Assembly: GCF_021730395.1 (NCBI RefSeq)
Contig: NC_069364.1
Span: forward strand, 83,531,972 to 83,595,971
Origin: Mercenaria mercenaria
Lineage: Eukaryota
Length of the DNA stretch: 64,000 nucleotides
Direction of reading: 5' to 3'
Positions 1-64,000 of this stretch are shown one piece after another. Positions within the stretch are counted from its first letter, which is position 1. Every line of letters begins with the position of its first letter. The notes below the pieces were generated by a model, which saw only the letters and a program-made list of their open reading frames with translations, was not told the origin of the DNA and did not search any database. A program made the position numbers and the translations under genes.

Positions 1-327
1 TTGTAAAGTCAGATGTTACATAAATTTGAATCTGTTTCGCGTATGTTTTGCAGTGTGGAAATCAAAATATAATAATAATGCTGCGGGCGTATAGTCCTCC
101 ACATATGCATATTCAAAATCTTTTGGCAGAAAGATACATGTTATGTTTTTTTTATCAAAATCTTTCTGTTATTACAGGGTGGACAAAAATACTTAAAAAT
201 CATGGCCTATTTTCCAGTTCTTCCAGCATAGAAGAGTTGCGTATTAAATAACTTGCCATCAAAACTGATACATTTTTTCTACACTCACATAGATATTTTT
301 TTTAATTATTTTTGATTACCATTTCAG

Positions 328-798
328 CGAAACAGTAGCCCATCTGAATCCCACGTTCAGTGGGCCGACGGTTTCGTAGTAATTTACGACATCTGTGTAA
401 AAGAGACTTTCGAAGCGGCGCGTGGCATCATACACTCCCTTCACAAAATGAAGTCACCGTTTATTGTACCCATGTTGCTTCTCGCGAACAAACGAGACCT
501 CGAACACAGACGAGAAGTGGGTGTGGATGTAGGTCATGAGCTCGCGTTGGAATATGGCTGCCAGTTTTACGAGGTTTCGGCAGCCGATGTTTTTATGCCA
601 ATAAGCATTGCTTATCAGGCACTATTAAGAGACGCAAAGATTACTCAGCAGCAGAGATCAACAATTCTCCGACGCCGGCGGAGTTCTTTAATGACAGTTT
701 CAAAGAAACTTGTTTCTATATTTGGAAAGAAAGAATCTGATTTGGAAAAGAAAAGACCATCATGTGATGCTGTTCCTGATTTTGCATTATCTATTTAA
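328..798 (+). CDS. Terminal coding exon of a Ras-superfamily small GTPase, RERG-like (alternatively RASL11/12-like)
   Basis: Acceptor tttcag ends at 327. In-frame translation: RNSSPSESHVQWADGFVVIYDICVKETFEAARGIIHSLHKMKSPFIVPMLLLANKRDLEHRREVGVDVGHELALEYGCQFYEVSAADVF...ILRRRRSS. It has an NKxD G4 motif (ANKRDL), an ExSA G5 motif (YEVSAA) and a basic RRRRSS tail like the RERG C-terminal half. Stop TAA at 796-798. Upstream exons lie outside the window. Confidence 0.55.
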   Translation, partial: RNSSPSESHVQWADGFVVIYDICVKETFEAARGIIHSLHKMKSPFIVPMLLLANKRDLEHRREVGVDVGHELALEYGCQFYEVSAADVFMPISIAYQALLRDAKITQQQRSTILRRRRSSLMTVSKKLVSIFGKKESDLEKKRPSCDAVPDFALSI

Positions 799-989
799 AT
801 GAGTAATAATGCTTGCCTATATTTTTGGCAATGTGAATCTTTTCATAAAAATATGGTTTACAGTGTTAGTCATTTTGTTAGGTAAATGAATTAAGCATGT
901 GCAAGTTCTTCATGCCACTATAATGATGATTGTTATTACTTTTATTTCATTCTTTTGAAAATATTTATACATGTCTGTGATATTACTGT

Positions 990-995
990 AAATAA
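990..995 (+). promoter_or_regulatory. Candidate AATAAA polyadenylation signal in the 3'UTR of the GTPase gene
   Basis: aataaa about 190 bp downstream of the stop; a second aataaa lies near 1045. No other support. Confidence 0.25.
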
Positions 996-1262
996 ATGCT
1001 TGTTTTCTTCGTCATACTGAGGTATGTATTCAATACAAAACTGCGTAATAAAATGATAAAGCGTTGTATATGAATTATTCCTTATTCAAGTGTATCTATC
1101 AACCATGAGTGCAGTCTAAGAGAAGTCATATCCCTCGTCGCATTGTCTTACAGTAAAAGTAGAGTACATCAGTATTACTCAAGCTGAAATTAGTGAGTTG
1201 ATTACTCATTTGATACAGTTTGTAATTAAATTCCATTTAGTAGTTGCAAAGCTATTGCCTGG

Positions 1263-2201
1263 ACAAAAAGAGCAGTCCGTAAGACAGCGCGCTCCACTCT
1301 TTGGCGATTTGACAGTAAAATGAATTGAAAAAAAAACAGTCCAAGAAACTACATGCACATAAATTATAAAGACTTTGCTAAACTCAAACTATATTTCTAT
1401 TTATTTATTTTTTTTTGTTTTATTTATTATTTTATATATATATATTGTACTAAAGTTATGATCCAAAAAACGAAGATTGCCAAAAAACTTTAAGGATGAA
1501 AGGGGCATAATTCTGTCAAAAATACAATTAGAGTTATGGGGATTGTAACCACACATGCAGATGATGATTATAAAGAAATATATTTAATTTCAAGTCATTA
1601 TCTTTTAAAGTTCCAAAGATATGTCTATAAACGAAGCTTTCGACAACTTGGTGGTCTTGACCTTAGATATAGGCCTAATGGGCCCAGCCCCTGCAATACT
1701 GTGTTTGTATGCTGAACAATGTTTATGTGAAGTTACAGTAAGATATAAGCAATAGCTACAAAAACAAAGGTTGCCGAAAAACTTTAACATTTAGAATAAC
1801 CTAAGTTTAACACCTTGGTGACCTTGCCCTTAGATATAATGGACCCTGTCCCTGCAAATACTTTGTATGTTGGACAATGTTTATGTGAAATTACAGTAAG
1901 ATTAAAGCAATAGTAACAAAGATACGACAGAAAACAAAGGTTGCCGAAAAACTTTAACCTTTAAAATAACCTAAATATAACACCTTGGTGAACTTGACTT
2001 TGGGTATAGCGGGCCCAGCCCCTGCAAATACTTTGTTTGTCTGCTGGGAAATGTTTATGTTAAGTTACAGAAAGATATAAGCAATAGTAACAAAGAAAAA
2101 CAATGGTTGCCGAAAAAATTTAACCAAGAAAGCTCACACCGACGCCGGCACCGACGCCGGGGCTAGTAGAATTGCATCCCTATTATCCGAATAGTGGAGC
2201 T
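1263..2201 (-). mobile_element. Helitron-like non-autonomous element (minus strand) carrying 3 copies of a ~168-bp tandem repeat
   Basis: The reverse complement of 2130-2201 reads TAGCTCCACTATTCGGATAATAGGGATGCAATTCTACTAGCCCCGGCGTCGG. That matches the 5' ends at 52669 (AGCTCGACTATACGAAG...CTACTCGCCCCGGCGTC) and 58200 (minus strand). Plus-strand 1263-1295 (AAAAAGAGCAGTCCGTAAGACAGCGCGCTCC) resembles, in reverse complement, the GACAGCTCTTGTT 3' ends at 53620 and 36010. Confidence 0.35.
1600..2130. repeat. Tandem repeat, period ~168 bp, about 3 copies
   Basis: The unit ACAAAGGTTGCCGAAAAACTTTAAC...CCTGCAAATACTTTGT...GTTTATGTGAAATTACAGTAAGAT recurs at ~1765, 1934 and 2102. Confidence 0.6.
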
Positions 2202-3390
2202 AAAAATGTGGCGGAAACAATACAAAAGGGAAAATGAATTGATCAGGACAGATTTACAATTCTTTAGTACACTCATTGTAATTTACATCATTATGGTATT
2301 TAAAGTTGTTATATACTTCATATTACTTTCTGTAGTAGCAAACGCATCCGCGCAAAGGTAAATATGTACAGAAAGAAATAAAACTTGGAAATAATTCAAG
2401 ACAGACTTCAAAGGGTCTTGCACTGCACATTTTCCCTCATTGACGAGTTCTAAATTACTATTATCATTACACATGATAATGAGCAAAATCATTTTCTGGA
2501 CAAAAAATTTAAAAAAGAAAAACAGCAAGCTATTATTCAGTATGTTTTTATTAAGTCTGCAATCACACCCCACCACCACCCCTATTCATTTTTATCTTTA
2601 ATTCTGTCAAGTTTTATCAAATTTCCTTTTTCAAAACAGTCTCACGGTCTGTATTCAGTATATACATACCTCCTACAGCGACGGATGATACTTTATTCTT
2701 TACATGATACATGTATGAATGAGCAGCTTACGGTTCTCTATGTTTATCTTCAAAAACTGACTTTAAACAACAACAAAAGCTTATATATGAATAAAAAATG
2801 TCGACTTACTTAAATGAAAAGATTGTGTTATGCCTCTGCACAAAACATCACGTGACCATTAAATTATTATTATTATTATCTTTATTTCCCCAATAACTGA
2901 AGATCATTCAATTTACATGATAAATATAAAAGTACAGGAAAGGAACACATTACAAACACAATATAAATAAGTACATTTTTTCGTAAATAACAGTAAATGT
3001 AACGCAGTATTATAGTTACAATATATACAAGTACATTTGTCATTAAGAACTACATCAATATTATATAATGTAATCGGTTAAAACCAAACAGATGAAGAAA
3101 ACAAACATTTGTGTTCTTTTTTTCCCACTAGAACATTAATTGTAGCACACCGAGAAGGCCTAAGATAGCCCTAATCGAAACGAAATATTAAGGCAATGAA
3201 ATCCAATCTAGCAGAAGTTGACGATAACATCACAGACTTACGTATGATACGAAAAAATCGTTTAAACGAATGTAAGATCGCTAATGTTTCATGATTAATG
3301 CAACAAAGTAAGATAAGAACAAGAGTTGTCCGTAAGACAGCACCCTCGACTTTTCTCAGTGCTTGATTCTTAGAGCTTTGCCAGTAAAAG

Positions 3391-3960
3391 GGGCATATAT
3401 CTGTCAAAATTCTAATCAGAGTTATGGGGGTTGTTTCTTTAGGTGTAACCTTTGATAGTAAATAATTATTTTAAGTTTCAAGTCAATAGCTTTGATAGTA
3501 ACAGAGATATTGGACGTTATATAAAACTTTAACTTAAAAAGGGACATAACTCTGTCAAAATTCAAATCAGAGTTATGGGGGTTATTTCTCCTGGTGTAGA
3601 TTTTGATAGTAAATAACTGTTTTAAGTTTCAAGTCAAAAGCTTAGATAGTAACAGAGATATACGTCTTCATCAAAAACTTTAACCAAAATATTCTAAGTT
3701 AAAAAGGGACATAACTCTGTCAAAATTCAAACAGAGTTATGGGGGTTGTTTCTCCTGGTGTAGATTTTGATAGTAAATAACTATTTCAAGTTTCAAGTCA
3801 AAAGCTTAGATAGTAACAGAGATATTCGTCTTCATCAAAAACTTTAACCAAAATATTCTAAGTTAAAAAGGGGCATAACTCTGTCAAAATTCAATCAGAG
3901 TTATGGGGATTGTTTCTCCTGATGTGTAGACTGTGATATTAAATAACCGTTTCAAGTTTC
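3391..3960. repeat. Tandem repeat, period ~150-165 bp, about 3.5 copies
   Basis: The monomer GGGCATAACTCTGTCAAAATTCAAATCAGAGTTATGGGGG...GATAGTAAATAAC...TTTCAAGTCAA...GATAGTAACAGAGATAT recurs at 3391, 3541, 3706 and 3871. Related single monomers occur at 1480-1560 and 6040-6190, flanking the LINE fragment. AACAAGAGTTGTCCGTAAGACAGC at 3318 looks like the 3' terminus of a minus-strand Helitron-like element that carries the array. Confidence 0.55.
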
Positions 3961-4339
3961 AAGGCAAAAACTGAAACTGAAACTGTTTTATTTGATTAAA
4001 CGCCTATTTTTACGCAAAACATATTCAATGGCGTCAAAAACATAAAAATACGACAAGAATAAGATATTTAATGACATATAACATAAATGAACATAAATAT
4101 CATTGTGAATAAACTATTTAGTAAGCATTAAAAAAAGATCAGACATCAGATAAGATTAATAAAATATTAGAATATTAAGATACAGTAAGACAGCTGTTTG
4201 TTATTAAGTAAGAATAAGTGGGCTATTGCGACATGCCCAGAAGTTATTACAAACAACTGTATTTTGTATTTGTTATAATATAGTTCATATTCGAATATAT
4301 TTACACAATAAAATCATCCAGTTCACGTTACTTCAATCT

Positions 4340-6020
4340 CTTAAAAATTACAGTCACAGTCTCTAAAAGAGTGCAAAGTAATTTCCAAAATAATGAGTTT
4401 TCAACTTCTTTTTGAAAACATCTATTGTGTCTGAGTTCCTTATTTCGAGAGGCAATTCATTCCAGAGTTTAGGTCCAACAGTACCAGAACTTCTGTCGCT
4501 GAACGTTTTGCGCTTGTCGAAAGGAACAACGAAACACCCAGTAACGGAATTTGAAGAACGCAAGTTCCTTGTCTGTGTTTGTTTTATGAGAAGTTCAGAA
4601 AGATGTTCTGGAGAGTTTCCAGCTGAACAATTATACATGTAGGTGAGCATTTTGAATGTGATTCTGGCTTTGATTGGTAGCCAGTGAAGGTCATACAGCG
4701 CTTGCTTGGAACTGTCATATTTTCTTCGATTTAGGACAAGTTTTGCACACATGTTCTGAATTCGTTGCATTTTGTTTGCTTCGCTTTGAGCAATACCATA
4801 CAGATTGACATTACAATAATCTAAATGGGATATCACCAATGACAGGACAAGGGTTTCGGTAGCCTCTTTGCTACCGGATACATTTTATTCTGAAGTAGTT
4901 GAGCATTGCTGTTCTACACTTTCGTTTTACATGCTCTTTTAGATTCAAGTTTTCATCCAGGAATGCACCTAGATATCGAATAAAGCTCACTGATTTCACT
5001 TCATCACCTACAATGCATACTTTGTCAGTTGAACATTTAGAGAGCTGTTGCCTACTACCAAACATGATGAACTCGGTTTTGAAAGTGTTCCTTTTAAGCT
5101 TATTTTCATTCGTCCAGTTGTTGATTGTTTTGGCACATAGTTCAAGATCTCGTATTGCCTGGGATTCTACTGTTAGAGATGATGGTTTAAAGCGTTTATT
5201 AGCAGTGTGGTCATCCGCAAAGCCGTAAACTGAAATCGACGGCGGAATAACATCAAACAGTGTCCCCGCATATGTCAAATATAGCCACGGTCCTAAGCAG
5301 CTCCCTTGTGGAACGCTACAATTTAATTGGCGTGGAAATGACATTGAACTGAACTTACACACGACAACTTCTGGGCGCAGATAGGAATCAACCCAGCTCA
5401 GTGCTGTTCCACGAACGCCATACTGCTTGTTTAACACATCAACAAGAATGTCATGATCTACAGTATCAAAAGCGGCACTGAGATCGATGCAATTAGCGCC
5501 GTAACTTCTTTCTTCTCCATAGCATCCAGTAAATCATTTACAAGACGTAACAGTGCTGATTCGCAAGAATGGTTTTTCCTGTAAGCAGATTGTTTTTTTG
5601 GTAGAAGATTGTTTTTGTTTACATGATCATTGAGCCTGAACAGAGCTGCTTTTACAATTAATTTTGACAGAAACGATAGATTACTAACAGGCCTGTAGTT
5701 TGCGAATTCAAGTTCCAGTCCCATTTTCTTCAACAAAGGTCTTACAATTGCCTGTTTCCATTTTGTTGGAAAGATGCCGTCGCGCAACGACAAATTTACA
5801 AATTTGGTAATAACAGGCAGCAACTCATCTAAGTACGATTTTAGCACTTTTGTTGGTAGAATATCAAGTTCACATGATTTTGTCTGTAGTTGGTTTATAA
5901 GTTTTCTAACTTCTTCCTCGCTCAGATCTTTAAAACTGTCAAAACAAAGAATATCTTTTTCGCATGGTTGAAACTTATCGAAATGTTTGATAATGACAGA
6001 AATATTTGACTTTATCAAAA
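4340..6020 (-). mobile_element. 5'-truncated, frameshifted CR1/L2-like LINE fragment (RT plus C-terminal domain)
   Basis: Three minus-strand ORFs read in order. 5458-6018 has the RT N-terminal motifs ([19 protein letters not shown]). 4871-5437 has FADDHT (the RT YxDD box). 4363-4839 has the characteristic CR1-type tail (LHWLPIKARITFK...RNLRSS...LWNELPLEIRNSDTIDVFKKKLKTHYF). Confidence 0.7.
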
Positions 6021-6734
6021 CCTTTTACCAAAAATTTCTAAGTTAAAAAGGGGCATAAATCTGTCAAAATTCAAACAAATTTATGGGTATTGTTACTCCC
6101 GGTTTTAGACTGTGATAGTAAATAACCATTTTAAGTTTAAAGTCAATAGCTCTGATAGTAACAGAGATATTTGACTTTATCAAAAACTTTAACCAAAAGT
6201 CGATCGATCCCTCTCCGGTAACATGCGATATACCGAATGATATATTTTACTATCGAATTAAAAAAATGTGTACTTCCGACACTCGCACAGAGCGTCTGAC
6301 TTCGGATTTTTTTGGAAGAATACGCCTTTTCCTTGTGCCCAATAAGCGTCCACATACATCTAACTTGTCCGAACCGCACATCAGTACAAATACGGGCAGT
6401 CTTGTTTTTATTCCAAAATCTACCTTTAAATTGATAGGGAATCGATCCTGAGCGAAGCGACGAAAATCGGGATCGATGCCTCTACAGTAACATGCGATAT
6501 ACCGAATGAGATATTTACTATCGGCTTGAAAAATGTGTCATTCGGTCCATGCCGTCATTAGACAGTTCTTTTCAAATGATATGGGATGAGTTGAAGTCGG
6601 ATCGATCCCCGAATTTCATATTAGGTACGATACTAATACTAGGTCGGTCAACGTAAAATATTTAATGGTAAGCACCATATTACCCAAGTTAAGAATAATC
6701 GTGTAAACGTACCCTTTAAAAAGATTATATATAC

Positions 6735-7250
6735 GTACGAAATACATATCGACGGTGTCGATCGAAAATCCCGAATAACGAAAATGCCTATTTTTTTCTT
6801 TGCCGAATAATATTCAGCATTTTCCCGCGCACATTCTCTCCAAATCTGGGGTCAATAAGCCAATGGGAAAGGGGTGAAACGCGAAGAAATAAAATACCGA
6901 ATAATGAAAAAAATAGAAAATGTCGATTGATTTCGCTGTTTGGAAAAAAAGCCGAATGGTGAATTTCAACATTTTCTTAAGTTACAAGTGTCTGTTCAAT
7001 ATTTTTCAATACTCAAGCACGTAGCTCATCCAAATACCAATTAGCATTGCAAGTATGGATGTTCTGTGTTGTTTACTTTTTCAGAAATTGATCTGAAAAA
7101 TTCATTATTCGGTATTTTATTTTTGATTTAGAAAAGGCGGGAAAAACATTAAATATTAGTTTTTTGCCTCTCCTGAAAACCACCTTTTCATTTTTCGGGA
7201 TTTTCGATCGACACCGTCGATATGTGTATTTGCCTATTATGAATAGTCGA
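6735..7250. mobile_element. MITE-like palindromic element with ~45-bp terminal inverted repeats
   Basis: 6740-6785 (GAAATACATATCGACGGTGTCGATCGAAAATCCCGAATAACGAAAATG) is the reverse complement of 7190-7240 (CATTTTTCGGGATTTTCGATCGACACCGTCGATATGTGTATTTG). An inner second inverted repeat (CGAATAATATTCAGCATTTTCCCGC versus GCGGGAAAAACATTAAATATTA) is also present. There is no ORF. Confidence 0.45.
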
Positions 7251-7905
7251 TTTTATCTTACATACAATATATAGACAAATTTTGCCGGTTGACACCCGAG
7301 TATAAATAAAAATTTATATATTGTACATAGAGCAACGCAATTTTTAGTCCAACCCGAGTGAGGTACGTAGTTATACGCAGATCTCGATGCACTTTAGGTT
7401 AATGGGTCGTGTGCCTTTTCAATGTGAGCTCGTGTATTTTGATAGAAAAAGATGATTGACATATTATCTACTAGATACTACAATTGAACATGATGTCTTT
7501 CTAATTCTCCCACCGTGATTGAAGGTACACACGCATTGCATTTGTACACTATAAACCTTAAACCTAACTTTAACCGTTAGTCAGTATAGATCTATTATAC
7601 ACCATTTGGCAGGTAAAGAACTATCCTTCAAATTAAACCTGAACATAGACGCTTGTTTAATATTGTTTTTGTTAAACACCTTTTAACACGGAACAGGAAT
7701 ATTTTGAAATAATTCTTTCGAGATGCAGCGTTTTTTTAATGCTGGTTTCAAAACATAGACAGTTTAACAGATTTGTTTTCATACTACTAAACTTTTGAAT
7801 GATAATGCACAATTACAATATCACTTGGCGCAACGCATTAGTTCAATGTCACCCGCGTAGTCAATGACGCTTGAAGTATCTTGAAGGATAGTTCTTCAAA
7901 AAATC

Positions 7906-9555
7906 ATGAGTAAAATAAATGCGTTGAAATCCACGCTTTATATGAAAATAAATACTACAGAAGATGTATCCAGAATCAGAAATTGTTTCGAAAAGTGTGA
8001 TAGAGAACAGTTATTATCGTGGACGGATAAGAATGGCTACGATATTCTTCATCATGCTATCATGTCAGAGAACATTGAAGCGGTTGGAATAATCTTTGCT
8101 CTTGGTCACTTTAAACCACCGCACGAGCCAAAATTTCATTCTTATATACATCTGGCAGCAAACTTTGGAAACAGAACAATAGTGGCTATGCTTTTGCAAG
8201 AAAGACCACGCGATTATTCTACGAAGAAAACAAAATTCAAATGGGTTAATCCTCCGACAGAGGCACCACAGTATTCTTCTGATGGAACGAGTATGGCGAC
8301 ACCTCTAGATGTTGCCGCAGAAAGTGGACATGTTGCATGTGTGAGATCAATTTTGGATGTATCTTCTGTGAAAACCAAGTTGGAATTTGGATCAGATAAT
8401 CATTTATCTGCAGCATGTGCTAGCAATTCTCCTTCTGCTCTACGTCTGTTGCTCAAACAAAAAACATCATCTGATGATCTTAAGTCAGCAGTAGGCACAG
8501 CTTTAAAGCTTGCAAATGCAGAATGTTTAGATGTTCTTCTAAGATGTAATCCATCTCTGGCCTCACTTTTCAGTGGGATGAACTTGTACCACGTACTTTA
8601 CTCATACAGCTTGTCATTTAAGAAGGAATGGTACGAATCTCTACTGACAGTGACCTCTGTCTTACTTAAGTACAAGCAGAACCCTGTAGTAAATATCCCG
8701 TTTCGCACTTACCCCCTGTACAGTTTACTTAGCCATACACCAGCCTCCGACTTCGGTAAATCGTCTCCATATATAGTAGCATGTATGGTTGTTCTACTGA
8801 ATGCAGGAGTTGACCCAAATTTCAACGAGGTTAAGTTTGAGGCTGAACACGAATCGTTGCAGATACAATCAGCGTTTGGTAGATCTGCATACCCATCCGC
8901 GCTTCATTGCCTTTACGACAATGTAACAACATTAGTTAGACACTTTGAGGATGATGCCACAAACATTAAACGCTTTGTTACCAAGTGTACAGAAACTTTA
9001 TTACGTCATGGCGTTGATCCTTCAGTACGAGGCCCCATAGGCGACATGCCCAGTAGTTTGGTAGGAAATGCATTACATGCATTTTTGAAAGTTTCGATAT
9101 TGCTTGGATTGGATGAACGCAGCATTACCGTGTTTCGGCTGTTGATGCAAAATGGATCTGATCCGAATGAAAATGTGTCGGGAAAATATCCTCTTAACAC
9201 ATTCTGTGACGAGATTTTAACACATTCTAAAAGGTTTGAAAAACTACCAAAATCTGAAGAAACTGCACAGTCTGAATACGTTAGAGAGGTTGCTGTAACC
9301 CTGCTAGACAATATGACAATGTCGTCTGTCAGCAGCGCGTGCAAAGTGGAATTTGGCGGGAAACCCATTCATGAACTACAGAAGAAACTTTTTAAAACAT
9401 GTAAAGACGAGATGCAGAAGAGATCTTCCACAGTTTGGAACTTAAAAGTTCTCTGTAGACTGAGCATTTTGCAAGCATGTGAATGGCAATCGACAAAGGT
9501 GGTTGAGCTACCCATACCGACAGCGTTGAAAAAATACATAAATCATGTAGATTAA
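7906..9555 (+). CDS. Intronless ORF encoding an ankyrin-repeat plus SOCS-box (ASB-like) protein, 549 aa
   Basis: The ORF is uninterrupted. N-terminal ankyrin-like repeats include GYDILHHAIMSENIEAVGIIFALG, SYIHLAANFGNRTIVAMLL and TPLDVAAESGHVACVRSIL. The C-terminus NLKVLCRLSILQACEWQSTKVVELPIPTALKKYINHV fits a SOCS box (BC box xLxxLCRxxI plus Cul box LPIPxxLxxYI). Confidence 0.6.
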   Translation: MSKINALKSTLYMKINTTEDVSRIRNCFEKCDREQLLSWTDKNGYDILHHAIMSENIEAVGIIFALGHFKPPHEPKFHSYIHLAANFGNRTIVAMLLQERPRDYSTKKTKFKWVNPPTEAPQYSSDGTSMATPLDVAAESGHVACVRSILDVSSVKTKLEFGSDNHLSAACASNSPSALRLLLKQKTSSDDLKSAVGTALKLANAECLDVLLRCNPSLASLFSGMNLYHVLYSYSLSFKKEWYESLLTVTSVLLKYKQNPVVNIPFRTYPLYSLLSHTPASDFGKSSPYIVACMVVLLNAGVDPNFNEVKFEAEHESLQIQSAFGRSAYPSALHCLYDNVTTLVRHFEDDATNIKRFVTKCTETLLRHGVDPSVRGPIGDMPSSLVGNALHAFLKVSILLGLDERSITVFRLLMQNGSDPNENVSGKYPLNTFCDEILTHSKRFEKLPKSEETAQSEYVREVAVTLLDNMTMSSVSSACKVEFGGKPIHELQKKLFKTCKDEMQKRSSTVWNLKVLCRLSILQACEWQSTKVVELPIPTALKKYINHVD

Positions 9556-11516
9556 GTTGTATTGAAAGGGGCTGCACGTGAAAACCCGTATGGCTAACGG
9601 TGAACTTTAAGCATTTATAAGGTTTGTTATGGATTGCTGTCTTGTTTTTAGATAAGAAGTGTTTTGAAGTTGTGTTAAAGACATTTGAGAAGATTCGCAT
9701 TTATGTGACTGACAGTCTGCAAAAATATTTAACTAAATTGAAGCCAAATAATTTGCGACTGGACTACATGTGTATATCTTTGCCTTGAAATAGCCATATG
9801 AAAACGAAGTTTTACTTTAAAGCATTTCGAATTTTGTTATCAAAGGACTGATTTATTTATTTAATGGCTTGGGGTATTTCATAAACTATGTATGGCCTAG
9901 AGACAGTATAACAATTTAAATGCTGACATAATACATAATGTACTGTTAAAACGTTAAATTTATTCTGTCTTTAAAAACAGACATTCGTTAATATGATTTT
10001 GATCACTTAAAAAAGTTATTTCTTGATTTTATTCATTAAACGATTGTCTGAATTTAATATTACACATTAACCAAACAAAAGCCAACATACAGGATAGGTC
10101 TGTGCATTATTGTACATAAGGAAGACTGCTAAATCTGTTCAGTAAATTTTTTGTTGTCGGTTGAAATTTTTCTTTTCTGCAAACAACTAAAACCACACAC
10201 CAAGGCATTTAGATGTTATGCGTGTTCGATACTTGCCCATTGCCTCCTTATAAGAGCATTGCTTGCTGCTCTTGTAACAAGACAATAATACCCGTGTCCT
10301 CTTCATGCTCGATCTTTTTCCTATCTGTATGACCGCAATAGAGTTGTAGGATGTATAATTTTGCTTGGAAAAGGTGGTTCAAGTCAAAAGTATACCAGAT
10401 CTTTTGTAATTGTAAATAAAACATGAAAAAAGAAGTGTAAAATACTAAGCGAGTACGTAGTCTTTAAGTTATTGTATATTTTGCTTGCACTTTACTTCCT
10501 CATGTATACAAGGATTAATTATTACACAATAGGAAGAATTTTAGTTGCGCGTTATGTCTTACACTTCTTATATCAGCCTGAATGGCGCTGTTTATAATTT
10601 TGATATTTAACAGAAGTCGCTACCCGTTTTAAAGATATTTGTAAAATATCAAAAGTTACTTCTAGAATTTTGTCAAAACAGTTTCTGGAACGAGGGATCT
10701 TTTGCCCTTTAATCTAAGTTAGTTCTGCACGTTTTGAAAGACGTAACGTCATTATCCGTAAAACATAGAATAAAACTCAGTTCCGGCATAAGGAGTCGCA
10801 AATCTGACCACGAACCCTAATGTTAATATCTAAAATAAGCAAGGTCCCAATGTATGGGTAGATAAATCGTTTTATTATCAGAGTACGGTAAATGTTTGTG
10901 AGGCACAATGATTATGTTTAATGGATAAATTCCTTCATTCTACAGTGACTTTCTAGATTAGCCTTCTCGTATCTTTAATATAATCGTGTTTCACGCTCAT
11001 AGTATGCCCAAACCTGATGTAAGTGAGCTTTGCTATGTGCGATGTAGGTTTTCGTTAGTTTGTATAGCGTGTAGGAATAAAATGGTAAAATCACCTGTGT
11101 TGTATTGTTTGTAAAAACTACGAACAGTACATGTTATATATAGAGGATATTACATGAGTGTCTTTTCATATTGAATTTATTAAACGAGTTGAATAAAATA
11201 ATAAAATGCGAGGCTCTGCCGAGCTTTTTATCAATTTTATTCAACGAGTTGAATAAATTCAATGTGGAAAGTCACAAATGTAATATTCTTTTTTGTTAGC
11301 CTTTCTTGTCGAAACATCAAAAATCGACTTTCTTTTACCATATAAACAAGACAATTTGACCGACGTCGCCTAAACTATAAATGACGTCGACGTCAAAGCT
11401 TTATTACACTAGTGTATTATCATTTTTATTTAATGGCTTTATTGCACTCCCGCGACGTCAAAAATGTGATAAATCCAAATAAGTGTTTAGAAATAATTAA
11501 CCAAATTATGGAGGTA

Positions 11517-11755
11517 GTATAGAGATGGAGTGCGGACGAAAGCACTTTATAGGTACTTTGAGTGAAACTGCGGTTTTTGTCTATAAGTACTTGTCAATTA
11601 GTAACAATTAGTCTTAATCACATAACTTGTCTTTTATATAGAGATGGAGTGCGGACGAAAGCACTTTATAGGTACTTTGAGTGAAACTGCTGTTTTTGTC
11701 TATAAGTACTTGTCAATTAGTAACAATTAATCACATAACTTGTCTTTTATTATGG
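11517..11755. repeat. Tandem duplication, 2 x ~122 bp
   Basis: TATAGAGATGGAGTGCGGACGAAAGCACTTTATAGGTACTTTGAGTGAAACTGC...CTTGTCTTTTAT occurs twice in direct succession. Confidence 0.6.
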
Positions 11756-12714
11756 AGTTAACAAACTAGAACCAAAGAGCTATAAAAATAATTTGTATTT
11801 TATACTTCTTTGCTAGAACCAATAAACAGTCGGAGTAATCCTATATTGGGATCGGGATGGTCCAATATTTTCCGAAACGCATTCTAATCCTAATGGTTAT
11901 TTTGTAGAAGCTTGTATCATAGCACTAAATATATATCCTTTTTGACTTAACATTAATGGTCCGTCGACATATTTCATGTTGTTTGGGGAAATATTTTTTT
12001 AAAGAAAATGTTAAGGAAAGTTACGAAAATAGATTTCGACGGACTTGATTTAAGTAATAATGATTGGCCGTATTTTATGTATTTTTCACGTGCGAATATG
12101 CAAAATGCGAATTTGAGTAGTTGCAATACTCATTTGCCGATTCGATCAGACCGTGTCCCTGGACAGCTTTGTCCAGAATAATAAGAACAGAGAAATGTAT
12201 ATTTAAGGCGTTTTTGCGCTTTGTTAAAACTAAAATCACAATTTGCATGCGCTGATTGAAGGTACTCTCGATTAGTATGAAGTAAACGTTGTGCTGAACA
12301 GCGATTAATTTAATGGCAGGTTCAGGACCGAACGAGGGTCGGGTAAGAAACCTTTGCAACATCTGAGCGACCTTATAGACCTGAAAGAAAATCTTTGCAG
12401 ATACAGCGGAGAGGGGATTACACTTCACATAGACTTGCTCTCGTCCCTATATTTGTTCAGTCGTATTTCTCGTTATAAGTTTTCTTCAGTAACAGTGGAA
12501 TTAACTCCAGCAAGTTCTTTCTATATTGACATTTTTTTATTGTCCCTTGTTCCGAGCACGGGGTTCAGCCATCAGATTAAAAAGTTTAAAATGAATAGTC
12601 AGTGGTTGCAGAGATTAACCCGTTAGACAGCGGATGAAAATGGCATGATTGCCTTGTAAGGGGGATAAGATAATCTTCGACGGGGATCAGTTGATTTGTT
12701 ATTTTATACATAAC

Positions 12715-12800
12715 AGAGAGAGATAGAGAGAGAGAGGGGGAGGGGGAGAGAGAGAGAGAGAGAGGGGGGGGGGGGGAGAGAGAGAGAAGAGAGAAAGAGA
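12715..12800. repeat. (GA)n with poly-G microsatellite
   Basis: Run of agagagag / gggggg. Confidence 0.85.
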
Positions 12801-12810
12801 GAGACCTCAC

Positions 12811-12875
12811 ACTCCTACGCAGTGATCTTCCTTGCTGCTTCGCTCATATCTATGAGGAATATCACTGCGTAGGAG
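12811..12875. repeat. Perfect 16-bp inverted repeat hairpin (ACTCCTACGCAGTGAT ... ATCACTGCGTAGGAGT), 33-nt spacer
   Basis: Read directly. It lies between the microsatellite and the LINE fragment. Confidence 0.6.
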
Positions 12876-12889
12876 TTTGCAAAGACCTA

Positions 12890-13560
12890 GCCTGCGCGCC
12901 ATTTTAGACTTTATAGATATAGCCCATCATGCTGCTCGTCTTTGGACAACATCTGTTTGGTTTATCTGGGTTTGTGTGTACGGAGACCAGACTTCGAAGC
13001 TATATTCCAGCTGTGGTCCGACGAGGGTCGTTTGAGTTATCCACGCCAAGGTATTTTGCTGAGGTAACAGATTCTTTTAGTGTATTATACAGATAATATT
13101 TTGAGGGAATAGGATGTTTCCTTCTTGTGACGTGGATAATTTGACACTTGGGGGAATTGAATTCCATATCCAGTCCAACTCCAATTTTCTAGTGTTTTAA
13201 TGTCATTCTGGAAGGTATTTGATGTATGACAGAGGTAAGTGGTATGTATATTTCAGTGTCATCTGCAAATAGACGCACTTTAGACTAGATATGTGTGGGA
13301 GGTCATTTATATATGCAAGAAAGAGCAGGGGGCTATTTAAGTACGGACCCCCTGCGGAACTCCAGAAAAGACAGGTATGGGCTCTGAGCTTTTACCGTTT
13401 AGGATTACGGATCGAAGCCAGTCGAAGAAGCTCTTAATCCATTTCAGGGTTACGCCACGTATGCCGTAGTGTTGGATTTGTCTCTTGATACACACGCACG
13501 CACACACACACACACACACACACACAAAAGTACGCTTCCTCAGTGAGCTGTCAACTGGCA
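12890..13560 (-). mobile_element. LINE RT fragment of the same family as the 26.9-29.6 kb LINE
   Basis: The minus-strand translation has WIKSFFDWLRSVILNGKSSEPIPVFSGVPQG, compared with ITNWVKSFLSNRTQKV...LPVLSGVPQGSVLGP in the 26785-29052 ORF. Downstream, GTCATCTGCAAATAG encodes LFADD. Confidence 0.5.
13496..13536. repeat. (CA)n microsatellite
   Basis: Run of cacacaca. Confidence 0.85.
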
Positions 13561-14185
13561 ACAGCTGCCACCATGTGTTACTGATAGGCTTATAAATTCC
13601 TTCAATTCACAATTACAAATTGCAACCTGCTCTCTTAAAATCATGTCTGCCAACTGAGGAAAAGCGGGATCCTGTGATTATATAACATCATAAAACAGCT
13701 GGAACTTGCTGTAATGCTTAACTGGTTACCAAATGTAAGAACAGGTCAAATGGAAGCAACACCTTCAGGAATGACTTAATACCCAGAATATTCTACCCTG
13801 TTACAGTTGGCTGGGTCTGGTCTGTCGCCCCATTCAAATTTGCATTATTTTTCAACTGGGAAGGTATAGATCCCTCATCTGAAAGATAATGTTCAGGATT
13901 GGTGACTGTTCCTTTGAAAGTGTTTTGAGAATGATGGGCTGTATTTTGTATGGCCTACATGTCTTATGAGGGTTAAGATTTGATAGGAGCTTTTCTATGC
14001 CACTGGCATTTTACATGGATATTTGGCATTCTTGGGGAGGTTTGACAGGCTGAATCTTGTTTGGACTGTTTGAGAAAGGAACAGAATATTTCTGGTGTTT
14101 GGTTTTGATGTGGGGGGAGGCATCAGACTGGTTTATATAATTACAGTTAGATTATCTTCAAGGTATTTTTGATCAGCCTCTTTTA

Positions 14186-15243
14186 TTATACGCCCGAAGG
14201 GATGTATTATGTTATGGTCCCGGTGTCCGTCCGTCCGTCCGTTAGCAATTTCGTGTCCGCTCTGTAACTCTTGAACCCCTTGAAGGATTTCAAAGAAACT
14301 TGACACAAATGTTCACCACACCGAGACGACGTGCAAAGCGCATGTTTTGGGTATCTCATTTCAAGGTCAAGGTCACACTTAGGGGTCAAAGGTCATATGA
14401 GTGTGTTTCGTGTCCGCTCTGTAACTCTTGAACTGCTTGAAGGATTTCAAAGAAACTTGGCACAAATGTTCACCACACTGAGACGACGTGCAGAGCACTT
14501 GTTTCGGATGACTAGCTTCAAGGTCAAGGTCACACTTAGGAGTGAAAGGTCATATATGACTTTGCTGTGTCCGCTCTGTAACTCTTGAACTGCTTGAAGG
14601 ATTTCAAACAAACTTGGCACAAATGTTCACCACACTGAGGCCACGTGCAGGGCGCTTGTTCCGGATGACTAGCTTCAAGGTCAAGGTCACACTTAGGAGT
14701 GAAAGGTCATATATGACTTTGCTGTGTCCGCTCTGTAGCTCTTGAACTGCTTGAAGGATTTCAAACAAACTTGGCACAAATGTTCACCACACTGAGGCCA
14801 CGTGCAAAGCGCATGTTTTAGATGGCTGACTTCAAGGTCAAGGTCACACTTAGGGGTCAAAGGTCATATATGACTTTGCTTTGTGTATATCGCTATGCAT
14901 TGCAATGCTCTTGTTTTTATTTGGCAGATCCCTTTTTTTTCTCTTACAATAAATTTTTTTAATTACTTTCCTTTTTTGTTACTATAAATAGCTTATTTTA
15001 AAACTTTTTTTATTATTGGCAGTTGGGAAAATTCGAGACCACTTTTCTGTGGTACAACATGGATGGTACATCCAATTTTTAGATGTATTTTGACATAACT
15101 TTACCTGGTAAGAATTTTTTTTTTAATTTCTTTTTTTTTTTTTGGTTCCTGTTCTTTGGGCTTCAACAGTCAAGTTCTTTATGCTCCCATCCTCTGATGT
15201 AACCCTTCGGGCGTATATTGCCCCGCTTGTCGGCGCTCTTGTT
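14186..15243 (+). mobile_element. Helitron-like non-autonomous element with 14-bp inverted termini and an internal 157-bp x 4 satellite
   Basis: The 5' end is TATACGCCCGAAGGGATGTAT, then GTCCGTCCGTCCGTCCGT. The array runs 14250-14890. 14890-15120 shares the GCAGATCC...TTCTGTGGTACAACATGGATGGTAC 3' module with the elements at 36118, 39313, 40954 and 54470. The 3' end is CCCTTCGGGCGTATATTGCCCCGCTTGTCGGCGCTCTTGTT; its CCCTTCGGGCGTATA is the reverse complement of the 5' end. Confidence 0.45.
14250..14890. repeat. Tandem satellite, period ~157 bp, about 4 copies
   Basis: GTCCGCTCTGTAACTCTTGAAC...TTCAAGGTCAAGGTCACACTTAGG recurs at 14253, 14412, 14569 and 14724. Confidence 0.7.
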
Positions 15244-15789
15244 TTTTTGTTTCTGATTGTATGTTTGAGGTCCAAGAAATACTTACGATCAGAGGATTTG
15301 TTTGATTTCCTAATTTTTTTAAAGTCCATATCACACCTTCTGATTATCCTCTTTAATATTTAGACTTTGATACCCAGGGAAGGTGGTTTCTCATGGAGGA
15401 CATTTTTGACGGAATAAATTGTGCATGTTCTAATCTCTGTCCTCAGTCTTTAAACAGCCAGACACCATAAGATTTTATTCAGTGCCTACACGTAATTTTC
15501 AAAGTTAAGAAGGATTGTAGTGACTAGAAGAAGAAGAAGGAGAAGAAGATGATGATATCGGTAACTAATTTTCAATTAATATTGGCATACAGACACTAAA
15601 AGCAAAAATGGCGCCGAAAATGTTATAATGGCGGATTCAAATAGTCCCCAATATTTTTGCTCTGTAGAGCTATTTTCCTTTTTTTGCTTATAATTTTTTG
15701 CTGAAATCACATCATGACATTTAGGTAGCATTTTTATAATGAAATAATAACAAATTTAAATTTAACCCAAAGAAAACTGAATGTCTTCT

Positions 15790-16800
15790 CTTTTCAAGAA
15801 AAATACACCAGTTCCCCCATCCACCAATCATAATGCAGAACCAAATCTTTCAAGAAGTTCAAAATCACAAACACTTAGGTGTACTATTTTCTAATGATCT
15901 TCGATGGAACCAACATATTGAATACATTAAATCCAAAGCTTAAATATAATGCGGAAACTCAAATTCACTTTAGACCGGAAATCATTAGAAACAATGTATA
16001 TTGGTTATATACGACCAATACTTGAATATGCAGATGTCCTTTTTGATAACTGTACAACTGAAGAGTCCGATGAACTAGAAAAAAATCAATATGAAGCCGC
16101 CCGCATCGTGACCGGTACTACTAAATTAGTTTCTATCCAGATATTAACGAAAGAAGTGGGCTGGGACACATTGGAAGATAGAATAAGTAAACATAAACTA
16201 ATTCTTTTTTATAAAATGAAACAAGGTCTTACGCCTGAATACTTGTCATATTTAGTTCCGCCTCTCGTAGAAGATAGGTCTAATTACAGCCTCCGCAACG
16301 CAGACGACATACAAGTTCCACGTGCACGCATAACACTTTATCAAACTCATTTCTTCCTTCAGCTGTACGTCTTTTCAATGAATTGCCACGACCTACTCGG
16401 GAAGCTGAATCACTATCTAGTTTTAAACACCACCTCAACTCGAATATTGTATATGTTCCTAAATATTATTATTATGGGAGTCGAGAAATTCAGGTTTTAC
16501 ATACTAGGTTACGTATCAGCTGTAGTTCACTTTCGCAAGATCTTTATTCAAAGAACATTATTGACTCTCCAAACTGTACTTGTGGCTACGCTGAAAGCGC
16601 TAATCATTACTTCCTTCACTGTGAAAGGTACAGTGACCTACGAATGAGTCTCCTGGAGACAGTTTCTGGTTATTGCCAGGTATCTTTAAATGTTCTCCTT
16701 TGTGGTGACCAGTCTCTCTCGTACGAAGACAATACTACTATCTTCTCTGCAGTACACAGATATATAGAGAAATCGAAACACTTCCTTAGATAATTCACCA
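15790..16800 (+). mobile_element. 3' fragment of a CR1/L2-like LINE (ORF2 C-terminal domain)
   Basis: Translation: ...HKHLGVLFSNDLRWNQHIEYIKSKA, then IRPILEYADVLFDN...EKNQYEAARIVTG...LEDR, then a Cys/His-rich tail (CTCGYAESANHYFLHCERY). Confidence 0.6.
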
Positions 16801-17424
16801 TTGTACAAAACTAACAACCCTGTCGCCTATCTTCATCTTCATGTCCATTTACTCTCTGATTTCTTTTTACTTATCTAGAATCTATATTATATTTTGATTT
16901 TGATTAATATACTTTTGTTTTGTTTTTGCTAGTTTGATATGTTTCTTTTCCGATAACTTAGATCAACTCAAATACAATATAAGAGAGCATTTCCTTTTTC
17001 TAAGTTCGATAACGCCAGGATTCTGTGTAAATTGATTATATATATGGAGAGGACTTTAATAAGCCTACTGGCTTCCAGTCCAATCCAGAATTTATGTATG
17101 TAAATAATCATTTGAAATGTACATATTGGGAAATAAAATATGTTTAAACCAAATAATAACAAGACAGAATTGTCATGGAAACTTAGATCATACATCACCA
17201 CTAGCTGATTTTGCAGTTTGTGTGTTTGACTAAAAATATTTTTCTGGCAGTGGCTAGGTAGCCGGTTGTATATATACAATATCGTATATGAACATGTAAG
17301 TTAAGGTAGCCGGCTCTTTAATAAACTGTATAATAAAGAATCATTATATTAGTTAAATAAATTACATTTCTTGTGATTTCCTTAGATGTACCTTTGTGCA
17401 GTAACGAATCTGAGCGTTCAGTTG

Positions 17425-17830
17425 TGACGAGATGAATTTCCGATTCATCGTTTCTACCTTTCTATTAATAAAATGAATGCATGCGTTATAAAACAAATCT
17501 AAAAACTTTGATCAAATACGTTACTGTCATAATTTTGAAATTTTGTATAATTTTTTATTTCAGATTCATCCTGTCATATCCAGGCCACATCCCGAGGAGG
17601 CGCTCTTTACCATAGCCCGCTCCCCACCCCCCGCCACTCCCACCCCTGAAAAACAAATATTTACTTAGTCTATTTCGACTCAGTCTGCAGTGTTCTGTTA
17701 TGACAGGATGAATTTCCGACTCATCGTTTCTACCTTTCTATTAATAAAATCAATGCATGCGTTATAAAACAAATTTAAAAGCTTTGATCAAATACGTTAC
17801 TGTCATAACTTTGAAATTTTGTACAATTTT
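17425..17830. repeat. Direct repeat of a ~125-bp unit (A-B-A arrangement); a further copy of unit B at 18620-18760
   Basis: GATGAATTTCCGATTCATCGTTTCTACCTTTCTATTAATAAAAT...GTCATAATTTTGAAATTTTGTA occurs at 17425 and 17700. The intervening block (...GAGGCGCTCTTTACCATAGCCC...GACTCAGTCTGCAG) recurs at 18620-18760. Confidence 0.45.
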
Positions 17831-19794
17831 TATTTAACAAATAATGTATAGAAAAAACCGTGTTTAATAACGTTAATTAATACACAGAAAGAGGTTATAC
17901 GTCGGCGGAATAAGTTTGCGAGTGCGTAGCTCAGTTGAATTATTCTGGCGATGTATAACCGATTTTGAGTGTATTAATTTAGGTAAAACACGATTTTACT
18001 ATACATTATTTCGATTCTAATATGCCCTTAATCTAGAACAGTAGATGAAATATAGTAGTGCTCTTTCTTGGTCGCAACAAAGTTATTGACGTCATCGCAC
18101 GTTAACCTGGCGTAATTTTAGTGCAAGCGTGTTTTTATAGGTTAGAGAACACCAATTGTTTTCCCATAGACTTCCATTATAACATTATGGCGTGTACGGC
18201 CTTCCATAAATCGAAACATGTATATCCAATCGCATTTTTTTCAGGAACTATATATCTTAGTTCCATCAAAATATCAGACGAAAAAACATATGAATAGTGA
18301 TACTTTATTTAAGTAATTTTCGTATGAATGAGATGACCCCCCTTGTTTACATCGTTGTCATGGCGGGAGAAATTCATTTGATAAAACTGTTTTTCAATAC
18401 ACATTAAATGTAGCAAATTTTGTCAAGATATATAATGAAATAATGTAAATGCAGTAAAAATATTCCATTTTGATAAAAATAATCACTTCTTGGGTTTGTT
18501 TACATGACTGACCAATCAGAACGCACAGACGCTACCTTATTCCCAGGTATACACTTACCTCATTCCCAGTAAGTTCCTGTACTTTTTTGAATTGGTGGTC
18601 TCTGACCAACAGAAACAAGCATATTAGAATTAAAATTCATCATGTCATATTCACGCCACACCCTGAAGAGGCGCTCCTTACCATGCCCCCCCCCCCACCT
18701 CCCACGAAAAACAGATATTTACATAGTCTGTTTCGACTCAGTCTGCAGATTGAAGCATGCTTTTATTCAATCTGTTTTTATTCTACTAGTATTTATTTTT
18801 CTCTCTTTTTCTTTTCTTTTTCTTCTTCTTTGTCTTTTTTTAATCTCCTTTTCTTTTCTTTTTTTATACCTTGTCATGGAAATTAAGATCGGCTGCAGGA
18901 AAACCAACACTTAAAAAAGATAAATTAGGTTGTAAACGATGAAAATTAACCTGCGTAAAGCAGCAGTATTTCCATGCCGTATTCATTTCTATATTGATAA
19001 CACAAGGCTGATCCATGTGTATCTGCCGGCTACCTTGACTTACATATATGTTCATATACGATGTGTATATATAGAGTCGGCTACCTAGACCTTTACTCAG
19101 CCATAGATATTGCCAGGTATGTGCACTTCTGCGCAAAGGCATTCTTTTGTAACTCCTTCTATCCCATATAAATTGGGTAAAATTTACTTAGTGGAAAAGT
19201 TATTTCAATGAAATTCAGAGTTTGTACATGAAATTGTATGATATAATGCACATTATTATATTTAAAGGGAATTAACAACACATTTTTTTTAAAAATTTTA
19301 TTCAATGTAATTTTTCTCAAGGATTCATAAAGAAATGTTTCTATGTTAAGAATGTAACCAAAGACATATAGATTGTAACCAAAGTAACTAAAGTAACCAA
19401 AGGTATTTAGACAGTTGATAATGGCTGCAAAATTGATAGTTACCAAATGTTCTTCGCAATATGTAACCAAAGACATATAGAATGTAACCAAAGTAACCAA
19501 AGAGATATAGGCGGTTACAAATGTATGCCTTCAAGTGCGCAGAGGTGCACTTTTTGGGCCATATATGTCTAGCAACTACCTATTTTTTTGCATGAAACCC
19601 CAACTACACAATTCTTTCTATAATTATTTATTCGGCACTGTCAATATTCTTCAAATAAATGTAAGTTATGAACATTTAAAATGGGTCCTAATGAGTTCTG
19701 CAGGAAATATAGGGTTTTTTTTATAAAATAAGAAGAACAGCTATTTAGTATGTTGTAACCAAATAGGGTGTGCAGAATTTATTCTGGGACTTCC

Positions 19795-19826
19795 GTACGG
19801 TAAGGTACGGTACGCAAACAACAACA
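19795..19826. repeat. (CAA)n microsatellite
   Basis: caacaacaacaac. Confidence 0.8.
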
Positions 19827-20230
19827 ACAACAACTAGTATTTCCCATTTTGTTCTGTGTGTAAAAGGTATTTTCCGCACGAACGTTAAATGACAAATTTT
19901 ACAACTTGTGTTTGAAGTAAGTATTTAAGTCTATCATTTCATAACGCCCTAGGGTCAAAATAGTGTTCAGTGCCGCTGTATATCTTAAGGGATTCGCAAA
20001 ATAATGGGCTATTCCAGAAAATGTCCACCCCATCGTTTAAAAAAAAACGGCAGTGGCTAGAGAACCAGAATCGGTTCCCTATACAGCGGACTTATTCGTC
20101 CGGGACCAGTTCTACATCTACATCTACATCGTTACAACCAACAATCGATTTCCGATTATGACTGGTCGGCGCTGTCAGAGAAACAGTTGTTAAAGAAATT
20201 TAGTATATTACAGTATTAAAAGTAAAGGAT

Positions 20231-21833
20231 GATTCTAGCGGTACGGATCCGTACCTCTAGACAAGCCTGTTAGGGGTTTTCTAGGGGTACGGACCTCCTT
20301 TTTCTAGAAATTTAGGGTTATTTATATCTTAAATTTTGTTGAAAATGAAATAACAACAAAGTCTTAACCAGTCTTCACTTAAAACTTGAATCTAATTGGT
20401 TTACAGATACCAGCGTTCGTCCGATTGTTTACCTTCTCTTTCAGAACCTAAATAACCGAGGAACTCCAAATGGATACACTGTTCTGTGCCGATAGGAATT
20501 AGTTTGTTGTCAAATAAACTGTTGATAACAGCTAGATTAATGAATGAATCTATCCCTTAAATGAATTCTATTTGAAATTCAGCAAATAAATAAATAAATT
20601 AGGCATAATAATATGCTAGTCCAAATAATTGTACTCGAGAGTTGAATATCGTTATATTATTTTGACTTGTCGATATCCGCCTCCGAGTACAAACCAGAAA
20701 AGGTAAAGAATGTGGTAGCACTGTCCTCTTCTTTGCGTAAGTAACACCCAATGGAATCCGTTGGGCGGGAACTATGTTATGATAATGCAACGGATAAAAA
20801 AAAGAAATACATACACAGAAAGCCTGTAATTTTTCCTTTTCAGTGATGTATATATTACCGAGATTTCTTGAGAAAAATTCAAACTACGACAGTTAAAAAA
20901 ATGCCAAGGTTTAACACGAGTGTACTACATATCGGAAAATGGTCGATCACCGGTAAACACATTACTACACGAAGCGTTTTCATTGGTCACGCCTCCGACC
21001 GCCATTACATGAAGACGATTGAAACATTAGAGGTTTAAATGTTTTACAACAGAAATTCTTGATAAATATGTCCTGTTCTTATTTTTTTTATTTACTATTT
21101 ATGATTTAAAACAACTGGTAAGCAGTTAGGGCTAAAGAAAAATCGTGACTACTGATAAATCGTAATTTCAATTGACCACAGTTTCCACCACAGTTTTGAT
21201 TGTTTCTGGTTGAGACCTCTAGGTAGACAACGTAAAATATCAAAATGTAAAATCGGTCTGCCCGAGGTCTCATTATTTAGACTAAATAATATGCACCAAT
21301 CTATTTTGTTATTTAACAATGTACATTGTTGTATAATGATAATCGGCACGGAACTTTAATGATCAATTAAGCGACATTAAGTAAAAGAAACTGTTTGTGA
21401 AAACGTCCCATGTATCTCGTAACGGCTACCAAATGTGTGAAAAACGTAAATACACTAAGGGCTAATTATCAATTAAAAGTAGTTTTCCCCCAACATACTT
21501 AAAATTATTTTGTTTAATCTTTATATCTTTTTTTTCTGCCAGTTCGAAACTTCGTGATTTATTTGGTGTTCCTCGGTTATTTACGTTCCGAAAGAAAATG
21601 TAACAAATCGGATGAATGTTGTTATCTGTAAACCATTTAGATCCAAGTTTAAGGTGAATTCTGATGAAATGTTATTTGTTATTTTTTTTTCAACAAAATC
21701 TGAAATGTAAATGACCCTTAATCTCTAGAAAAACTGAGGTCCGTACCCCTAGAAAACCCCTAAAAGGCTTGTCTAGAGGTACGGATCCGTACCTCTAGAA
21801 TCAGATTCTAGAGGTACGGATCCGTACCCCTAG
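20231..21833. mobile_element. Foldback-type non-autonomous element with ~280-bp terminal inverted repeats
   Basis: 20231-20500 is the reverse complement of 21545-21833 along its whole length. The termini contain the perfect 26-bp palindrome CTAGAGGTACGGATCCGTACCTCTAG, two tandem copies at the right end. There is no ORF inside. Confidence 0.5.
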
Positions 21834-21834
21834 A

Positions 21835-22460
21835 CACTTCCAAAAGTAAAAGATAAAAGGACAGTATGCTACAGTTAAAATAGGACAGAATGGAAGAATT
21901 ACATAGTGACCGCCGCCAGCCTCTCTGTAAAGGTACTGAGGCTGGGGCTAGCTTTGACTGATGTGGGGAGGGAGTTCCAGAGACGGATGGTTCTAGGGAA
22001 ATAAGAGTTAGCAAAGTATTGAGTGCTGGAATAAGGGATCAAGTAGTTCAGGTTTCTAATTGGGGACAAGTAACCTTGGTCAATAGCAACGGTCTGGGTC
22101 CTTACTTTGTAAAACAAAAGTAATGAACAGTTTAACCTACAGTACTGGAGAGTTTTCCATTCTAAGGATTTCAACATTTCAGTTACACTGCTTGTATAGT
22201 TGTAATCATTCATAACATACCTAGCTGCTGACCTTTGGACTCGTTCAAGTTTATGGGTGAGGGTTTTCTGCCAGGGATGCCACACAGTTGAACAGTATTC
22301 TAGCTGGGGGCGGACATAGGTGGTGTATGCAGCTTCTTTGACCTTTTTGTTATCTGTCTTGACATTTCTCTGAATAAATCGAAGGGAAGAGGTTGCCTTA
22401 GAAGTTATGTTTTCTATATGTTGTGACCAGTTCAAATCATTGGAGATAGTTATTCCTAGG
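21835..22460 (-). mobile_element. 3' part of a split CR1-like LINE (end of ORF2 plus 3'UTR)
   Basis: The minus-strand translation starts exactly at the CTAGG at 22456-22460: LGITISNDLNWSQHIENITSKA...VRPQLEYCSTVWHP...ERVQRSAARYV...LEWKTL. This is the typical LINE ORF2 tail, with the stop at 21899. Confidence 0.6.
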
Positions 22461-23058
22461 CAGTGCTCCAGCTAGCTATTTACAGCAGGGCGCATCGCCC
22501 GTTCCGAAATTCGTTCCGCCCTGTTGCCCTGCCAGGCACCCTGCCCGTTTTACAACCATTCATTTCCTTTTTTAGCCAAACCTACCTTTTGTGCCTCAGT
22601 GATTGTAATAAACTGCTTTATTGTCCACTTTTTATCGAGTGATACACGCCGGGGGGCAGTGACATAATTAGCAAACAATTACCTGCTGTAATCGTGCCCG
22701 AGGCAGACTGTGATATTTTAGACTGCTCCACTAACATTAAAATGACTGAATCTTAGTGTTAACACAGTTTGCAAACCAGTCTAAAATCATTATTATTTTC
22801 GCGCCACCTGTCAAATTGTACTTTCGTTTTCGGTAACATAGTCGTAAATATCCTTTATACATAACTGAAACTTAAGTCCAGACAACAGACATTTAAATCT
22901 AACTAATAAAAATCGATCACAATCAAATTTAGATAGGAAAATATTTTGATTTTATCGTTTTACAAGTTTTTAAAATCGAAAGTAGGCTGTCGTCTGCTGT
23001 GTGAAATTGCCGATTTTTCACGAAAGATTTCTTTGAAGTTAGTTTAATAAGATGTAAC

Positions 23059-23517
23059 ACGGTGGGGAAACCAAGAATGCAACGTCATCAAAACCCAGCG
23101 CAAATGAGCTGACCACACACAAATTTACGTCGATTCAGGTCAGAAAAGTCTTGTAACTTTTTTATTACTGCAGCTTTCGACTCGAGATAAAGAGCACCGT
23201 ACCCGGCCTGGAGTATACTATTCTGCGGTAGTGTTCCATATTGTACATATAGCTTGGTTTTTGCTCGAAAACGCGAACAGTTGGCAAAGAAGGTATGAGC
23301 TGTACCACACTTTTGTCTAAGAAAGTGAGTTTTGACCGCATTTTCGTGAAATGAGGACAGATTTGAAGCTCATTTAATATCAGTGACTAGCATAATAGTC
23401 AAACATTGCTTTATTTTGCTATTTTCAAGGATATCTGACGATATTTTATTAAAAAAAAACACCGTTATTAAAATGAGAACATCCACACTGACGACTTTGT
23501 TGGAGAACATCCACACT
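23059..23517. repeat. Left arm of a ~460-bp internal inverted repeat (partner arm at 25801-26256)
   Basis: CACGGTGGGGAAACCAAGAATGCAACGTCATCAAAACCCAGCGCAAATGAGCTGACC is the reverse complement of 26200-26256. The inner ends (GGAGAACATCCACAC and GTGGATGTTCTCC) also match. The loop is about 2.3 kb. Confidence 0.7.
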
Positions 23518-24227
23518 CTTAATTACCATTATTGCAGTAATGCTTCCTAAAAGCTGTGTCTTAGGCAGTCAAGCTACGTTGTTCAACAACAAATGTCGTC
23601 TATACATACAATCAGCAGTTCATACCATTTACCGCAAGTCTGTAGACCAGTTAAAATAGATCTGCCAAATTATATAGCAATGGCTGAGCACATGTTAGGC
23701 TAACATTAATCTCTGTGTAAAGTGTGGCATAAGGACACGGTGTTCAGATTGATTGCATCTTAGGAAAAACATTATTTTAAGATAACAAGACAAAGTCGCA
23801 TAAAAGTCCTGCACACAAAGTTTAAAAGCAAATAGAGGATTGAAATAGTTATTGTATTGTTATTTTGTTTAGAACTATATCCATCCCAAAGTGCATAAAA
23901 CACGGATAGTTAGTACTTTAACTAAATATTATAACTGTTAGATATTTTAAATCTTATTTCAGCAAATGGAAGTCTCTTTCAAATATCAAATACAATCCAA
24001 CCTTATACATAAAAAACCGATAGAAAGGCATACAATGTATTATCATTACGTAGACTAAAGCCTGGGTTCTGCATACGGAACCGAAATTCGTTTATTGAAT
24101 GGCAATCCCATGACAACAATATTATATTTCTAAAGATAAAACATGATATTAAAATTGTTTGAACATTAAATAGTTCTAAATGGTGTCTTTAAATCAGCTT
24201 GATCTCTTAAAATAAAGGCAAGGTCTA

Positions 24228-24300
24228 TAGCCAAGTGTTAGGGCGTCCGCTTTGAGTGCGTGAGGTCGTGGATTCGATTCCCGGCCGCGTCATACCAAAG
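24228..24300 (+). other. tRNA-like segment with A-box and B-box-like motifs, probably a tRNA-derived SINE head
   Basis: GGTCTATAGCCAAGTGTTAGGGCG is A-box-like (TAGCCAAGTG). GGATTCGATTCCCGG is B-box-like. I could not draw a complete cloverleaf by eye, so it is not called a tRNA gene. Confidence 0.3.
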
Positions 24301-25800
24301 ACGTGAAAAATGGTACCAGTAGCTCCCTTGCTTGGCGTTCAGCATTAAAAGGGAAACTGGCCTCTTCTCTCATACCCCCGTGGCGATTGATCCCATCAGG
24401 AATGAGGGGTCGAGAGTGATGAATGTAAGTTATAGAACTTCCTTCAAAATCGACCTAAAATGAATTCTGTATAAACTAAAATAAAGGCAAACATAAAAAC
24501 ACGGTTTTATACATTTGATTTAATCACATGTAAGACCGTAGCTTATATTTTTGACTGAGAAGATTCATTAAAAGCTTCATTGGGGACAATTTACTTTTGA
24601 AAAGATGATTTCCTATAGGCACATATTACAAAAAGTTACTTAAGGTCAAAACATTTTGTTCAGCAGAAAAAGCACGTGACTCTATCAATTTACATTTGCC
24701 AAAAGTTGCAAGTTTATTCTATAATTTGGAAAAATCGGGAGTTTAATCAAATTTCAAATCAGTGAAGAAAACAAAAATGGATCCGAACTACCTTAAGCAT
24801 CATACGGGAAAGATTTTCATGTAACACCTTAAACTTTCGTCAGTATTTATACACCTTTCCATACTCTCTCCGCTGTGACTGTCTTAAGTGTTCCCGCAGA
24901 GCAGGTTTTCCGGCTGAAGCTTAGCCCCTAATATCGCACTTCAATCAAATGCTGATTTATTAAAATGAATTGCCCATAATTTGAAATGTTCTGCAATGCC
25001 ATTGGACAAAATGATTTCAATCACTAAATACTGTTACAACTGTATTAATAATTTACTAGTTGCGGGCACCTATTCACATTAGCAGATCTTAATAATTTCA
25101 AATTGTTTTATAGAGCTTGAGCCGTATTGTTCGTTAATAATAGTTCAGCCAGGAAAATTGTAAGGGTGTTTAAGTATAAGTTTGTGGTTTGGTAAAAGAA
25201 ATTTACATAGACTTTGTTATCTCGCATATGTTATTGGTGCTAAAATAATTTAAATGGGATGAGAAGTTTTATTTTTCTAATTATTGGCTAACCTGTTTAG
25301 TGTTTAAAATTATTTTTTGTTTACAAATTTAAGCTCTGCGTACAGTATATGTGACTTACCGGGTTAATAAACGAATGAAAGTAAATCTTGATTTACCAAA
25401 ATTAATTTCCCCATAATTCCAAAAATACTGCAATGACATTGGAGAAAAGTAATTTCAAACACTAAAAAGGTGGAAAAAAGATTTATGTTTTCTTTTCCAT
25501 TTTTATATTTTATATTATAATTATTATATATAACACGATCTTATTCATGTAGAATCTACTCTACTAAATATTTATATAGATCAAATGCCCTACGGATTGC
25601 AACAACATTTTCAAATTGACATTATTAAATTTGCAGTATGTCATAAAAAGAAAAAATACTGCCATCTGAAACAAAATAACGAATGACGCGCAGATTGAAT
25701 GCAGTGAAACTTATCACTTTTACCTTACTTTTTCACATGTCAGATTTTAAAAACAAAAACGGTTTTGTCTTGATTTTTCTAAATAGTGCATGATAATAGT

Positions 25801-26256
25801 GTGGATGTTCTCCAACAAAGTCGTCAGTGTGGATGTTCTCATTTTAATAACGGTGTTTGTTTTGAAAAAATATCGTCAGATATCCTTGAAAATAGCAAAA
25901 TAAAACAATGATTGACTGTTATGCTAGTCACTGATATTAAATGAGCTTCAAATTTGTCCTCATTTCACGAAAATGCGGTCAAAACTCACTGTCTTAGACA
26001 AAAGTGTGGTACAGCTCATACCTTCTTTGCCAACTGTTCGCGTTTTCGAGCAAAAACCAAGCTATACGTACAATATGGAACACTACCGCAGAATAGTATA
26101 CTCCAGGCCGGGTACGGTGCTCTTTATCTCGAGTCGAAAGCTGCAGTAATAAAAAAGTTACAAGACTTTTCTGACCTGAATCGACGTAAATTTGTGTGTG
26201 GTCAGCTCATTTGCGCTGGGTTTTGATGACGTTGCATTCTTGGTTTCCCCACCGTG
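25801..26256. repeat. Right arm of the internal inverted repeat
   Basis: See the left arm. The listed ORF 25954-26226 lies entirely within this arm and is not considered a gene. Confidence 0.7.
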
Positions 26257-26886
26257 TGTAATGACAGGGTAAACTTTAATGTATGATACAGTTAAATGCT
26301 GTTAAACTGTCTTTGCATCATAATATTTTTTCAAAAATATTGTTTAAACTTGACATTAGAAAAGTGTAACCATACCCGGATATAAAATTTTTGATACCCG
26401 GAATACGTTCTATAGAAGTGCTAAACTTACTTTTAGACTGTTGTAAGTTAAATACTTTGCCTAATTTCATTTATTTAAGTGGAAGTTTAAACTTTATCTT
26501 CTGTATGTTGCACACAGAAATTTTTAAATATCAAGTATATGGAGAAGATGTGTACTGAAATTGTAACAAGTAAAATAGTCCTAAACACATAGGTATTGTT
26601 ATTCAATATGCAATTACAAAGTAATGTTACAAGTAAAATACAAGCAGCAGAATTTTTAGTTAATAAATAGGTGTATTTGAGATGACAAACATAGCCTATC
26701 AAAAGACAAAGTATGCCTTATACCATGCCTAAATTATGCCAAATTCCATGCCTAAAGTATGTTAAAATGCACTGAATGCATGTACTAGTTACAATTTTTT
26801 CCTGGGGGAGCATGCCCCCAGACCGACCCTCTTAGAAGTGCCCTTTCCAGTGCCAGCACCCTGCCCTTTTTAAATCCTAGCTGGAG

Positions 26887-29052
26887 CACTGCTAGGTATT
26901 TAGCTGATGAGGTGGACTTTAACTCTGTATTGTGTAACCTGTAGGGATATATAAAGGGATTTCTCTTTCTACTTACTCTAAGGACTTCACATTTGTCGGG
27001 GTTAAATTCCATTTGCCAGACTCTTTCCCATGTTTCTAATTTATGGAGATCTTCTTGAAGGGCTATGCTATCATTATTTGATTTGACAGTGAGGTAAACG
27101 ATGGTGTCATCTGCAAACATACGGGTTTTACATTTGACTGAGTCAGGCAGGTCGTTAATGTATACAAGGAAAAGGCAAGGCCCAAGGACAGACCCCTGTG
27201 GAACTCCAGACAGGACTGGAAGTTCGCTGGACAGGTGACCTTCAACTGCGACCTTCTGGGTACGATTAGAGAGGAAGGATTTGACCCAATTAGTTATTTG
27301 GGGACTAACACCTAGGGATTGTAACTTGTAAATTAGCCTCAAATGGTCAACTTTGTCAAATGCCTTAGAAAAATCCATTACGATGACGTCAGTTTGTTGG
27401 CCTTGTTCTAAATTACTATAAAGTTCCTGGGTAAAATTAATAAGCTGAGTTTCGCAACTATGACCCGACCTGAAACCATGCTGGAACTGGCTGATAATAT
27501 TGTGTTTGTCAAAGAAGGACATAAGATTTGAAACCACGATGTGCTCAAGGAGTTTGGACGCAATACAGGTCAGAGAGATTGGTCGATAGTTGCTGGGTTT
27601 TGATTTGAGACCTTTTTTAAAGACTGGTGCAACTGTTGCCTTTTTCCAGTCTTGAGGGACAATGCCTGTATTTAGGGATAAATTGAAGATGTGGCAAAGG
27701 ACGGGGGCGATTTCTTGGTGAAGTTCCTTGAGAACACGGGGGGATAATTCATCTGGCCCCGACGCTTTATGTGGGGATAGGCCAAGAAGGAGTTTGTCAA
27801 CACCCTCTGGAGTCGCATTTATTTGGTCCATTAGGGAGGAAGGGGATGTTAACAGTTTGGAGCACAAATGTTTAAGGCTTAGGGGCTTAGGTGGGGAGAA
27901 AACTGATTCAAATTGCTTATTAAGGATGTTTGCTTTAGTGACTGGATCAGTATGGGTGAAACCATCTGATTTGAGTGGGGCTATGCCAACATTTTCTTTT
28001 TTGTTATGTTTGATGTAGCTATAGAATTTCTTATTTCTACCAGGTTGGGAATCATGGCTAAAGATGACGTTTTCCATGTATGACCAGTATGAGGCTCTTA
28101 TTTGCCTTTGTATATAGGATTTTAGGGACTTCAGGTTCTGGTTCTTAGCTTGATTTGGGGATTTGTTGAGTTTGTGATAGAGTTTATCACGCTTGTGGAT
28201 AAGCCTGATAATTCTGGGAGTTAACCAAGGCAAGTCGGCACGGGATTTGGATATTTTAGTAGGGATATGCTTGATACAAGATTCATTTAAGCTGTCCTTA
28301 AATGAGTTCCAAGCCTCATCAGGGTTTGTATAGGCCTTACTTATAAAACTACTACTAAATGAGCGCATGTCAGATCTGATCGCCTCCCAGTTAGTTTTCC
28401 GATATTGTTTTGGCTGGATGGGTCGCCCTCTGTTTATTTTGACCTCATGAAATACTGTATCATGGTCAGAGGTTGCAAGGCCGGGAAGTGTCTTGACGAG
28501 GTGGACATGGGATGGGTGGGAGGTAAGGAAGAGGTCAAGGGTATTGGACAACCTGGTTGGGACTTTTACCATCTGTTCCAAATTTAGGTGGGACAGTTTT
28601 TCCATAAAATCTTCATAGAGACTTCTTTTTTTACAATTTGGTTTGAGTGTTTCATTGACCCAGTTGATATCAGGCATGTTGAAGTCTCCAGGGAGCCATA
28701 TTATGCTATCCTTCGGGATTTTACTTAAGGATGACCACAGTTCAGACAATGATAGTTCGTCAAGTTCATGTGGTTTATAGTATGCTCCAACATAAATGTT
28801 TTTTATACCAGTTAAAGTTATTTTTGACCATGTTATATTACAGTTAGTTTTAAGGTCAGGTTGTTCTTGACTGAGTAACGCTTTAGAGATGGCAATCATC
28901 ACTCCCCCGCCCTGTCCACCACACCTATCATCCCTACAGACACTATAGTTTAGGGTATCTGGAAAAATTTCAGAAGAACTGACATCAGGTTTTAACCAGG
29001 TTTCAGTGAGACAGATAATATCAGGTTTGACTTGGTCTACCATTAGATGCAA
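26887..29052 (-). CDS. LINE ORF2: APE-type endonuclease plus reverse transcriptase
   Basis: N-terminus MHLMVDQVKPDIICLTETWLKPD (APE). RT motifs: LSPRVLKELHQEIAP, FDKVDHLRLIYKL, SGVPQGSVLGPCLFLVYINDL, MFADDTIVY. The ORF-track end at 26785 is read-through into the inserted transposon; LINE-derived coding ends at KYL (26890). Confidence 0.75.
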
Positions 29053-29331
29053 GTCAGGTATTTTATTCTTTACGGACCTACAATTGATGTTGAGAATAGT
29101 GAGGCGCTCGGAGTTATTGAGTTTGACTTTAGGTGGCCTTGACTTACTTTTGGGGTTGGGGGTGGATGTTGCTTTTGGGGTTGAAGGTGCATCTTGAAGA
29201 AAAGAGGAGTGGTCTACATTTGTACTGATATTATCATGATCATTATTGAGGGGTGCATAATATTAACTATCACTAAGACTATTAAGGGAGTCAGTCAACG
29301 AAACTGAATAATTAGGAGAACCACATTGACA

Positions 29332-29577
29332 TCAATACCAGCTAAACTTAGAGTCTGATAACCTGTTGTATGTGGAATTACCTACCCCTTCACAAGCTGC
29401 GTGATACCATGTTTCACAGTCATCACATAATATGCCCTTCTGGGACCATGAGACATTTTCAGAGCACTTACCACAAGGATACTGGGTGCCACTGCAAGGA
29501 CCTGGATTTGGTTCGATGTCTGAGATTTGGCTGGCCAGTAGGCAGAACACAGGTTCTCTAGCCAAAGTACCGTGCAT
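29332..29577 (-). CDS. LINE 5' ORF (ORF1-like) with a 2A-like DIEPNPGP motif followed by a Cys/His zinc-finger-like motif
   Basis: Translation: MHGTLAREPVFCLLASQISDIEPNPGPCSGTQYPCGKCSENVSWSQKGILCDDCETWYHAACEG. DIEPNPGP fits the DxExNPGP 2A consensus, encoded at about 29497-29520. It lies 280 bp upstream of ORF2 on the same strand. Confidence 0.45.
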   Translation of the reverse strand: MHGTLAREPVFCLLASQISDIEPNPGPCSGTQYPCGKCSENVSWSQKGILCDDCETWYHAACEGVGNSTYNRLSDSKFSWY

Positions 29578-29650
29578 AGGCTAGAGAACCGGAATTTTAT
29601 TTCTATGCATAAAGCTGCCGAAATTCACTTCGTTTCTTTTGGTATCATGC
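29560..29650. repeat. Inverted repeat arm (partner at 31140-31235) enclosing ~1.5 kb of AT-rich sequence
   Basis: CCAAAGTACCGTGCATAGGCTAGAGAACCGGAATTTTATTTCTATGCATAAAGCTGCCGAAATTCACTT is the reverse complement of 31140-31232. Next to the partner lies a hairpin (GCTAGAGAACCGG...CCGGTTCTCTAGC, 31236-31300). A related hairpin is at 20040-20110. Confidence 0.55.
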
Positions 29651-31867
29651 ATATTATAGGAGAGATTGTGTTTGTACACAAATCCGTTGTATATTCTATT
29701 TTTAGAACTGATAAGACAAAGATCGGGTGGGCAGAGGCCGAGCGTCCATGTTTTTTTTTGTTAACAGTGATGTTTTTCTAACGGCTTAAACTTTCTTAAA
29801 ATACAAATAATATCAATAATTTTTTGATCAATGGAAAGGATATAAACAAGCAATTTATTGATAACTTTTAATCATTATTTCGAAATAAAATGGATTAATT
29901 ATGAACGCTTAACTTACAGTGTTTTTTCTAAAAGTTTGGAGCATCGCTACGCTGCTATTAAAATCATATCTCATTTAAAACGGTTATTCATTTTCAAAAA
30001 ATATTTGAATAAGAAAATATGAAAATTATAAGCATTTCAAAACTTTTTGAATTTTTAAAATCCATAAATGAACGAAGAAGTTATTAAAATTTAAAATTCC
30101 GATCCCATACACAAACGATGTAAAATATTTTGTTTTACCCACCACCAGATAAACAGGTGTTGATGCGTGACGTCAGGGCGATCACTCCTATAATCTTAAA
30201 ATTAATTTTATCATACCCTTGTATTTATCTGCATTTACTGTGTCTTCAGAAGTTTCTCGCAGCATACCGCCATTTTCGGACATTTTTATCATTTCTTACA
30301 AGATTTTTCTGGTACAATCTAAAATAAAAAGCCAATAAAAAGTCTGTATTTAAGAAAAATATGATCACTGTTGCAAAAGCAACTCTTATTTGAAGAATTT
30401 GCCGAGAATAAAGTCATGCAAAGGCACCAAACCCCACCCACTTTAGGCAATGTGCAAAATAAGACAACTAAAATATGAATTGCTTAAGACAATCTGTAAT
30501 GACTATTGTACTTGTTTTAGATAAAGTATGTGGGAGTTTCATTAATAACAGTATATCTTGACTGCTGAAAGGCTGATCTTGACTCTTGAAAATCTGATTT
30601 TGACCCTTGAAAATTTAGGCTGAAGAGTCAATGACTCTTGAGTTTCAGAACCTACCGAACACCCTGGTTATTTGCTTTAAACATGTATTTTATTTAAATT
30701 ATTTAAATGTAAAATTGTATTGTTTTGTATATGTGTCATTAGAAGTAAAACTAACGGATGTACAAAATAATTAAATTGCCGTGATAGCTTCCAGCGGATT
30801 CTTTGCTCACTTTAAATACTGGTTTTTAACACCTCGGTATTTCACGTGCATCAGTCTTTATTGGATTAAAGTTTGCAAGTGATTAGCAAATTGGAAAAAA
30901 CAAAAACATGTAATCAATACTTATTAACAGTAATGACTTAATTTGTTTAGATTGTTTCTTTTACTCTGTTATACCTTTGAGTTTAAATTTCAAGTTTAGT
31001 TCGTCTTGCTCCATGCCGAAAGATTTTACGCATTTTATATCATTCCAATATGGCGGACAGTATGCGGCGAATAGACACAGTAAACGCAAGGGCTTGGCTT
31101 GCTGAAATGGTAAAAATAATTAAGATAATAACATGCATGATACTTACCAAAAGAAACAAAGTGAATTTCGGCAGCTTTATGCATAAAAATTAAATTCCGG
31201 TTCTCGGGCCTATGCACGGTACTTTGGCTAGAGAACCGGTTCCGGACGAATAAGTCCGCTGTCTAGGGAACCGATTCCGGTTCTCTAGCCTCTGCCAAAA
31301 AAAAAAATATCCCCTTTCCCGAAAACATTTACCCCCTCCCAACTTCCACACCCTGGTTACCTCAAAATACCGGCATGCCAAAATACCCCCTCTCCCATAA
31401 CTTGGGTTATGATTTACATTTTACTCGGACTTTATCATAGACTCTCTTTTAATTAAAATAAAAGTATTAAATCGATATAATATTTCAATGAAACTTCAAA
31501 GTTTTGTTGTTTGTAGCATCATCTGGGGCATGTGCAGTGAAAAATCTTAATTTGATATCTAAAATAGTATATTATTTATTTCTAAAGTCACTATATTTTC
31601 ATTGTAAATACACTTGGTTATACCCAAGTGGAAACTGGCAGGTACTCAAAAATGCAGCTCTCTGATTGGTCAGTTAGAACCCCTAATGTACTGTGATGTC
31701 ATAATAAAGTTATGAATAAGGTGGATACAATATACATGCATTCTGTATAGGGGACGATGCCATGATTATGCTATAAAACTTCGTTTACCTTCGACGTTTG
31801 ACAGTTCAGGCCAAAAACAATAGGTCGATCCGTTTCCAGTCTCCTGACTGACCCTCTTTTTTTTTTT

Positions 31868-33552
31868 AGCTCACCTGAGCAATGCTCAGGTGAGTTTTTC
31901 TGATCACTCGATGTCCGGCGTCCGTCGTCTGTCGTCCGTCGTCTGTCAACATTTAGCTTGTGTATGCGATTGAGGCTGTATTTTTTTAATTAATCTTCAT
32001 GAATATTGGTCAGAATGATAACCTTGATGAAATCTAGGCCGAGTTCGAAAATGGGTCATCTCGGGTCAAAAACTAGGTCACTAGGTCAAATCAAAGAAAA
32101 ACCTTGTGTATGCGATAGAGGCTGTATTTTTCATTTAATCTTCATGAATATTGGTTAGAATGATTGCCTTGATGAAATCTAGGTCGAGTTCGAAAATGGG
32201 TCATCTCGGGTCAAAAACTAGGTCACTAGGTCAAATCAAAGAAAAACCTTGTGTATGCGATAGAGGTGGTATTTTTCAATTAATCTTCATGAATATTGGT
32301 CAGAATGATAACCTTGATGAAATCTAAGCCGAGTTCGAAAATGGGTCATCTGGGGTCAAAAACTAGGTCATTAGATCAAATAAAAAAAAAACCTTGTGTA
32401 TGCGATAGAGGCGGTATTTTTCAATTGATCTTCATGAATTTTGGTCAGAATGATTGCCTTGATGAAATCTAGGCTGAGTTCGAAAATGGGTCATCTGGGG
32501 TCAAAAACTAGGTCACTAGGTCAAAACAAAGAAAAACCTTGTGTATGCGATAGAGGCGGTATTTTTCAATTGATCTTCATGAATTTTGGTCAGAATGATT
32601 ACCTTAATGAAATCTAGGCCTAGTTCGAAAATGGGTCATCTGGGGTCAAAAACTAGGTCACTAGGTCATATCACGTAAAAACCTTGTGTATGCGATAGAG
32701 GCTGTATTTTTCAATTGATCTTCATGAATTTTGGTCAGAATGATTGCCTTGATGAAATTTAGACCAAGTTCGAAAATGGGTCATCTGGGGTCAAAAACTA
32801 GGTCTTTAGGTCAAATCAAAGGAAAACCTTGTGTATGCAATGAGGCTGTATTTTTCAACTGATCTTCATGAAATTTAGCCAGAATGATTACCTTGATAAA
32901 ATCTAGGCTGATTTCAAAAATGGGTCATCTGGGGTCAAAAACTAGGTCACTAGGTCAAATCGAAGAAAAACATTGTGTATGCAATAGAGGATGTATTTTT
33001 CAATTGATCTTCATGAAATTTGGTCAGAGTGATTGCCTTGATGAAAACTAGGTCGGTTTTGAATATGGGTTATCTGAGGTCAAAAACTAGGTCACTAGGT
33101 CAAATTAAAGAAAAATCTTGTGTATGCGATAGAGACTGTTTTTTTCAGTTGATATTTATGAAATTTGGTCAGGTTGATTGCCTTAATGAAATCTAGGTCG
33201 AATTTGGATATGGGTCATCTGAGGTCAAAAACTAGGTCACTTGGTCAAATCAAAGAAAAAACTTCTGTAGGTGATAGAGGCTGTATTTTTCAGTTGATCT
33301 TCATGAATTTTGGTCAGAATGATTGCCTTGATAAAATCTAGGTCGAGTTTGAACATGGGTCATCTAGGGTCAAAAACTAGGTCATATCTAAGAAAATGCT
33401 TGTTTTATCGCAAGAGACCAATTTTTTGGTCCAATCTTAATGAAAATTGGTCAGAATATTTGTTTCCATGAAATCACTAGGTCAAACATGTTTTACACTG
33501 TTATGGAGTGTTTCTTAGGTGAGCGACCTAGGGCCATCTTGGCCCTCTTGTT
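31868..33552 (+). mobile_element. Helitron-like non-autonomous element with a ~145-bp x ~10 internal satellite
   Basis: The 5' end is AGCTCACCTGAGCAATGCTCAGGTGAGT (palindrome), then GATCACTCGATGTCCGGCGTCCGTCGTCTGTCGTCCGTCGTCTGTCAAC. The array has unit ...CCTTGTGTATGCGATAGAGGCTGTATTTTTCA...GGTCAAAAACTAGGTCACTAGGTCAAATCAAAGAAAAA. The 3' end is GGTGAGCGACCTAGGGCCATCTTGGCCCTCTTGTT followed by a T run. Confidence 0.5.
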
Positions 33553-33614
33553 TTTTTTTTTTACCACCAACCCTGAACTTTTTATCAGGGGGTAATTTTC
33601 CACCTGTCTGTTTT

Positions 33615-36010
33615 TATGCCCCCGAAGGGAGGCATATTAGTTTTCAACTGTCCGTTCGTTCGTTCGTTAGTTTGTTAGTTCGTTCGTTCGTCACAATGTT
33701 AACTTTTTGCTCCACCCAGGACCTTCAAACTTCACATGCTTATAGTACTTATTGAGTACACCACCCCTACTGACTTTGGGGTCACCAGGTCAAAGGTCAA
33801 GGTCACAGGGGTCAACGTTAACTTTTTGCATGAAGGCACTTTACTCGTGAACCACTGCACCCAGGACCTTCAGACTTCACCTGCTTATAGTACTTATTGA
33901 GTACACCACCCTTACTCACTTTGGGGTCACCAGGTCAAAGGTCAAGGTCACAGGGGTCAACGTTAACTTTTTGCATGAAGGCACTTTACTCGCGAACCAC
34001 TGCACCAAGGACCTTCAAACTTCACATGCTTATAGTACTAATTGAGTACACCAGCCCTACTGACTTTGGGGTCACCAGGTCAAAGGTCAAGGTCACAGGG
34101 GCCAACGTTAACTTTTTGCATGAAGGCACTTTACTCGCGAACCACTGCACCCAGGACCTTCAAACTTCCATGCTTATAGTACTTATTGAGTACACCACCC
34201 TTACTGACTTTGGGGTCACCAGGTCAAAGGTCAAGGTCACAGGGGTCAACGTTAACTTTTTGCATGAAGGCACTTTACTCGCGAACCACTGCACCAAGGA
34301 CCTTCAAACTACACATGCTGAAAGTACTTATTGAGTACACCACCCCTACTGACCTTGGGGCCAACAGATCAAAGGTTAAGGTCACAGGGGCCAACGTTAA
34401 CTTTTTGCATGAAGGCACTTTACTCGCGAACCACTGCACCCAGTACCTTCAAACCTCACATGCTGATAGTACTTATTGAGTACACGGTCCCTACTGACTT
34501 TGGGGTCACCAGGTCAAAGGTCAAGGTCACAGGGGCCAACATTAACTTTTTGCATGAAGGCACTTGACTCGCCAACCACTGCACCCAGGACCTTCAAACT
34601 TCACATGCTGATAGTACTAATTGAGTACACCACCCCTTCTGACTTTGGGGTCACAAGGTCAAGGTCACAGGGGCCAACGTTAACTTTTTGCATGAAGGCA
34701 CTTTACTCGCAAACCACTACACCCAGGACCTTCAAACTTCACATGCTGATAGTACTTATTGAGTACACCACTCCTACTGACTTTGGGGCCACCAGGTCAA
34801 AGGTCAAGGTCACAGGGGCCAACATCAACTTTTTGCATGAAGACACTTTACTCGCGAACCACTTCATCCAGGACCTTCAAACTTTACATGTTGATAGTAC
34901 TTTATGAGTGCACCAACACTACTGACATTGGGGTCACCAGGTCAAAGGTCAAGGTCACAGGGGCCAATGTTAACTTTTTGCATGAAGGCACTTTACATGC
35001 GAACCACTTCACCCAGGACCTTCAAACTTCACCTGCTGATAGTACTTATTGAGTACACCACCCCTACTGACTTTGGGGTCACCAGGTCAAAGGTCAAGGT
35101 CACAGGGGTCAATGTTAACTTTTTGCATTAAGGCACTTTACTCGCGAACCACTGCACCAAGGACCTTCAAACTTCACATGCTGATAGTACTTATTGAGTA
35201 CACCAACCCTACTGACCTTGGGGCCAACAGATCAAAGGTTAAGGTCACAGGGGCCAACGTTAACTTTTTGCATGAAGGCACTTTACTCGCGAACCACTGC
35301 ACCCAGTACCTTCAAACTGCACATGCTGATAGTACTTAATGAGTACACCATCCCTACTGACTTTGGGGTCACCAGGTCAAAGGTCAAGGTCACAGGGGCC
35401 AACATTAGTTTTTTGCATGAAGGCACTTTACTCGCGAACCACTGCACCCAGGACCTTCAAACTTCACATGCTTATAGTACTAATTGAGTACACCACCCCT
35501 ACTGACTTTGGGGTCACCAGGTCAAAGGTCAAGGTCACAGGGGCCAACATTAACTTTTTGCATGAAGGCACTTTACTCGCAAACCACTGCACCCAGGACC
35601 TTCAAACTTCACGTGCTGATAGTACTTATTGAGTACACCACTCCTACTGACTTTGGGGCCACCAGGTCAAAGGTCAAGGTCACAGGGGCCAACATCAACT
35701 TTTTGCATGAAGACACTTTACTCGTGAACCACTTCACCCAGGACCTTCAAACTTTACATGTTGATAGTGCTTTATGAGTACACCAACACTACTGACTTTG
35801 GGGTCACCAGGTCAAAGGTCAAGGTCACAGGGGCCAATGTTAACTTTTTGCATGAAGGCACTTTACATGCGAACCACTTCACCCAGGACCTTCAAACTTC
35901 ACCTGCTGATAGTACTTATTGAGTACACCACCCCTACTGACTTTGGGGTCACCAGGTCAAAGGTCAAGGTACTGCGGGGACATTTGTCACTATCAGTGAC
36001 AGCTCTTGTT
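33615..36010 (+). mobile_element. Helitron-like element with a 145-bp x ~16 satellite array (33690-35990)
   Basis: The 5' end is TATGCCCCCGAAGGGAGGCATAT (hairpin), then GTCCGTTCGTTCGTTCGTT. The array period is 145 bp, with CACCAGGTCAAAGGTCAAGGTCACAGGGG at 33783, 33928 and so on. The 3' end is GTCACTATCAGTGACAGCTCTTGTT. The stacked overlapping ORFs (MSTPPLLTLGSPGQRSRSQG...) are frame-rotated repeat artefacts. Confidence 0.45.
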
Positions 36011-36117
36011 TAAAAATATTTCCGTTTCATTTTAGGGGGCCTGCTGAAAATTATAGAAGAGTTATAAAAATTAAATTTAAAATATTGGCTTGCAGGTTTA
36101 TGTTTTTAGCTCACCTG

Positions 36118-37359
36118 TCACATAGTGACAAGGTGAGCTTTTGTGATCACCCTTTGTCCGTCGTCTGTGCGTGCGTCCGTCCGTCAACAATTTCTTGTCT
36201 GCGCGATAGTGATTTCATTTATGATTTTATTTTAACTAAACTTGCACACAACTTGTATCACAATAAGATCTTGGTTCCTTTTTTGAGATTCCTTTATGGG
36301 TTCCAGAGTTATGGCCCCTGATACGGCCAGAATTAGCTATTTGACCTTGTCTGCACAATAGCAGCTTCATTTATGATTTGAATTTAATCAAACTTGCACA
36401 AAACTTGTGTCACCGTAAGATCTCGGTTCCTTTCTTGAACCGGCCAGATCCCATAATGGGTTCCAGAGTTATGGCCCCTGAAAGGGCCATAATTAGCTAT
36501 TTTGACCTTGTCTGCACAATAGTAGCTTCATTTATGATTTGATTTTAACCAAACTTGCAGACAACTTGTACCACCACAGGTCTTGCTTCCTTTCTTGAAT
36601 TGGTGAGATTCCATCATGGGTTCCAGAGTTATGGCCCCTTAATGGTCCAAAATTGGCTATTTTGACTTTTGTAGCCATATAGAGACTTCATTTATGGTTT
36701 TATTTGATACAAACTTCCAAAATATCTTCAACAACAATAAATCTTGGATTCCATGACAAATCAGATCCAATCGTAGGTTCCAGAGTTATTTTATATCTGA
36801 TTACCTCCCCTGATTGTAATCAAAATGGATTTAGATCAGTAAGTACTTATAGGACTTATTTGAAATTTCATTATTGTTATTAGTTGGACTGAGACAATCA
36901 GGGTAGATAACTATGGACTGATATTATGTCAAATTACCTCCCTTTATTTCAAATTAAAATGGGTATATCTCCATAACTAATGAAGATACTGATCTGAAAT
37001 TTCATTTATGTCAACAGATTTATTTGGCAGATCCTTCTTTTGTTCACTTACAGTATATATTTTTTTTTAATTACTTCCCTTTTACATTACTATAAATAGC
37101 TTATTTTTAGTAACTTTTTTATTATTGGCCATAGGGAAAAACCGAGACCACTTTTCTGTGGTACAACATGGATGGTACCTCCAATTTTTAGGTGTATTTT
37201 GACATATCTATACCTTGTAAGATTTTTTTTTTTTTTGGTTAAATTTCTTCCCTTTGTTGTTCCTGTCCTTTCGACTTAGATATTTTTTCTGAGGAACTTC
37301 TTGTCCTCGAGTGCAGTGATTACAGGTGAGCAATATAGGGCCATCATGGCCCTCTTGTT
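36118..37359 (+). mobile_element. Helitron-like element with a ~162-bp x 3 satellite plus the shared ~700-bp 3' module
   Basis: The 5' end is AGCTCACCTGTCACATAGTGACAAGGTGAGCT, then TTTGTGATCACCCTTTGTCCGTCGTCTGTGCGTGCGTCCGTCCGTCAACAATTTCTTGTCTGC. The array unit is TGACCTTGTCTGCACAATAGCAGCTTCATTTATGATT...GGTTCCAGAGTTATGGCCCCTGAAAGGGCCA. The 3' end is CAGGTGAGCAATATAGGGCCATCATGGCCCTCTTGTT. Confidence 0.5.
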
Positions 37360-37850
37360 GTTTAGTTCTGACCTCTCCATTCAGTCAGAAAACTTCAAAA
37401 CCACCTCCGGGCATAATTTAAAACTTTACCTCCCTTCATGCAAATACGCTTATCAATCAATCTGATTTGTCAAATTTCGCCCTGCCTACTTCTACGATAG
37501 CAAATCTAACGAAATATTACCTGCGCGCTTTGTCTATAAGCTCCACCTATTTTCTTTATGCTAAAAACGCGAGATAAATTTACATGTACAAATTATTTTT
37601 AACATCCAGCTGGCTGGCCAAAGTAGATCTAATGGTAGATCTAATGGTCAGTCACAAGAACCGAAAAAATGCTGGAAATAATGGTAAGTCGAAGCGCTCA
37701 CTAAGAATTAAAAATATGAAAAATTATATGCGATCGATAGATAAATATGCGGGATCGTAAAATACAATGGCTGTATCCATGTTGAAATGGTAATTAGTGC
37801 AGTGTTTCAATCCTCGTTTTCGATCACATTGATTGCAAAATGCAAAAATA

Positions 37851-37995
37851 CCATTACGATGCCGATGGAAGATTCATATTCTTAGATATCGAACTAAATA
37901 ATACACCATATAGGTTTATTAATATTCATTGTCCAAATAATGGAACAGATAGGGAAGTCTTCCTAAGGAATATCGCAAAATACCTAGTTTGTTAA
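37851..37995 (+). mobile_element. Short LINE endonuclease-domain fragment
   Basis: Translation MQKYHYDADGRFIFLDIELNNTPYRFINIHCPNNGTDREVFLRNIAKY resembles the N-terminus of APE-type LINE ORF2 (xLDIELNNT...NIYxPNN). Confidence 0.3.
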
Positions 37996-39312
37996 TTTTC
38001 ATCAAGTAGCATTTTTATATTTTTGAAGAAACAGTGAAACACTGCTTGCCTGTATGCCATAGCTTGATTGAGCAATTTATGTGGTCTGCAGCTGTATTTC
38101 TTTACATGTATGTTTTATGCTTTGAATGATGAAGCTTTTGATAACTTCAAGAACGTTACTCATCCTCTTTCAGCCTCCAGGTATCAAGTGTTTTTTACTG
38201 TATGTAAAGCCTGTCAGTAAGCTGTTTTACAGTAAATTACAGCTTTTACAATTGATACTAATGCAGAACAAAAAAGTTTTAATCTCTTTTATTTCCAAAG
38301 CTGTATACAGTCTGAACTGGTTGGTGTAGCAATGGGTGAAGCCTACCAGTACCATGTAACGATGTTAGTGTGCAGGGAACAGGAAGATGCCATTCGAGCT
38401 TTGTTTAGGGACAACAATTGGACATGCTGGCTAAATGGTAATGTTTTGCTTCTTGCAGAGGTAGAAGTTCATTATATTTTTTCTCCACATTTCTAACATT
38501 TGCTGAATAAAGGCCATTACCAAAGTTGGAAAGTCATCAATGCCATATGACCTATAAATGTGTCAGTGCAAAGTTTAGCCAAAAAAATGAATAAAGACCA
38601 GGGACATTTTTCAGTACTGAAGTTTCAGTGGTGTTTTAGTCAACATTAGGAATAAATTCTAATTGTCCATTACATAATTGTACTGTTAGTATAATATCAA
38701 CAGCATAAAAGTATCTGGCATGCACTGATTTCTTTACATAGATTTACGTTTAAGCTGATCTTTGTCAGAAATTTGCTTAGCTTTATATAGAAAAAGAACA
38801 CTTTTTCAGATTTGAGAAAAAAGGTAATATTAACGTTTTAAGTTGGAAATATGATCCAGTATTAGCCATAAAATTAGCCCAAAAATCCCCTGCCCACAAA
38901 TATATAAAGGATGTGACATTGACCTTGGACCTAACAACCTGAGTTATCTGCACATATGTTTCTTGATAATATTAACAATTGATGCTAGCTTTAAGAAAAT
39001 CTTTGCAATGTATTTGACTGGTGTCTTCCAAGTGTGACCTTGACCCTAGACCTAGCATCCTTGATTGTATGCTGTGCACATCATCTTCTTGTGTTTAATA
39101 ATTGAGTTTCATGAAAACAATCTAGACGATTTTATGTGGACATGACAAACGGAAGGACTATCAGACTTACAGATGGACATGCATAACTCCTTTATACTTT
39201 GCCTATAGGGGTATAAAAATTGATACTGATTGATGAGACAGTTGCTTTTGAAAACAGTGTCCAAGGTTATAAACGTAAGTTTAAAGACAGGTATCTATCT
39301 GGTTGTTTTTTT

Positions 39313-40891
39313 AGCTCACCTGTCACATTGTGACAAGGTGAGCTTTTGGGATCACCCTTCGTCCGTCTTCAGTCCGTGCGTCCGTCCGTGCGTCCGTCAA
39401 CAATTTCTTGTCTGCATGATAGTGGTTTCATTTATGATTTTATTTTAACCAAACTTGCACACAATTTGTATCACTATAAGATCTCGGTTCTTTTCTTGAA
39501 CTGGCCAGATCCCATTATGGGTTCCAGAGTTATGGCCCCTGAAAGGGCCAAAATTAGCTATTTTGACCTTGTCTGCACAATAGCAGCTTTATTTAAGATT
39601 TGATAGTTACCACACTGGCAAACAACTTGTATCACCATAAGATCTTGGTTCCTTTCTTGAACTGGCCAGATTCCTTTATGGGTTCCAGAGTTATGGCCCC
39701 TGAAAGGGCCAGAATTAGCTATTTTGACCTTGTCTGCACAATAGCAGCTTCATTTATGATTTGATTTTAACCAAACTTGCACACAACTTGTATCACTATA
39801 AGATCTTGGTTCCTTTCTTTAACTGGTGAGATTCTATTATGGGTTCCAGAGTTATGGCCCCTGAAAGGGTCAGAATTAGCTATTTTGACCTTGTCTGCAC
39901 AATAGCAGCTTCATTTATGATTTGAATTTAATCAAACTTGCACAAAACTTGTGTCGCCATAAGATCTCGGTTCCTTTCTTGAACTGGCCAGATCCCTTAA
40001 TGGGTTTCAGAGTTATGGCCCCTGAAAGGGCCAAAAGTAGCTATTTTGACCTTGTCTGCACAATAGTAGCTTCATTTATGATTTGATTTTAACCAAACTT
40101 GCACACAACTTGTATCATCACAAGATCTTGGTTCCATTCTTGAACTGGCCAGATTCCATCATGGGTTCCAGAGTTATGGCCCCCTAAAGGTCCAAAATTG
40201 GCCATTTTGGCTTTTGCAGCCATATAGAGACTTCATTTATAGTTTTATTTGATACAAACTTCCAAAATATCTTCAACAACAATAAATCGTGGATTCCATG
40301 ACAAATCAGATCCAATCGTAGGTTCCAGAGTTATTTTATATCAGATTACCTCCCCTGATTGTAATCAAAATGGATTTATATCAGTAAGTATTTATACGAC
40401 TTATTTGAAATTTCATTATTGTCATTAGTTGGACTGAGACAATCAGGGTAGATAACTATGGACTGATTTTATGTCAAATTACCTCCCTTTATTTCAAATT
40501 AAAATGTGTATATCTCTGTAACTAATGAAGATACTGATACGTCAACAGATTTATTTGGCAGATCCTTCTTTTGTACACTTGCAGTAATTTTCTTTTTAAT
40601 TACTTCCCTTTTTCGTTACTATAAATAGCTTATTTTTAGTAACTTTTTTATTATTGGCCGTAGGGAAAAACCGAGGCCACTTTTCTGTGGTAAAACTTGA
40701 ATGGTACCTCCAATTTTTAGGTGTATTTTGACATATCTGTACCTTTAAAGAATTTTTTTTTTTTTTTTGGTTAAATTTCTTCCCTTTGTTGTTCCTGTCC
40801 TTTCGACTTAGATATTTTTTCTGAGGACCTTCTTGTCCTCAAGTGCAATGAAAACAGGTGAGCGATATAGGGCCATCATGGCCCTCTTGTT
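39313..40891 (+). mobile_element. Helitron-like element, 162-bp satellite family, ~5 monomers
   Basis: Same ends as the 36118 element: AGCTCACCTGTCACATTGTGACAAGGTGAGCT at the 5' end and CAGGTGAGCGATATAGGGCCATCATGGCCCTCTTGTT at the 3' end. Same 3' module. Confidence 0.5.
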
Positions 40892-40953
40892 TAGCATTGT
40901 TTTTATGCACAGGTTCAGTAACTCTACGTATTTACAAAAGTATGCCCCTTTTT

Positions 40954-42383
40954 AGCTCACCTGCCACATAGTGACAAGGTGAGCTTTTGTGATCACCCTT
41001 CGTCCGTCGTCAGTCCGTGCGTGTGTCCGTCCATCAACAATTTCTTGTCTGCACAATAGTGGTTTCATTTATGGTTTTATTTTAACCAAACTTGCACTAC
41101 ACTTGTATCACCATAAGATCTTGGTTCCTTTCTTGAACTGGCCAGATCCCGTTATGGATTCCAGAGTTATGGCCCCTGAAAGGGCCAAAATTAGCTATTT
41201 TGACCTTGTCTGCACAGTAGCAGCTTTATTTATGATTTGATTTTTACCAAACTGGCAAACAACTGTATCACCATAAGATCTTGGTTCCTTTCTTGAACTG
41301 GCCAGATTCCTTTATGGGTTCCAGAGTTATGGCCCCTGAAAGGGCCAGAATTAGCTATTTTGACCTTGTCTGCACAATAGCAGCTTCATTTATGATTTGA
41401 ATTTAATCAAACTTGCACAAAACTTGTGTCACCATAAGGTCTTGATTCTTAAGTTGAACCAGCCGGATCCCTTAATGAGTTCCAAAGTAATGGCCCCTGA
41501 AAGGGCCAAAATTAGCTATTTTGACCTTGTCTGCACAATAGCAGCTTCATTTATGATTCGATTTTAACGAAACTTGCACACAACTTGTATAAACCACAAG
41601 ATCTTGGTTCCTTCCTTGTACTGGCCAGATTTCTTCATGGGTTCCAGAGTTATGGCCCCTTAAAGGTCCAAAATTGGCTATTTTGACTTTTGCAGCCATA
41701 TAGAAACTTCATTTATAGTTTTATTTGATACAAACTTCCAAAATAACTTCCAACAACAATAATTCTTGGATTCCATGACAAATCAGATCCAAACATAGGT
41801 TCAGAGTTAATTATTTTATATCTGATTACCTCCCCTGATTGTAATCAAAATGTATTTATATCAGTAAGTACTTATAGGACTTATTTGAAATTGCATTATT
41901 GTCATTAGTTGGACTGAGCCAATCAGGGTAGATAACTATGGACTGATTTTATGTCAAATTACTTCCCTTTATTTCAAATTAAAATGGGTTTATCTCTGTA
42001 CCCAATGAAGATACTGATCTGAAATTTCATTTATGTCAACAGATTTATTTGGCAGATCCTTCTTTTGTTCACTTACAATAATTTTTTAATAATTACTTCC
42101 CTTTTACGTTACTATAAATAGCTTATTTTTAGTAACTTTTTTATTATTGGCCGTAGGGAAAATCTGAGACCACTTTTCTGTGGTACAACATGGATGGTAC
42201 CTCCAATTTTTATGTGTTTTTTGACATATCTGTACCTTGTAAGAATTTTTTTTTCTTTTTGGTTAAATTTCTTCGCTTTGTTGTTCCTGTCCTTTCGACT
42301 TAGATATTTTTTCTGAGGACCTTCTTGTCCTCAAGTGCAGTGATAACAGGTGAGCGATATAGGGCCATCATGGCCCTCTTGTT
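40954..42383 (+). mobile_element. Helitron-like element, 162-bp satellite family, directly downstream of the previous copy (52-bp gap)
   Basis: AGCTCACCTGCCACATAGTGACAAGGTGAGCT at the 5' end; GGCCATCATGGCCCTCTTGTT at the 3' end. Confidence 0.5.
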
Positions 42384-42394
42384 AGCACATCTGA

Positions 42395-43415
42395 CTTTTT
42401 GTCATCACTTGATCGGCGTCGGGGTTGCCTGGTTAAGTTTTATGTTTAGGTCAGCTTTTCTCCTAAACTATCAAAGCTATTGCTTTGAAACTTGCAACAC
42501 TTGTTCACCATCATAAGCTGACTCTGTACAGCAAGAAACAAACTAACTCCGTCCTGCCTTTTGCAAGAATTATGGCCCCTTTTGGACTTAAAAAATATCA
42601 GATTTCTTGGTTTAAGTTTTATGTTTAGGTCAGCTTTTCTCCTAAACTATTAACGCTATTGCTTTGAAACTTGCAACACTTGTTCACCATCAAAAGCTGA
42701 CTGTGTACAGCAAGAAACATAACTCCATCCTGCTTTTTGCAAGAATTATGGCCCCTTTTGGACTTAAAAAATCAGATTTCTTGGTTAAGTTTTGTGTTTA
42801 GGTCAGTTTTTCTTCTAAACAATCAAAGCTATTGCTTTAAAACTTCAGCAGACAGCTCTTGTTGGTTAAGTTTTTGTGTGTTAGCTTGTTTCTCAGTACC
42901 CTGCACAGACTTGCACAGAACAGGTTTCATAACTCTGTTTTGCATTTTTAGCATTTTTAATGAGTTATTGTCATCACTTGATCGACGTCTGCGTCGGCTG
43001 GTTAAGTTTTATGTTTAGGTCAGCTTTTCTCCTAAACTATCAAAGCTATTGCTTTAAAACTTGCAACACTTGTTCACCATCAAAAGCTGACTCAGTACAG
43101 CAAGAAACATAAGTCCATCCTGCTTTTTGCAAGAATTATGACCCCTTATGGACTTAGAAAATATCAGATTTCTTGGTTAAAATTTGTGTTTAGGTCAACT
43201 TTTATCCTTTATGGTCAAAGCTATTGCTTTAAAACTTGGAGCAGCTATTATTTGCAATTAAAAGCTGACACTTCACAGCAAGTACCATAACTCTGCATTG
43301 TTTTTGCACGAATTATGGGCCCATATGGACTTGGAAAATCATGGGTAGGTCAATATTTCTATTATACAGAGACAAAAAAATCAGATGAGTGTCTGCACCC
43401 GCAAGGCGGTGCCCT
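42395..43415 (+). repeat. ~172-bp tandem array ending in a hairpin/CTTGTTA terminus (a further Helitron-like family); partial second copy at 45017-45335
   Basis: The unit GGTTAAGTTTTATGTTTAGGTCAGCTTTTCTCCTAAACTATCAAAGCTATTGCTTTGAAACTTGCAACACTTGTTCACCATCA...TTATGGCCCCTTTTGGACTTAAAAAATATCAGATTTCTT occurs about 5 times. The end is CAGATGAGTGTCTGCACCCGCAAGGCGGTGCCCTTGTTA, and the same end recurs at 45295-45335. Confidence 0.45.
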
Positions 43416-43672
43416 TGTTAGACTAAGCCATTTTCAGCTCGACTATTCAAAGAAAGGGTAGAGATATTGGACTCTCCTATGTTTCTGTGTCCATGCCGGT
43501 GTCTGCGTCATGATTTGTTTAAGTTTTTGCTCGTGTATCTCAGTAACCATGTGTGTGTGAATGGATTGAAACTTCACATACTTATTCACTGTGATTAACA
43601 GACTTACACTGCACAGGTTCCATAATGCTGTTATGATTTTTTACAAAATGATGCTCCTTTTTATCTCACCTG

Positions 43673-45016
43673 AGCATTGCTGAGTTATTGTGATCGCTCG
43701 ATGTCCGTCGTCGGTCTGTCGTCTGTCAACATTTAGCTTGTGTATGCGATAGAGGCTGTATTTTTCAACTGATCTTCATGAAATTTTGTCAGAATGATTA
43801 TCTTGATGAAAGCTAGGCCAAGTTTGAAAATGGGTCATCTGGGATCAAAAACTAGGTCACTAGGTCAAATCAAAGAAAAGCCTTGTGTATGCAATAGAGG
43901 CTGTTTTTTTCAATTGATCTTCATGAGTTTTTGTCAGAATGATTACCTTGATGAAATCTAGGCCAGGTTTGAAGATGGGTCATCTGGGGTCAAAAACTCG
44001 GTCACTATGTCAAATCAAAGAAAAACCTTGTGTATGCGATAAAGGCTGTATTTTTCAACTGATCTTCATGAAAGTTTGTCAGAATTATTACCTTGATGAA
44101 ATCTAGGCCAGTTTAAAAAATGGGTCATCTGGGGTCAAAAACTAGGTCACTAGGTCAAATCAAAGAAAACCCTTGTGTATGTGTTAGAGGCTGTATTTTT
44201 CAATTGATTTTAATGAATTTTGGTCAGAATGATTACCTTGATGAAGTCTAGGTCATATTCGAATATGGGTCATCTTGGGTCAAAAACTAGGTCACTAGGT
44301 CAAATAATAAAAAAACCTTGTGTATGCAATAGGGGCTGCATTTTACTCAGGGTCTTCATGAAATTTGATCAGAATGTTTGTCTGGATGAAATCTAGGTCA
44401 AGTTTTACATCTGGGGTCAAAAACTAGGTCACCCAGTCAAATTAAAGAAAAACCTTGTGTACGCAATAGGGGCTGCATTTTACACTGGGTATTCATAAAA
44501 TTTAGTCAGAATGATTGCCTTGATGAAATCTAGGTCAAGATAGAATATGGGTCATCTGTGGTCAAAAACTAGGTCACTAGGTTAAATCAAAGAAAACCCT
44601 TGTGTATGCAATATATTTTTCAATTGATCTTCATGAAATTTGGTCAGAATGATAGCCTTGATGAAATTAAGGTCAAGTTTGAATATCTGGGGTCAAAAAC
44701 TAGGTCGCTAGGACAAATCAAAGAAAAACGTTTTGTTTGTAATAGAGGCTGTGTTTTTCAATTGAGGTTCATGAAATTTGGTCAGAATGATTGCCTTGAT
44801 CAAATCTAGGTCAAGTTCGAATGTAGGTCATCTTGGCTCAAAAACTAGGTCACCAGGGCAAATTGAAGAAAATACTTGTTTACACTTAAGAGACCACATT
44901 TTTCGTCCAAATCTTAAATGAAAATTGGTCAGAATATTTGTTTCCATGAAATCACTAGGTCAAACATGTTTACACTGTTACGGCGAGCGACCTAGGGCCA
45001 TCTTGGCCCTCTTGTT
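43673..45016 (+). mobile_element. Helitron-like element, 145-bp satellite family (same family as 31868-33552)
   Basis: The 5' end is ATCTCACCTGAGCATTGCTGAGTTATTGTGATCGCTCGATGTCCGTCGTCGGTCTGTCGTCTGTCAAC. The array matches the 31868-33552 element. The 3' end is CGGCGAGCGACCTAGGGCCATCTTGGCCCTCTTGTT. Confidence 0.5.
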
Positions 45017-45439
45017 TTACTTTTCTGGTTAAGGTTTTGTATGAAAGTTGGTAACTAAGTACCCACTCTTGTTGGTAACTAAGTATCCACGTTTAGGTCA
45101 ACTTTTCTCCTTTACAGTCAAAGCTATTGCTTTAAAACTTGCAACACTTACTCACCATCAAAGCTGATACTTCACAGCTAGTACCGTAACTCTGCATTGT
45201 TTTTTGCAAGAAATATGGCCCCTTTTGGACTTAGAAAGTCATGGGTAGGTCAGTATTTCTTTTATACAGAGACAAAAAAATTAGATGAGCGTCTGCACCC
45301 GCAAGGCAGTGCTCTTGTTACAACGTAAATATTCTTTCAACTGACAATGCTATTGAATAGTAAGAGCATTACAGCTCTTTTTTAACCTTGGAGCCAGGTA
45401 ATAGTCTGTTGTCTAATTATGTCTCTTGCACTTTTTCAG

Positions 45440-46441
45440 TATTATCGGAACAGACAGTTGCAGATATCAGAGCATTTGGCTACCAGTATATTTTTTCAGA
45501 TGATATGAAATACCCAGATCAGAGCATTGTCAAGTCCGAATTTATAGAGATAAAATCAGAAGTTGTTAATGTAGACGATGAACTGGATACTGATTCAGAA
45601 ATATTTGGAAGTCCCCATGGAGATAATGCGATACAAAAAACATGGGGAAATCCTCTTGGAGATAATGAGGTACCTGAATATTCTGGAACACCTCTTGGAG
45701 ATAATGAGGTACCTGAAACTTCTGGAACACCTCTTGGAGATAATGAGGTACCTGAAACTTCTGGAACATGTCTTGGAGATAATGAGGTACCTAAAACTTC
45801 TGGAATACTTGGAGAAAATGAGGTACCTAAAACTTCCGGAATACCTCTTGGAAATAATAACGTACCCAAAACATCTGAAATTCCTGTTGCAGATCTTGAG
45901 ATGCCTGTGACATCTGGAAATCCTACTGCAAATTATAAGTTACCGATGTCAACTGCTTTTGGTACTGCCAATTATATGAGACATAAAAACCCAATTATTC
46001 CCACTGCAAACTATCAAGTGCGCACAGCATCTGGAATTTTTCCTGTAAATTATATGGGCTTTAAAGCACCCACTCCTGATGTTGCAGGTGTACCAGCATC
46101 TGGTTATGTGTCAGATTTGGTAACAAATGATAAATCAAAACCTACTGGTGTTGTCGGCGTTCCAGCTTCTGGTTACGTGTCAGATTGGGTAACAAATGAT
46201 AATTCAAAATTTACACACCAACTAAGTCGTTTCCGGCCGATTCAGAAAAGCACCAGCTCTAAATGTAATGTCTTGGATGAGTTTGACAAACACATTCCGT
46301 CAACAGGGAGAATAATCAAGAAAAATGAGGACAAAGGTGATACAAACAAAATCGATAAGGCTCCGGTCGAAATTCAACAGAGGAAGAGGCAATCATTTAA
46401 CTATTTGTTTTGTCCCGATTGTGACTCAAAATTTCTTACAT
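45440..46441 (+). CDS. Exon of a C2H2 zinc-finger gene: acidic low-complexity N-terminal region with tandem 13-aa repeats
   Basis: Acceptor ctttttcag ends at 45439. Donor GTAAGT at 46442 leaves phase 1, matching the next exon. Translation: ...VLSEQTVADIRAFGYQYIFSDDMKYPDQ...GSPHGDNAIQKTWGNPLGDNEVPEYSGTPLGDNEVPETSGTPLGDNEVPETSGT...CPDCDSKFLT. The start codon is uncertain: the ORF-track start at 45388 is TTG, not ATG, so an upstream exon or an internal ATG near 45509 is needed. Confidence 0.45.
45645..45890 (+). repeat. 39-bp coding tandem repeat (~6 copies) encoding LGDNEVPETSGTP
   Basis: CCTCTTGGAGATAATGAGGTACCTGAAACTTCTGGAACA repeats. The antisense and alternate-frame ORFs at 45519-45910 are by-products. 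Confidence 0.7.
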
Positions 46442-46657
46442 GTAAGTGCAAAAAAAAAGTGAAGCTTTGATTTTCAGCTGGACAGAAGAATAGGTAGAGC
46501 TGTTGGTCTCACCCATTCGTCGGTCCGATTTAAATTTTTGTATGTAAGCTGGTATCTCAGTAGCAACTTGTGGGAATGGATTTAATCTTCACACACTTAT
46601 TCTCTGTGAAAAACTGACTTATATTGCACAGGTTCCATAACTCTGTTTTGCTTTTTA

Positions 46658-47285
46658 AGCTAACGTGCCACTTAGTGACAAGGTGAGCTTTTGTTATCAC
46701 CCTTTGTCTGTTTGTCCATCCGTCATCTGTCCACAATTTCTTGTGAGCACGGTAAGAGACTACATTTTGCAATCAATTTTAATCAAACTTGCACACAACT
46801 TGTATTGGCATATTAATATCTTGGTTCCTTTTGAGCAACAATAGATCTTAGATTCCATGATAAATCCGTCAGATTTAATCATAGGTTGCGGATCCTAAAT
46901 GAAAGAGCCAACATTTGTTAATTTTTACCTTGTAAACACAATAGACGTGACTTGACTGTACATTCGATTTTAACCACACTAGTCTTACACACAACTTAAG
47001 TCACATTAAGATCTTGGTTCCTTTGAAAACCGGCTTGATTGCATCATGAGTTCTAGAGTTACTGCCCCTGAAAGGGGCAAAATTTTCTATTTTGGCCCTT
47101 TCAGCCATATTGAGGTTTCATTTATACTTTGATTTGATACAAAATTGCACAGAATGTTTGTCTTGATGATCTCTAGGCTAAGTTCGAAACTGGGTCATGT
47201 GGAACTTGGTCAGAATATTTATCTGTATGATTCCAAGGCCAAGGCAAACAGATGAGCGATATAGTGTCATCATGACCCTCTTGTT
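46658..47285 (+). mobile_element. Degenerate Helitron-like element in intron 1 of the zinc-finger gene
   Basis: The 5' end is AGCTAACGTGCCACTTAGTGACAAGGTGAGCTTTTGTTATCACCCTTTGTCTGTTTGTCCATCCGTCATCTGTCCACAATTTCTTGT. The 3' end is CAGATGAGCGATATAGTGTCATCATGACCCTCTTGTT. Confidence 0.4.
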
Positions 47286-48219
47286 ACAAAATTATGCCCC
47301 TTTTTTGACTTAGTAATTTTGGTTAATTTTTAAGTATGTAAGCTGGTATCTCAGTACCCACAAATGGGAATGGATTGAAACTTCACACACTTGTTCACTG
47401 TGACGGTCTGATATGCATTGTAGAGGATTCATAACTCTGATTTGCATTTTTACAAAATTATACCCTTTTTCAACTTGTATTTATTAAATTGACAAGGCTG
47501 TTGAATAGTCGAGCGACAGCTTGTACATACAGTAAAGTTAGATATTTTTGTACAAGGCTTACAGTCTGTCAGTTTTAGAATTGGAAGTTCTGCATGTGGT
47601 ACAATGTTTTCAGTGTAAGGTAACTTATGAAACATCAGAGGACAATTTACAATAATCACAAGAAAAAGTTCTTGTCTTAATTACACCGTTAGCCAATATA
47701 GCAGAAATAAAACCCTTGCAAAAAATTCTGGTGTTACAGTATTGAAAAATGCAGCCTATTTCAACTTTGTGTTGATGAAAAGACCACCTACCTGGTGATG
47801 TTAAGAACTGTAAGACTAAGAGTGTGAATACAGTGATGTCATTAATACCTGTGGGGAACTCATTTTCTTGTACATTCTGTTTGCGTCAGTTACGGAAATA
47901 AAATCAACAAATAACATCCCCTTTCATTTTATCTTTCACATTTGAAATATGTGAAATCATACCCTCCTAGATTAACATTAATTTAAAGCTGTTTTGGCCA
48001 AAAGAATGAAGTTTTATATGCATGTGAACTTAAATTTATTTCCCAGTGACTACATGTATATAAAATGAGCATTATGTTAGTATGAATGCTACACATTACA
48101 CTACAAAATTACGTTGTTTCTTTTTGCCATTGAAAAGTCGCTATACATTAAAGTTTGCATATATATTCCCATACAGGTTCTGTGTGTATGTTTACACTGT
48201 ACCTGTAATTTATACATAG

Positions 48220-48495
48220 GGCATTCTTTAGCACATTTCGAAATTACTTTGATAGATGAACAGTTATGGAAACACAGAGATGAAGCGAGACATAAACTAC
48301 CTAAATTGCGGCCACTTGGCCAGATGAAAAAGAAGTTCAGCCCTGAGGAGCTAATGAAGATGGGATTTACAAAATGTACAGAATGCAGTAGCTACTTTCC
48401 GACCCAAAGAAAATTAAGACAACATTTATATGCGAGTCATAGAGAAATAATGCCCCCTCCAACCTGTCCAGTATGTGGAGAAGACTTTCAATCAT
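48220..48495 (+). CDS. Internal exon of the C2H2 zinc-finger gene
   Basis: Acceptor catag ends at 48219, in phase 1. Translation: HSLAHFEITLIDEQLWKHRDEARHKLPKLRPLGQMKKKFSPEELMKMGFTKCTECSSYFPTQRKLRQHLYASHREIMPPPTCPVCGEDFQS, with one complete C2H2 finger. Donor GTAAAG at 48496. The last finger is completed only after splicing to 50050: CPVCGEDFQS-Y-KELYKHKREKQH. Confidence 0.5.
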
Positions 48496-48554
48496 GTAAA
48501 GTATATTTTTTTGTTGGTTTTTGTCCCTATCATGGCCTAATTGTTCGAAACTTT

Positions 48555-49040
48555 AACAGGCTGTTAAACTAACCACCTGGGCCCAGTTGTTCGAAACTTT
48601 AACAGGCGATTAAGCTAACAGTTGATTAACTTTTAGTGTAATATTTTGACACTTTAGAAAACTTAGAAAAACAAATGTATCATTTAAGGATTATGAACAC
48701 TTTAACGTTGTTACAGTTGAATTAAAACATCATACTAGTGTTTCCCACAAAGATTAGTATTTTTAATCAAAATTTAACAGGTGATTAGTTTAACAGTCTG
48801 TTAAAGTTTCGAACAACTGGGTCCTGTTTTATTTCTATTCGTAATACTGGTCTTGTTGGGCATTACTAGACTAAGTACAATGTTTAAATTTTACTGTAAA
48901 GACATTTTAGTTTTTATAATTCTTAACTCATACATTTGTTTTTTCTAAGTTGTTTAAGATGTTTGAATATAACTCTAAAGGTTAATGGACTGTTAGCTTA
49001 ATCGCCTGTTAAAGTTTGGAACAACTGGATCAAGAATGAA
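48555..49040. repeat. MITE-like inverted repeats within intron 2
   Basis: CAGTTGTTCGAAACTTTAACAGGC(G/T)NTTAANCTAAC occurs directly at 48560 and 48590, and in reverse complement at 48775-48830 and 48985-49035. Confidence 0.45.
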
Positions 49041-50049
49041 AAAAAAAAGATTTGCATGGGAGCACAACAGAACAGCGACAGAAATTTGATCACTGGGTCT
49101 TGTAATTGACATGCCTGAGCATAAAAACAACAGAAAGTCAAAAAATATTGACAAACATCTACAATGTGACAACTATATTAATTTAATTTTTTTTATAAAT
49201 CTAAAACATATGACATTTATGATATCAGTAATTTTGTGTTTAAACCACATCATTGTTTCAAGTTTGTTTTTTCCTTATTTTTTATCGTTTTGTATTGCCA
49301 GTTCTGTATTGCCACGAAAAACCTCGAGTTGATGCGATATTAAATAGATTTGATTATCATTCAACAATGTCAGTCAGACTATGACAATTTGTCAACACAA
49401 CATTTTGATCAATTATCCTGTTTTTGGTGTTTTGTCGGGATGATATCCTGTCAGGTCAATGAAATATGTTGATGTTTATTTTCTGTCAATATGCTGTCAC
49501 AAACCAGTTTAAGCTGTGCCTCTTGGTCATTCTATTTTGCCAGGTCATTGTCATTATTGCATGAATGGATTTTCAAATTACATAGTACAAACCTTATTCA
49601 TATCAAGAACATTATGTTTTATCTGCAAACTTCAGTCTTCTTGCTTAAAGTTGAAGTTGGAAGATTTTTTATGCATTGATGGATTTTCAAGTTTTTTTGT
49701 TTTTTTTTTTCCACAAAAACAAAAACTAAAGTTTGAAATGAGTATATAGAAATCATTTTATAGTTGGTTAGCAGGTCATGTTTGCAGTCATTCCGTTGCA
49801 CAAACCACACACAATTACCAATAAGTACATGTACATGTATTTATATGCCATATACATATCGCATATATAGTCCAAGCAATAGAGTTAACAGTTTTGGGTT
49901 TAGAAATAAAATCTGTATTAAATTTTTCTGCAAATGACGACATTTATGGCACAACATCAGTCAAAGACTGTTAATTTAAAAAAAGTTTTTTACGAAGTTT
50001 GATCTCTTTTTTTTTTATACCTCAAATTACTTTTTTGCTCTTTTGCCAG

Positions 50050-50594
50050 ACAAAGAACTATACAAGCACAAACGTGAGAAGCAACATAACGACAGTTTAT
50101 GGCGTCTGAACAGCTATCAGTGTGATACTTGCGGTAAACATTTCACCAAATACGAAAACTTCAAACGTCATAAACAGATGTCGTGTGGAAAAAGTGAGGC
50201 AGAACTCGAGGCACTACGTGTACACCCATGTGAAATCTGTGGGAAACGATTTACAACATTAAGATCTGTAAAGCACCATATGAGCGTAGTTCATGAAACA
50301 GATGAATCAGTCTGTGACATTTGCGGAAAAGTGTGTAAAAGTAAATTCGCTTTACGTGGGCATAAACTTAGACATAGTGAAAAGAACAGGAAGTTTGTCT
50401 GTGATGAGTGTGGTAAAGGATTTTTTACCAGTACAATTTTAAAACAGCATAAACGTTGCCATACTAAAGAGAAACCATTCAAATGTCCGTTGTGTGAGTA
50501 CACATGCTCAGTTCCCGGAAATATAATTAAACATGCGCGTAATGTGCATAAACAGCAAGTACTACCAGTGAATTTGACAGATTCAAAACAGTAG
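50050..50594 (+). CDS. Terminal exon of the C2H2 zinc-finger gene (5 tandem C2H2 fingers)
   Basis: Acceptor ttttgccag ends at 50049. Fingers: YQCDTCGKHFTKYENFKRHKQM, HPCEICGKRFTTLRSVKHHMSVVH, VCDICGKVCKSKFALRGHKLRH, FVCDECGKGFFTSTILKQHKRCH, FKCPLCEYTCSVPGNIIKHARNVH, with TGEKP-like linkers (HTKEKPF). Stop TAG at 50592-50594. Confidence 0.7.
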
Positions 50595-51320
50595 CATTCC
50601 ACAGACAGTAGCTGAAAACATATTTGGGGATATATATTGCTTTTGTGCTGTCTGTCTGTCCATCCACCCAGACTTTGCTAAAAGAAATCAGTACCAGAGC
50701 TAGTTTCACATATTCCTTATTTTCTAGGGGATTTATTTTTGATGGAGTAATGGCCCCTTTTTATTCATTGAATTAAGTTCTAATGAGAAACTTTAAAACT
50801 TCTCATGAACCACCTGATTGATATCAGATTTGTTCAAATGGTTCAGCTCGGGCCCCTTTTATAGGGGCTGTCAAAAGCTAAAAACAGAAAATCATATAGT
50901 GTGCAATTTACAACATTCTCAAGTGAACAACTTGGAACCGTCATGGCACTCTCATACATTTCATTCAAACTACGCCTCCTACATGTATACTACTGATTGG
51001 ATTTAAATGAAACTATATAGGATTGATTAACAAGCATAATAGCACATGGGCTTTTTGGGGTGTTTAATTTTGATGGAGCTATGGCCTTTGAAATAGTGAT
51101 ATATTAAGACCTTATTTCCAATCAATAATAGGCTTGATTGGAATAGTAAGGTCATAGTTATGTGCCCTTGATTGATAAAAAATGCAGTGTTTGGGAACCT
51201 TTATTTCATAATCAAGCCTAATCATATTCACAAAGAATGTATATACCAGTAATCTCTTTCAGCTTCTTATATGGGCCAGTCAGAAAAAATGTGTTATGTG
51301 CTGTTGGATTATCAATAAAT

Positions 51321-51555
51321 GAGCCATGCCATGAGAAAACCAACATAGTGGGTATGCGACCAGCATGGATCCAGACCAGCCTGCGCATCCGCGCAGTCTG
51401 GTCAGGCTCCATGCTGTTCGCTTTTAAAGCCTATTGGAATTGGAAAAACTATTAGCGAACAGCATGGATCCTGACCAGACTGCGCGGATGCGCAGGCTGG
51501 TCTGGATCCATGCTGGTCGCATACCCACTATGTTGGTTTTCCCATGGCACGGCTC
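51321..51555. repeat. Near-perfect long inverted repeat (two ~101-bp arms, 33-bp spacer)
   Basis: GAGCCATGCCATGAGAAAACCAACATAGTGGGTATGCGACCAGCATGGATCCAGACCAGCCTGCGCATCCGCGCAGTCTGGTCAGGCTCCATGCTGTTCGC is the reverse complement of 51455-51555, with 3 mismatches. Confidence 0.75.
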
Positions 51556-52544
51556 AAATGTAATATTTCACTATTTACACTCTAGCACCTTCATTCCTGA
51601 ATGAATCATACCACATTTACATAGAATGAATATACTTGTAATGTCAGAGTACCACCAGTGTATTTAATAATTCTGGTTATGGAAAATACTAAAATGTTCA
51701 AACAGATATGGGAACCCACTCAGGCTTTCGCAAACCAAAGTGCACTGCGCAAACAATTTAAAGCCCAGTGTGGGCCCTATTAATTTAATTCAATGTTAGA
51801 TTGGGTAATATTTTTGGTTGTATTTTTATCAGACATACAGATTTAAAACTCATGAATAATAAAAAAAGTATTACCTCAGATAGTATTGATACATGTTGAC
51901 AGAAAAAAGAAGTTCAGATTGATATTTGGAAGTCGCAAAACACTTAATAAAAGCAAGATAGAAGTTATCCAATCTCCATTCTTTTTAATGTGCTTTCTTT
52001 ATTATAGCCTGTTAGAAATTTATAGTAATAGTTCATAGATATTATAAGGGTTACATATTTAAATAAATATTCTACAGAACTCGGTGAATGACTTGTCTTA
52101 GTACTTTTAGCTGTCGTAACAAATCAAAGAGCATAGCATTTTATGACAGTAAATCTCAAGGTGCTAGTCCAATGCTCTAACCACTGAGCTAAAGGTTCGA
52201 CTCCCTGATGCAGTTGTCAGAGATTGGCTTTAAACATACATGTTTACATCACTGATTCCCAGCTGTTCATGTAAGGTCAGGCAGAGTTCGTCTTGGATTT
52301 TAGGCCGAGTTGTATTTGTTTCTCATACATGTATATTTATAGTTTGGCATAATTTTGCTTTGTTACCAATAGTGTAAACCAATAGATGAGGTATATTATT
52401 ATTAACAGCCAATTTATAAGTGAGATATCTGTAAAGAAAATGATGAATGCTAATATTTCACAGTCGGGTTTTGTTTTTGATTTGAATGCCAACTGTTTGC
52501 TGTTTTAATTTGTTATGCTCCCTGGAGGGGAAGTATATAGTCGC

Positions 52545-54465
52545 CGCTTCGTCCATCCATTATCTGTCCGTCCTGCAATTCTTGTCAGGAGTATTTCTCA
52601 CCAACCACTGGTTGGAGTTTAGCCATACTTCATAGGATGGTTCATCATCAAGGGAGATATGCATTTTTAGCTCGACTATACGAAGTATAAGGAGAGCTAT
52701 CCTACTCGCCCCGGCGTCTACGTCGGCGTCGGCATCTTTCCGCGTCCCCACCTTGGTTAAAGTTTTGGTGCACTTTCTCTTTTTTCAACTTATCTCTGTA
52801 ATTACTTGATGGATTTGATTCAAACTTGAAATACTTATTCCTCATCATCATCCACATCATCTAAGCAATACTGTAGTACAATATTTCATGAATTATCCCC
52901 CCTTATCACATAGATTTTAAGGTTAAATTTTGATGCACTTTCACTCTATCTCTGTTATTACTGAATGGGTTTGATTCAAACTTAAAATAGTTGTTCAACA
53001 TCATCACCCACATCATATGACACAAGATGCATAACTTTGGCACAAGTTTTCATGAATTATTCCCCTTTTTACTTAGAATTTCAGGTTAAAGTTTTATGCA
53101 CTTTCACTCTATCTCTGTTATTACTGAATGGATCTGATTCAAACTTAAACAATTGTTCAACATCATTACCCATATCATATGACACAAGGTGCATAACTCT
53201 GGGACCAGTTTTTTCATGAATTATTTCCCCTTTTTTTAGAATTTTAGGTTAAAGTTTTGATGCACTTTCACTCTGTCTCTGTTATTACTGAATGGATTTG
53301 ATTCAAACTTAAAATAGTTGTTCAACATCATCACCCACACCATGACACAAGGTGCATAACTCTGGCACCAATATTTAATGAATTATGCCCCTTTTTGTTT
53401 AGGATATACTTATATAGTGTTTTGATACATTTTATCTTTACCTCTCTTATTACTTTAAGTTGACATTTTTGACATAGACTCAGGCTATTGTGCAATATCT
53501 TCATCCACAATTGGAGTCATTAAACACTCCAGTGACAGCTCTAGTTTCCCCAGATGTGCCCAGTTTCACTATCCAGCATCGAAATAGTTGAGCGCGCTGT
53601 CTCCTGTGACAGCTCTTGTTATTTTCATGTTCCGGTCGGATGATTTTTCACAAAGTTATTTCCCTTGATAATACTATAGTTCAATTTTTGTCCAGAATGC
53701 TTCTCAGCAACCACTGGTTGGAATTTAGCCATACCTCATAGGAAGGTCTATCATCAAGACAAGATGCGCATATTTTTTGTATTCGTATTCTGGTTGGATT
53801 ATTTTTCACAGACTTATTGCCCTTTGATTTTTCAACAACAATGCTATATTGTAGTTCAATTTTAGTATTTCTCAACAAAACTGGTTGGAATTTAGCAAAA
53901 CTTCGTAGAAAGCTTCACTATCCAGAGATGAGTATATTGTCTTAGCATTCTGGTCAGATGATTTTTCACCAAGTAATTGCCCTTTGATTATTCAACATTA
54001 GTATACTACAGTAGAGTACCTGTAGCAACCACTGGTTCGAATTTAGCCAAACGTCATAGGAAGCTTTACTATTAAGTGGATATGTGCATATTGATTTCGT
54101 GTTTCGGTCGAATTTATTGATTTATTGCCCTTTGATTATCAACAATAAGCAATACTGTAGTACAATTTTTTGTGCAGAGTACTCCTTGGCAACCACTTTA
54201 AGGAATTCATTATCATCGGGGAAGCTTAAATCACAAAAGGAGATGTGCATATCGTTTTTATGTTCAGGTCGGAAGATTTTTCACTGAGTTACTGCCCCTT
54301 TTAGTATTGAACATAGTTTACTGTAGTACAATTTCTTGTCCGGAGTATTCCCCAGCAATCACTGGCTGAAATTCCTTGAAACTTCATAGGAAAGTTCACT
54401 TCCAATAGGAGATGTGCACATTATCTTCGTGTTTGGTTGAGATGATTTTTACTGAGTTATTGCCT
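52545..54465. repeat. ~168-bp tandem satellite (about 6 monomers) interrupted by the element at 52669-53620
   Basis: The monomer ...CAACCACTGGTTGGAGTTTAGCCATACTTCATAGGA...GAGATATGCAT...TTTTTCAC... has 0.7 copy at 52545-52668 and about 5 copies at 53625-54465. Confidence 0.6.
52669..53620 (+). mobile_element. Helitron-like element (AGCTCGACTAT... 5' end, ...GACAGCTCTTGTT 3' end) with a ~170-bp x 4 internal array, inserted into a T-run of the 168-bp satellite
   Basis: The 5' end is AGCTCGACTATACGAAGTATAAGGAGAGCTATCCTACTCGCCCCGGCGTCTACGTCGGCGTCGG. The 3' end is TAGTTGAGCGCGCTGTCTCCTGTGACAGCTCTTGTT. The flanks GCATTTTT and ATTTTCATGTTCCGGTCGG rejoin as a normal satellite monomer. Confidence 0.5.
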
Positions 54466-54469
54466 TTTT

Positions 54470-56518
54470 AGCTCACCTGTCACATAGTGACAAGGTGAGC
54501 TTTTGTGATCACCCTTCGTCCGTCGTCAGTGCGTCCGTCCGTCAACAATTTCTTGTCTGCACGATAGTGGTTCCATTTATGATTTTATTTTAACCAAACT
54601 TGCACACAACTTGTATCACCATAAGATCTCGGTTCCTTTATTGAACTGGCCAGATCCCATTATGGGTTCCAGAGTTATGGCCCCTGAAAGGGCCAAAATT
54701 AGCTATTTTTGACCTTGTCTGCACAATAGCAGCTTTATTTATGATTAGATTTTTACCAAACTGGCACACAACTTGTATCACCACAAGATCTTGATTCCTT
54801 TTTTGAACTGGCCAGATTCCATTATGTGTTCCAGAGTTATGGCCCCTGAAAGGGCCAGAATTAGCTATTTTGACCTTGTCTGCACAATAGCAGCTTCATT
54901 TAGGATTTTATTTTAACCAAACTTGCACACAACTTGTATCACTATAAGATCTTGGTTCCTTTCTTGAACTGGCGAGATTCCATTATGGGTTCCAGAGTTA
55001 TGGCCCCTGAAAGGGCCAGAATTAGCTATTTTGACCTTTTCTGCAAAATAGCAGCTTCATTTATGGTTTGAATTTAATCAAACTTGTACAAAACTTGTGT
55101 CACCATAAGATCTTGATTCATTAGTTGAACCGGTTAGATCCCATAATGGGTTCCAGAGTTATGGCCCCTGAAAGGGCCAAAATTAGCTATTTTGACCTTG
55201 TCTGCACAATAGCAGCTTCATTTATGATTCGATTTTAACCAAACTTGCACACAACTTGTATCACCACAAGATCTTGGTTCCTTTCTTGAACTGGCCAGAT
55301 TCCTTCATGGGTTCCAGAGTTATGGCCCCTTAAAGGTCCAAAATTGGCTATTTTGGCTTTTGCTGCCATATAGAGACTTCATTTATCGTTTTATTTGATA
55401 CAAATTTCCAAAATAACTTCAACAACAATAATTCTTGGATTCCATGACAAATCAGATCTAAGCGTAGGTTCAGAGTTTTTTCATATTGGATTACCTCCCC
55501 TGATTGTAATCAAAATGGATTTATATCAGTAAGTACTTATAGGACTTACTTGAAATTTCATTATTGTCATTAGTTGGACTGAGCCAATCAGGGTAGATAA
55601 CTATGGACTGATTTTATGTCAAATTACCTCCCTTTATTAACCAGGTTTTCAACGAAAACCCGAGTTATTAGATTGGGATATGTCGTTGGTCGGGCAGGCG
55701 GGCGGCGGCGGCATCAAACTGGTGTTTCCGGTCAATAACTTTCGTTTCGGTAAAGGTATTTGAATAAAACTTGGTATGTATGTAGCTTATATCAAGACAA
55801 AGGCTGGGATTGATTTTGGGGTTTCTGGGGTCAAGGTCAAGGTCACTGTTACTTAAAATAGAAAAAGGGTTTCCGGTCAATAACTTAACTTAGGAATGAG
55901 CTATCATAATAAAACTTGGTGTATAGAAAACTTATATAAAGTTGTAGCTTGGGATTGATTTTGGGGTTTCTGGGATCAAGGTCAAGGTCATTGTTACTAA
56001 AAATAGGGTTAGGGTTGTGCTTTAAAGTGGTGCACTGTGATTCAGTATACTTTTTTATTCTTATGAAAAGTGTTGAAAACCTGGTTTCGTGGCATTGCCG
56101 TGTTTCTTGTTTCAAATTAAAACGGGTATATCTCCGTAACTAATGAAGATACTGATCTGAAATTTCATTTGTCAACAGATTTATTTGGCAGATCCTTCTT
56201 TTGTTCACTTACAATAATTTTTTTTTAATTACTTCCCTTTTATGTTACTATAAATAGCTTATTTTTAGTAACTTTTTTATTATTGGCCATAGGGAAAAAC
56301 CGAGACCACTTTTCTGTGGTACAACATGGATGGTACCTGCAATTTTTAGGTGTATTTTGATATATCCGTACCTTGTAAGAATTTATTTTTCTTTTTGGTT
56401 AAATTTCTTCCCTTTGTTGTTACTGTCCTTTGGACTTAGATATTTTTTCTGAGGACCTTCTTGTCCTCAAGTGCAATGATAACAGGTGAGCGATATAGGG
56501 CCATCATGGCCCTCTTGT
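54470..56518 (+). mobile_element. Helitron-like element, 162-bp satellite family, carrying a nested insertion
   Basis: The 5' end is AGCTCACCTGTCACATAGTGACAAGGTGAGCT. The 162-bp array runs 54560-55350. The 3' module is interrupted at 55639-56111. The 3' end is CAGGTGAGCGATATAGGGCCATCATGGCCCTCTTGT. Confidence 0.5.
55639..56111 (+). mobile_element. ~470-bp nested insertion within the 3' module of the previous element
   Basis: The intact module in other copies reads CCTCCCTTTATTTCAAATTAAAATGGG. Here the reading is CCTTTATT + AACCAGGTTTTCAACG...GTTGAAAACCTGGTTTCGTGGCATTGCCGTGTTTCTTGT + TTCAAATTAAAAC. The insert has a 14-bp inverted repeat (ACCAGGTTTTCAAC versus GTTGAAAACCTGGT), a 2 x ~150-bp internal direct repeat, and a CTTGT 3' end inserted at T^T. 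Confidence 0.4.
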
Positions 56519-56579
56519 AATTATTCAACATTAGTAAACTATAGCGCCATCAGTTGATTCCACTTTTGTTCTTTTAATA

Positions 56580-56790
56580 TGTAACTAGAGCTGCTTTTGA
56601 GAAAAGCACGTCTCCCACAACTGCCTAATCATCTGAATAGTAAAAAAAAGTATACTTCAGGAGTAAGTTTTGGTTCAGTAATTCAAAGGCCCACTCCCAC
56701 AACTGCCTAATCAGCTGAATAGTAAAAAAAAGTACACTTCAGGAGTAAGTTTTGGTTCAGTAATTCAAAGGCCCACTCGGTTCAGTAAGT
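56580..56790. repeat. Tandem duplication 2 x ~92 bp
   Basis: CTCCCACAACTGCCTAATCA(T/G)CTGAATAGTAAAAAAAAGTA(T/C)ACTTCAGGAGTAAGTTTTGGTTCAGTAATTCAAAGGCCCACTC occurs twice. Confidence 0.6.
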
Positions 56791-57563
56791 TTTGGTTTAG
56801 TGATTCAAAGAGGACTAGAGTTTAGTGAGTCTAGGTGGACTAGGATGAATGGTTCAGTAATTTTTGGTCAAGGGCCATAATTCCAAAGTGCCTGGGCCGA
56901 TTTGGCTAGTTATAGAACTTGGCCGAGGACTTATTGGCAAGCACATTTTGTTCAAGTTAAGTGAAGATTGGATGAGAAATGATTGACTTAAGAGTGCTGA
57001 CAAGATTTGTGACAGACAGACTGACAGACACAAAGCATCCATCGGTTTTACTGATATTTTCCTGTTTTATAAAGTTACATTTTGTACAGGTGACAACATT
57101 TTAAATAAACAAAAGGTAAATTCAGATGCCTTCTGCTTTATCCTAGCTGTTAATGAAAGGCATTCAGGTACACAACAGTTGCCATTAAACAGAAAATAAA
57201 TCTACCAAAACCCGCCATCACGTCTCAAGGCTTTGATTTTATGCCCCTACCATTAAAAATGGTGCACAGTGGGCATATAGTGTTGCCCCTGTCCTTGGAA
57301 TGTGTATGTTTGTCCGTGCGCAAAATTATGTCTGGTCCATAATTTTGTTGTTTTATTAGGTCAGACTTTAAAATAACTTGGCAAAAATTACCACCACAAC
57401 ATGACCATGTGTAGCATGCAAAATCCAGACCTCACATCTTAAAGGTCGAGGTCACACATTTAGGTCAAATATTTTTCATGTAATTCTGCTTGTCCAGTCT
57501 ATAACTTTTATAAGAAGTGAAGGATATTCAAGTATCTTGGCACAAAAATAAACCATAAATAGA

Positions 57564-58200
57564 ACAAGAGCTGTCAGTGGACAGCGCGCTCGACTATTCT
57601 CAGTGCTTGATAGTATAATATAAGCTATGAGTAAAACTATAACATTACAATAAGCATATTCTAAGTTGAAAAGGTGCCATAATTCAGTCAAAATGCTTGA
57701 TAGAGTTGTCTCCTCCTTTTTACAGACTGGGGTGGTGATGGTAAACAAGTATGCAAAATATCAAAGCAATATCTCAATGGACTAATATCGCAAACTTTAA
57801 CATTTATTCCAAGTCAAAAAGGGGCCATAACTCAGTCAAAATGCTTGATGGAGTTGCCTCCTCCTTTTTACAAACTGGGGTCGTGATGGTAAACAAGTAT
57901 GCAAAATATCAAAGCAATATCTCAATGGACTTTGAAAATATTTGGGGTGGTACGCAAACTTTAACATTTATTCTAAGTCGAAAAGGGGCCATAATTCAGT
58001 CAAAATGCTTGACAGAGTTGCCTCCTCCTTTTTACAGACTGGGGTCATGATGGTAAACAAGTATGCAAAGTATCAAAGCAATATCTCAGTGGACTGAAAA
58101 TATTTGGGGTGGTACGCAAACTTTAACATTTGTGTGATGCTCACGCCGGGGCGAGTAGGATAGCTCCCCTATTCTTCGAATAGTCGAGCTTAAAATGTGT
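57564..58200 (-). mobile_element. Minus-strand Helitron-like element (AGCTCGACTATTCGAA family) with a ~150-bp x 3 array, nested inside another repeat-bearing element (57235-58500)
   Basis: The reverse complement of 58140-58200 reads AGCTCGACTATTCGAAGAATAGGGGAGCTATCCTACTCGCCCCGGCGTGAGC. The reverse complement of 57564-57600 reads GTCGAGCGCGCTGTCCACTGACAGCTCTTGTT. The surrounding sequence starts with a TTATGCCCCTACC...GGGCATAT hairpin at 57235. The satellite unit GGTCAAGGTCAC...TTTTTCTTGTCCGGTCTATAA...TATTCAAATAACTTGGCA occurs on both sides of the insert. Confidence 0.4.
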
Positions 58201-60418
58201 TGCAGCAAGACTTGCATCCCTAGCTAAAAAGGTCAAGGTCACCCTTGCAGTCATTACTTCATTTTTCTTGTCCGGTCTATAAATTCAGTGTTTTTATATT
58301 TAAAGAACAGATAGATATTCAAATAACTTGGCATAAACTTCCATTATAAGAAGTGGTGTCAGATCTAATACTTAGACCCCTAGCTTAAAGGTCAAGATCT
58401 CGCTCAAGTCAAAGATGTTGCGTCATTTTTTTTGTTATCTAGCCTGCAACTATATAGTCATGGGATTATATTCAAATAACTTGATACAAACTTATAACAT
58501 CACAAGGGGATATAACATTTAATCACTCAACGGTGAAATGAATATTTATGTTAATTTTACTTTTTAAGTCCACAAGTTCAGTATACGTTTTCTACCGTGA
58601 AAATACCATTGCAGGACTTGAACTTCTGTGTCCTGTCATTTCATAGTTTGGGCATCCGTGTCCTATGGACACATTTCTAGGTTTCTTTATGTAAAAATAC
58701 AGTAGGAAAACATGAAAGGTGATTTGAAGAAGTCATAATAGCTAAAAGACTCTTTGATGAATTCAGTCATCGTTACAAGCCACAATATAATTTCTGGAGT
58801 TATGCTGAAAATACGATTCTATCATAATCTCCCTCTTTAAGGTTTGGACTGTTCTATATACTTTGATTTTTATGAAATACCAGAAAATAATGAAGAGTTC
58901 AAGTTGGTTGGATTAAGTCGAAATTCCAGTCCAACTTTACAACAATCAGTAAAAGCGGAACAGTCCATCTGAACAACACAGTCAAGCAATTTTCCTTTTC
59001 ATATACTTTTATTAACCAATTTGAAGGAAAATGAACAAAATATGCAGAAAAGAAACAGCACATTCGTGGAAAAACACAAAATACGAGTAATAACAAAAGC
59101 AACACAGAAAGTTGCAATTGCATATAAACATATAATTTACATAAACAGGCACAGAAAAAATAAATCTGAATAAATGCATTTCATTCCTGAACAATGACAG
59201 TGTTTTTTAACCAGATAATAAATTTATTAAGTATTCTACAACCTGACTGACTAACACTCGAGAAAATAATGAAACACTCATAACAACAAGCATTCACACA
59301 AGAAATAAACTATAAACTTTACACAAAAAGATATAAAACAAAATTAATTAAGTAATAAGGAGATTTAGATAAAGTGTATCAAAACACTAAATAAGTATAA
59401 TTCTAAGCAAAAAGGGGGCATAATTCATAAAATATTGGTGCAAGAGTTATGCACCTTGTGTCATATGATGTGGGTGATGATGTGGAAGAACTACTTCAAG
59501 TTTGAATCAAATCCATTTAGTAATAAGAGAGATAACTTTGAATGTTGATAAATATTCATGGAAAGTTTGATATAAAAAAAATGAAAAGATGAAAAAAAAA
59601 ATGTGTGTGTGGGGGTGGGGGTGGGGGGGGGGGGGGGAGTTGACACAACTTCACATCTTGATAATAAATGTTCATGGAAAATGAAAGAAGTTTCATGAAA
59701 TTCTACCAATTGGTTAGTTTATTATGTACAAATATGTGGACTCTTAAAAAATTGAAGGGCAATAACTCTGAAGTTTCTAAAGAGATCCTAACGAAATTTT
59801 GTGTGCACTACCACATTATGGTGACCTAAATTCAATTTAAGTTTCATAGTTCTAGGTCAAATATGTCACAAGTTATTAAGTAGACATTGCCATATTTATA
59901 GTACCCTATATTGTTACTAGAAACTACTAAGGGCCATAACTCTGGTGTTACTTGGGCAATCTGACTGAAACTTGACAGGCCCCATTTCCCTATAGTGGTG
60001 AACATGTATATGAAGTTTAATTAAAATATTACAAACCATTTCCTAGATATGACTCCAGATGGACAACGCCAAAACTATATCCCTCCGCCTTCGGCAGATT
60101 ATAATAAATAAGTTAACAGTACAATTATATATTTACACACATCAAGTATGAGGATCATAGATGAAAGCATTCTGAGGTTACTCAGCAAAACCTATGCCAA
60201 AATCATCACTTATGGTGATTAATACCCTCAGATGAAACTTTGATATAAAAATCTTTAATAAGAATATGAAGCAAGCATAAATTTAAGCTACCGGTATATT
60301 ATTTTTGACCTTAAGTTTGGACCTAATGACCTGGGATGAGCATTCAGCATGCCATCTGGATAAGGTTAACAGTTGATGCTAATTTTATGAAATTTATTCT
60401 ATTGATATGAAGACTTAA

Positions 60419-61559
60419 ACAAGAGGGTCATGATGACCCTGGATCGCTCACCCGAGTTATATGAGCTACATGTTTCAAATGTCAAACGGATGCTAAAATA
60501 TTAAGAAAGTAGGTCAGTAGGTCAAATTCATGGTCATTGAAAGTCTGTTTTAAGATCAGTATGCAAAACTGTACATGTCATCCAAATTTCAAGGCTCTAT
60601 CTTAAAAAAACAAGAAAGTAGGTCAAGGCCACAGTCAAGTGACTCCTTATCATTTTGGGTCATCAGGTAATTATCATTAAACAGTCTAGGAAATATGACC
60701 TGATAATTTTTTAAGTATTTTTTCCTATATAACTCATAAACAAGTGACCCCCAGAGTGGGGCCTCTTTTAACACAAAGGGCATAATTTGAACAATCTTGT
60801 TAGAGATCCACTAGGCAATGCTACATACCAAATATCAAAGGCCTAGGCTTTGAACTTTCAGACAAGAAGATTTTTAAAGTTTTTTCCTATACAAGTCTGT
60901 GTAAAACTTGGGACCCCTAGGGCAGGGCCTCTCTACCCCAGGGACATAATTTGAACTATTTTGGTAGAGGAACACAAGGCAATGCAACATACCAAATATC
61001 AAAAGCCTATGCCTTGCAGTTTCAGGCAAGAAGATTTTTTAAAAAAATTCATATATAAGTCTATGTAAGATTTGGGACCCCCTGGGTGGGGCGTCTTTTC
61101 CACTCAGGGGCACAATTTGAACAATCTTGGTAAAGGACCACAGGGCAATGCCACATACCAAATATCAAAGGCCTAGGTCTTGTGGTTTCAGACAAGAAAA
61201 GTTTAAAAAAATTTTCCTTTACAAGTCTATGTAAAACTTGGAACCCCCGGGACAGGGCCTCCTTTCACCCAAGGGGCACAATTTGAACAATCTTCATAGA
61301 GGACCATTAAATGATGTCACATGCCAAATATCAAGGCTCTATGCTTTGCAGTTTTGGCTATGGCAACCAGAGTTCTGCATGGATTTCAATTCTTTGGGCA
61401 ATTTTGAAAGGGGCCACCCAAGGATCATTCCTGTGAAATTTGGTGTAATTCTGCCCAGTGGTTTCAAGAAGATTTTTTTTAGAAATTGTTGACACACTAC
61501 GCACGACAGACATCAAGCAGTCACAAAAGCTCACCTTGAGCCTTTGGCTCAGGTGAGCT
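60419..61559 (-). mobile_element. Minus-strand Helitron-like element with a ~150-bp x 5 satellite
   Basis: The reverse complement of 61520-61559 reads AGCTCACCTGAGCCAAAGGCTCAAGGTGAGCTTTTGTGACTG. The reverse complement of 60419-60460 reads CTCGGGTGAGCGATCCAGGGTCATCATGACCCTCTTGT. The internal unit is GGGACCCC(C/T)AG(A/G)G(T/C)GGGGCCTC(T/C)TT...GGGCA(C/T)AATTTGAACAATCTTG...ATACCAAATATCAAAGGCCTAGGC. Confidence 0.5.
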
Positions 61560-62879
61560 AAAAACTACTTGATCTTTGACCTCTGTGCTATTAACTTTAG
61601 ACTTTATGAATTGGGTCATGTGCTTTGCATGCCATCTTGATGAGGTAAACAACTGACACTAGTTTTAGAAAAATATTTCAAGCAGTTTAGACAATAAGGA
61701 GCAGAAACCGTATCAGAAATGAACTTTGACATTGGAACTAGTGACCTGCGTTGAGTTCTCTACACACTGTCTCCATGTGGAATATAACTGATCCCAATTT
61801 TATGAAAATCTTTCCAGAAGTTTAGACAAAAAGGAGCAAAGTCAAAATTAAGTTTTTTGACCTCGGACCTAAAAATAAGATGTAGACCTTGGACCAAGTG
61901 ACTGGCATGTCTGCTATGCACGTCATCTTGATGAGGTTAATTATAAATGGTAAATATGGAGAAAACCTGATGGGCAGATAAACCAGTGGATGGAAGGACA
62001 TGCAGGACTCCAATAAAACCCCATATACTTCTACTTTTAGGCATAATAATAGTCATTAAAGTGTATGGACGTTCAGTTTTACTACCTAAGATATGAAATT
62101 TTGCTTTTAACATAATATTTGCAATCTTGTTGTAACAATAACATCTACTCATCTTTACAAATTACTGCTTCAAGTCTAACACCAACAAAATATTTACAAT
62201 CATTACATTTTTAATCTATCCTGGTTATTACATTATTTTTTTTTCAGCAAAATAATTTGAAATATTATAATTTCGAAATTACAATTTTAATTTCCCAAGG
62301 TCAGATTCCAATTTCTTACATGGCCTAGTCTTCCTTGGGGGATGGTAGGATTGTACTGCTGGTTTCCATAGTAACCATGTTGTTGTGGAAAATGACCAAA
62401 TTGCCGCTGGTTGCTTCTACTTCAAGACCTGTCAATGAGAACTTTATAAGACATGTTTTTATCGTACACAAAGTTAACTCTAACAAGGCATATATCCTAA
62501 ATTATAATGCAAGATGAGCATATCCACGGACGAAGTTGTAATACTGTCAGACTATTAAATCAGCGGTTGTGAGATTCTGTTCTCTTTTTCACAAAGTTTT
62601 AAGTTAACTTACCTTCTTATATTCCTTTATATATTATTATTATTACGACATCCATGAAAGTGTGAATACTTAAGAGTCAGCAAATAGAAGAACTCATGCA
62701 CGATCACAGTTTATACAAGAGCTTTGCAAAGCGGGGCAATATATGCCTGACCTACTAGATCAGAGGAGGAGGATGTTTTAAAAGAATTTTTTTCTTGGGT
62801 GTGCGTGTGTGGTATGGGAGGGGGATGTAATGTGGCAGCAGGTAGGGGAGATGGACCTTTGATATACAGACCACCTTTA

Positions 62880-63490
62880 TGCCAAGTTAATACCCTTAAT
62901 GGTTATCAAATGCTCTGCACAAAATATGATGAACATATTTGACCTTGCTGTGATCTTGACCTTGACCTACAAACCTGGTTCATGCACTCATATGCCAAGA
63001 TTGAAGTCATTACCTTGAATGGTTATCAAGTTATGCTCTGCACACAAAATATGACAGACAGATTTGACCGTGACCTTTGACCTGGTTCATGCACTCTGCA
63101 CATCGTCTCATTGCCACCTACCTATATGCCAAGATGCAAATACCTTGAATGGATACTGAGTTATGCTCTGGATATGAAATATGAAGGGCAAATTTGACTT
63201 TTGACCAACCAACCTGCTTCATGTGCTCTGCACTTCGTCTCATTGCAACCTACCTCTATGCCAAGTTTAAAGTAAATACCTCGAACCATTGTCAAGTTAT
63301 GCTCTGGACACGTAATATGAAGGGCAAATTTGACCTTTTGAGCTCATTTGTGGCTTTGACCTTGGACCTACCGACCTGCTTTATGTGCTCTGCACATCTT
63401 CTCATTGCCATCTACCAATTTGTCAAGTTTAGTCTATACCTTGAATGGTTATTGAGTTGTGCTCCGGACACAAATATGATGGACTGGCAG
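62880..63490. repeat. ~120-bp tandem satellite, about 5 copies
   Basis: The unit TGACCTTGACCT...CTGGTTCATGCACTCTGCACATCGTCTCATTGCCACCTACCTATATGCCAAG...ATACCTTGAATGGTTATCAAGTTATGCTCTG recurs. It is preceded at 62718 by ACAAGAGCTTTGC, a possible minus-strand 3' terminus. Confidence 0.55.
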
Positions 63491-63522
63491 ACGGACATAT
63501 GTGCCGTCACATGTCCATTTTT

Positions 63523-64000
63523 AGCTCACCTGAGTTCGAAGTACTCAAAGGTGAGCTTTAGTGATCGCCCTGTGTCTGTCGTCAACAATTTGACCGTTAA
63601 CACTCTAGAGGTCACATTTTTGGCCCAATCTTAATGAAACTTGGTCAGAATGTTACCCTCAATAAAATCTTGGACGAGTTCGATATTGGGTCATCTGGGA
63701 TCAAAAACTAGGTCATCAGGTCAAATCAAAGGAAAAGCTTGTTAACACTCTAGAGGTCACATTTTTGGCCCAATCTTAATGAAACTTGGTCAGAATGTTA
63801 CCCTCAATAAAATCTTGGACAAGTTTGATATTGGGTCATCTGGGGTCAAAAACTAGGTCATCAGGTCAAATCAAAGGAAAAGCTTGTTAACACTTTAGAG
63901 GTCACATTTTTGGCCCAATCTTAATGAAACTTGGTCAGAATGTTACCCTCAATAAAATCTTGGACGAGTTCAATATTGGGTCATCTGGGGTCAAAAACTA
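63523..64000 (+). mobile_element. Helitron-like element, 5' part; continues past the window end
   Basis: The 5' end is AGCTCACCTGAGTTCGAAGTACTCAAAGGTGAGCT, then TTAGTGATCGCCCTGTGTCTGTCGTCAACAATTTGACC, then a ~120-bp array (...GGTCACATTTTTGGCCCAATCTTAATGAAACTTGGTCAGAATG...). Confidence 0.45.

Follow-up and report, generated by a model that had tools for sequence, protein, structure and literature searches.

Layered transposon insertions in a LINE of the hard clam Mercenaria mercenaria: a putative hAT5-like element carrying a Transib-like one

Introduction

In a 64,000-nucleotide stretch of the Mercenaria mercenaria genome (contig NC_069364.1, positions 83,531,972 to 83,595,971, forward strand; hereafter the window, numbered from its first letter), two minus-strand portions of a LINE are separated by 4.4 kb of DNA bounded by inverted repeats and a short direct repeat. 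A sequence-only reading of this locus had proposed that a LINE was split by a terminal inverted repeat element whose excision restores the open reading frame exactly, and had regarded the superfamily of the insert as unclear and possibly unusual. The question raised is whether the locus holds a new kind of element or known elements stacked upon one another. The analysis reported here indicated the latter: the locus is ordinary transposon layering, composed of the following features.

20049-20113: left tip of host element X (inverted match of 20049-20113 to 31296-31232, 92%)
20114-29552, minus strand: LINE, 5′-truncated and interrupted by two insertions
20114-20226, minus strand: LINE 3′ end, with the last stretch of 3′ UTR and a microsatellite tail, placed by alignment to L001, the DNA of an intact relative
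20227-21841: second insertion into the LINE, a 1615-bp DNA transposon in the 3′ UTR, Mutator-like by the length of its duplication
21842-22460, minus strand: LINE segment with the C-terminal 186 codons of the ORF, its stop (21899-21901) and part of the 3′ UTR
22456-22460 and 26892-26896: CTAGG target-site duplication flanking the outer element
22461-26891: outer element, non-autonomous and non-coding, 4431 bp long at the locus and 1227 bp without the nested element, hAT5-like
23058-26256: inner element nested in the outer one, 3199 bp, non-coding, Transib-like
24222-24476, plus strand: candidate SINE of 255 bp within the inner element, with a putatively tRNA-related head bearing box A/B-like motifs
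26897-29552, minus strand: LINE segment with a PHD finger (about 29332-29547), the endonuclease and most of the reverse transcriptase
29553-31296: remainder of host element X, with its right inverted end at 31128-31296

Results

The in silico removal of 22461-26891 together with one CTAGG copy (4436 bp) produced, on the minus strand, a single open frame of 975 aa with endonuclease and reverse-transcriptase domains, in which the RVT_1 match (residues 551-794) spans the junction at residue 790. The rejoined protein reads SAKYL/GITIS at this point, and the junction STSSAKYL/GITISNDLNWSQHI corresponds to STCSAKYLGITITKDLNWSQHI in P0001, an intact protein of 1145 aa with 82% identity; the K-Y-L-G of the junction is invariant in nine relatives. 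Moreover, both halves are adjacent in the DNA of P0001, where L001 534-3199 corresponds to window 29549-26896 and L001 3203-3817 to window 22456-21842. A minus-strand LINE is interrupted by an inverted-repeat DNA element, the exact removal of which restores the frame, and the test suggested beforehand, namely excision, translation and alignment with a relative, returned a continuous ORF through the reverse transcriptase matching P0001. The contrary outcome, in which the halves would be independent truncated copies or the product of an assembly artefact, with a coincidental inverted repeat, is extremely improbable: a full-length relative has the pieces joined to the base, in its DNA as in its protein, the frame is kept across the junction, and the breakpoints coincide exactly with the perfect 15-bp inverted repeat and the 5-bp direct repeat. 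Independent truncated copies were ruled out by the kept frame and the contiguity in L001.

The former description of this LINE as near-complete proved generous. This dead copy begins at about L001 position 534, so that some 530 bp of its 5′ end are gone, it carries two in-frame nonsense codons (29332-29334 and 29263-29265), and its 3′ UTR received the second insertion. The strand had been correctly assigned, but the proposed span of 21835-29600 had to be corrected to 20114-29552, since the LINE resumes at 20226-20114 past that insertion; window 20226-20111 aligns with L001 3809-3925 at 87%, and the tail reads as a microsatellite of the (ATGTAG)n, or (ATCTAC)n, type. The domain search recovered Exo_endo_phos, Exo_endo_phos_2 and RVT_1, and the copy has the attributes of a non-LTR retrotransposon: AP-endonuclease and reverse transcriptase in one ORF, 5′ truncation, a target duplication and a 3′ tail. 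Its own duplication is GTTCT (20109-20113 and 29553-29557), and the empty target site, CCGGTTCTCTAGCC, is visible in the uninterrupted right end of element X. The closest relatives were PHD-containing endonuclease/RT LINEs of bivalves and amphioxus (P0001-P0007, with hits in Mercenaria, Pinctada, Ostrea and Branchiostoma). The clam LINE shares with them the single long ORF with an N-terminal PHD finger, AP-endonuclease and RVT_1, as well as the microsatellite-tailed 3′ end, and differs from them in its truncation, nonsense codons and interruptions.

The LINE sits in the left inverted end of element X, as also seen in the inverted match of 29549-29657 to 31240-31128 (90%). One 549-aa ORF of the window shows 100% identity to M. 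mercenaria LOC123552323, in agreement with the species assignment. The second insertion is flanked by a 9-bp duplication, AAAAGTAAA (20218-20226 and 21842-21850), present as a single copy in L001, where the intact site reads gttAAAAGTAAAAaataaaagg. Inverted repeats of about 100-240 bp bound this insertion, starting with GGATGATTCTAG / GGAAGTGTCTAG, and 20230-20471 matches 21803-21561 in inverted orientation at 85%. Duplications of 9-10 bp and long inverted ends characterize Mutator-like elements, and this insertion is classed as putatively Mutator-like by these two features.

The outer element opens with the perfect 15-bp inverted repeat CAGTGCTCCAGCTAG (22461-22475), the reverse complement of which closes it (26877-26891); counting an adjoining G/C pair as well, the repeat is 16 bp long. 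Both this repeat and the CTAGG direct repeat were found at the breakpoints as had been claimed, and from this copy alone the duplication can be read as 5 bp (CTAGG) or 3 bp (TAG). The location of a perfect inverted pair exactly at both LINE breakpoints is far beyond chance, and no further match to the 15-mer, allowing up to three mismatches, was found elsewhere in the window. A related end is provided by L005, a bivalve-like contig that has the same 15-mer followed by ATTTAAAAGGGGCAGGGT. There, the base before CAGTG is T, not G, which favours a repeat beginning at C and a duplication of 5 bp, not 3 bp, at the outer element. The description of the outer element is based on one complete copy and this one end. 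GGGCA/TGCCC occurs in it seven times, versus 0.8 expected, most of them in the last 100 bp at either end, and the GC content is 55-58% in the terminal stretches versus about 33-38% inside. In agreement with the claim that the insert has no transposase, a six-frame search of 22461-26891, covering both outer and inner elements, revealed no Pfam domain. No protein relatives of the outer element ORFs were found, and an autonomous relative or transposase was found for none of the DNA elements at the locus.

The internal inverted repeats of about 460 bp formerly attributed to the insert are present, but they are the ends of a separate inner element with a duplication of its own. These 464-bp ends (23058-23521 and 25794-26256) are 97.8% identical and are flanked by a perfect 5-bp TGTAA (23053-23057 and 26257-26261), also readable as 3 bp (GTA instead of TGTAA). 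They have the form CACGGTG-N23-TCAAAACCC, an RSS23-like layout of heptamer, spacer and nonamer, in which the nonamer agrees with that of the RSS, ACAAAAACC, in seven of nine bases, both key A's among them (chance from 0.001 with a fixed spacer to 0.007 with six spacers). Since the CAC start, the RSS23-like layout and the 5-bp duplication are those of Transib elements, the inner element is most likely a derivative of this superfamily, as judged from its termini and duplication length. It shares these features, 23-bp spacer included, with Transib and RAG-like elements (PMC1131882; bivalve protostome RAG-like, PMC7204232), and differs in lacking a transposase and in the length of its ends, atypical of described Transib families. 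With the protostome RAG-like consensus CACTWMCAAACKTYKBB (PMC7204232), its ends agree in CAC only. No related DNA was found in the prokaryote-genome or viral collections.

Similarly, the tRNA-like SINE head noticed before exists, but it is part of a whole candidate SINE that was inserted separately and not a feature of the outer element, as the 255-bp unit is delimited by a perfect 14-bp duplication, TAAAATAAAGGCAA (24208-24221 and 24477-24490). The match of its head to the tRNA model (24228-24285) is weak, with 16.5 bits vs a 29-bit threshold and an E value of 0.74, and ARAGORN was negative.

Discussion

PMC12730594 and PMC9004415 (citing Kapitonov & Jurka 2007, Repbase Reports) describe the hAT5 group as combining hAT-type termini with 5-bp duplications, and a mollusc genome carries an hAT5 annotation (PMC6128900). 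The 5′ termini of hAT elements all have G in third place, whereas Transib elements and RSSs have an invariant CAC (PMC1131882). The outer element presents CAGTG at both ends, following the pattern 5′-YARNG, 15-bp inverted ends within the range of about 10-25 bp known for hATs (PMC1131882, Fig. S7 legend), and CTAGG on both sides, with an excision that restores the LINE ORF and matches L001. Because hAT-type termini occur here with a 5-bp duplication, we infer from these two characters that the outer element is a hAT5 member within the hAT superfamily. The association of CAG-type ends with 5-bp duplications, which had made the superfamily seem doubtful, is already published under that name (PMC12730594, PMC9004415). 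Subterminal short motif repeats and occurrence in invertebrates, a mollusc included (PMC6128900), are further points of likeness. The outer element departs from the group in being non-autonomous, without the clade-defining transposase, and it was compared with the group in termini, duplication length and subterminal motifs. As in non-autonomous hAT derivatives (Ds-like elements and hAT MITEs, e.g., Mar in Drosophila, PMC3517528), its interior is unrelated to a transposase gene, and it would depend on short ends and subterminal motifs for a transposase acting in trans; those derivatives make 8-bp duplications, whereas the outer element made one of 5 bp.

Other placements of the outer element were weighed against hAT5. 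A true duplication of 3 bp (TAG) and ends of 16 bp, GCAGTGCTCCAGCTAG, would instead place the element in a superfamily with 3-bp duplications such as PIF/Harbinger, CACTA/EnSpm or Zator; the inverted repeat does continue by one base (G on the left, C on the right), and taking out 4433 + 3 bp yields the same rejoined ORF. However, L005 shows T where that G would stand, and the outer bases of CTAGG are complementary (C...G), so that a 5-bp duplication gives the extra paired base automatically, and the 3-bp alternative is unlikely. PIF/Harbinger targets are typically TWA, which TAG does not fit, and CACTA elements start with CAC, not GCAG. PIF/Harbinger was rejected on the sole 3-bp reading being TAG and on the absence of the extra G in L005.

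An undescribed lineage with CAG ends and 5-bp duplications, either hAT-related outside hAT5 or a new superfamily, would agree with an outer element to which no transposase could be linked; however, hAT5 already combines both traits and is known from invertebrates, a mollusc among them (PMC12730594, PMC9004415, PMC6128900), and nothing in the sequence demands a new group, which leaves this alternative improbable. Still less credible, to the point of being very improbable, is that the outer element is a member of Transib, the classical group with 5-bp duplications, with unusual CAG termini. The length of its duplication, an A-rich stretch, TAAAAAGGG, 12 bp past the first seven bases of its right end, and the Transib-like element at the same locus speak for this placement. 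Against it, the two outer ends begin with CAG, as does the one in L005, and at neither spacing is there an A-rich nonamer in the left end. Transib was rejected for the outer element on its ends, which lack the CAC start (CACAATG-like heptamer; PMC1131882); starting with CAG, the element does not fit Transib/RAG-like elements at all.

Thus, ordinary stacked transposon insertions, with an outer hAT5-like and an inner Transib-like element, constitute the preferred explanation, to which a probability of roughly two in three is assigned. That the 4.4-kb insert nests both eukaryotic transposon types with 5-bp duplications, the outer being hAT5-like and the inner a recently mobilised Transib/RAG-like derivative, is a tentative proposal, given slightly under even odds.

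The order of the insertion steps follows from the nesting, which was observed directly, as were the breakpoints, the duplications and the contiguity of the LINE halves. The 5′-truncated PHD-endonuclease-RT LINE inserted by retrotransposition into the left inverted arm of the older element X, duplicating GTTCT, and a short non-autonomous cut-and-paste element then entered the RT-coding region of the LINE. In this step, a transposase supplied in trans may have cut CTAGG with a 5-bp stagger, gap repair duplicating the 5 bp; such a cut and repair would explain why deleting the outer element and one CTAGG rejoins the ORF exactly. The 3.2-kb non-autonomous element followed into the outer element, and the putative tRNA-derived SINE retrotransposed into the 3.2-kb element with its 14-bp duplication. 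The entry of the 1.6-kb element with the 9-bp duplication into the LINE 3′ UTR was a separate event, outside this order.

The locus offers a five-deep nesting resolved to the base (element X > LINE > hAT5-like > Transib-like > SINE), which gives the relative order of activity of five families in the hard clam. Its significance is small outside annotation, where the 15-bp end, the 1.2-kb outer element and the RSS-like end can serve as seed sequences for a clam transposon library, and where elements pairing hAT ends with a 5-bp duplication belong under hAT5 and not among anomalies. Bivalve RAG-like elements have been reported so far in oysters and mussels, i.e., Pteriomorphia, and non-autonomous end pairs in a pearl oyster (PMC7204232). 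If the inner element is truly Transib/RAG-like and, with ends 97.8% identical, recently mobilised, it would point to the activity of such a transposase in a heterodont clam.

Rejoining of the interrupted LINE

The DNA element inserted in the RT-coding region of the minus-strand LINE (22461-26891, hereafter the outer element) is bounded by a perfect 15-bp inverted repeat and by CTAGG on both flanks. On the + strand, its left end reads ...TTATTC CTAGG / CAGTGCTCCAGCTAG CTATTT... (22456-22475) and its right end ...AAATC CTAGCTGGAGCACTG / CTAGG TATTT... (26877-26896), the slash marking the element boundary. A repeat finder returned 16 bp for this inverted repeat, as the G closing the left CTAGG is complementary to the C opening the right one. 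The 15-mer had no further match in the 64-kb window with up to 3 mismatches allowed. Deletion of 22461-26896 produced a single open frame of 975 aa on the minus strand (...KSTSSAKYLGITISNDLNWSQHIENITS...), in which Pfam recognized Exo_endo_phos, Exo_endo_phos_2 and RVT_1, the latter match (residues 551-794) spanning the junction at residue 790; a PHD finger was recognized in an 82-aa frame upstream. The proposal of the sequence-only reading, that a LINE had been split by an inverted-repeat insert whose excision restores the frame, was therefore upheld, and the nested insertion is confirmed well beyond chance.

A protein search retrieved an intact relative of 1145 aa (P0001) with PHD, endonuclease and RT domains and 82% identity over 100% of the query. 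This protein reads ...KSTCSAKYLGITITKDLNWSQHIENITS... at the junction site, and K-Y-L-G was invariant in nine members of the LINE family. The contig encoding it (L001) was aligned with the window.

Blocks aligned with L001, and the element hosting the LINE
29549-26896, minus strand: LINE 5′ half, aligned with L001 534-3199
22456-21842, minus strand: LINE 3′ half, aligned with L001 3203-3817
20226-20111, minus strand: LINE 3′ end, aligned with L001 3809-3925
20049-20113 and 29553-31296: element X, ~1.8 kb, with ~170-bp inverted ends starting GGCAGTGGCTAGAGAACC / GGCAGAGGCTAGAGAACC

These blocks show that the LINE halves abut precisely, to the nucleotide, in an element lacking the insert; they are contiguous in the intact relative, and the alternative of two independent truncated pieces was not seen. 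Moreover, the synonymous codons at the junction differ (TTGGGT in L001 and CTAGGA in the window), indicating that CTAGG is native to this LINE copy.

Limits of the LINE and its host element

The LINE had been described as near-complete and spanning 21835-29600, which the alignment did not sustain. The homology resumes at 20226-20111, so that 20227-21841 is a second insertion, placed in the LINE 3′ UTR, and the LINE in fact terminates at 20114, in a tail that reads (ATCTAC)n on the + strand. On the 5′ side, homology ceases at L001 534 (window 29549), and the reading frame is broken by two stop codons, at 29332-29334 and 29263-29265, where P0001 has a Cys and a Ser; therefore, this copy is 5′-truncated and dead even without its insertions.

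The second insertion is a 1615-bp element carrying AAAAGTAAA on both flanks, a 9-bp duplication of a sequence present once in L001. Its inverted ends (20230-20471 and 21803-21561, 85% identity) are long and palindrome-rich, with units of TCTAGAGGTACGGATCCGTACCTCTAGA, and the element appears to be Mutator-like, judging by the duplication length and the long inverted ends. Rfam matches at 21723-21836 (psbJ 3′ UTR, microRNA precursors including mir-5045, and the Listeria sRNA sbrA) were rejected as RNA genes: they represent palindromic transposon ends, whose palindromes give rise to spurious sub-threshold matches such as psbJ 3′ UTR and mir-5045.

Inverted repeats were also found at both LINE borders: 29549-29657, starting where LINE homology stops, pairs with 31240-31128 (90%), and 20049-20113, bordering the tail, is matched in inverted orientation by 31296-31232 (92%). 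The idea of a third insertion, at 29549, was discarded, as these repeats belong to the older element X in which the LINE landed; X has an intact right end (31128-31296) and a left end that the LINE interrupts. Comparison of the intact end, CCGGTTCTCTAGCC, with the split one, CCAGTTCT (LINE) GGTTCTCTAGCC, identified GTTCT as the LINE target duplication. Element X itself lies in A-runs (AAAAAAAC / AAAAAAAA), so that its own duplication could plausibly be of 8 bp but is ambiguous.

Composition and superfamily of the outer element

After removal of the nested inner element and one TGTAA, the outer element comprises 1227 bp (22461-23057 and 26262-26891). The terminal 100 bp of each side present 55-58% GC, versus ~33-38% elsewhere in the element. 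GGGCA/TGCCC occurs 7 times against 0.8 expected, five of them within 100 bp of an end, and these putative subterminal repeats look like transposase-binding sites. The insert had been said to carry no transposase ORF, and indeed a six-frame Pfam scan revealed neither a domain nor transposase remnants. The joined open segments of the 1.2 kb had no match among 5.8 billion proteins, the pattern CAGTGCTCCAGCTAG-N(1-2)-ATTTA was absent from viral contigs and prokaryote genomes, and a literature search with the element end returned only unrelated papers containing a 12-base string. No transposase, autonomous partner or second full copy of the DNA elements was found in the collections covered.

The same pattern recovered two metagenome contigs. 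One of them (L004), a GC-rich, dense-ORF bacterial contig similar only in the pattern, was rejected as a chance match. The other (L005, JYMV01006559.1) contains a genuine related end, ...GCCCAT/CAGTGCTCCAGCTAGAATTTAAAAGGGGCAGGGTTCC...AAAGGGCAC..., whose 15-mer and subterminal GGGCAGGG/AAAGGGCA motifs also occur in the right end in the window. It is AT-rich, without dense ORFs and with bivalve-type repeats, and looks like bivalve nuclear DNA, that is, host DNA in a metagenome, carrying an end of the outer-element family. Its repeated units read ...CCTCCACCAATAA(C/A)A(T/C)T(T/G)ACCGCCACGATATAACTGAA.... This contig stops 119 bp into the element, so that the duplication cannot be read in it.

Two groups of eukaryotic cut-and-paste elements with 5-bp duplications have been described, Transib and hAT5. 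Transib ends always start with CAC, and the third nucleotide, C in recombination signal sequences (RSS) and Transib, is always G in hAT 5′ termini (PMC1131882). hAT5 is unusual for its 5-bp duplications and is present in invertebrates and fish (PMC9004415), including the snail Lymnaea (PMC6128900). The CAGTG found at both ends of the outer element fits hAT5 and does not fit Transib, with its invariant CAC. Thus, the termini and the duplication length argue for a hAT5-like element, with a probability of roughly 0.65, and the superfamily, previously regarded as unclear and possibly unusual, probably corresponds to a described group. The copy in the window, taken alone, would also agree with a 3-bp duplication (TAG) and 16-bp ends starting GCAGTG; this reading is improbable, as a T precedes CAGTG in the related end of L005.

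The inner element and its putative SINE

The ~460-bp inverted repeats had been attributed to the outer insert. They correspond to 23058-23521 and 25794-26256 (97.8% identical) and are flanked by a perfect TGTAA (23053-23057 and 26257-26261), which makes them the termini of a separate 3199-bp element within the outer one. Its end sequence starts CACGGTGGGGAAACC..., and both termini (23058-23096 and 26218-26256) present CACGGTG, a 23-bp spacer and TCAAAACCC. For comparison, Transib has CACAATG-N23-AAAAAAATC as its consensus and RSS have CACAGTG-N-ACAAAAACC, CAC and nonamer positions 5-6 being invariant (PMC1131882). The inner-element end preserves CAC, both nonamer A's and 7 of the 9 RSS nonamer bases, a likeness expected in random sequence of matching composition with p ~0.001 at the 23-bp spacer and 0.007 over six spacers. 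This end, which also contains a 90-aa ORF, had no match in the prokaryote-genome or viral collections.

The inner-element end resembles a 23-type recombination signal or a Transib end, accompanied by a 5-bp duplication, and on these features a Transib-superfamily derivative is slightly favored. However, 464-bp termini are unusual for Transib, and there is no agreement past CAC with the protostome RAG-like consensus (PMC7204232).

Within the inner element, a 255-bp unit (24222-24476) has TAAAATAAAGGCAA, a perfect repeat of 14 bp, on either side. Its head gave a weak, sub-threshold Rfam tRNA match (16.5 bits, E 0.74) that takes in the D, anticodon and T arms, and ARAGORN found no tRNA. The natural reading is a retroposed tRNA-derived SINE; the tRNA-like head noticed earlier is present, as part of this whole nested unit.

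Other features of the window

An intronless 549-aa ORF with ankyrin repeats and a SOCS box (7906-9555, +) is 100% identical to M. mercenaria LOC123552323 (database protein P0121), with orthologues in Ruditapes philippinarum (84%) and Mya (68%); the full identity marks the window as DNA of the hard clam. Three successive ORFs at 4363-6018 (-), two with weak RVT_1 matches, indicate another decayed retroelement, and C2H2 zinc-finger ORFs at 48114-48572 and 50043-50594 (+) may represent exons of one zinc-finger gene. Tandem-repeat arrays with units of ~145 bp and ~161 bp (31.9-37.4, 39.3-45.3, 54.4-56.5 and 63.6-64.0 kb) form several related families of 80-95% identity, with shared non-repeat flanks (14916-15163, 37019-37277, 40550-40809, 42044-42301 and 56180-56437); they may be satellite-carrying mobile elements of a kind common in bivalves.

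Insertion order and mechanism

The breakpoints, the duplications and the nesting order of the stacked elements are seen directly, the order being X, LINE, outer element, inner element, putative SINE; the 1615-bp element entered the LINE separately. The initial reading of the insert was correct as to a nested insertion in the LINE and missed three further layers. Each DNA element would have been mobilized in trans: a transposase from another locus would recognize its short termini and the subterminal motifs and cut the target with staggers of 5, 5 and 9 bp, the target duplications then arising by gap repair. Since staggered cutting and gap repair would duplicate the target, excision of the outer element with one repeat copy restores the LINE ORF, which is the normal footprint of insertion and no special property. 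The stack is made of known kinds of element, and the suspicion of an unusual superfamily for the outer one was not borne out.

Follow-up and report, generated by a model that had tools for sequence, protein, structure and literature searches.

What are the tandem-repeat arrays that crowd positions 31868-64000 of a 64,000-nt stretch of Mercenaria mercenaria DNA (NC_069364.1, positions 83,531,972 to 83,595,971; hereafter the window)? A preliminary description of the sequence proposed that at least 12 elements of common architecture lie there, and that they are Helentron-derived satellite carriers. The assignment is supported by our analysis: the region is very probably a nest of HINEs, non-autonomous rolling-circle transposons of the Helentron (Helitron2) type. 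The count of 12 was too low. About 20 elements or fragments, covering 64% of the DNA in the region, were found, the difference arising because many are nested. Their ends fall into six types or more: A, B, C, D, "ATGCCC-type" and that of E13.

The elements share a fixed order of parts. A T-run precedes a 5' subterminal inverted repeat (subTIR), which is able to fold on an adjacent inverted repeat (IR) and is followed by a GTCY-type microsatellite; then comes a tandem array of 136-181-bp monomers, constant in orientation relative to the ends, and on the 3' side a second subterminal repeat, a short hairpin and a near-invariant CTCTTGT. This shared architecture, already claimed in the preliminary description, is present far above chance. 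The 5' motif TTTWAGCTCRMCT, searched with one mismatch tolerated, gave 12 matches vs 0.73 expected, a number reached in 0 of 100 shuffles, and the 3' motif GAGC-N14-24-CTCTTGT gave 11 matches vs 0.21 expected. The TRF arrays, of 136, 145, 157, 161, 163-166 and 170 bp, fall exactly between the termini. In 11 elements the 5' subterminal repeat is complementary to its 3' counterpart at 9/10 to 16/17 positions, and the 3' copy is always 36-42 nt from the element end. In the two main families the 5' palindromes fold at -12.6 to -14.1 kcal/mol and the 3' hairpins at -7.5 kcal/mol, with z-scores of -3.6 to -6.8; hairpins or subTIRs are weak or eroded in HA, HB, E7, E14, E15 and the internal site of E16. 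The copies and their ends are as follows.

31868-33551, + strand: E1, family B HINE; 5' AGCTCACCTGAGCAATGCTCAGGTGAG; CGTC microsatellite; 145-bp array x9.8 at 31957-33384 (TRF); 3' CTTAGGTGAGC-GACCTA-GGGCCATCTTGGCCC-TCTTGT; subTIR 10/11; flanked by T12 and T11.
33616-36009, + strand: E2, ATGCCC-type HINE; 5' ATGCCCCCGAAGGGAGGCAT; CGTT microsatellite; 145-bp array x15.6 at 33713-35970 (TRF), distinct from that of E1; 3' CGGGGACAT-TT-GTCACTATCAGTGAC-AGCTCTTGT; subTIR 8/9.
36108-37358, + strand: E3, representative family A HINE; 5' subTIR 36108-36120, IR 36131-36139, GTCY microsatellite ~36152-36187; 161-bp array x3.3 at 36194-36716 (TRF); family-specific module ~36700-37310; 3' subTIR 37320-37331, hairpin GGGCCATCATGGCCC 37338-37352, CTCTTGT 37352-37358; subTIR complementarity 11/12.
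39313-40890, + strand: E4, family A HINE; 161-bp array x5.0; 91-93% identity to E3, E5 and E9.
40891-40953, + strand: 63-bp spacer separating E4 from E5 and consisting of a C/D-type satellite monomer tail; ..CACAGGTTC.GTAACTCT..TACAAAAGTATGCCCCTTTTT.
40954-42382, + strand: E5, family A HINE; 161-bp array x4.3; inserted in the T-run immediately before the 5' end of D1.
42384-42862, + strand: D1, short HINE with approximate boundaries; monomers of ~180 bp; degenerate 5' end (AGCACATCTGAC..TTGTCATCACTTGATCGGCGTCGG); terminates ..CAGCAGACAGCTCTTGT.
42950-43418, + strand: D2, second D-type copy, with 86% identity to the 3' portion of HA; 3' AGATGAGTGTCT-GCACCCGCAAGGCGGTGC-CCTTGT, a heptamer variant.
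43436-45318, + strand: HA, host element broken by E6n; 5' AGCTCGACTATTC..; 3' AGATGAGCG-TCT-GCACCCGCAAGGCAGTGC-TCTTGT.
43663-45015, + strand: E6n, family B HINE nested in HA after ..ATGCTCCTTTTT; 145-bp array x8; 82-83% identical to E1.
46476-47524, + strand: HB, host element belonging to the AGCTCGACTAT family, broken by E7; degenerate 5' AGCTGGACAGAAGAATAGG; 3' GAATAGTCGAGCGACAGCTTGT, hairpin mostly deleted.
46657-47284, + strand: E7, old diverged relative of family A (68-75% identity) nested in HB; 5' AAGCTAACGTGCCACTTAGTGACAAGGTGAGCT, 3' CAGATGAGCGATATAGTGTCATCATGACCCTCTTGT.
52515-56569, + strand: H3, old ATGCCC-type host, read directly, with a tentative 3' end; 5' ATGCTCCCTGGAGGGGAAGTAT, GTCC microsatellite, diverged ~170-bp monomers; hosts E8 and E9.
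52669-53619, + strand: E8, family C HINE nested in H3; 5' AGCTCGACTATACGAAGTATAAGGAGAGCT and GCGTCG microsatellite; 163-bp array x3.8; 3' ATAGTTGAGC-GC-GCTGTCTCCTGTGACAGC-TCTTGT; subTIR 9/10.
54470-56518, + strand: E9, family A HINE nested in H3 and itself broken by E13; 161-bp array x5.2; subTIR 11/12.
55639-56110, + strand: E13, small HINE of its own type; two 145-bp monomers; 5' AACCAGGTTTTCAACGAAAACC; 3' GTTGAAAACCTGGT-TTCGTGGCATTGCCGTG-TTTCTTGT; subTIR 14/14.
57241-58682, + strand: E15, ATGCCC-type element, read directly, containing E12 on the opposite strand; 5' ATGCCCCTACC..GTGGGCAT; 3' end GGGCAT-CC-GTGTCCTATGGACAC-ATTTCTAGGT, tentative because the tail is atypical.
57564-58190, - strand: E12, family C HINE; 164-bp array x2.8; 5' (A)AGCTCGACTATTCGAAGAATAGGGGAGCT; 3' GAATAGTCGAGCG-C-GCTGTCCACTGACAGC-TCTTGT; subTIR 12/13.
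59360-59540, - strand: isolated E8-type (family C) monomer fragment, ..AATTATGCCCCCTTTTTGCTTAG.., read directly.
60419-61559, - strand: E11, HINE; 166-bp array x3.7 at 60746-61354; 5' AGCTCACCTGAGCCAAAGGCTCAAGGTGAGCT; 3' CTCGGGTGAGC-GATCCA-GGGTCATCATGACCC-TCTTGT; subTIR 10/11.
62715-63518, - strand: E14, ATGCCC-type HINE; 136-bp array x2.4; 5' ATGGACATGTGACGGCACATATGTCC, adjoining E10 with TTTT between; 3' GGCATATATTGCCCCGCTTTGCAAAGCTCTTGT.
63523-64000, + strand: E10, family-B-related HINE truncated where the window stops; 5' AGCTCACCTGAGTTCGAAGTACTCAAAGGTGAGCT; highly uniform 145-bp array (97% matches), 74-78% identity to the E1 array.

Three further copies lie in the window outside 31868-64000, as does an Ank/SOCS gene (7906-9555) with 100% identity to a M. 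mercenaria protein (LOC123552323), which supports the species assignment.

1263-2202, - strand: complete family-C-like HINE; 5' AGCTCCACTATTCGGATAATAGGG, GGCGTCGGTGCC microsatellite, 170-bp array x2, 3' AGTGGAGCGCGCTGTCTTACGGACTGCTCTTTTTGT.
3319-3975, - strand: 5'-truncated family-C-like copy; 164-bp array x3.7; 3' AAGTCGAGGGTGCTGTCTTACGGACAACTCTTGT.
14186-15242, + strand: E16, ATGCCC-type HINE; 5' TTATACGCCCGAAGGGATGTAT; 157-bp array x4; subTIR 16/17.

Family A copies are 91-93% identical to one another and family B copies 82-83%, and the family A array varies from 3.3 to 5.2 monomers between copies. Several details of the preliminary description changed when the ends were paired. The element drawn at 43436-45015 joined the 5' end of HA to the 3' end of E6n, which lies inside HA, and a supposed chimeric copy proved to be a nested insertion. 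The 52-bp spacer between E4 and E5 is actually 63 bp; direct reading against 43600-43664 and 46628-46656/47285-47310 identified it as a monomer fragment of another HINE, so that E4 and E5 lie within older HINE DNA. The three 3' hairpin types reported are present, and further types exist, including GCTGTC..GACAGC and GTCACT..AGTGAC. Likewise, CTCTTGT followed by T is a near-invariant tail and not a universal one: heptamer variants occur at 43418 (CCTTGT), 56110 (TTTCTTGT) and 1263 (CTCTTTTTGT), and A rather than T follows the terminus at 56518 and 62715(-). The conserved 3' module of ~700 bp exists (~660 bp) and is confined to one family. It was said to form the 3' end of E16 as well, where only an internal 250 bp (14916-15163) matches, at 82% identity to family A module 37019-37277. 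In E16 this segment follows an internal terminus-like site (GCATTGCAATGC-TCTTGT and a T-run, ending at 14914), and the element closes beyond it with its own cognate 3' end, AACCCTTCGGGCGTATA..CTCTTGT. What remains of the proposed module swapping is thus the shared internal segment; each 3' terminus matches its own 5' end.

Younger copies are repeatedly nested in older ones, so that empty sites can be read from the window itself. E13 entered E9 at TATT^TCAAA, a site that is intact in E3, E4 and E5, and the hosts HA and HB serve reciprocally, HA giving the empty site for E7 in HB and HB that for E6n in HA. As the preliminary description had predicted, these sites show that insertion took place in T-runs and that any duplication is limited to an ambiguous T or TT; a duplication of 1-2 bp of T is formally possible because of the T-run ambiguity. 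Six of the seven nested insertions have the orientation of their host, a number not significant alone, and T-runs abound on the element strand (142 with T>=5, vs 56 A-runs with A>=5). We suggest that insertion is polar relative to the T-run. Given the T-rich element strand, old copies would then be preferred targets, entered in the same orientation, and such targeting would account for the density of the cluster and for the orientation that most of its copies share.

Could the region be simply dispersed satellite or a local segmental duplication, the arrays being immobile and the shared flanks mere junction sequences? Tandem arrays do dominate the region, and the species repeat annotation lists 10.4% "satellites" in 646,000 pieces. 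Nevertheless, same-family copies have identical boundaries and unrelated flanks, different arrays are bounded by the same termini, and other species carry these termini on bodies that have diverged. The precise nested insertions into other elements refute this explanation, which we regard as extremely improbable.

Mobile elements of two other kinds were also considered. Pearl and DTC84 were originally described as tandem-repeat-containing MITEs, and pearl, MgE and DTC84 were all first seen as MITE-like. The clam copies, being small, numerous and non-coding with short inverted repeats near both ends, might similarly be taken for deletion derivatives of a cut-and-paste (DDE, TIR) transposon. Their inverted repeats, however, are asymmetric, the 5' copy being terminal and the 3' copy being followed by a 25-30 nt hairpin and CTCTTGT tail for which the 5' end offers no equivalent; T-runs flank them on one strand only; and the clean in-window empty site shows no target-site duplication. 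The signature of TIR elements or MITEs (terminal repeats plus duplication) is not seen in the window elements. With such bivalve elements now reclassified as Helentron HINEs (PMC7492417), a MITE origin is very unlikely. There is similarly little chance that the copies are non-autonomous canonical Helitrons, mobilized by a Rep/Hel protein without endonuclease. Asymmetric rolling-circle-type ends, a 3' hairpin and the lack of duplication are what such elements would show, and the oyster counterparts are labelled "Helitron-N" in Repbase, but the ends (AGCTCACCTG / CTCTTGT) are not 5'-TC...CTRR-3', insertion is T^T in T-runs instead of A^T, and subTIRs, absent from canonical Helitrons, are present.

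The HINE assignment rests on the structural hallmarks used in the literature (PMC7492417, PMC4067079), each of which was looked for and found: a 5' subTIR with adjacent IR, a GTCY microsatellite, fixed-orientation central repeats of 140-180 bp, a 3' subTIR followed by a palindrome, T-run insertion without target-site duplication, and no coding capacity. Among the ORFs of the window, none in the elements encodes Rep/Hel or another transposase. Neither the window nor 96 metagenome contigs that carry the 3' terminus yielded an autonomous Helentron with these ends, and no Mercenaria-labelled protein is among the best 120 Helentron-helicase homologues. By analogy with established Helitrons and Helentrons, the copies would be mobilized in trans by a Helentron Rep/PIF1-helicase/AP-endonuclease protein. 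This protein would nick the 5' boundary beside the T-run, unwind one strand 5'->3', and recognize the 3' subTIR, hairpin and CTCTTGT as a stop/cleavage signal; the strand or a circle would then be integrated between two Ts.

In marine metagenomes, 96 contigs contain the exact 21-nt 3' terminus, and in almost all of them the subTIR CAGGTGAGCG, which was not part of the query, lies just upstream of it; the following base is T in 79/96. Six complete metagenome elements begin T-run|AGCTCACCTGAGC.. The element bodies in these contigs are only 68-83% similar to the window copies. A HINE of the oyster Saccostrea cucullata, with a Cg170-like satellite, ends in GCTCAGGTATATAAGGCCCATGGGCCTCTTGT. The termini are far more strongly conserved across species than the bodies.

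The closest described system is Cg_HINE of C. gigas, whose modules run in the same order: a 5' subTIR (11-12 bp), an IR 1-12 nt away, a GTCY/GTCC/GTCK microsatellite, fixed-orientation tandem repeats of 138-181 bp, a 3' subTIR and a palindrome (PMC7492417). Oyster and clam elements also share T-rich/TT insertion without duplication, both orientations, frequent insertion into other repeats, unrelated arrays on related flanks and composite interiors; neither has been linked to an autonomous partner, the C. gigas study having likewise failed to establish such a link (PMC7492417). The hosts differ in order, the clam belonging to Venerida and the oyster to Ostreida, and the comparison is one of architecture; 0/6 diagnostic k-mers from the window arrays occur in a part, mostly CL1, of the array table of PMC7492417. 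Tight same-orientation nesting is seen in the clam and is not described for Cg_HINE (PMC7492417). Pearl (Crassostrea virginica, Anadara trapezia), MgE (Mytilus galloprovincialis) and DTC84 (Donax trunculus), now regarded as HINEs, resemble the clam elements, compared by description only, in their short arrays of up to ~six monomers of ~160 bp, conserved flanks and microsatellite (PMC7492417). The DINE-1/HINE families of Drosophila, mite and mosquito (Thomas et al. 2014, PMC4067079) share with them the subTIR (13 bp), the IR near the 5' subTIR, the microsatellite, the central repeats, the 3' stem-loop, the TT preference and a variable number of boundary Ts. Those families have known autonomous partners with ends 95-98% identical (PMC4067079), whereas none is known for the clam elements, which lack sequence similarity to them and differ in that 0-2 nt separate the palindrome from a conserved terminal heptamer. 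Like the clam copies, canonical Helitrons (5'-TC...CTRR-3', A^T) have asymmetric rolling-circle-type ends with a 3' hairpin within a few nt of the terminus and insert without duplication; they differ in terminal di-/tetranucleotides, target and subTIRs. In sum, the hard-clam cluster is no new phenomenon but a clean new example of a kind well documented from oysters and other bivalves, the anatomy of its copies agreeing feature for feature with the published HINE definition (Cg_HINE, pearl, DINE-1).

TRF, run over the whole window, returned 16 tandem arrays with periods of 136-170 bp, and reading of the sequence showed that comparable flanks enclose every array. Each element runs from a T-run through a 5' palindrome-like end, a microsatellite, the array and, in some elements, unique sequence to a short inverted repeat of the 5' end, which a hairpin and CTCTTGT follow. 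The 5' ends are of the types AGCTCACCTG..CAGGTGAGCT, AGCTCGACTAT.., ATGCCC..GGGCAT and AACCAGGTTTTC..; the microsatellite is a CGTC/GTCC/CGTT tract, and the array that follows has 2-15.6 monomers of 136-181 bp each. The motif TTTWAGCTCRMCT was observed 12 times against an expectation of 0.73, and GAGC-N14-24-CTCTTGT 11 times against 0.21, neither observed count being matched by any shuffle. These counts, together with the arrays lying between matching flanks, bear out the shared architecture claimed in the preliminary description, with its details corrected. The copies and fragments, named E1-E16, E6n, D1, D2, HA, HB and H3, group by terminus type as follows.

Terminus families of the window elements
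Family A: E3 (36108-37358, +), E4 (39313-40890, +), E5 (40954-42382, +) and E9 (54470-56518, +); 91-93% identical in an all-against-all comparison; 161-bp array plus a module of ~660 bp downstream of it
Old relative of family A: E7; 68-75% identity
Family B: E1 (31868-33551, +) and E6n; 82-83% identical; 145-bp array
Family B-related array: E10; 74-78%; very homogeneous (97%)
Family C: E8, E12, HB, 1263-2202 (-) and 3319-3975 (-); AGCTCGACTAT-type ends
Family D: D1, D2 and HA; 3' hairpin GCACCCGCAAGG.GTGC
ATGCCC type, a looser group: E2 (33616-36009, +), E14, E15, E16 and H3
E13 type: E13, its sole member

HINEs, the non-autonomous Helentrons, have been defined by a 5' subterminal inverted repeat (subTIR, about 11-15 bp), a complementary inverted repeat (IR) 1-22 nt away, a microsatellite and central repeats that keep one orientation; at the 3' end another subTIR precedes a palindrome, and insertion is into TT or T-rich DNA with no duplication (PMC7492417, PMC4067079); in several oyster families the microsatellite is GTCY, GTCC or GTCK (PMC7492417). 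Complementary subTIRs were found in 11 window elements (E1, E2, E3, E4, E5, E8, E9, E11, E12, E13 and E16), the first 10-17 nt of the 5' end pairing with a 3' stretch at 9/10 to 16/17 positions, and in all of those 11 a distance of 36-42 nt separates the 3' copy from the 3' end. The subTIRs are eroded in E6n, E7, HA, HB and E14. The 5' IR was likewise present: AGCTCACCTG-N11-AAGGTGAGCT folds at -13.1 kcal/mol (z = -6.8), and the single-stranded 5' ends of the AGCTCACCTG families have folding energies of -12.6 to -14.1 kcal/mol, with z between -5.5 and -6.8. Folding at the 5' end is less strong in types C and ATGCCC, and a few copies are eroded. At the 3' end most copies have a palindrome with a 5-7-bp stem that ends 0-2 nt ahead of CTCTTGT; the stem is weak in HA, E13 and E16. 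For the 3' hairpins of the AGCTCACCTG families the folding energy is -7.5 kcal/mol, with z between -3.6 and -4.5. The elements lack coding capacity, since the only ORFs of at least 120 aa within them are frames through the satellite arrays of E2 and E14, and the scanned ORFs of at least 120 aa held no Rep/helicase or transposase-related domain.

The elements listed in the preliminary description proved to be HINE-like copies, several of them composites or nested copies. The latter provide empty sites within the window, and with them internal evidence on the insertion mechanism.

Nested and abutting copies
43663-45015: family-B copy inside HA (43436-45318)
E7: inside HB
E8 and E9: inside the old element H3
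E13: inside E9
E12: inside E15, on the opposite strand
E5: placed in the T-run directly ahead of D1
63-bp spacer separating E4 from E5: tail of a C/D-type monomer

Three in-window empty-site comparisons were made, and in them only T or TT was ambiguous. At the E13-in-E9 site, E3, E4 and E5 are uninterrupted and read CCCTTTATTTCAAATTAAAA, whereas E9 there reads CCCTTTATT[AACCAGG...TTTCTTGT]TTCAAATTAAAA; one or two Ts are ambiguous and there is no further duplication. HA is intact (GATTTTTTACAAAATGATGC) at the position of E7 in HB, and HB is intact (ATGCCCCTTTTTTGACTTAG) at the position of E6n in HA. The 5' flank is a T-run of 2-12 nt in all elements. Because the empty sites are free of duplication and the 5' flanks are T-runs, target-site duplications of the TIR-transposon type are ruled out, and the precise insertion between Ts proposed earlier holds, with T and TT remaining ambiguous. 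The DINE-1 literature describes the same ambiguity, in that one T or TT could formally have been duplicated (PMC4067079). The T-runs are also unevenly distributed. On the element strand, runs of at least five Ts outnumber runs of at least five As by 142 to 56, and the corresponding counts in the rest of the window are 164 and 142. Given that insertion at T-runs is polar and that the element strand is rich in T-runs, older copies offer many same-sense targets. Nested insertions were co-oriented with their hosts in 6/7 cases, where the T-run and A-run counts of the host strand predict 72%, and the + strand carries all 14 elements of the interval from 31.8 to 56.6 kb; this pattern fits the expectation from T-run polarity, in a sample too small for significance.

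Every published structural hallmark looked for was found, which supports the preliminary Helentron/HINE-type reading, and we are confident that the window elements are Helentron-type non-autonomous elements. A canonical Helitron would have 5'-TC and 3'-CTRR ends and would insert between A and T; the ends observed are 5' (T/A)AGCTC.. or ATGCCC.. and 3' ..CTCTTGT, and the target is a T-run. Derivation from a TIR transposon, as a MITE, would account for an inverted repeat, but the 3' repeat is subterminal and is followed by a unique tail of 25-30 nt, and the E13 and E7 sites show no duplication. A SINE-like or structured-RNA reading found no support, as tRNA and Rfam scans of the window returned no match.

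Within the families, the family A array ranges from 3.3 to 5.2 monomers, so arrays grow and shrink after, or during, copying. A relaxed comparison joined the monomers of different families in a network at 58-67% identity. In the satellites of five HINE families the monomers each carry one copy of AGGTCAAGGTCA, a direct repeat of the nuclear-receptor half-site AGGTCA (21 observed, 0.01 expected), always on the element strand (14364-14846, 33794-35827, 55834-55990, 58230 and 62957(-)). The motif may descend from an ancestral box or serve as a functional site. Monomers of families A, C and D also conserve a second box, (A)ATTATG(G)CCCCTTTT (40942, 43650, 47294, 53385, 59416(-), 6051(-), 3871(-) and 1503(-)), and E5 and E6n are inserted precisely at the T-run of this box. 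Similar sites, ..GC(A/C)TTTTT, precede E7, E8, E9 and E10. Altogether, HINE-derived DNA makes up 20.5 of the 32.1 kb (64%) between 31868 and 64000.

The attachment of one 3' module to different 5' ends and satellites had been taken to suggest module swapping. The mosaicism is real, but it is internal only, and the termini stay paired: the outer 3' subTIR of E16 (14186-15242) matches its own 5' end at 16/17 positions. E16 bp 14916-15163 share 250 bp at 82% identity with the family A module at 37019-37277, and the 5' end, array and last ~80 bp of E16 are of the ATGCCC type. Nesting of E16 in a family-A copy was rejected as the origin of the chimera, the sequence upstream of 14186 being without family A homology. 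E16 also has an internal terminus-like site, a GCATTGCAATGC hairpin with CTCTTGT and a T-run (14890-14914), which ends at 14914, exactly where the segment common to E16 and family A begins on its left. This site may be the footprint of 3'-end read-through, in which a stop would have been missed at the internal terminus and termination would have occurred at the next one. Read-through capture is known for Helitrons. Recombination between elements is the alternative origin for the mosaic.

The window as a whole is animal DNA of 32-47% G+C, and it also holds LINE reverse-transcriptase ORFs and C2H2 zinc-finger ORFs.

Other features of the window
4363-6018 (-): second reverse transcriptase, frameshifted
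7906-9555 (+): intronless Ank/SOCS-box ORF, 100% identical over the full 549 aa to the uncharacterized protein LOC123552323 of Mercenaria mercenaria, which assigns the window to the hard clam; next best match Ruditapes philippinarum, 84%
12715-12804: (GA)n/G-rich tract
22900-23600 versus 25700-26100: inverted pair around ~2.8 kb, with ..agtgttccatattgtac.taTAGCTTggtttttgctcgaaaacgcgaacagttggcaaagaaggta at 23250 (+) and 26059 (-); possibly the ends of another transposon
26785-29052 (-): LINE ORF of 755 aa with endonuclease and reverse-transcriptase domains
45388-46470 (+): open frame of 360 aa with a 39-bp (13-codon) tandem repeat x6.9 at 45618-45919; no Pfam match
48114-48572 and 50043-50594: C2H2 zinc-finger ORFs downstream of the 360-aa frame, which may form an exon of their gene
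56612-56778: 82-bp direct repeat x2, 97% identical, just past H3
59600-59640: GT/poly-G tract

The distance from the Ank/SOCS gene to the downstream C2H2 zinc-finger gene is 6.2 kb in Ruditapes philippinarum versus ~36 kb in Mercenaria, where the interval is inflated by LINE and HINE insertions. A scan of the orthologous Ruditapes Ank/SOCS locus found none of the HINE termini of the window. The wider Mercenaria interval and the lack of these termini at the Ruditapes locus are consistent with lineage-specific accumulation.

The termini themselves recur in other DNA. The 21-mer GGGCCATCWTGGCCCTCTTGT, the 3' terminus of families A and B, was found exactly in 96 marine metagenome contigs, and in nearly all of these the 10-nt string CAGGTGAGCG, which was absent from the query, stands 5 nt upstream of it. 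The full A/B-type terminus is 35 nt long, CAGGTGAGCG-N5-GGGCCATCWTGGCCC-TCTTGT, and the base after it is T in 79/96 contig copies. Six contigs carry complete elements of 529-2124 bp that start T-run|AGCTCACCTGAGC..GGTGAGC. The interiors of the contig elements match those of the window elements at 68-83% only; with interiors so diverged and termini identical, the contigs come from other host species, and conservation is far higher in the termini than in the cargo. The contigs derive from several projects (Ga0209567, OREC01, Ga0224511, MOXF/MOXH, JACCD..) and presumably represent bivalve DNA in the samples. Further, a HINE of Saccostrea cucullata with a Cg170-like satellite ends in GCTCAGGTATATAAGGCCCATGGGCCTCTTGT, close to the clam A/B terminus.

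An autonomous partner was sought in several places. No Rep/Hel was found in the window, nor by tblastn in the 96 terminus-bearing contigs. Among the long ORFs of those contigs the only one identified by domain lay outside a HINE: on contig L010, which has no Rep/Hel, an ORF of 515 aa (3043-4587, -) encodes an OTU-like cysteine protease domain and closely follows the 3' end of a HINE. Such a domain is sometimes carried by Helentrons. A 191-aa pseudo-query assembled from published Helentron Rep and helicase motif blocks matched only fragments of at most 335 aa, apparently an effect of a length limit set by the query. The homologue searches, this one and another with an oyster helicase ORF, showed that Mytilus, Saccostrea and fishes have many proteins in which a PIF1 helicase is fused to an AP endonuclease, the signature of Helentrons; in the search with the oyster ORF, none of the best 120 matches listed was labelled as Mercenaria. 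The two loci examined for a Saccostrea helicase fragment (L001 and L003) held fragments only. A Rep-fragment locus (L002) contained at 6841-14954 (+) a nearly intact but distant Helentron, from an ENA assembly, with OTU, DUF6570, Helitron_like_N, PIF1 and further ORFs; its helicase is only 28% identical to the oyster helicase, and the locus has no AGCTC../CTCTTGT ends. An oyster study that included ten Repbase Helentrons did not link a partner either (PMC7492417). With no partner seen here or in that study, the absence is uninformative and does not refute the Helentron-type reading.

Structure and insertion behaviour are matters of observation; the rest of the mechanism follows by analogy with Helitron and Helentron biology. 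A trans-acting Helentron Rep/PIF1-helicase/AP-endonuclease would mobilise the window copies by nicking the T-rich strand at the 5' boundary, and the strand would be peeled off 5'->3'. The 3' subTIR, hairpin and CTCTTGT would act as the termination and cleavage signal, and the strand would be integrated between two Ts. The 5' subTIR can pair with the neighbouring IR or with the 3' subTIR, and the latter pairing could draw the two ends close to each other on single-stranded DNA. In the window, six or more families with no sequence relationship between their subTIRs or hairpins all end in the heptamer CTCTTGT. This shared tail, the A/B terminus kept exactly in the metagenome copies and its close variant in the oyster element are the observations behind a broader reading. 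Tentatively, and with more doubt than conviction, we suggest that one long-lived Helentron transposase lineage might serve many bivalve HINE families via a modular end signal, consisting of a near-invariant CTCTTGT cleavage tail, a hairpin recognised by shape and a family-specific subTIR, and that T-run-polar, T-run-rich HINEs might seed co-oriented nests of themselves. If this were true, HINE self-nesting would offer a specific way for dispersed short arrays to build up into compound satellite blocks.

The hard clam genome has been reported to contain 4.8% rolling-circle repeats and 10.4% satellites, the latter in ~646,000 pieces (PMC8905726). That annotation leaves the spread of so much satellite DNA unexplained; as in oysters, HINEs may carry a large part of it. 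The termini are exact search strings for annotating the families and for seeking the autonomous bivalve Helentron. We found no description of HINEs from M. mercenaria in the searchable literature, where the terminus strings gave unrelated matches only, and no window satellite k-mer was present in the part of the oyster paper's array table that was compared. As leads that go somewhat beyond published descriptions, we put forward the common CTCTTGT tail across families with unrelated subTIRs and hairpins, the exact conservation of the A/B terminus across species, and T-run-driven, co-oriented self-nesting. In sum, the window elements are alike in function and architecture to Cg_HINE, pearl, MgE, DTC84 and DINE-1, and they leave the current picture of Helentrons unchanged while extending it to another bivalve order, with added detail on terminus conservation and self-nesting.
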